The position numbers were made by a program, and so were the translations under genes. A stretch of 38,392 bases of DNA from Chiloscyllium plagiosum (Eukaryota): NCBI RefSeq assembly GCF_004010195.1, contig NC_057757.1, positions 1,138,405 to 1,176,796 on the forward strand. The letters are read 5' to 3'. This document shows positions 1-38,392 of this stretch, one piece after another; positions within the stretch are counted from its first letter, which is position 1; each line of letters begins with the position of its first letter. The notes below the pieces were generated by a model, which saw only the letters and a list, made by a program, of their open reading frames with translations, had not been told where the DNA came from and did not search any database.

Positions 1-1
1 C

Positions 2-514
2 TCCCTCTGACACCAGGCTTTCACCTCTGCATTGTCTGGTAGAAGTCTTTCAATGTGTTTGATGCTTTTCCAAATAAAGACATTCTCCATTTTGGGGCTG
101 ACCATAAATTAGCAGGAATGTATGTAAAATCTTTAGGGATGTTTTGAGGACATCCCTAAATGTAGTTCTCCAGGATCTCTCACAGGGAGAATGTGCAAAC
201 TCCACACAGACAGTTGCCCGAGGCGGGGATCGAACCTGGGTCCCTGGCGCTGTGAGACAGCAGTGCTAACCACTGAGCCACCGTGCCGCCCAAAGATAGG
301 TCTTTGAAAGATAGGTCAAATGAGGATTTGAAGGCTTATGTGTTCCCTCTGACACCAGGCTTTCACCTCTGCATTGTCTGGTAGAAGTCTTTCAATGTGT
401 TTGATGTTTTCCAAATAAAGACATTCTCCATTTTGGGGCTGACCATAAATTAGCAGGAATGTATGTAAAATCTTTAGGGATGTTTTGAGGACATCCCTAA
501 ATGTAGTTCTCCAG
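2..514. repeat. ~172-bp direct duplication (2-173 and 344-514)
   Basis: Near-identical copies differing by a 1-nt indel, separated by an HE1 SINE head; the left copy may extend beyond the window. Confidence 0.9.
182..291 (-). mobile_element. HE1-type tRNA-derived SINE, 5' part only
   Basis: Reverse complement ggcggcacggtggctcagtggttagcactgctg...ggttcgatccc (A and B boxes); matches the plus-strand copies at 29190 and 37502. Confidence 0.85.
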
Positions 515-830
515 AATTTCTCTCTCTGATTGGGTTTCAAGTAGACCAGTTGCTTTAGAAGATTCTCCTGCTCCTCAGATGCTGCCTGACCTGCTGTGCT
601 TTTCCAGCATCACACTCTTGACTCTGATCTCCAGAATCTGCAGTCCTCACTTTCTCCCAGTTACTTTAGAAATCTATGGTCAGGCATACAATGTCATATC
701 TTGCCCAACGTAGCTGATTTGGAATAGTAAGTACCTTGATGCTGGATTAATTGTCTTGGAAGATGATGTTGCTGTTGGAGTGTATTTCTTGCCATTGGGT
801 TTGAAGGACCTTGCTGGTTTACTTCTTTAG
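316..830 (-). mobile_element. RTE-clade LINE ORF C-terminal relic
   Basis: Decayed translation VLQTQWQEIHSNSNI...NQLRWA...MPDHRFLK...FRDVLKTSLK resembles the RTE C-terminus (LRWAGHVxRMxDxRLPK...RFKDTLKxSLK). Confidence 0.65.
561..656 (+). mobile_element. Short Penelope-derived terminal unit (hammerhead core truncated) with 15-bp TSD
   Basis: Same family as 3727, 11802, 17214, 20336 and 26057; flanked by ccagttgctttagaa (546-560) and ccagttactttagaa (657-671). Confidence 0.75.
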
Positions 831-1068
831 TTCTTTCAATTGCCTTCTCTAGATTCCTGGCCAATCTGATCTGGCCTGAATCAAGGGCTCTCTTACAACC
901 CTTGATACCACTACAGTTTAAGAATCTATCATAGCCTTGGACATAATCAATGACTCCGCTTATACAGTTCTTTGGGGTAGAGAATTCTAAAGATTCTCAA
1001 CACTCTGATAGAAGAAATCAGTCTAAGTAGAATGATTAAGGGACAGTGATAATTATTGATTTGAACCT

Positions 1069-1518
1069 GGATGTTGCCTGGTCTGGAGGGAAGGTCTTAT
1101 GAGGAAAGGCTGAGAGACTTGGGTCTGTTCTCATTGGAAAGAAGAAGGCTAAGGGGGATTTGATAGAGACATACAAGATCATCAGATGATTAGATAGGGG
1201 AGACAGTGGAAGTCTTTTTCCAAAGATGATGATGTCGGTTTTTATGAGGGGATATTGCTACAAATTGCAGGGTGATAGATTTAAGACAGATGTCAGAGGC
1301 AGGTTCTTTACTCAGAGGATGGTAAGGGCGTGGAGTGCCCTGCCTGCCAATGTAGTTAACTTGGCCACGTTAGGGAGATTTAAACAATCCTTGGATAAGC
1401 ACATGGATGATGATGATGATGGGATAGTGTAGGAGGATGGGCTTAGATTAGTTTACAGGTTGGTGCAACATCAAGGGCCGAAGGGCCTGTTCTGCACTGA
1501 ATTGCTCTATGTTCTATG
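1069..1518 (+). mobile_element. CR1 LINE 3' end
   Basis: [23 protein letters not shown]...RGRFFTQR.VRAW; ctatgttctatg tail; same subfamily as 8346-10130. Confidence 0.9.
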
Positions 1519-1804
1519 AATGCACAGAGAGGTTATGGATTGGAAGAGTGTTTCAGGGCATTTGGAGCTTGTGAACATGACATAAAAGTTACAATACAGA
1601 AGCAGGCTATTTGTTCTAATTGGTTTCTGATGGCTCTTTTACTCCACATAAGCCTCTGTCTATCCTATTTCATCCAAACAACATAACCTTCTAATCGAAT
1701 TCTTTTCTCCTCATGTGTTTATCTATCTTCCCCTTAAAATGCATCAATGATATTTGCCTCACCTAAACCCAATGGGAGTGAATTACACAGTGTAATTCGC
1801 TACT

Positions 1805-4570
1805 CAGAGTCATAGAACATGGAAACAAACCCTTCGATTCAACTCGTCCATGCCTAAACTGAACTAGTCCCATTTCCTTGCGGTTGATCTATATCCCTCT
1901 AAACCTTTCCTGTTCATGTACCCATCCAGGTGCCTTTGAAATGTTATAATTGTACCCACCTCCACCAATTCACCTAGTAGTTTGTTCCACATAGGCACCA
2001 CCCTCTGTGTGAAAAGTTGCCTCTTAGATCCCTTTTAAATCTTTCCCCTCTCACCTTAAATATATGCTCTGTTTCCCCTCTCCTGGGGAAAAGACCTTGG
2101 CTATTCACCCTATCTATGCCTCAAATGATCTTATAATCCTCTATAAGGTCACCCTTTAGCCTCCCAAATTCTAGGGGAGAAATTCCCAGCTTAGCCAGCC
2201 TCTCCTTATAGTTCAAACCCTCCAGTATTGGTAACATCCTTGTTAATATTTTCAGCACCTTTTTTCAGTTTAATAAGATTCTTCTTATAGCAGGGCAACC
2301 AGAACTGTATGCAGTACTCCAAAGGTGGTCTCACCAATGTATTGTACAACCGCAACATGATACTCGAACTCCTGTACCTAATGTTCTGACCAGTGAAAGC
2401 AAGTGTGCCAAATGCTTTCTTCACCAGCCTGTCTACCTGTGATGCCATTTCAAGGAACTATGTGTCTGAACCCCTAGGTCTCTCTGTTTGACAACACTAT
2501 CCAGGGCCCAACCATTAATTGTGCATCAATTTGTCTTATCAAAATGCAATACCTTACATTTATCTAAATTAAACTCTATCTGCCACTCCTTGGACTACTA
2601 CCCCAGCTGATCAAGACCTCAGTACTCTTTGATAACCTTCTTCATTGTCCATTATAGCACCATCACCTACAAACTTACTAACTATGCTTCCTGCATTCTC
2701 ATCCAAATTGTTTACATAAATGACAAACAACAGTGGACCCAGCATCGATCTCTGTGGCACACCGCTGGTCACAAGCCTTTAGTCTGAACACAACCCTCTA
2801 CCACCACTCTGTCTCCTATCATCAAACCAATTTTGTATCCAATTGGCTAGCTGTACCTGGACCTAACTTTACTAACAGTCTACCATGTGGAACCTTGTCA
2901 AAGGCCTTGCTAAAGTCCACGTAGATGTCTACCGCTCTGCCTTCATCTATCTTTTTGGTCACCTCTTTGAAACATTTATTCAAGTTTGAGAGACATGATT
3001 TCCCATGGACAAGGCCATGCTGACTTCCCTTAATCAATCCTTGCCTTTCCGAATGCAAGTAAATCCTGTCTCTCAGAAGCTTCTTCAACAACTTACCCAC
3101 CACTGACATCAGGCTCATCAGCGTATACTTCCTTGGCTTTTCCTTGCAGCTTTTCTTAAATAAAGGCACAATATTAGCCACGCTCCTGTCTTCCAGCACC
3201 TCACCCGTGGCCGTAGATGATACAAGTAACTTGGCTAGAGGTCCTGCAATTTCTTCCTTAGCTTCCCACAATGTCCTGGAATACCTCCGATCAGGTCCTG
3301 AGGATTTACCTACCTTTACGCATTTTAAGACCTCCAGCACCACCTCTTCTGTAATGTGGACTCTTTTCAAAACATCACTATTCATTTCCCCAAGTTCCCT
3401 AGCTTCTGTGTCTGTCCTCACAGTAAATACTGAGGCAAAATATTCATTTAGTATCTCACCATCCCGAGCCTTATTAATTAAGGGGCCCTATTCACTCCCT
3501 AGTTGCCCTTGTGTCATTAATGTACTTGTAGACTGTCTTTGAATTCTCCTTCACCTGATCTGCCAATGCTATCTCATGTCCTCTTTTGCCTTCCTGATTT
3601 CCCTCTTAAGTGTGTTCCTATTCCCCCTACACTCCAAGGGATTCACCAGATCCCAGTTGTCTATACCTGACGAATGCCTCCTTTTTGTTGAACAGAGCCT
3701 CAATATCTGTAATCATCCAGCATCATCCTGATGAAGGGCTTTTGCCTGAAACATCGATTCTTCTGCTCCTCAGATGCTGCCTGACCTGCTGTGCTTTTCC
3801 AACACCACAGTGTTGACTCTAACCTGGTGTTGTCTTAATACAATCCTGTTATTCTTACTGATATTGGAGATCTCCACACATATTTGCTTCCTCAATTTCT
3901 CACTGACTGACTATCAAGGTGATCATTCTCTTATTTCTCAGTTCCACGCATATAGCTTCCCTTAGGAATAATTCTCTTTTAAGTACTTCCGTGATGTTTT
4001 CCCTAGTCAAAAACACCACTCCTCCTCTTCTCTTGCTTCCCTTTCTATCCTATTAACATCTATAGCCCAGAACATTGAGCTGCCAGTCTTGTCTTTCCCT
4101 CAGCCACTTTTCTGTCATAGCTGTGATATTCTATTCCCATGTTCCCATTCATGCCCTGCATTCATCTGCCTTACCTGTCAGGCATCTTGCATTGAAATAA
4201 ATGCAGTTTAGTTCATCAGTCTTATCTCGCTCTCTACCGTGCTCCCGCCTGCCTTGTCTCTTTAACTTGCTCCCCTTAAACTCTGTACCAGCCTCAACCT
4301 TCTCTCTTCTCTCACTACTGCTTAGGGACCCACCCCCCAGCAGACTTATTTAAACCCTCCCAAACAGCATGAGCAAACCCTCCCACTGGGATATTGGTTC
4401 CCCCTATAGTTCAGGTGCAACCTGTCCTTGTACAGGTTGTCTCTTCCCCAGAAGGGATCTCAAGGATCCAAAAATCTGAATCCCTGCCCCTGCACCAGCT
4501 CCTCAGCCATGCATTCATCTGCCCTGTCCTCCTATTCCTACTTTCACTAACATGTGGCACTGGGAATAAT
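1805..4570 (-). mobile_element. CR1 LINE relic (ORF2 RT plus upstream fragments)
   Basis: ORFs 2822-3421 (SQHG..HGKSCLSNL, DFSKAFDKVPH) and 2206-2448 (LVRPPLEYCIQFW); frameshifted; interrupted by a PLE unit near 3727. Confidence 0.9.
3727..3820 (+). mobile_element. Penelope-derived unit with hammerhead-like core
   Basis: CTGATGA (3728-3734) - a gggc tttt gcct - GAAAC (3748-3752) - ATC. Confidence 0.7.
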
Positions 4571-4987
4571 CCAAATGAGTATTAACATTTCTCCTGAATT
4601 CCCTATTAGATTTATTGAATACTGTCTACATTTTGTGGATTCTAGTTTTGGACTCCCTAACAAATTTAGTATCTTCTCTGTGCCTACTCTATCTATCCTA
4701 TTCTAGCCTCCACTAGATCACCCTCCAGTAACTTCTGGAGGAAAGAACCAGAAGGAAGAAAGTTTAGAGAACACTGATAGGAAAGGTAAAATAAACAAAA
4801 GAAGGATACAGTGCTGAGAAATTTCGCAAGTTCCGCTGAATCATAAAAGCCTGTTAAACGCAATGGCGAGAAAGGAGTTTTGAGTGACGGGAGCAGAACC
4901 AGCATTTCGAGGCCTCACCCTTTGCAGTAGACAGTTGATACATCTTTGCGCATATTTCAAACTACGAGTAGAAGATATTTACAGTAC

Positions 4988-5100
4988 CTGTTCCAAGTTT
5001 TGAAGGCGTTGCTAGCTCGTTTATACAGATAACCCTCCATAACCACACCATTTGGAGCCTCTATATTAAACTCCACTGCCAAATCATCATAAAACACATC
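4988..5100 (-). CDS. ACAP1: ACAP exon 10 (start of PH domain)
   Basis: caacAG|GAT...AAC AG|GTACTG; 113 nt; DVFYDDLAVEFNIEAPNGVVMEGYLYKRASNAFKTWN(R), with the ACAP KRASNAFKTW motif. Confidence 0.95.
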
Positions 5101-5839
5101 CTGTTGAAAGTAAAAAATGTTTAATTAAACCAGCAACAGTTCAAATAAGCATCCTACTCTTTCAGACGGGAGGAGGAATTTCAATCCTCTGCGTCTTTGC
5201 CATTCAGTTTAATCAGAGCTGATATATATCTTAATTCTATTTGTTTTAGTTTCATCATCTATGATACCTTTTTTGATTTAAGTTTCGATATTGATAATTA
5301 ATTCCCAACTTCAACTGCTTTTTGGGGGAGAAGACTTCAGGTTTCCACAGCCCTTTAAATGAAAAAAAGGCTTCCTGATATCATCACTGAATGGCCAAAG
5401 TCAAATTTCAAGGTTATGTTTTCTTTTTCTGGGCTTCTCTCAAGAGAGGGAACAATTTCTCTCTTTTTCATTTGTGCAATTTCTTAAATTGTCTTAAAAC
5501 TCAATTAAATTATCCATTGAGTCTCCAAACTCAACAGGATTTTAACTTTGTCTTTGCAAACAGTCCTTTTATTAAAACACGTGAGTCTAGTGACTCAGCA
5601 CTGCACCTGCTTCAAGGTAGAGAGCAGAAGGCAAATACTCCAAACACACAGTCTAGTGAGAGCATTTTACAGCTGTAACAAAACTTGCACTCCTTGGAGT
5701 AATCGGTCCACAACTGTTTGCATTTCTATAATCTTCAGGGGGCAGAAGTTTAAGACATTAAAGTAGTGAGAGCTAATTGATGTTGGTTATGACTCATGCG
5801 TAGCCAGGATATAATAGTCCCGGAGATACAGGCTATTGT

Positions 5840-5945
5840 GATGCTGTGGTAGCGTCTCTACCTCTGAGCAGGAGGCACAGGTCTAAATCCCTCTAGCCCT
5901 GGATTTGTAGCATAACATGTTCAAACAGGTTGATTGAAATAACTT
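5840..5945 (+). mobile_element. Short degenerate tRNA-like SINE; related copies at ~22305-22400 (+) and ~22560-22652 (-)
   Basis: Shared gtggtag(t/c)gtc.ctacct.tg...g(t/g)ttcaagtcc...cataaca...gaacaggttgat pattern. Confidence 0.5.
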
Positions 5946-6147
5946 GAACAGGCAAGGAAGAAAAAGATGGGAAAGTAAAGTGGTAGGGCATTATCTGATT
6001 TATGGATGACACGTTTTAATTGACCTCCGGGCAGATTGGATTGAAGTGAAGTGGGGAAGGAACAGGGAGTTTGATTTCAAACAATCTTGCCTAATCCTGA
6101 TGTACAATTCATAAATTTCAAATAATAATGAAGTGTCATACCATTTA

Positions 6148-7107
6148 CAGTCACAGTCATATACAGCACAGAAACAGTCCCGTCCGTCCAACTTGTCCAT
6201 GCCAACCAATTATCCTAATCTAATATAGGCCCATTTGCCAGCACTTGGCCCATATCCCTTTAAATCCTTCCTGTTCATATACCAATCCAGATGCCTTTTA
6301 AATACTAAAATTGTACCAGCCTCCACCACTTCCTCAGGCAGCTCATTCCATACACACACCACTCTGCGTGAAAACGTTGCCCCTGAGATCCTTTTTATAG
6401 CTTTTCCCTCTCACTCTAAACCTATGCCCTCTAGTTCTGGACTCCCCCATCCATGGGAAAAGACTTTGTCTATTTATCCTATCCATGCCCATCATGATTT
6501 TATAAACCTCTATAAGGTCACCCCTCAGCCTCTGACGTTCCAGCCTATTCAGCTCTCCCTATAGCTCCAACCCTGGCAACATCCTTGTAAATCTTTTCTG
6601 AACCCTTTCAAGTTTCACAACATCCTTCCGATAGGAAGAAGACCAGAATTGCACGCAATATTCCAAAAGTGGCCTAACCAATATCCTGTATAGTCGCAGC
6701 ATAACCTCCAACTCCTATACTCAATACTCTGACCAATAAAGGAAAGCATACTAAATGCCTTCTTCACTATCCTATCTACCTGTGACTCTACTTTCAAGAA
6801 AGTATGAACCTGCACTCCGAGTTCTCATTGTTCAGCAACACTCCCCAGGACCTTACCACGAAGTGTATAAGTCCTGCTCTGATTTGCCTTTCCAAAATGC
6901 AGCACCTCGCATTTATCTGAATTAAACTCCATCTGCTACTCCTCAGCCCATTGGCCCATCTGGTCAGGATCTTGTAATCTGAGGTAACCTTCTTCACTGT
7001 CCACTACACCTCCAATTTTGGTGTCATCTGCAAACTTACTAACTGTATCTTCTATGTTCACATCCAATTGATTCACATAAATCACGAAAAGTAGTGGACC
7101 CAGCACC
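6148..7107 (-). mobile_element. CR1 LINE 3' portion
   Basis: VLGPLLFVIYVN...SKFADDTK (RT core); DRIVKKAF; 3' tail near 6148. Confidence 0.9.
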
Positions 7108-7224
7108 ATTTCTTGAGTTTTTAGGGAATTTATCACGAGAGTCTGCTGTAGAATCATACTTTTAAACTAGGGGTTTTGATATCTTAATCTTTTTTGTTTT
7201 TTCTCAACTAACTCCCTTTTCTGC

Positions 7225-7325
7225 AATGTCCCTGCCCTGAGAGAGTGTTGAGCACAGAGAGACCTTTACTCTGAATCCAAGCCACATCCTACCTATCCTG
7301 GGAGCTTTTGATAGGGACAGTGGGA
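7225..7325 (+). repeat. Dispersed degenerate satellite-like unit (also ~10605-10665 + and ~17160-17450 -)
   Basis: Shared motif ttactctg(t/a)atc(t/c)aa...ctgggag..tttgat.gggacagtg. Confidence 0.5.
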
Positions 7326-7444
7326 AAGAGAATACCAAACTTTGTGCTGAAATGTAAACAGAAAGTGCTGAAGAGACTCACCAAATTTGGCAGAATCTAT
7401 GGAGAGGGAAACAGAGTTAAAATGTTGAGTCTAACATGGACTTT

Positions 7445-10400
7445 AGACCATAAGACATAGAAATTTGGCCATTTGGCCCATCAAGTCTGCTCCACCATGG
7501 CTGATAAGTCTCCCATTCCCATTCTCCTGCTTTCTCCCTGTAACCTTTAATCCCCTTGATATCAAGAACCTATTTCAGTCTTACGTATACTCAGTGAATG
7601 GCGTCCACAGCCTTCTGTGGCAGTGAATTCCATTGATTCCCCACACTCTGGCTGAAGACGTTTCTCCTTAACTCTGTTCTAAAAGGACTTCCCTTTACGC
7701 TAAGGCTGTGTCGTCAGGTCCTCGTCTCTCCTACCAATGGAAACGTCTTCCCAACATCCACTCTGTCCAGGCCATTCAGTATTCTGCAAGTTTCAATTAT
7801 ATTCCACACACAACCCCCCCCATCCCCATCCTTTAAACTCTCACGAGTGTAGACCTAGAATCCTCAAACATTCCTCATATGTTAAGCCTTTTATTTCTGG
7901 AATCATGTCATGAACCTCCTGTGGACCCAAACCAGGGCCAGTACATCCTTCCTGAGATATGGGGCCCAAAATTACTCACAATACTCCAAATGTGGTCTGA
8001 CCAGAGCCTGAGAGAGCCTCAGAAGTACATCCTTGCTTTGAAATTCAAGTCCTCACAAAATAAATGTGTCTGTGCCTTTCTAATTACCAACTCAACCTGC
8101 AAGTTTACTTTGAGAGAATCCTGGACATCAACTCCCAAGTTCCTTTGCACTTCAGATTTCTGAATTTTCTCCCATTTAGAAAATATTCAATGCCTCTAAT
8201 CTTCTGATCAAAATGCATGACCGCATGTTGTATTCCATCTACCATTTCTTTGTCCACTCTCCTAACCTGTCTAAGTCCTTCTGCAACCTCCCCGCCTCCT
8301 CAATGCTACCTGTCCCTCTATCTTCCTTTGTATCATCTGCAGACTTAGAACATAGAACATAGAACAATACCGCGCAGAACAGGCCCTTTGGCCCTCGATG
8401 TTGTGCCACCCTGTGAACCATTCTAAGCTCATCCTCCTACACTATCCCATCATCATCCATGTGCTTATCTAAGGATTGTTTAAATCTCCCTAATGTGGCA
8501 ATTCGGGCATTCCACGCCCTCACCACTCTCTGAGTGAAGAACCTTCCTCTGATATCTGTCTTAAATCTATCGCCCTTCAATTTGTAGCTATGCCCCCTCG
8601 TACAAGCTGACGTCATCATCCTAGGAAAAAGACTTTCACTGTCTACCCTATCTAATCCTCTGATGATCTCGTATGTCTCTATCAAATCCCCTCTTAGCCT
8701 TCTTCTTTCCATTGAGAACAGACTCAAGTCTCTCAGCCTTTCCTCATAAGATCTTCCCTCCAGACCAGGCAACATCCTGGTAAATCTCCTCTGCATCTTT
8801 TCCAATGCTTCCACATCCTTCCTCTAATGGGACGACCAGAATATTCCAAGTGTGGCCGCACTAGCATTTTGTATAGTTGCAGCATGACATTGCGGTTCTG
8901 GAACTCAATCCCTCTACCAATGAAAACTAACACACCGTATGCCTTCTTAACAGCCCTATCAACCTGGGTAGCAACTTTCAGGGATCTGTGTACATGGACT
9001 CCAAGATCCTTCTGCACATCCACACTACCAAGAATCTTTCCATTGACCCAGTACTCTGCCTCCCTGTTATTCTTCCCAAATTAAATCACCTCACATTTAT
9101 CTGCATTGAACTCCATTTGCCACCTCTCAGTCCAATTCTGCAGTTTATCCAAGTCCCCCTGCAACCTGTAACATTCTTCCACGCTGTCCACTACTCTACT
9201 GACTTTAGTGTCATCTGCAAACTTACTAATCCATCCACCTATGCCTGTGTCTAAGTCATTTATAAAAATGACAAACAGCAGTGGTCCCACTTGTGGCACA
9301 CCACTTGTAACCGGACTCTATGCTGAATATTTTCCATCAACCACCACTCGCTGCCTTCTTTCAGAAAGCCAGTTTCTAATCCAAACTGCTAAATCACCCT
9401 CAATCCCATGCCTCTGCATTTTCTCCAACAGCCTACCATGTGGAACTTTATCAAAGACTTTACTGAAGTCCATGTATGCCACGTCAACTGCCCTACCCTC
9501 ATCTACATGCTTGGTCACCTTCTCAAAAAACTCAATGAGGTTTGTGAGACATGACCTGCCCTTGACGAAACCATGTTGACTATCTGAAATCAAATTGTTG
9601 TTTGCTAGATGATTATAAATCTTTGCTCTTATAATCCTTTCCAAAGCCTTTCCTACAACAGAAGTAAGGCTCAGTGGTTTATAATTACCTGGGTCACCTC
9701 TCCTGCCCTTCTTTAATAAGGGCACATTTGTAATCCTCCAGTCCTGTAGACAATGACAACTCAAATATCAAAGCCAAAGGCTTCACTATCTCCTCCCTAG
9801 CTTCCCAGAGAACCCTCGGATAAATCCCATCCGGCCCAGGGGACTTGTCTGCTTTCACTCCTTCTAGAATTGATAACACCTTTTCGTAACTAACCTTGAT
9901 CCTTTCTCGCCTAATATCTCGTATCTCATTCTTCTCCTCTTCAATATTCTCATTTTCCTGAGTGAAAACTGATGAGAAATGTTCATTTAGCACCTCTCTG
10001 ATCTCCACAGGGTCCACACTCAACTTCCCACTTCTGCCTTTGACTGGCCCATTCCTACCCTCGTCATCCTTTTATTCCTAACATACCTATAGAAAGCTTT
10101 AGGGTTCTCCTTTATTCTACCTGCTAAAACCCTAGCCAGAATGCTCTCAGTTCCTTCATTTGGTCATGAATGCAAAAAGTGAAAAGTTGTGGTCCCAACA
10201 CTGAGCCTCATGGAACACCATTAGTCACCTGCTGCCATCCTGAGAAGGACCCTTTTATCTCCACTCTCTGCCAGACAGCTAAACTTCTATCCATGCCAGC
10301 ACCATGCCTCTGACACCATGGGTCCTTATCTTGCTTAGCAGCCTCCTGTGCGGCACCTTGTCAAAGGCCTTCTGGAAGTCCAGGTCGATAACATCCATTG

Positions 10401-10570
10401 GCTCTCCTTGGTCTAATCTGCTCATTACCTTCTCAAAAGAATCCTAACAGATTTGTCGGGCATGACCTCCCCTTGATGAAATCATGCTGATTTTGGCCTA
10501 TTTTAACATACACTTCCAAGTTTTCAGAAATGACATCCTTCACAAAGGACTCCAAAATCTTACCAACTGC
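7445..10570 (-). mobile_element. Older CR1 LINE split by a nested CR1
   Basis: Tail at ~7445; ADDTK...LQKDLDRLGEWTKKW at 8239-8345; resumes at ~10130 (QHDFIKGRSC, DFQKAFDKVPH). Confidence 0.8.
8346..10130 (-). mobile_element. Younger CR1 LINE nested in an older CR1
   Basis: (tagaaca)n tail at 8346; ORFs 8437-10023 with PGPDGI, SQHGFVKGRSCLTNL, DFSKVFDKVPH, KFADDTK, LVRPHLEY. Confidence 0.92.
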
Positions 10571-10853
10571 CCTGGGTATATTTGATGAAATCATGCAGAA
10601 TAAGCCTTACTCTGTATCTAACCCTGTGATGTACCAGATCTGAATGTGATTGATAGGACAATGGGCAGAAATTATTGGTGTGGAGAGAAGGGTGTCTATA
10701 GTTAGTTAGTCAATGAATTAAAATCACCCTCATGCAATGTCACAAAGGTACAAAAAAACTCAAAACAGTATTGCTCATTTCAGTATGGGGCTCTGATGTA
10801 GCTCTGTGATTTATGGTATGAATACCCAACAGCTTGATATTCCTATGCCTCAC

Positions 10854-10928
10854 CTTCTGCTTGATAGTGGCATGCCTCTGTTCCATGTCTCGTTTATCTC
10901 TTGCTGAATTCAACACCAGCTGATGCAA
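10854..10928 (-). CDS. ACAP1: ACAP exon 9 (end of BAR)
   Basis: ttgcAG|...AAG|GTGAGG; 75 nt; LHQLVLNSARDKRDMEQRHATIKQK, nearly the ACAP1-type LHQLVLNSAREKRDMEQRH. Main basis for the paralogue call. Confidence 0.93.
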
Positions 10929-11459
10929 CTGCAAGAAGAGAGAAGCAAACATCATTGAAAACAACACGGAAAATTAGTCATTGTCTTTTTAAAAAGGAGG
11001 CCTTCCTTTTCACTTCCTACTGAAGATGCTGATGTTTTCTCTTGGTTCCCTCACACAGTATCTTCACCATGGACCCATCCTTCATATATGAGTGTTTACG
11101 TGATACTTGCCTGGAGAGGATACTGCAGTTAGGTGTGAACCTGCCCTCACCTGATCTAGTTCACACTGATGTGAGTTCCACATTCTCTCTCTGCTCTACA
11201 AAAAGGAACGTCTCTGAAGTTCTTAGTTTGATAGTTAAAGACTGTCTTATGTGAATGTGCAGTGTCGCTCAATAGCACTCAGCAGGAGGTACACGTGATT
11301 GATTATTCCTGTTGGATACACTGTGGGACCAACCACAACTGGCTAATGATTGGGGCAGAGTGTGGCCACCAATTCTTTGTACTCTTTTTAAAACAAATCT
11401 TGAATCAGATTGGACTATAACTTGGTTCAGTGTGATTTTTAACTTTGAATCAGGTTAGA

Positions 11460-11760
11460 CAGCCATTGGTAAGGCAAAAGAGTTAACCACATTGCTATGG
11501 GGCTGGAGCCACGTTTCAGTCAGAGTAGGTAAGGACAGGAAAAGGTTATCAGTGAACCAGATTGGCTTTTATAACAATCGATACTGATTTTATGATCACC
11601 AATTCTAGGACTAGTTGTTTTTAAAACTTTTCTTTGACGTTAATTAAATTTGAATTTCACCAGCTGCCATAGTGTGCTTTGCACTTATGTCCCCATAGAG
11701 TTATCCTGGGCAGCTAGATAACTAACTTATGGCATAACCATTGTTCCATTGTGTGCCATC
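11460..11760 (-). mobile_element. Degenerate tRNA-headed SINE (SacSINE/DeuSINE-like)
   Basis: Reverse complement contains ...atggcagctggtgaaattcaaattta...atctggttcactgata...tccttacctactctg; family recognised by eye only. Confidence 0.45.
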
Positions 11761-11800
11761 AGCCTCCAATCTACATTTTTAAACAAGCTTAAAATCTAGT

Positions 11801-11940
11801 TCAGGCAGCACCTGAGGAGCAGGAGAATCGACATTTCGGGCAAACACCCTTTAAGCCTGATGAAAGGCTTTTGCCCGAAACGTCGATTTTCCTGCTCCTC
11901 AGATGCTGTCTGACTTGCTGTGCTTTTCCAACACCACAGT
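11801..11940. mobile_element. Inverted (head-to-head) Penelope-derived unit with a plus-strand hammerhead core
   Basis: 11801-11850 is largely the reverse complement of 11865-11913; CTGATGA 11857-11863, GAAAC 11877-11881, GTC 11882-11884. Confidence 0.8.
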
Positions 11941-11999
11941 GGCAACAGCCCCTAATAGGATACTGCATCAAAAATACAAACTGCCAATTAATAGTCACA

Positions 12000-12594
12000 C
12001 AAATTCTGGTCCCTTTTTTTCCCCTAAAGGCTGTTCCTTGGCTCAAGGAGACTCTGTCCTTGATTTTTTTCAGAGGGGCAATAAACTGGACTGGACTCCG
12101 ATTTGGTACAGAGATGAGACTTCAGGCCAAAGTGGTAATGTTTTAGAAGTGCCATGTATAAAGAAAGAGGAGTGGTCAGCTCTCTAGCTGAGCTGGGCTG
12201 AGCAGTTGTAGTTTAGTCTTAAACTGGGAAGCTCAACAGGGACCTGTGTGGAAACTCTCTCTCTGTTCTACCCTTCAACTTCAATCTATAAACATGTGTT
12301 CCATTTATATTGGGTTTTACAGGGAGTCGCATATTGGGACTTTTTAGTATATTCGGAACAGCCTAATTAAGTCTAGGTTGGATAGACTGAGTTCTGTAGG
12401 GGTTCATTATTCTGTTCTTTGTGTTTCATGGTGTAATTTTGTGAATAAATTTTTGTCTGTTTTAAAATCTAGTAGTCAACCTCGCTAACTTACTCTGGGT
12501 AATGTTCACTGGACACTTACTGAAACAAATTGCAAAGTTATGGTCTGGGGCTGCCTGCTTAAGTGTTTTGAGTGGACTGGCCTAGTCCATAACA
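12000..12594. mobile_element. Solo LTR-like element
   Basis: Non-coding, contains AATAAA, ends ggcctagtccataaca; homologous to 36684-37275; left boundary approximate. Confidence 0.6.
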
Positions 12595-12779
12595 ACAGAA
12601 ACTTATCAGATTGAAAATAATGTCATCTAAGGTGATGATCCAACCCTGTGGTTCTCACCAGTTTCTAAAGGCTTTTATCATGCTGATGAACACCACATGA
12701 TCCCTCTCCATGGAGACCACAGCATAGATGTAAAAGCTTCTGTTTTGTTCTGTACTGAGTTTCACATGAACACCAACGC

Positions 12780-13890
12780 AAGGAAACAGACCATTCAGTT
12801 CAACTCGTCCATGCCGACCAGATATCCTAAATTAATCTAGTCCCATTTGCCAGCATTTGTCCATATCCCTCTAAACCCTTTCCTATTCATATACCCATCC
12901 AGATGCCTTTTAAATGCTGTAATTGTACCAGCCTCCACCACTTCCTCTGGCAGCTCACTCCATACACGCATCACCCTCTGTGTGAAAAAGTTGCCCTTGA
13001 GGTCCCTTTTAAATTTTCCCCTCTCACCCTAAACCTATGCCCTCTAGTTCTGGACTCCCCCACCCCAGGGAAAAGCCTTTGGCGATTCACCCTATTCATG
13101 CCCCTCCTCATGATTTTATAAACCTCTATAAGGTCACCCCTCAGCCTCTGCGACGCTCCAGAGAAAACAGCCCCAGCCTGTTCAGCCTCTCCCTATAGCT
13201 CAAATCCTCCAACCCTGGCAACATCCTTGTAAATCTTTTCTGAACCCTTTCATGTTTCACAGCATCCTTCCTATAGCAGGGAGACCAGAATTGCACGCAG
13301 TATTCCAAAAGTGGCCTAACCAATGTTCTGTACAGTCACAACATGACCTCCCAACTCCTATACTCAATGCTCTGACCAATAAAGGCAAGCATACCAAATG
13401 CCTTCTTCACTATTCTGTCTACCTGCACTTTCAAGGAGCTATGAACCTGCACTCTAAGGTCTCTTTGTTCAGCAACAGTCCCCAGGATCTTACCATTAAG
13501 TGTATAAGTCCTGCCCTGATCTGCTTTTCTGAAATGCAGCACTTCACATTTTTCTAAATTAAACTCCATCTGCCATCCCTCAGCTCATTGGCCCATCTGA
13601 TCAAGGTCCCGTTGTATTCTGAAGTAACCTCCTTTTCTGTCAGATACACCTCCAATTTTATCTGCAAACTTATTAACTATACCTCCTGTGTTCACACCTA
13701 AATCATTTATATAAATGATGAAAAGTAGTGGACCCAGCACTGATCCTTGTGGCACTCCACTGATCACAGGCCTCCAGTCTGAAAAACAACCTTCCACCAC
13801 CACCACCCTCTGTCTTCTACCTTTGAGCCAGTTCTGTATTCCATGTGATCTAACTGTGCTAACCAGTCAACCATGAGGAAGCTGTTGAAC
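12780..13890 (-). mobile_element. CR1 LINE 3' portion
   Basis: [49 protein letters not shown]. Confidence 0.92.
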
Positions 13891-14092
13891 TTGTAGTCCA
13901 TCTTGACACCTGCCTAATAATCTGTTGTTGAGGATAGACCACTGTCGAGTCTTAGGGAGAGGCATATGTTTTACATAACAGGGTGCAGTTTATTGCAATA
14001 TAACAATAGTTACAAATAACCTTATCTGGTGAGGCATAATTACTACAATCCATTATTTCGAATGTTGATGGTAGCCATGATAAGGAGGTGGC

Positions 14093-14290
14093 GGTGTTGA
14101 ACTGAGGTGGACAAAGTCAGAATTCACCCAACACCAAGCTATAGTCCAACAGGTTTATTTGAAATCACAAGCTTCAGGAGCGTTACTCTTTCAGGAACAG
14201 GGAAGCGCACAGGCACAGAATTTATATGCAGAGAGATAATGATGTCAAATAAACCTGTTGCATTTTGTTGTGTGACTTCTGACACTGCTT
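14093..14290. mobile_element. Penelope-derived terminal fragment with internal inversion
   Basis: caacacca.g.tatagtccaacaggtttattt as at 34700; inverted copy aaataaacctgttg at ~14247. Confidence 0.55.
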
Positions 14291-14637
14291 AGAAGGCACT
14301 TCATAACTAATAATGAGGCTTTGAAGCCTTTGTGGAAATACCTGGAGTTAATTCTTCCAAACAAGTCATTGAAAAGTCATTGTCAACATTGGACACTTAA
14401 GTAAAGCTTGCTAGAAATCAGAAGGCTTATGACATCAGCTTGCTTTATTGGGGCTGTTTGAACAGTAACTAGATGGGGAGTGTTTGGGTATTTTGGAATT
14501 CATTCGGGAACACCATGCCTTTGAAGAAGAACTGTCCAGCTGACCTTTCCTCTTCTCTGTAAAGAGCCCACTTGGTGAGTTCAGGGTGAAATCTATTTGT
14601 TCTTCTGAATGAGTAATTGAATAAACTGTTCAGACCG

Positions 14638-14960
14638 GTAAGTAAGTTAGCTGACTGAGCTGGAAGGTTTATTTTCAGACATTTCGTCACCATACTGGGT
14701 AACATCATCAGTGAAAGTGTCCGGTCAAAAACTGGTGTTATGTCCCGCCTCTCTATTGATCGGTCTTTTCTTAAGGTGAGTGACATAATTTTTTTTCAAG
14801 AAAAATTGGTAGGATCTAAGTCGATGTGTTAATTGATGGAATTCTGGTTAGATTGTCATGCGTCTAAGAATTCTTGCGCGTATCTTAGTTTTGCCCGTCC
14901 TAGGATGTGTGTGTTGTCCTGGTTAAAGTGGTGTCCCTCTTTGTCTGTATTTATGGAATT
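14638..14960 (-). mobile_element. Penelope (Poseidon-like) 3' fragment with hammerhead core
   Basis: Homologous to 27109-27566; minus strand CTGATGA (14711-14705) tgttacc cagtat ggtgac GAAAT GTC. Confidence 0.7.
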
Positions 14961-15225
14961 TTCCAAGCAAACTGTGTCTCATCAGGCTCCAGAAACAACT
15001 CGGTGTGATTAGTGACTTGACTGCACATGCCAAAACATCAGAATGATATACTTTGGAACATTCTTTGTCTTGTACTTTTATGTTCAGCAGTTACTCTAAT
15101 TGCCATAAAGTGTTATTTTCTTTTAAAGTGAACCTTTGCAGTAAGAAATTAATTTTTACTAGTTTACTTTTGTGTCTGTTTTGGGTTATTTAGAAGGATT
15201 AACATTTATATTTGCACATTTACAT

Positions 15226-15690
15226 GGATGTATCACTACTTGGGATGGCAACTGTACCATTCGAGATCGGAGATGGTTACAGAGAGCAGTGAACTCGGCC
15301 CAGACAATCACAAAGGCCAACCTCCCATCTATAGAATCCATCTACAAGGCCCGCTGTCAAGGTAAGGCCACCAGCATTCTCAAAGATCCATCCCACCCTG
15401 GCAATGTTTTTCTACAACCTCTACCATCGTGGAGAAGGTACAGAAGCCTGAACACACACACCAGCCGGTTTCAAAACAGTTTCTACTCTATTGTTGTTAG
15501 AATACTGAATGAACTCACAAACTCTTAACATTCGCCTGTACCTGTGTTTTTTGTTTTTACTGCAGTTTATCTATTATTTACTTATCTATGTTACTTAACT
15601 CTGTGATCTGCCTGTATTGCTCACAAGACAAAGCTTTTCACTGTGTCTCAGTACACGTGACAATAAATTCAATTCAATTCAGTTCAATTC
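15226..15690 (+). mobile_element. Rex1/Babar-type non-LTR retrotransposon 3' end
   Basis: GCITTWDGNC..DRRWLQRAV...KDPSHPG..LPSWRRYRS...RFQNSF; AATAAA then (ATTCA)n tail. Confidence 0.8.
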
Positions 15691-15811
15691 ATATTATTGG
15701 CTATGTTAATACAGCACATTCTGGTATTATGTGTGTTTTGTCAACACGGACTGGGTATAACATGTTTGACAAATTGTGGTTGCTGTTTGGATAACACGAA
15801 CTTTCTACTGA

Positions 15812-15942
15812 ACAGGTATAGTGATATTTTTATAGCGATCTTCTACAAAGCGATTCTCTACAGCGGTTTTCCATAGCACGATTTTCTGTAGTGTGAATTT
15901 GCAGAGGAACACAACTCTCCTGTTATGCTGATACTACCTGTA
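15812..15942. mobile_element. Possible Tc1/mariner (Tigger-like) MITE relic
   Basis: Imperfect terminal inverted repeats acaggta.. / ..tacctgta; internal short repeats (gatt.tct..agc). Confidence 0.35.
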
Positions 15943-16432
15943 ATTTATTGCATTTCCTTGAATATAATTATTTGATAATAATTCAGTAACTTTGAGTCCA
16001 TTAAGAGAACCAGGGTTGATAGATATTATACAAAATTTGATCCTGAAAGGTATTTAATTGGACAACTTTGTAATTGGTAAATATATTTTTATTTAAGTTA
16101 TGAGCCATGAAGTTAAGCAACAGTTTACTCCTTTAGCGTTGGTTGCAACAGTAGCCAATGTTAAACTAACTATTTCTCCATCAGACTTAGGTGACATCAG
16201 ATTGGATGGAGCTAACGCAACTTGCACATTAATTGGTTCAGTACCATTACCTTATACAACATTGCTGATTCTATTAAATGGCCCAACAAGCAACTTAAAG
16301 GACAGTTAGGGATGGGCCACAAATGCCTGTCTTGTCGGCAATGCATTCATCCCATAAAATCACATTTAAAATCTCTGTTGGTGAATGACCAAGAGCAAAA
16401 TACTAGAACACTTCAAAAGCTTCACACCATAC

Positions 16433-16528
16433 CTGCTCTGCAAGCTGTTTCTTGTAAGCTTCGATGCTCTTGAATGTATTAAAGCCCTGAGTAAAGAAGC
16501 TAGACTGTGCATCCATGAGTGACACCAT
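16433..16528 (-). CDS. ACAP1: ACAP exon 8 (BAR)
   Basis: ttccAG|ATG...CAG|GTATGG; 96 nt; MVSLMDAQSSFFTQGFNTFKSIEAYKKQLAEQ (FFxQG motif of ACAP BAR domains). Confidence 0.9.
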
Positions 16529-17036
16529 CTGGAACCAATCAGATCAAAATTCAGGCAGCACAGGAAATCACAGTTGCAGTCACCCAAAAATGCCAAAACC
16601 ATTTCAATAATTTAAAATAATTGATGCATATGTGACCCATTGGATGTGGGTATTGCCCATTTAGTGTGGGACTCTGTCGAAGATACATTGCATTCTTCAT
16701 GTGGACATATATCTGACCTCCTTTGGGGTTCTATGATCGTTGTCAGTGTGCCATAGTTGGGATCCAAAGGGGAGAGGTCAGTTACCATTTATAGATTATT
16801 CTTTGGAAATAACACTTTGTTAGAGGATAGAATTGGCTGAGCTGTAATTTTAATGATGCATGTTACCAATACAGCTGTCTGCCTCAGGTACCAGAACATG
16901 TATGTGAAGTTACGCCATTGTATAATTCTGACATACCAGAAACAGGACAGTCTTTCAAAATAACATATCTCTAAGGACCCATCTCACCCAAAAGTTGACC
17001 AAAAGTGGGAGGAATTAAGGTCAAGACCATACTTAC

Positions 17037-17081
17037 AAACTGTAACATCTCATTCTTCTTCTTTGCTTGAATAACATTTAT
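17037..17081 (-). CDS. ACAP1: ACAP exon 7 (BAR)
   Basis: ttccAG|...|GTAAGT; 45 nt; INVIQAKKKNEMLQF. Confidence 0.9.
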
Positions 17082-17213
17082 CTGGAAGGAAGTAAGACAG
17101 AAAAATATGTCAAGACATTTTTTAAAAAATGAATTGATGGTTTTAACCCAGTTTAGATGCAGACCTCCATCTATTTGTCCCATTAAACACTCCCAGGGCC
17201 TGTACAGCAAGAG

Positions 17214-17338
17214 GGAGAAAGTGAGGACTGCAGATTCTGGAGATCAGAGTCCAGAGTGTGGTACTGGAAAAGCCCATCAGATCAGGCAGCATCCGAGGAG
17301 CAGGAGGATTAACGTTTCAAGCATAACCCCTTCATCAG
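17214..17338 (-). mobile_element. 125-bp Penelope-derived unit starting exactly at a hammerhead core; 12-bp TSD
   Basis: TSD gtacagcaagag at 17202-17213 and 17339-17350; minus strand starts CTGATGA agggg ttat gctt GAAAC GTT. Confidence 0.8.
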
Positions 17339-17454
17339 GTACAGCAAGAGCTTAAGATAGTGAAAATTTCTCACTAAACTGTGCCCGTAAAATGCTCCAA
17401 GGGGAGGTATAGCATGGGACTAGTTATAGAGCAGAACTCCATTTGTCCCAATAA

Positions 17455-17637
17455 ATGGTGGAGGCTAGTGCGATTGCAACAGTTAAAAGGCATCTGGATG
17501 GGTATATGAATAGGAAGGGTTTGGAGGGATATGGGCCAGGTGCTGGCAGGTGGGACTAGATTGGGTTGGGATATCTGATCGGCATGGACGGGTTGGACCG
17601 AAGGGTCTGGTTCCGTGCTGTACATCTCTATGACTCT
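17455..17637 (+). mobile_element. 5'-truncated CR1 3' end
   Basis: Nearly identical to 32010-32185; ends ctctatgactct. Confidence 0.85.
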
Positions 17638-17777
17638 AAATGCTCCCAGTTCCTCTGTGAAATTTCCATTTTTTTCATTAACTATTATGGTTACTTCCTT
17701 TCTGGATTTTTGAAAGTGTGACATATATGTATAACATTATCAAAATTTGGCAGTTGGATTTTCAAGATATAAATAGA

Positions 17778-18007
17778 TGTAATTTCTAAAATAACTCCAC
17801 AGAGGCTGGTATCCCGTCACCATGTTACCTTGTATTTTCACACGTATAGTGTTTCACACTGGTCTAACTTCCTCAATGAGCAGAACCTCTGACACACCTG
17901 TGTATATCTGTCAGCCAGAGCTCCCTGATCGGACCAGGTTAATAGCCCCAATCAGGGAACTTATATCCTATGAGGTCTACTTGACTGACCTCATCACAAT
18001 CACTACG
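17778..18007. mobile_element. Short solo LTR-like element
   Basis: Starts tgtaat, ends aatcactac(g), non-coding; family inferred by eye. Confidence 0.4.
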
Positions 18008-18319
18008 TTTTCAATTCTGCGAAAGTGTTTTTTTTTAATCAAAAACCCATTCAGAACAATGAGCCTGAGAAATAAGGACTGAATTTTTCCAAAAATCAAT
18101 TAAGTGTAATTTCATGGAGTTCAATGAAGGGTTTCTCTCTGAGAGATCTCACAACCTTTCTCATCTAATTTTACACTGCTCATCTCATCAGGTGTGCAGC
18201 ATGTCTGTATGGTATCAGTTCTGTACTACCTTCTACTCAGCAGTAGCAAAATGCTTGCTGGTTCCAGGACCTTCAGGTGTTCATGCCACAAGTGCCATAT
18301 CTATATCCAAGCTACACAT

Positions 18320-18445
18320 CATCTCTAATGCTGCCAGCTTGGTTTGAAGTAGTCATTCAGGTCAGTGTGGTGTCCACAGTCTGGAGGAATGCACAGCCAA
18401 TGTCACATGACGTTTAATGACCTTCCTCACTCCGCAAAGGTAAGT
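18320..18445 (+). mobile_element. Myb/SANT-like (PIF/Harbinger accessory ORF) relic
   Basis: LPAWFEVVIQVSVVSTVWRNAQ/QCHMTFNDLPHSAK|gtaagt resembles the W.EVA..VS....R...QC.KRFNDL trihelix motif; frameshifted. Confidence 0.5.
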
Positions 18446-19422
18446 GTCACCATCTTCACTTGGTGACCTGAAATACACTCTAACATTGCACTTACATCCT
18501 ACAAAGCTCCATGGTCTAGCATTCCCAATTGTTGCTTGCACTATCTTCCCTCAATGACTGTCACCCACTCCCCATGCCCACCTCCCCTCCCCCCAACTAA
18601 CTTTCCTGGCTTCTGCATTCCCTGCCCACTCACTTCCCTGACAACCTTCCTTGACTGATGACAGCTCAGCCCCCCTTCACTGTTCATTGCTGCCAAACAT
18701 GACAAGCTGCCTGGCTATTTGTCTGTGCTGAAAGCAGAAGGCAAGGCAGAGGTCTGTGAACATCCAAGTAGGTCCAAGATAAGTGATCACTGAGAAAGCA
18801 ACCCCAGGACCAAGGTGCACCCTGTTCAAATGCAGGAAATGGGTGTCCATTCCTGCGTCCAAAGTGACCTGGCAGCAGTGTTGCGATGTCAGGTGCCAGT
18901 GAGCTCTGAAGTGCTGAATTGCAGAGTAAGTGAGTTCGAGATGAGCCATTATGATACGGTGAAGTTGCTGCTTTGTCATTGCCAACCTCCCTTTGGGTAA
19001 TAACTGCGTATCAATCATGCTGGCAATGATTACCCAGGTGGAGATGCAGAGATCATGCCAGCAAGCTGTAGCTGCCATTCAAAATTTTCCTGTTGGGAAT
19101 TGTCACCATGCATATTATCTCCACAGCCTGGTAAAATAGCAAAGTGTGGAAAAAAGTGGTGAGATTTGATAATAAAGAAACATTAATTTATGCAAATAGT
19201 TCATTTGTCACTAACTAGCAAGATTCTCATCTGGGCATTAAAATCTTGGGTGGAAAATCAAACCCTTTTCTCTCACTGCCAAGAACCTGCATTTCTGTTT
19301 TCGCATTATTTTCTGATTGATTTGCCAGTTCCAAAGTTTTGAGAGCCTGGGAGGACTCCCTCCATAACTTCCAGCAAGGCATGTGATTCAGTCAAATGAG
19401 GAGCAGGACAACTGTGCTGTGC

Positions 19423-20035
19423 TGTGATGGAACGTTTATACTGCTGAGTTTATGACAGAGAATGCAGACCAGATGCCCTTAATTCCACTATGACTTCAGT
19501 TCCGAAGAATCAGAAGTTCAGTTCAGCAGGGAGACCAGCTTCCTCTTCAGGAAAATTAGTCATCCATCCAAAAAGGTTTTAGTTTATGAGACCCACAAGA
19601 CATGAAAATTCCTTTGGAAGTTTTCAAGTTGATAGACCATCAGAATTTTAAAAAAAATTAATGCCAACGGAGTCAGAAAGAATTTGATTGAAATGTCTCA
19701 GCAGTCCAAGGAGAAGAACTGAGAAGAGTCAGTTCAGTAAGAAATTAAAGGGTTGAGATAGAATGCACTGGAATTTGGCATTCTGCAAAAATATTGTGTG
19801 GAGAAATAAAATGAAACTTTGTTTTGTTGTTTATGTTAAGGTCTTTCTAAACTGTCATTTACATAGTTTAATTTTCTTATTTTGTAATAAACGCATTCTT
19901 TTATTAAAGAACTTTTGTGTTTATGTTCAGTGACTAATCGCCATGATAATCAATTGCAGAAACTAAATACGTGATCAAGCCAGGTTGCACCTTTGAATCT
20001 GCCTTATCCAGGGTTAACATCACCTGGGATCAGAA
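19423..20035. mobile_element. Degenerate solo LTR-like element
   Basis: Starts tgtgat, AATAAA near 19886, LTR-like 3' segment; boundaries approximate. Confidence 0.35.
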
Positions 20036-20335
20036 GTTATTTTCTGATGTGGGGAAACCACTCAGTAGCTGATAGGCATCAGCTCTCCTCAATACTCAAC
20101 ATATTCCTGACTTGTCTGTTGGACAAGTCAGGAATGGAGTATTCTGATTAATGGATTAAAGTTAATTAAAAAATTATTAAAAGGAGACGATGTCAAAACT
20201 TTTCTTTTTGCTGTCATTACAAATAGGATGCAGAAAACACAAAGAATGGGACAACAATTTAATGTGGCATGAGAAGAGAATGCCATTGTTGGCGTAGGGA
20301 TACTGTAGAATCAATTAACAGTGTTTACATTTTTA

Positions 20336-20524
20336 AGTGTGGCACTGGCAAAGCACAGCCAGTCAGGCAGGATTCGAGGAGCAGGAGGGTCAACGTTTTG
20401 GGCATAAACCCTGCATCAGGAAGAGCTTGTGCTCGAAAGGCCAACTCTCCTGCTCCTCAGCTGCTGCCTGACCCCAGCACCACACTTTTCGACCCTGACT
20501 CTCCAGCATCTGCAGTCCTCACTT
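20336..20524. mobile_element. Inverted Penelope-derived unit with decayed hammerhead cores
   Basis: Left arm (minus copy) ends gcatcagg; right arm gctcgaaaggcc...tcctgctcctc...gcagtcctcactt. Confidence 0.7.
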
Positions 20525-20884
20525 AGCGAGCAATTATCCAATGAAGGGGTTGGGTTTGATTCCTCCACTGGGTAATGTGTACAGAAGGTTGTATATTTGG
20601 AACTGGGTTTCCCAGCGTGAAATCAGAAAACACGCCACACAAAGGGCAGTGGAAGTCTGGAACTGCCAATTTCAAAATAAGGCTACTGCATTTGGAGATC
20701 AATTGTAATCAGATTACAAAACAGCTTGCTGGATTTTTGTTAAGACAAGGCTGTTGATGTTTATGAAACCAATATATATTAATGAAATTAAGATACAGAT
20801 CAGCACTGATCTTACGCAATGACGGTACATGCTGAGTGCCTCAATGGTGTCCTCCCAGAAGGCAGTATTGAAAAGGTTCCGCAC

Positions 20885-21068
20885 CTGGAGTACGTAATCC
20901 AATGAAACGTGGCGGAACGACCTCCGAGCTGTTAGGAGGGCACTGGTAGCTTCATCCACCTCATGCTGTTTCTTGGGGGGTGCCTGGGCATTCCTATTCA
21001 GTGCATTCTCTAGGTCCTCACTACTCTTGTCAAAATGTTTTTTTGTTTCCTTGAATTTCCTCACATCC
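20885..21068 (-). CDS. ACAP1: ACAP exon 6 (BAR)
   Basis: tcgcAG|G GAT GTG...CTC CAG|GTGCGG; 184 nt; DVRKFKETKKHFDKSSEDLENALNRNAQAPPKKQHEVDEATSALLTARRSFRHVSLDYVLQ. Confidence 0.95.
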
Positions 21069-21219
21069 CTGCGACAGAGAAATAAAAATGAATTAAATTA
21101 TTTGGGGACTAGAAGGTAAAAGTGAATTCATGATCAGGAAGAGCTCCTTTGGTAACTAATCCACAGGAGCACATTATTAAACCAGAGATACTAAATCCCA
21201 CCGCTACCATAGTTATGGG

Positions 21220-21500
21220 TGATATACCTCATGCTACCTCACAGTGCTAGCGACCTGGGTTCGATTCCTGCCTTGGGCGTCTGTCTGTGTGGAGTTTGCA
21301 CGTTCTCCCAGTGTCTGCGAGGGTTTCCTCCCACAATCCAAAGGTATGCAGGTTTGGTGAATTGGTCATGTGAAATTGCCCATAGTATTAGGTGCATTAG
21401 TCAAGGGTAGATTTAGGGGGGGTGGGTTACTCTGCAGAGGATCGGTGTGGACTTGTTGGGCCAAATGGCCTGTTCCCACACTGTAGGGAATCAAATCTAA
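21220..21500 (+). mobile_element. HE1-type SINE
   Basis: gggttcgattcc B box; gtctgtgtggagtttgcac core; cacactgtaggga tail. Confidence 0.85.
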
Positions 21501-22809
21501 ATCAGTGCAAGTTATCTTTGAAGGATTGGTGAAATTATTCTTTTCAAGCCCGTTGCTTTGCCAAAACGCTGAATTAAAATAAGCTAAAAAAAATGGTGAT
21601 TCCTCCAGATTACAGTACTTCAATTAGTTTACAGTGCTGAAACCATAAACAGTTCTACACTCTGGTAATCCTTTTAATTTGTATCATGAATTTGTGAGGA
21701 TGTATTTTATGTGGGACTGAACCTCACAGGTGCCTGACATCTTGCAGGTCCCTTTATGATTCAGTCAAGAAGTCTGAAGAAGGACGACTGTCCAGATTCT
21801 GATATTAATAAAATGCCTGGGTGAATATTCAGAAACAGCAATGGGCATGACAGAGGCAGAGATGAGACAATTGAACAGAAAGAAACAGGTGGATGCATAG
21901 ACAGATATTTACATGCTGATGTAAAGCTGTACGCACACCAGCCTGAATTTAATGTCAAATCCAATGGCTAGAAAGCTCAGGGTGATTATATTAATTTCTG
22001 GGAGATCCAACTGGATTACCTGTCAATCAGGAAGTTACATGTCTGTAACCAAGGCTCCCTTTGACGTGATTGATTGCAGTTCAAGAACTGCTAGCCAGAG
22101 GGAAAGTAGCTTGTTACTTCAAACAGAATCAATGAGTACAGTGAGCATGGGAGTAGACACAGAGCACCAAACACAAGACAGGGGTGAGTGATACAAGCAC
22201 ATTGCACACGTGCTGGTGAATGGGTTGTTGAGGGGCACAGGGAAAGAGGCAGTCAGTCAGGGGGTTTCTATAGATTATAAGCAGTATTGAGGGTTTTGAA
22301 GCACTGTTGTAATGTCCCTACCTGTGGGTCTGACGATGTTGATTCAAGTCCTGCCTGGCCTAGGGGAGTGAAATGTCTGAACCAATAGATGAAAAATACT
22401 TGCATGCAACAGGGGGATGAAGTCACTTTATTGGTTGTTATTTAAAAGTGGGAAGACCATCTGTATCATTTCCAATCCCTGACTTAAAGACACAAGCAGT
22501 TGGAAAGGTGACAGGCTTCCTACAGTTTCAGAACAAATTATAGATAATTTTTAATGGACCTGTTGAGATATGTTATTACACACTTCTGGACCAGTTGTGA
22601 CTTGAACTCTAATCCAGAATTGGGAACACTACCACTGCACCACAAGAACCCTCACACTCAATTATTGATATTTCTAATCAACATGGATACCCCCTTAATT
22701 GATATCCAGCCCACTTGAGGATGAGATTAAGTTTTGCCGAATGAGTAGTTGGACTCTCATATCCACAAACATTAAAGTTACCAGATGGAACACAGCTCAG
22801 TGTACTCAC

Positions 22810-22868
22810 TCCTTGATGAAGCTATACAAATGCTGTTTGACTGATTTCTGAATCACCTCGATGAGTGT
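22810..22868 (-). CDS. ACAP1: ACAP exon 5 (BAR)
   Basis: ttttcAG|...AAG GA|GTGAGT; 59 nt; TLIEVIQKSVKQHLYSFIK(E); ends in phase 2, matching the next exon. Confidence 0.88.
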
Positions 22869-23038
22869 CTGAAAAACACAAGAAACACTCATTTGAAGTT
22901 CTGGCAGAGCTCAGTGAAGGAAGCAGGATACCAGCAGATTCCTTGTGCATTTACCGTTGTTCTTGATACTTAAGGGAGAGTTTAATAATTTAAAAGATGT
23001 CTTCATTTACTTCATCAACTATGGAGTCGAAATGCAAC

Positions 23039-23747
23039 TGTTACAACACGCGGTAAACCCTCCTGCTTAATTTAAACCAGCAACACAGAAAGGATTTATC
23101 CCGTGCAGTAGTCTGTGAAAATTCGAGAGGCCAAGAAGTGTTTAAAGTAAAAATTAACAACTGTATTTCTTAAAGTATAAAAGAGAATAATTAGCCAACA
23201 AATATTTACAACACCTTCCTCTAACCTATCTTTTACTTTTCCTTCTATAATACCAGTCCAATGAAACCACCCCCAACTAAGGTTTACAGAAAAATTCGAA
23301 TTTCAAAACCAGCCAGCTGTTGAATCTTCTCTTTGCAGATTTGCTCTCCAGGTCAGTGTCGAAGTCTTTTTCTGTGCAAACGCTTTCTTTAGACAGGTAC
23401 CTCTCAGAGAGTTCTGACTAGCAGCCTACATCTGTTGGTCAGGTGGCAGTTCTCCCCCAGCTGTTCAATTTTCCCCGGTCTTATACCTCCAAAGGATCAG
23501 ATTGGGTCATTGGCTTTTAATATTGTCAATACAATAAATTCAAACTGAATTGGAATTTGTTTTTTTTTGGGGTATAATTTAAACTGATTGGCCTAATTCA
23601 AATTTGTTTTTGTCTCCAGGCAACCAGCTACCCTAGCTGCTGGACCACATGTTACATTGTATCTTATTCAGAAAACTTGGTGCTGTCAGGTAGGTCTGCC
23701 AGCTTTTAACTCTCTTAAAGGTACAGTACACCCACATCTTCATAACA
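23039..23747. mobile_element. Solo LTR (Gypsy-like)
   Basis: TGTTA...TAACA inverted termini; flanks caac/taac (imperfect 4-bp TSD); 709 bp, non-coding. Confidence 0.7.
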
Positions 23748-24142
23748 TAACATTCCATGCATATAACAACTCACATCCAAACCTCGAAAAGCTGTACATC
23801 AAGCCATGGAATGGCAATGCTGGGTTTGAAACCACTTCTTGTCAGCACTAATACACTGCCATTGTTATATTCCTGTCAATGCAAGCTCATCATGTTTTTC
23901 TTTCCTTCCTTTCATGTTTTCCTCCCACATTCCATCTTCCTCTGTCACATTCTTCTTTCTCACATATACTTTCACCCTTTTTCACATGCTAACTTCCTTT
24001 CTGTTTTTCTCATTACGATTTTTCTGCCTTTGGGGGTTGGTAATAAATTCATGAGAAGTCAGGTCTTCCACTCAGAATAATGCAGTTAGTAAACAAGAAG
24101 AGAATGAATTTGCTCTGGGAAACATTCAGTGCCGTTACTCAC

Positions 24143-24196
24143 CGTGTGCTGATCAATCATATTACTTAGACTGTTTGAAAATTTCTCCAGACATCC
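24143..24196 (-). CDS. ACAP1: ACAP exon 4 (BAR)
   Basis: atacAG|...|GTGAGT; 54 nt; GCLEKFSNSLSNMIDQHT (cf. ACAP1 ECLEKFTVSL). Confidence 0.9.
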
Positions 24197-24892
24197 CTGT
24201 ATGAACAAAAAGTCAAAAGTCAAGAGAAGTGCTTAAAATGCAGAACAGAGAAAGGAGTTAGTAGCTCAATGTTGCAAAGTGGTAATGTGAAGGGATGCTG
24301 ATTTTATCAGTGACATTTTGATAACAAATGTACAGAATTTTGACCTCTCTAGCTTCCTAACATGTTGGACTCATGTTGGCAGAAATCAGCAGGAATTATT
24401 TCTCACAAAATGCTCTCATTGTGAATTCCATTGTCAATTCATCCCTGAAGGGAGGGAATGCAAAATGAAAATCCTTCTCTCAGCCTCTCAATCCCTCTAT
24501 CCTTTAAGATGCTCCTTGCTTCTTAAGCCAAGCCTTTGGTTCCCTGTTTTGTCACGATCAGACATTGGACAAGAGTCACTCAGTTATTTCGGTTCAGGAA
24601 AGGTTACCCCAAATTGTTACGTGCTGAGGTAAAGATCGATGAACTGATTCCACTTCTTTATTCATGCTCTCTCTCAGTTAGTTGCAACAAACTTAATTGG
24701 AAAGGGATCCCTCCCTTGTGGATGTCTTTCTCTAAAGTTTCTTGTCCTAATCCCTTGAACAGTGAATGACTGGCAAAATGCAGAGTGAGAGAATCCTTTG
24801 TGTTTAGTTTTCTTCTAGCTAGCTTGCTGGCTAGTCTGTTTCTAGTGCACAGAGTGAGAGAATTCATTTGTCTGCAATGCAGGAGTGACAAG

Positions 24893-25740
24893 AGTCATAC
24901 AACATGGAAACTGACCCTTTGGTACAACTAATCCATGTCGACTGTGTTCCCAAATCAAACAAATATCACTTGCCTGTGTTTGACCCATATTCCTCCAAAC
25001 CTTTCCTCTTCATGGACTCATCCAAATGCCTTTAAATGTTGTAACTGCACCTGTATACACCACTTCGTTTGACAGTTCATTCTGCATACAAACCCCAGAG
25101 TGTTAAAAAAAATGTCCTTCATTTTAAAAAGATCTTTCTGCTCTCATTAAAAAGATTCCCCCTAGTTTTGAGCTCCCCACCCTGGGGAAAAGATCCTTGC
25201 TATTCACCTCATCCATGTCCCTCAGGATTTTGTGTCCCTTCAACCTCTTGTGTACCAGTGGAAAATGTGCCAATCTAATTTTATAACCTAAGCCTTCCAT
25301 TCCTGGCAACATCCTGGTCAATATTTTCTGAACTCTCTTTAATTTAATAATATCATTCCTATAGCAGAGTGAGCACAACTGTTTGCAGTTCTCCAGAAGA
25401 GGCCTCACCAATGTCCTGTACAACCCCAACATGATGTCCCAATTCCTACACTCAAAAGTCTGAGCAATGAAGGCAAGCGAGCTAAAGGCCTTCTTAACCC
25501 CTATCTACATATGACATACATTTCAAAGATTTATGTATCTGAACCCCTAGGTCTCTCTGTTTCACAACATTACCCAGGGCCTTAACATTAATTGTAAGAA
25601 TCGTGCCCTCGTTTGTTTTACCAAAATGTGATCCCTTGCATTTTTCCAAATTAAACTCCATTTGCCACTCCTCAGTCCATTGACCCAATTGATCAAGATC
25701 TCTTTGTAAGCTTAGCTAACTTTCCTCACTGTCCACTATG
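24893..25740 (-). mobile_element. CR1 LINE 3' portion
   Basis: WQMEFNLEKC, LYRTLVRPLLE, TRMLPGME. Confidence 0.88.
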
Positions 25741-26056
25741 ACTTTCATAGCATCCTAGCACTCAAATCCAAGCCTTGATCCTCAAATCTTTTTGCACACT
25801 TTCTTCCACATCTTATCCGACCAGTATACACAGAACAGGGTTGCAGTTGGGTTTTAACCCTGTCTTTGTATATTCCTGGAAGGGAAAACACAAAATAAAT
25901 ATCTGAAAGAGATGGCTTCCTCCTGGGAAGGGTGTGTGTGGGGGTGGGGGTGGGGGGGAGGAAGTTGGAGAAGAACCCCTTTCTTATCTTTTCCTCTCTC
26001 TGTTTTTTGTCTCTCTCTGTTTGAGATATCAGTACAGGAGTGATATTCTATGGGTC

Positions 26057-26384
26057 AAGAGTGTGGTGCTGGTAAAGCACAGCCGGTCAGGCAGCATCCA
26101 AGGAGCAGGAGAATCGATGTTTCTGGCATAAGCCCTTCATCAGGAGGGCTTTCTTGATGAAGGGCTTATGCCCGAAACGTCGCTTCTCCTGCTTCTCGAA
26201 TGCTGCCTGACCTCTGAACATAGAACATTACAGCGCAGTACAGGCCCTTCAGCCCTCAATGTTGCACTGCCCTGTGAAACCAATCTAAAGCCCATCTAAC
26301 CTACACTATTCCATTCTCTGCTGTGCTTTTCCAGCACCACACTCTTGAGTCTCATTTCCAGCATCTGCAATCCACACTTTCTCC
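26057..26384. mobile_element. Inverted Penelope-derived double-hammerhead unit with 16-bp TSD and a nested CR1 tail (~26216-26316)
   Basis: TSD tgatattcta(t/c)gggtc at 26041-26056 and 26385-26400; minus-strand CTGATGA 26143-26137; plus-strand TTGATGA 26154-26160...GAAAC GTC 26174-26181. Confidence 0.8.
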
Positions 26385-27108
26385 TGATATTCTACGGGTC
26401 CCACACAAGACTTTGCCAAACAGCACTGAATTTACATCTGCAGGCCTTTTCTCTTTGTAGCACTCTTCTTTAAGAAACACGCACATTCTTGGAATTAAAA
26501 GATTAAAATCATTCAATAACACTGCAGGGTTTTTCTCCATTGTTATAACGCTTCACCTGCAGGATGAATAAAATTAGTTTTACTGTCACTTCATTACAAG
26601 GAGTGAAAAATAATTAAATGAATAAAAGAATAAACACACGCATACACTCATTCCCTCAGCATCGATCAACATTATCTTTTCGGTTCTAACCTGCTCTCTT
26701 TAAGAACTGGACAAAGAGTCTTGTAATCACATTCAATTTCCCAGGAGTGGGTTATTTTTGTTTGATGTAGTTGAAGAAACAACATTCAACGACACAGTTG
26801 GAGTTCTCCACAAATGTTAATGGGCTATGGACAAGATTATAGTCTCTCTGTACCCACTTTGACTTAAAACCCAAACTGTCTTGACAGCCTGTATTAAACC
26901 AAGGATTTCCTCATCAACTGTGGAGTACGGTTTCTGATGCTCATTTAGTTTTTTTGGAGAAATATCTGCTGGATCTCTCTATTCTGGATTCATCATTTTG
27001 ATACCCCGGTTTCACTTGCATCGATGGCAATTTCAAATACTCGGATAAAGTTTGGAGACAGAAGCACAAGCACATTTATTAAAATGGCCTAAAGATTTTC
27101 AAAACCAG

Positions 27109-27566
27109 GATACGTGAACATCAACTAGCCACAAAACGACATGACCCACTCTCACTAGTATCCATACATATGGATGAGGAAGGACACCACTTCGACTGGG
27201 ACAATACATCCATCCTAGGACAAGCCAAACAGAGACACATGAGAATTCCTAGAAGCATGGCATTCTAACTGGAACTCCATCAACAAACACTTTGACTTGG
27301 ATCCCATTTACCATCCCCTGAGAAGAAGAACAGGAAATGATACCATCGTAGGAATTGATGTCACCACAGGAAATGACATCACCAACCCGAGGAAACTCAA
27401 ACATATAAATAGAAAGCGGGCTACACCACCAGTGCTTCATTCAGAGGCTCACTGAAGATATTACCTAGTATGGTGATAAAACGTCTGAAAATGAACTTTC
27501 CAGCTCAGTGAACAAACCTACATCCAGAACCTCAACCTGAGCTACAAATCTTCTCAAAACTCGCTC
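27109..27566 (+). mobile_element. Penelope (Poseidon-like) 3' end: GIY-YIG C-terminus plus pLTR with hammerhead-like core; 14-bp TSD
   Basis: RIREHQLATKRHDPLSLVSIH...HHFDWDNTSILG...EFLEAWHS..SINKH; TSD attttcaaaaccag at 27095-27108 and 27567-27580; CTGAAGA 27452-27458. Confidence 0.85.
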
Positions 27567-29189
27567 ATTTTCAAAACCAGTTTGGAATTTCTAATTCTAT
27601 CCTATCTTTGAATTTTTCTTTGGTAGGTCTGTCAGCTACTGTGCTGACATTTGGGACAAACATACACAAGAATCCACAGGGAATAATGAATTATGCAACT
27701 GCAGCTCAGGACAGGACTCATCGTGACCCACTTTGTCCCAAATGGGTCACTTGGGGTCTAGTGAAACAGCTCTTTCTGAGGTTAACCATTAGGACAGCTG
27801 ACTGTATTTTCTATAAAAGGACTTCCAAGTGCTTTAAGTGTATTTCTCAAGTCTTGTACACCAGGCGATTGTCTAGATACACAACACAATTAGATAAGCC
27901 TCCCATTATGTGAATCATCAGCCTTTGAAAGGCAGTTGGTGCATTTCAGAGTCTTTTTTTGGACCATGGCATAACCCATCCAGGGTTACTAAAGTGGAGA
28001 TATAATGTGCATGGGCAATCTGTGGAACCCATCAGTATACCTTGAGTAAATCTACCTTGTAGGCTGCTTTACCAACCATGCCTATGTACTCTTCCAGATG
28101 GGGTATCAGATCAGAATTGGATCTGGTCACTGCATTGACTTTAGTAATCAGTACAGAAACATATGGAGCTGTCTGGCTTGGGAGTGAGCACAAGTTTCCG
28201 AGCTGCATCTACTGCTGCTTAGCTCTGGAAGTTTGTGCATGTAGTTAATCTCCCAAACCTGGGCCTAAGCTTTTCTGGGTCTGGCCAATAGGGATGTTGT
28301 CCTTTGGGAGGGACATTTCCCACATCCACATGACATAAAGCCAGGATAGGACAGCCTGATGAGTTGCTTCATTAAGTCTGCTCTCTGTTCTGCATATAGG
28401 TGGATGAACAAGGAGTCCAAATTTGCTTGTACTTCTGTATTGATTAGCTAGGTAGTATGGGGTTCAATGTGGCCCTTCAATTCACTGTTGTTACCCTGTC
28501 CTTCAGTTGGTGACAATGGGACAGATGGCACCCTTCCTCCTTCTGAGCAGTGGCAGATTTAGCATGTTGATATGACACAGCTATTGCCTTTCTTTCTGAC
28601 CTGGGGTCAAAGTCAGATAATTTACTTCCCAAAGCTTCTGGGCCATTCTGGATAAATCGCTGAACCAGGCCTTTAAGATTCACCCAATATTGGTGGGAAC
28701 ATTAGCACGAAGGTTCCTGGCTGAAATGTTCACGCCTTGGCATGTTTGTTTGTCTTTTGTTCCATGATGGTTTGGGAGATTTGAATGTTCTTTGGCCACT
28801 TCATAGGGTTACTTTCCAAACTCTGCTGTGTTGATTAACATGGAAACTTTCTTCTTCTGTTCAGAAAACCACTCCAGAGGTCTTTGCAGTTGGTGCTTTT
28901 AAATTGGTTCCAATGGAGTAAAACCAATGGATTAAGTTGGTGAAATCCTGATGGTGAATGAGTGAATATCCACGTCTTTATCCCACTCATGGGGTTACTC
29001 ATTGCAGTTTTATGATCTGGTGCCCCTGACAGATGGCATATTGAAGACTTCCACTAGAGTATTTTGGAAATGCAAGCTCTGATCCAACAGGAATGTTGGT
29101 GGGCAGTTGAAAACTTTCCTCACCACTGGTTTGGCAGATGTGATTCTGAGGGGAACAGCTTCCAGGGAATGGGGTGGCCACATCCATGA

Positions 29190-29491
29190 TGGTGGCACGG
29201 TGGCTCAGTGGTTAGCACTGCTGCCTCTCACCGCCAGGGACTCGCGTTCGATTCCAGCCTTGGGTGACTGTCTGTGTGGAGTTTGCATGTTCTCTGCGTG
29301 GGTTTCCTCTGGGTGCTCCAGTTTCTTCCCACAGTCCAACAACATGCAGTTTAGCTGAATTGGATATGCTGGATTGCATTAGTCAGGGATAAATATAGGT
29401 TAGGGGAATGGATTGAGGTGGGTTACTCTTCAGAGGGTTAGTGTGAACTTGTTGGGTTGAAAGACTTGTTCTCACACTGTAGGGATTCTAT
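29190..29491 (+). mobile_element. HE1-type SINE inserted in the integrase relic
   Basis: ggtggcacggtggctcagtgg A box, gttcgattcc B box, HE1 body and tail. Confidence 0.88.
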
Positions 29492-31465
29492 GGCAGTGAG
29501 GTACTGGTGGCCTCCTTGTTTTGGGCAAGGGTCCCACTTAGTCCACCAACACATTGTTGAATGTCTTCCTTTAATCTGACAGCAGGATCGTATGGGAAGC
29601 TCTTATTACAGGTTGGTATTTCCAAGCTCTGGAAAATGTTACAATATTATTATGGAGCTGTGGCCAATAAATTGCTGGCTGATTTGGGTTCACGGTTTAT
29701 GTATACCAACATACCCAGCCATTGGGATTTCATGAACATGCTGCAATATTTCCTGCTGTACCTGGACGGTACCATTAAGTGGTAGATCTCTGATCATTCC
29801 TGATTTGCAGAAATTTGAGGGGCTTTCCAGTTCCTCCCACCGATTCATTTCAATATAATACCACTCAGGGAGGCTTCTGCCTCAGCTTCAGCCTGCACAG
29901 TCAGAACTAAAATGTTTAAATTGTGGATCAACTTGTTGGTTTAATTCCTTGGGATCTTCTAGACTCAGGATAAAGGTTTCAGATATCCAAACTGGAGAGT
30001 GTTCTGTTCACAGCTGTATGTCAGCCTCCACTGGCTAACGTTGTTTGACCCCTAGACCACATGCCTGCATAGTCAGAGAAATGCGTGTCTGATGCAAGCT
30101 CCCTGACCCCCACGGTTTTCTCACTGACGAATAGGAATGCTATCCCTTTTTATCCCACCAGGTCATTGCCAAGGATCGGTCAATCGCATCCGAAGGCAAA
30201 CTGGGGATAACTCCAATGGTCACTGGCCTTGACATAAGCTCGCACTCCAGATGCACCTGCAAAGAGATTGGCATGTCTCCTTCTTCAATCCCTGTTCCTG
30301 GCATCTTTATACTTATTGCACTATCCGGTCAGAACTGCACTGAAGTTTGGCTAGACCCGATATTTCCCAATATCACACCAGGCAAGCTTACCTCACCCTA
30401 GAGAAACATGGCCATTCTCTCTTTGGATACAAAATCCTGATAACTCTCTGGAATTTGTCCTTCCTGTAATTCACACTCTCAGGAAGGCTGATACAGGGAT
30501 TCACAGCTGTAGTCAGAGCCATAACCAGGTTTGTTATGCTCCCTGACTGACTCCCATTCCTTCCACAGGGTGGGTAAGTCTTAATAAATTCCTCTTTTTT
30601 TATCCTGTAGTCTTCAGTAGCCGCCCTAGACATTGACTCTGTTAAAACATACATCTTTCTAGGTTGTCTATGAAGAGTAGATATTGTAATGTTGATAGTT
30701 AGAATAATCTATTTCTGGATTCTCAGCCTCTGTAGGTTATTTGAAGTCTGTTTTGACCTGTTTCCTTTGGCAGTGGTCACCTGGGAGCATTGAGAGAAAA
30801 GGAATCTTTTTTGTCCTGTTTCCTTTTGACCAACTTGCTAGCCAGTTGGCTTCAAGTAGTCAGTGAGTAAGATTATTTTTACCTGCAATGCAGGGGTGAT
30901 TAATTAAGTGGTTCTTCAGTGGTGACCATCATAGCGTATTAGTGCCTAAATAGGATAGAACACGTGCGCCCTCAGTTCACAAGAACGCCTCCCTTCACCG
31001 GCACATGCTCACTCCTTAATAAAGGCAGATCAAGGTTACAGTCAGTCAGTTTTTAATCCTGATTTTGTATGTCCCTAGAAGGGCAAAATACAAAATAAAG
31101 AATGGCAAAAGGTGCCTTTCTGCTAAGGTGGCAGAGATAGTCAAACCCCTGGTTAACACTTCTTGTTACATCTCTCTCTCTGTTTCGAGTTTCCCCGACA
31201 CTCCACAGGTGTGACATTCGGTGTGTCCTACACAATACTTTACCTGATAGCACTGAATTTACATTATTTTTATCGGTAGCTGTACTCTTTTAAAAACACA
31301 TTTTGGCATTAAAAATGTGAAAAATATTATAGAAATCCGGGTTTTAATCCATTGCTATCTCCTTCTTTTGCTTTGCATCTATTTTTGTATGAAGATCCTC
31401 AGGATGCGTTTTCGGGTTTAAAGTTTCTATATTAATGTAAATTGTGTACTGATTTTAAAACAAAG

Positions 31466-32188
31466 TGTGAAGGGAGTGTTGCTGAACAAAAGAGACCTTG
31501 GAGTGCAGGTTGATAGCTCCTTGAAAGTGGAGTCACAGGTAGATAGGATAGTGAAGAAGGCGTTTGGTATGCTTTCCTTTATCGGTCAGAGCATTGAGTA
31601 CAGGAGTTGGGAGGTCATGTTGCGCTGTACAGGACATTGGTTAGGCCACATTTGGAATATTCCATGCAATTTTGGCCTCCTTCCTATCTGAAGGATGTTG
31701 TGAAACTTGAAAGTGTTAAGAAAAGATTTACAAGGATGTTGCCAGGGTTGGAAGATTTGAGCTATAGGGAGAGGCTGAACAGGCTGGGGCTGTTTTCCCT
31801 GGAGCATCAGAGGCTGAGGGTTGACTTTATAGAGGTTTATAAAATCATAAGGGACATAGATAAGATAAATAGACAAGGTCTTTTCCCTGGGTTGAGGGAG
31901 TCCAGACTAGAGGGCCCAGGTTTAGGGTGAGAAGGGAAAGATATAAAAGAGACCTAAGGGGCAACTTTTTTATGCAGAGGTGGTATGTGTATGGGATGAG
32001 CTGCCAGAGGAAATGGTGGAGGCTGGTACAATTGCAACATTTAAAAGGCATCTATAAGAAGTGTTTGGAGGGATATGGGCCGGGTGCTGGCAGGTGGGAC
32101 TAGATTGGGTTGGGATATCTGGTCGGCATGGACGGGTTGGACCGAAGGGTTTGTTTCCGTGCTGTACATCCCTATGACTCTGTGACTC
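31466..32188 (+). mobile_element. CR1 LINE 3' portion
   Basis: LYRTLVRPHLEYSMQFW...RMLPGLEDLSYRERLNRLGLFSLE; (tgactc) tail. Confidence 0.92.
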
Positions 32189-32998
32189 TTAAGTTTATAA
32201 AGGATTCAGGTTACAGATTTAGAAGGTTAGGGAGTTTTTTTTCTTTTGCAATGATTAACAGTACAAAATATTATGCTCTTCAGAGAGTAATCTGGCATGG
32301 GCATGAATATAATTGGAGGAAATCTATTGCAGAATGTGTTAGGATCTGAATGGGCTAGTTCTGTGGGGTGCATTATACAATGGGATGATGTTATATAGAC
32401 TTGGATGGGGATCAGCTCTGGATCTCAAAAGAGACAGACCTACAATTGGGGCTCGTTGTGTGTAACAATGTCTATGATACCAAAGTGAAGATGATAGCAA
32501 TCCATCTACTATATCTTTCATACCCAGTTACTGAGCATCCATCATTCGATTTCATAATTGGATAAAATGGAATCGGTGGACTGAATGGCTTCTCACTCTG
32601 GATTTTCAAAATATTCCAATGATTTGCAAGACCACATCCTACATCTCACATTTTTTTGGGTGGGGGTTCACATTGGTGATTAGATCCCCACCTTTGCATT
32701 ATCCCAAAGTATATCCAATGCAGAAGGTTCACAGTTTGCTCTCACCCTATAAATATGGAACTCGCTTCTATTACACTTTATACCTTGGATCCCAGTGGCC
32801 CAATTAAGGGCACTGGCTATTGGAAATATGGACCCAACCAGTTGTGTAGGGATTCTGCAGACATGCAGATTGACATGCATGCAACACACTCGTGCCTGTA
32901 TGCAGGCATACACACTCTCACATCTTTTCAGAATGAGTGAAACCACCCAGTCCCTACTCAAAGGATTTTAAAATTGATGCACACAGAGATCTACTTAC

Positions 32999-33118
32999 GC
33001 TCATCATCTCATCGTTTTTGCAATGTCCAGACAGTTCTCGGATTCCGTTCACAAATTGCCTGGCATTAGTGCTGTATATTCGACCAGCTTCAAGCGTGGC
33101 ATTGCATATCTTCACCAG
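32999..33118 (-). CDS. ACAP1: ACAP exon 3 (BAR)
   Basis: ttgcAG|...|GTAAGT; 120 nt; LVKICNATLEAGRIYSTNARQFVNGIRELSGHCKNDEMMS; phase 0/0. Confidence 0.92.
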
Positions 33119-33429
33119 CTGCAACAAGAGGGCCACAAACTAACTACATCACATGGGAATGTTATATAGGAGCAGACCGGATCAATTTGTTTCCGTTTGG
33201 GAATGTCCAAACGATTGCTGGTGATAAGATAGCCTTTCACCAATTGCTTCAAGGGTCTGAATAGTAACAGGGAAGGGAGGCAGTGTGCATGTGGGCCTCC
33301 CTTCCCTAAGCCAGCGGAGGCATTTCTGGGCATGAGCATCAGTGATTCTTCTATTGGAAATTATTTCTTAAATCATCAGGTCTGTGCTAATAGCTGTAAT
33401 GAAAACCAGTTGAAGATCATTAATCAGCA

Positions 33430-34687
33430 GCACATTGTTCAAAATAGGTGGTCCTCTGGAATGTTGGGAAGTGGAATGTCTCCTCGTACGAGCAGATGTG
33501 ATGGAAACCGAGGAATTGGGAAAACAGATGGAGGTCTTGCAGGGTACTGTGTCGATGGAGGTCTGTTCCAGGTTGTTATGGGAGTCTGTGGGTTTAGAGT
33601 GGACATCCATCCGTATTAGCTTGCCAGAGACAGTAACGAAGAGATCATGAAAGGGGAGGGAAACGTGTGAGATTACTTTGAACAATGTGCATCCCCCTAC
33701 CCCTGAAATCTAGACAGCCCTCCACCGCATCTTCTCCATTCCCCGTTCCACTGCTCTAAACACCTCCTCCTCCAAACATAATAAAGACAGGGACCCTCTT
33801 GTCCTCACCTCCCACCCCACCAGGCTCTGCATGCAACGGATCATGCTTAAACATTTCCACCAATTCCAGCTAGATCCCATCACCAAGAACATCTTCCCCT
33901 TGCTGCCTTCTGCAAAGACTGCTCCCATTGACAGTCCTTGGTTCGCACCACTCTCCTTACCAACATCACCCCCCCACCCCCAAAACCCCAGGTACCTTCC
34001 CCTGCAACCAGAAAAGATGTAAAACCTGCTAGTAGACCATCACCCCCCTCACCTTATCCAGGGCCCCAGACAGTCCTTCCAGGTGAGACAGAGGTTCACC
34101 TGCCTCTCCTCCAACCTGATTTACTGCATCCGATGCTCCTAATGTGGTCTTCTCTATATTGCTGAGACCAAACATCAGTTAAGGGCATGTTTCACCTAGT
34201 ATCTCAGCCAAGCTCCTGTCACCAGCCATTTCAATTCCCCTTCCCACTCTCTCTCCAACATGACCATCCTTGGCTTCCTCCAGTGCCACAGCAAATCAGA
34301 CCGCAAATTGGAGGAACAACACCTCATCTTCCGCCTGGGCAGCCTACAGCCTGGAGTTCTCCAATTTCAAATAACCTCCTTTCCCATCACCCAACTCCCT
34401 TCCCAGCCCCTCCCCTCCCTTCAATTCCACTCACTCACCTTTCCTTCTAGCCACCAACCAGGTCGAACCCCCCCCTCCCTGTGTTCACCTATCATTACCT
34501 CACCACTCTGCCCCTCTCCCCACCCAAAACCCTCCCCCTCTCCCCCTCTTTATCGGCAGCTCCGTGCATCCCCACCACCCCCAGTCCTGAAGAAGGGTTA
34601 CACTTGAAACATTAACTTCTCCACTTCCTGATGCTGCCTGGCTTGCTGTGTTCTTCCAGCCTCCTGCTTGTCTGCTTTGGATTCCAG
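33430..34687 (+). mobile_element. Penelope (Neptune-like) element with inverted 5' RT segment, GIY-YIG relic and pLTR
   Basis: Minus 33430-33672: LPFHDL...DVHSKPTDSH; plus: FTCLSSNLIYCIRC..CGLLYIAETK, RKLEEQHLIFRLGSLQP; CTGAAGA..GAAAC at ~34587-34611. Confidence 0.82.
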
Positions 34688-34697
34688 GATTTGGAGG

Positions 34698-35360
34698 TGC
34701 TGGTGTTGGACTGGGATGCACAAAGTTAAAAATCACACAACACCGGGTTATAGTCCAACAGGTTTATTTGGAAGCACTAGCTTTGCTCCTTCATCAGGTG
34801 GTTGTGGAGTATAAGATCGTAAGACACAGAATTTATAGCAAGAGTTTACAGTGTGATGTAACTGAAATTGTACATTGAAAAAGACCTGGATTATTTGTTA
34901 AGTCTCTCATCTTTTAGAATGACCATGTTGGTTTCAGTTCTTTCATGTGTAAATTGCAAAACATTTTTAAAAGTTACATTCTCAAATAAACTTTAATGAT
35001 AAGTGTCATGTCAGCCCAGATAATGCATTGAAGGTGTGAAGTGCCCTGTGTAAGACTGTGCCACAATGGTCAGACTGATCTAATCTAAAAATGGGATTTA
35101 CAGAATTTTACAAGGATTCATGCAGTTTTTGAGCAAAGTAATATGTAATTCTGCAAGTACAACTTCACCCCACAAACACTGTATGTGTGCCTATGTGTGT
35201 GTGTGTGTGCAGTGAGGGTATGTGTGTCTGTGAAAGAGTGTGTGTATGTGTGAGTGTGAGTGTAAAAATCTGTGAGAAGGTGTGTGTGTGAGCATATGAG
35301 AGAGCGCTTGTAAGCTAGTGCCTCCAAATAAACCTGGTGTTGTGTGATTTTTAACTTTGG
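34698..35360 (-). mobile_element. Penelope-derived element with inverted terminal segments
   Basis: caaagttaaaaatcacacaacacc (~34720) versus ggtgttgtgtgatttttaactttg (~35336-35360); minus-strand CTGATGA at ~34791-34797 with stem II partly deleted. Confidence 0.6.
35180..35292. repeat. Imperfect (GT)n microsatellite
   Basis: Runs of tgtgtg/gagtgt. Confidence 0.85.
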
Positions 35361-35967
35361 ATTCCAGCGTCTGTGGGGGTTTTGTTTTGTCTCTAACCTG
35401 GTTTGAAGATTAAGACTGACGGGCAACTGTTTAGCTGCCTCTCCATGCTAAGGATGGTCTAACCAATCAGCATTCTCTTTTCATGTTGTATAAAATGGTG
35501 TGTCTCATTAAGTCTGCTTTTTGAATCCTGGTCCTGATGATTTCAAGATAAAAAGCTTTAATTTCTCATCACCGTTTTGCAATGATTAGCTAAATATATT
35601 GTAAAAATAAAACCTATGGGCTACGAAACCAGTTTTCATTCTGGAATTTGTCCAGTATTGGTATCAGTTGGGATCAAAATACTTCTGAAAAAGGGCTGTA
35701 GGGGTATATAATATTACCTACTATAAAACCACCATTGTCTTGGAATAGATCATCGTGAGTGGTACTGAAATGGGATTGGAACCAGGAATCCTCCTCATTG
35801 GTGTATTCCTTCCTACCAGGTAGAATGTTTATTAATTCATCAGTACTAAAAGACGGGTTCTGGTTCTCAGTTTGGATCAAAATGGAGGAAGGTTGGATTC
35901 ATACGCAAATGGAAAACCACTCCAATCTCACCTTCACCTCTCACTAATCATTGCTAATGGCACTCAC

Positions 35968-36025
35968 CTTCTCAAGTTTGACTTCAAGCTCTGTCACCTC
36001 AGTCTCTACTCCTTCAATTGAAGCT
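35968..36025 (-). CDS. ACAP1: ACAP-family ArfGAP, probable coding exon 2 (BAR domain N-terminus)
   Basis: ttccAG|A GCT TCA ... GAG AAG|GTGAGT; 58 nt; (R)ASIEGVETEVTELEVKLEK resembles ACAP1 ASIELVEAEVSELETRLEK. Confidence 0.9.
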
Positions 36026-36084
36026 CTGGAAGAGAGATTGAATTGGTTAAATACTGAACAAAGTGTTGCTTCTGAATATAAACC

Positions 36085-37495
36085 GCGAGAGGAGCAAACG
36101 TCGGCCAATCAGCCCCTCATGCCGTTTCCACCATTCAATGAAATCATTGCTGATCGGATAATCCTCAATTCCTGTGGCACACCACTGGTTTCAGGTTGTC
36201 ATCCTGAAAATGTCCCCCTTATCCCAACTCTCTGTCTTCTAATAGTAATACAATCCATGCTAATGTATTACCGCCAGCACCATGAACCATCTTATGAAGT
36301 AGCCTAATGTGTGGCACCTTATCAAATGTCTTTTGAACAGCCAAATATATTCCATCCACTATTTCGTCTTTGTCACTCCTGCTTGTTACCTCCTCAAAGA
36401 ATTCTAGTTCATTTGTGAGGCACGTTTTCCCCTGCACAAAGACATGCTGACTCTGCTTGATCATAGAATGTATTTCTAAATACTCTGCTATTACATCCTT
36501 TCTAACAGACTCGAAAATCTACCCAATAACAGACATTAAACTACTTGGCTTATTGTTACCTGTTTTTGTCTCCTTCACCTTTTCAATAAAGGTGTTACAT
36601 TGGCAAGTTTACAATCCTCTGAGACTTACCCAGAATCTAAGGCATCCTGGAAATTTCCTACCAGTGCATCCAGTGTCTCTAGTGTGATCAAGCTGCTCCT
36701 TTAACAAGGTCATGTTATCCTTGGCTTTTTTTTTCAGAGAGGTCGAAGAAGTCTGGGGTGGAAGGGTTTTAGGGCCAACTTGATTATCGCTAACAGATAC
36801 TGCCTCAGTCAGAAGGCTTTCAAGTTTTAATAAAAGAACACTTGTACAATGAAAGGGGAGTGGCCAGTTCTCCCAGCTCAGCTTTTCCCTGGTTTGGCTT
36901 GGTTGTTAGCTGTAATCTGGAAAAAGCTGCTGGACCCAAAGAAGCAGGACCAGGCTTGTACTCTCTCTCCTTGACGTCTTTCCTGTAAGACCCTGTGCTT
37001 GAACTTACCTTTGGTGCCAAGGGGTCTTTATGGGATTGTTGCAAGTATTTGGAACAGCATCATGAAGTTGGAATGATCTGTTGGGTTTTCGGAGAGATTG
37101 TTATTCGGTATTCTGTTTTCTATTATTTGTATTTCATTCAGGAATAACTTCTGTTTTGTTTAAAACTGATTCTCTTCTGGAATATCCACTTTAAACCTGC
37201 TTAAAACAACTAGCAAAGTTAGGGCCTGGGCCACTTTCTTGAAACGTTTTGAGGGGTCTGGCCTGGTCCATAACACAAGCTACTTCTTTGAATATCCTAG
37301 ATTGCATCCCATCAGGGTCTTATCAGTTATAGCCCCATTAGTTTCTTTAGCATGTTTTCTCCAATTATTGTGTTTATATCCTCTCTATTTGCCCCTTGAA
37401 TATTTAATGATTTTGGGATGCTGTAATGTCCTCTATTGTAAAGACCCACGCAAAGTATTTCCTCAATCCCTCTGCCATTTCCTGGTTCCTCATTA
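36085..37495 (-). mobile_element. Old CR1 relic interrupted by an LTR-like insertion
   Basis: SQHVFVQGKTCLTN.LEFFEEVT...QKTFDKVPH (ORF 36219-36464). Confidence 0.75.
36684..37275. mobile_element. Solo LTR-like element
   Basis: Starts tgtgat, ends ggcctggtccataaca; homologous to 12000-12594. Confidence 0.6.
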
Positions 37496-37501
37496 TTACG
37501 C

Positions 37502-37830
37502 GCAGCACGGTGTCTCAGTGGTTACACTGCTGCCTCACAGCACCAGGGACCTGGTTCAATCCCAGCCTTAGGCGACTGTCTGTGTGGAGTTTGCACATTC
37601 TCCCCGTGTCTGCGTGGGTTTCCTCCGGGTGCTCCGGTTTCCTCCCACAGTCCAAACATGCTCAGGTTAGGTGAATTGGCCGTGCTAAATTGCACATAGT
37701 GTTCAGGGATGTGTAGGCAAGGTGCATTAGTCAGGGGTAAACATAGGGTAATGAGTTTGACGGGAGACTCTTCAGAGGGTTGTGTGGACTTGTTGGGCCA
37801 AAGGGCCTGTTTCCACACTGTAGGGATTTT
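37502..37830 (+). mobile_element. HE1-type SINE, near full length
   Basis: A and B boxes, tgtgtggagtttgcacattctccccgtgtctgcgtgggtttcctccgg core, CR1-like 3' tail. Confidence 0.9.
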
Positions 37831-38189
37831 AAGATTTCCCAAATCTTATTTTTTAAGGAGCCTATGTTCACTTGGCTTCTATTCCAATTTATTAATTTAA
37901 CGAAGCTCTTGCTATCTGTCATAATATTACTTGCAAGCGTACCCTTAAAGTTTACGTTCTCCTCTTTATTATTTTTTGGTTGTCTTCAGTTTATTTTTAA
38001 GGACTTAGCTTATTTTTTGGTTTAGCACTAATCGTAACAACATTGTATAATTTTTCTGTCACTTTAATGCTTTCGTTAAACTTCCTTGGTAAAACCCCTT
38101 CCTTTTCAGTGGCATTGTAGCACCAGGTCTGAAAATCTTTCTCCTTCACTGGAATACGCCTTTACTGGGAGCTTTGCCAGGAAGACCAT

Positions 38190-38392
38190 TGCCAACAGAT
38201 TTGCGGCCTCCGCGGGGTCCATGGCTATCGGGAACAACACAGTTTCTGCCGTCGCCGCAGCCACTTCTGCCCCTAGTGACATCACTCACCTGCACAACGA
38301 CCACGCCGCACGTGTCTCCGCCCCCACGCCGATCTCCGTCCGCACGCCTAACCCCACCCCCACGCCGATCTCCGTCCGCATGCCTAACCCCA
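38190..38392. promoter_or_regulatory. Edge of a CpG-rich island toward the ACAP 5' end
   Basis: Abrupt rise in GC and CpG density relative to the CpG-depleted remainder of the window. Confidence 0.5.
38321..38392. repeat. 36-bp GC-rich minisatellite (2 units visible, runs off the window edge)
   Basis: cccccacgccgatctccgtccgca(c/t)gcctaacccca x2, one mismatch. Confidence 0.9.

Follow-up and report, generated by a model that had tools for sequence, protein, structure and literature searches.

The window, the 38,392-nt stretch of the Chiloscyllium plagiosum genome analyzed here, contains part of a gene of the ACAP family (BAR-PH-ArfGAP-ANK) on its minus strand, with exons from position 36036 to 4987. 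Nine exons correspond to residues 15 to 286 of a 756-aa shark protein, and an earlier note, which had placed about nine hammerhead ribozyme cores in the introns of a single gene, is borne out in this respect. Pieces of the Penelope-like element (PLE) type occupy about 4.0 of the 38.4 kb. We conclude, with a probability of about 0.8, that the repeated motifs are genuine minimal type I hammerhead sequences at the 3' ends of truncated Penelope-like copies of at least four families, and that these copies are relics, probably inert in place.

The window was searched with a descriptor consisting of CUGANGA, a hairpin of at least 3 bp, GAAA, 2 nt, and UH, with at most one core change allowed. Exactly eight matches were recovered (3728+, 11857+, 14711−, 17338−, 26143−, 26154+, 27452+, and 34587+), against 2.0 ± 1.3 (maximum, 6) in 200 dinucleotide shuffles; cores with no change at all numbered six in the window and 0.06 ± 0.24 (maximum, 1) in the same number of shuffles. 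The nine cores named earlier were located correctly, each by the low coordinate of its heptamer (14705 is C3 at 14711−; 34791 is 34797−), and eight of them fit the descriptor; the ninth, 34797(−), fails it, having lost the 3' arm of helix II, half of that helix, together with G12. Two decayed versions had also been proposed. That near 20410 is genuine, with C3 at 20419(−) and alterations at A9 and G12. That near 35534 is plausible but unproven: its heptamer and palindrome speak in its favor, whereas the loss of G12 and the existence of a single, weak relative in the window (20189 to 20286 on the minus strand; E = 3e-5) speak against it. A further decayed core at 14194(−), a coreless arm at 11798 to 11851(−), a partial arm from 20420(+), and the copy at 561 to 656 had been overlooked. 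Loose matches at 7368, 14985, 18191, 22330, 25675, and 32283 fail the descriptor and were rejected. An Rfam scan of the window (E ≤ 10) recovered no hammerhead family and only chance microRNA matches on fold-backs.

The motifs have no helix III. Their 15.2-16.2 palindromes are ACGU in families A and B and AGCU in family C, with CpG-decayed forms in addition, and the core contains the bulged base after A9 that characterizes metazoan PLE minimal hammerheads (min-HHRs). Eight of the nine aligned sites are damaged by a change in the core, a disrupted pair at the base of helix II, a mismatch at 15.2-16.2, or the loss of helix I: C3>U at 26154; G12>A, and hence no GAAA, at 27452; G10.1>A with one contiguous bp of helix I at 11857; and a C×A mismatch at 15.2-16.2 at 3728, 26143, and 34587. 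Site 17338 lacks helix I because the insertion starts at C3. A complete core together with a helix II of 6 bp and a helix I of 5 bp is found at 14711(−) alone, where the 15.2-16.2 pair is U·G. Helix I measures 3 bp at 27452 and 3728 and is missing in truncated arms. The G10.1-C11.1 pair is present as G-C in three of the nine aligned copies and is G·U or decayed in the others. At position 3747, C was the majority letter in all four sequencing runs.

The suggestion of at least three or four PLE families holds: we distinguish four (A, A', B, and C), perhaps five. Compensatory differences distinguish the families, with 15.2-16.2 being C-G in A, A', and B versus G-C in C, and helix I being C-G/U-A in family A versus A-U/C-G in family B. 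Helix II of family A has 4 bp, and its helix I is weak even as a family (C-G, U-A, U·U, A-U, i.e., 2 bp, a U·U, and 1 bp in the loose-end consensus). Within the hammerhead, the family A variants listed across runs affect N7, loop II, CpG sites, and position 1.3 of helix I. Helix I positions 1 to 4 are paired in 121, 117, 112, and 93 of 127 same-core matches from other hosts (shuffle maxima, 115, 93, 72, and 73).

The attribution to Penelope-type min-HHRs is supported by tblastn searches with the shark proteins P0001/P0003 and P0011/P0017/P0021, which contain RT-thumb and GIY-YIG motifs. GIY-YIG remnants were recovered directly upstream of 14711, 27452, and 34587 (E = 4e-22, 3e-41, and 3e-44, respectively), i.e., at both family B copies and the A' copy, placing the hammerhead in the repeat behind the PLE open reading frame (ORF) in these two families. 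Homology was established by protein search and tblastn; Pfam returned nothing for the five short stop-free GIY-YIG pieces. The CxxC linker of the A' copy suggests that it is of the Neptune type. In family B, the AUG is made by A9-9.1-10.1, 28 nt before the cut. Target site duplications (TSDs) of 12 to 16 bp flank 6 of the 13 insertions tested, whereas, among 200 pairs of positions drawn at random, a single one scored ≥10; the search found none at 3728, 11857, 20336, 14711, 14075, or 35534 and only a weak one for A'. Five insertions are inverted, and in four of them a tail (about 40 nt) is present on exactly one end. The 3' ends of family A fall into two classes about 35 to 40 nt apart.

Table. 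Copies of Penelope-like elements and their parts in the window
Feature	Position	Strand	Remarks
Family A copy without core	561..656	+	Begins at base after predicted cut (position 1.1); includes tail
TSD of 561..656	546-560/657-671		15 bp, 1 mismatch
Family A copy, core at 3728	3722..3820	+	No tail; inside CR1-like remnant; 11.1 and 16.2 decayed
Family C 3'-end fragment	11416..11444	+	29 bp; 16-bp TSD, 2 mismatches
Family A head-to-head insertion	11798..11941	both	Predicted single long hairpin
Minus arm of 11798..11941	11798-11851	−	Begins after most of CUGAUGA
Plus arm of 11798..11941	11856-11941	+	Core at 11857
Second family C insertion	14075..14283	−	Decayed core 14194; short inverted arm about 14232-14283
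Family B copy	14641..14957	−	Poseidon-type GIY-YIG C-terminal remnant, then most intact hammerhead of window
Hammerhead of 14641..14957	C3 at 14711	−	Predicted cut after 14678
Family A copy, C3 to tail end	17214..17338	−	Perfect 12-bp TSD, 17202-17213/17339-17350
Family A head-to-head insertion, decayed	20336..20524	both	Minus core 20419, no tail; plus arm from 20420, tail
Family A head-to-head insertion, single event	26057..26384	both	Minus core 26143, no tail; plus core 26154, tail
Repeat splitting plus arm of 26057..26384	26216-26314		About 100 bp
TSD of 26057..26384	26041-26056/26385-26400		16 bp, 1 mismatch
Family B insertion	27109..27566	+	458 bp; GIY-YIG C-terminal coding remnant, core at 27452, tail
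TSD of 27109..27566	27095-27108/27567-27580		14 bp, perfect
Family A' copy	33471..34687	+	C-rich UTR, decayed core at 34587; tail resumes at 35368 past nested family C
Inverted 5' piece of A' copy	33471-33673	−	
Zn-finger linker and GIY-YIG remnant of A' copy	33762-34391		
Family C insertion inside A' tail	34688..35354	−	Long minus arm: tail, deleted core 34797, about 500 bp upstream
Short inverted arm of 34688..35354	about 35305-35354	+	
TSD of 34688..35354	34675-34687/35355-35367		13 bp, perfect
Possible family D decayed core	35534..35560	+	CUGAUGA, no G12, AAGCUU palindrome

The window copies belong to an element type known since 2014, when min-HHRs were described in the pLTRs of metazoan PLEs (Cervera and De la Pena 2014, PMC4209133). 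In the accessible part of that account, the min-HHRs have the same core boxes, extra base 9.1, G10.1-C11.1 pair, palindromic 15.2-16.2, and lack of helix III; there are likewise several families per genome, and the motifs are mostly single, tied to truncated PLEs, and sometimes arranged in close opposite-strand pairs. Family A differs from the min-HHRs presented there in its 4-bp helix II and very weak helix I, and the same part of the account does not name sharks. The insertions fit the published anatomy of 5'-truncated PLE units, with their truncated arm, inverted partner, one-sided tail, and TSD: the available portion of a survey of EN+ PLE units describes 5' truncation, an adjacent inverted truncated copy, and a 30- to 40-bp tail on one end (bioRxiv 10.1101/2021.04.23.441226), and the one-end tail of inverted insertions is a described PLE trait according to that portion and PMC11167929. 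In the lizard element PAc (Poseidon, Anolis), stem II marks the start of the ORF, which lies 26 nt upstream of the cut (Frangieh et al. 2024, PMC11167929). Family B resembles it in having the hammerhead after a GIY-YIG ORF, an AUG at the stem II base 26 to 28 nt before the cut, and two 3'-end classes about 40 nt apart (PMC11167929); unlike PAc, the window copies are broken 3' fragments. No shark-specific description of these families was found in the literature, and subscription journals, Repbase, and preprint supplements, which lay outside the search, may hold one.

The earlier note had viewed the units as a non-autonomous, retrozyme- or SINE-like population; as non-LTR retrozymes, they would spread through self-cleaved circular RNA and cleave as tandem dimers. 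The window does share type I hammerheads, palindromic ACGU/AGCU, and non-coding, pLTR-related units of matching size with such elements, whose dispersed monomers are common (PMC7229834; bioRxiv 10.64898/2026.07.22.740005), and pLTRs are given as the source of animal retrozymes in a 2026 preprint that counts the sole chondrichthyan sampled among their hosts (bioRxiv 10.64898/2026.07.22.740005). However, the defining trait of retrozymes is a head-to-tail repeat that contains two or more hammerheads (PMC7229834; bioRxiv 10.64898/2026.07.22.740005), and none of the nine TRF arrays in the window is a hammerhead unit. The paired cores sit on opposite strands in fold-back pairs, and among the joints listed 12 of 15 are inversions, with a whole-unit head-to-tail joint in two contigs of sequencing run X1. 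Furthermore, the core stands at the 5' end of the unit, although in a monomer running from cut to cut it would come last; the hammerheads are of the minimal and not the canonical kind; GIY-YIG remnants adjoin the B and A' copies; and the family C copy at 34688 has about 500 bp of upstream sequence. This view is thus largely ruled out for the window, and we regard it as very improbable. As for a SINE-like organization, no unit contains a match to the pol III A box, the sole within-unit B box match (14102) lies in a family C tail, and paired A and B boxes occur only in unrelated SINE copies near 280 and 29201. A discrete short template is possible for family A only.

The preferred reading, truncated Penelope-like copies, can be cast as the following mechanism. 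The Penelope protein would nick the target and prime reverse transcription internally, at either of two positions, which the two 3'-end classes place about 55 to 65 or 92 to 97 nt downstream of the hammerhead cut; in PAc, two internal start sites have been demonstrated in vitro (PMC11167929). Synthesis of cDNA would mostly end early, and the hammerhead, being just upstream of the start sites, would be copied as a passenger. Priming by both target strands would yield two short cDNAs joined head to head, and hence an inverted pair with a tail on one end and a 12- to 16-bp target duplication. Selection on the hammerhead probably acts in master elements only, with neutral decay, mainly at CpG, after insertion.

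The copies in place are probably inert on this scheme, and two inverted pairs are predicted to form hairpins of −105 and −83 kcal/mol with the cores buried. The converse proposal, that one or more copies still cleave the ACAP pre-mRNA as ribozymes and influence the host gene, would apply best to 14711(−), which lies in the host sense orientation, has the full core and long helices noted above, and folds with a z of −2.7. Its 15.2 has nevertheless decayed to U, and no intact same-strand partner is present nearby; monomeric min-HHRs showed no in vitro cleavage, and PAc required its protein (PMC11167929). With cores about equal on both strands and no sign of selection for or against them, we consider such activity most improbable. 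Position 11884, put forward earlier for a cleavage test, is a poor choice, being antisense to the host gene, carrying G10.1>A, lacking helix I, and lying inside a fold-back hairpin.

Family A stands apart at its 5' edge. Eight of its nine arms (five of six events) start within a 14-nt stretch around C3 (−6 to +6), with a chance of about 0.002 to 0.006 per event set; thus, plain random 5' truncation does not explain the family. Over the 30 letters before this edge, agreement is 0.34 (1,524 contigs of run X1 and 1,468 of run X10 clipped at 3726). In X1, 62,027 contigs align to one copy; these figures are contig counts and not copy numbers. On the same proviso, family A copies may far exceed the 4,000 to 9,000 motifs of coelacanth and Xenopus given in the accessible part of PMC4209133. 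The family A pattern had no match in metagenome contigs; a looser core pattern recovered 123 metagenome-contig loci and 3 in genome contigs, used as an outside comparison only, none resembling the window over ≥40 nt. In contrast to family A, same-core families of other hosts show no 5' clustering at the hammerhead edge, their upstream homology being widely spread (5 of 71 at ≤10 nt), and the available portion of Craig et al. 2021 does not mention such clustering for EN+ PLE units (bioRxiv 10.1101/2021.04.23.441226).

Two explanations of this edge were weighed. One takes family A to be a separate non-autonomous element about 130 nt long, with a short RNA starting at helix I, two Penelope priming sites, and mobilization in trans by a Neptune-type protein; such an element would live like a SINE but have no pol III head. 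The clustered starts, the low upstream agreement with high abundance, the absence of the edge in other hosts' families, and the lack of an adjoining coding remnant at all six insertions in the window (tblastn) fit this. Against it, the X1 and X10 loose-end consensuses have a common C-rich word about 12 to 15 nt upstream, and joints reveal two further words in that region, which indicates that part of the copies extend beyond the edge and that several subfamilies are mixed; this also lowers the upstream agreement. The related A' copy is joined to a coding remnant, no promoter was seen, and the short family C arm at 35305 also starts inside the hammerhead while its partner arm is 500 bp longer. 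In five family A copies, helix I is partly or wholly missing, and these could not themselves be masters. We judge a discrete element unlikely.

The other explanation, to which we give not quite even odds, is that autonomous elements gave rise to the short copies by run-off synthesis primed in the 5' repeat copy of a full-length transcript. PAc primes 111 to 118 nt into the ORF, and its main substrate is unprocessed RNA (PMC11167929); the D. virilis intron end maps to the helix I 5' end; A' has a pyrimidine tract with AG two bases before C3 (34575 to 34586); and the first base of the TSD-bounded copy at 561 is position 1.1, exactly at the predicted cut. A start at the cut is, however, seen in only this one of the nine arms, position 3756 is absent among the loose ends listed, and no run shows an end pile-up. 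The polyA single-cell run X21, unreliable for circles and cut ends, had 2,559 matching reads of 12.96 million in both orientations, again with no pile-up. Run-off would refine the preferred mechanism and not exclude it: the transcript 5' end (a start site or splice junction) would lie just before helix I, or the reverse transcriptase would stop there, and a minority of templates would already be self-cleaved.

As it stands, the locus exemplifies, at high density and in a shark, an element type already described and is mainly useful for repeat annotation, where Rfam misses these hammerhead pieces. More tentatively, and with the odds rather against it, family A may be a hammerhead-headed unit of about 130 nt in at least tens of thousands of copies and at least two shark species, with a template RNA that begins at helix I either as a non-autonomous parasite or by 5'-repeat run-off. 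If so, rare copies starting exactly at the cut, such as that at 561, would be DNA fossils of in vivo self-cleavage, of which we found no report for metazoan PLE hammerheads in the literature surveyed, and a genome-wide histogram of 5' ends would show directly at what stage of transposition the ribozyme cuts. Insertion of PAc proceeds in vitro without cleavage, and its cut site did not coincide with the end of any RNA-seq read (PMC11167929). Family A could bear on what the hammerhead does in Penelope transposition: were its 5' ends to peak at the cut site as well as at helix I, this role would become testable from genome sequence alone.

A strict core pattern combined with a hairpin recovered 7 sites in the window, against 0.74+-0.85 in 300 shuffles, and a minimal-hammerhead descriptor recovered 8, every one already listed in the earlier note; the core is unchanged at 6 of these 8 sites (0.06+-0.24 in 200 shuffles). 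An Rfam scan detected none of the hammerhead sites in the window. The feature that the note had claimed, approximately nine cores, is real and belongs to a known kind, though most of it is decayed (see the table). The host gene was identified with a Chiloscyllium punctatum ACAP-family protein, which matches one exon at 95%; its residues 15 to 286 (of 756) align to nine exons on the minus strand between 36036 and 4987, and Pfam assigns BAR_3 to two of these. Between these limits, every hammerhead motif falls in an intron. The copies at 561 and 3728 are beyond the last exon seen and, judging from the protein length, presumably in an intron running out of the window.

Hammerhead cores, target site duplications (TSDs), and Penelope-like element (PLE) families in the window
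Feature	Position	Strand	Description
Core	3728		Helix II base G.U; 15.2-16.2 CxA
Core	11857		Helix II base AxC; helix I only 1 bp
Core	14711	-	Only essentially complete core in the window
Core	17338		Helix I absent
Core	20419		A9 and G12 altered
Core	26143		GxA and CxA mismatches
Core	26154		C3>U
Core	27452		G12>A
Core	34587		Two G.U; CxA; helix I first pair broken
Core	34797		Helix II 3' arm and G12 deleted
TSD	546-560/657-671		
TSD	11400-11415/11445-11460		
TSD	17202-17213/17339-17350		
TSD	26041-26056/26385-26400		
TSD	27095-27108/27567-27580		
TSD	34675-34687/35355-35367		
Family A			6 insertions, 9 arms
Family A'	34587		About 75% like A
Family B	14711, 27452		
Family C	34797, 14194, 11416		29-bp piece at 11416
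Family D	35534		Possible

Families were defined by self-BLAST and nhmmer within the window. Among the positions listed, variation within family A falls in loop II, N7, position 1.3, and CpG decay. Between families, A, A', and B share a C-G pair at 15.2-16.2, where C has G-C; the fourth helix II pair, C-G in A, is U-A in A'; and family A has the helix I pairs C-G/U-A where B has A-U/C-G/U-A. Of a helix II of 5 bp, each C copy retains a single arm (GGAGC at 34797, GCTCC at 14194). Among 127 same-core matches from metagenome contigs, counts that relatedness inflates, helix I positions 1 to 4 are paired in 121, 117, 112, and 93, where the shuffle means are 110, 83, 56, and 59. Thus, the covariation by which the earlier note had proposed to check its cores is found between families, with the helix I/II and 15.2-16.2 pairs changing together. 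Two contigs in a bacterial metagenome-assembled genome (L124 and L126) bear PLE-type hammerheads resembling animal-type metagenome families and are likely host DNA binned with the bacterium.

The attribution to PLEs was also right. A stop-free piece upstream of 27452 matches, at 80 to 85%, shark proteins that contain RT-thumb and GIY-YIG motifs and align by TBLASTN to 27098-27440 and 14957-14712, and a piece upstream of 34587 matches GIY-YIG proteins carrying a CxxC linker, which align to 33762-34391 and to an inverted piece at 33673-33471. From the absence and presence of this linker in the sequence, respectively, we call family B putatively Poseidon type and A' putatively Neptune type. The family B open reading frame ends in an 18-bp tandem expansion (27330-27384; 3.1 copies), which the 14711 copy lacks. 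A pyrimidine tract plus AG (34575-34586), two bases 5' of the A' core C3, resembles a 3' splice site where helix I begins, like the one reported for D. virilis Penelope.

Six insertions are bounded by TSDs of 12 to 16 bp; the search found none at six others and a weak one for A'. The 26143/26154 pair is one insertion event. Family A 3' ends lie about 55 to 65 or 92 to 97 nt downstream of the predicted cut, with one arm shorter, and 3' ends in same-core families of other hosts are bimodal too; in 4 of 5 inverted insertions, the tail (an extra ~40 nt) is on a single end only. PLE pieces nest in one another: the A' tail is interrupted by a family C insertion (34675-35367), and the 3728 copy is directly followed by a 13-bp word resembling C (3821-3833). 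A ~100-bp repeat, which we take to be a CR1/LINE 3' end, interrupts the plus arm of a family A fold-back (26216-26314; other copies at 1419-1514 and 8355-8450) and is therefore younger than that copy. Same-core hammerheads of other hosts (L031, L037, L088, and L097) also form head-to-head opposite-strand pairs, like the fold-backs of the window. The insertions match the published PLE anatomy, namely, 5' truncation, an adjoining inverted copy, and a 30- to 40-bp single-end tail (bioRxiv 10.1101/2021.04.23.441226). Another study attributes the tail to two internal priming sites and describes extension of both target strands by PAc, the Poseidon element of Anolis (PMC11167929). According to Cervera and De la Pena, genomes hold thousands of minimal hammerheads, mostly single ones that probably derive from truncated PLEs, with some in close opposite-strand pairs; monomers are inactive and dimers of low activity (PMC4209133).

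The same note had read these copies as a retrozyme- or SINE-like population. Non-LTR retrozymes are defined by head-to-tail repeats (PMC7229834; bioRxiv 10.64898/2026.07.22.740005). TRF found no head-to-tail hammerhead array over the window. Among 62,027 aligned contigs of sequencing run X1, inversions make up 12 of the 15 joints listed for the 3728 copy (some joints being uncounted), and a whole-unit head-to-tail joint occurs in 2. A dimer on a single strand is impossible for inverted core pairs, for which folding predictions give long hairpins (-105.1 and -82.7 kcal/mol). The retrozyme reading is, given the missing array, the mostly inverted joints, and the inverted pairs, largely wrong; the SINE-like one is not supported, with no polymerase III box pair within the hammerhead units. 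SINE copies with a tRNA head and A/B boxes, presumably HE1-like, do occur at 181-290, 21232-21490, 29191-29490, and 37503-37830, unrelated to these units. The window also holds a ~170-bp direct duplication (47-290/343-512, starting near 1 and 345), whose copies flank a SINE-like piece, and a coding remnant of another non-LTR element (15230-15670; C-terminal RT-associated domain, plus strand) ending in an AATTC repeat.

Placed against a consensus of the sequence upstream of the core, the family A arms have their 5' ends at about -6, -3, -3, -2, -1, 0, +5, and +6 relative to C3, with one at +29; when each insertion is counted once, 5 of 6 start within 14 nt (chance, 0.002 to 0.006). Contigs clipped at 3726 number 1,524 in X1 and 1,468 in a second run, X10, a count that is uninformative because the window copy itself ends there. 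The 30 letters 5' of 3726 agree at only 0.34 across contigs of both runs, so most family A copies share no sequence upstream; from a C-rich word in common, it is evident that a minority of copies, or a mix of subfamilies, does extend farther 5'. In families of other hosts, upstream homology is ≤10 nt at only 5 of 71 loci and >100 nt at 33 (some loci may be duplicated between samples), so the 5' edge characterizes family A rather than PLEs in general. Any one of these would explain it: a transcript that starts or is spliced at helix I, strong stopping of the RT, or a short, non-autonomous master element. Contigs on the 3728 copy have no end peak at position 1.1 among those listed. The TSD-bounded family A copy at 561-656 has position 1.1, directly after the predicted cut, as its first base. 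A self-cleaved template would produce such a start, and the copy, a single case among the nine arms, is possibly a fossil of one.
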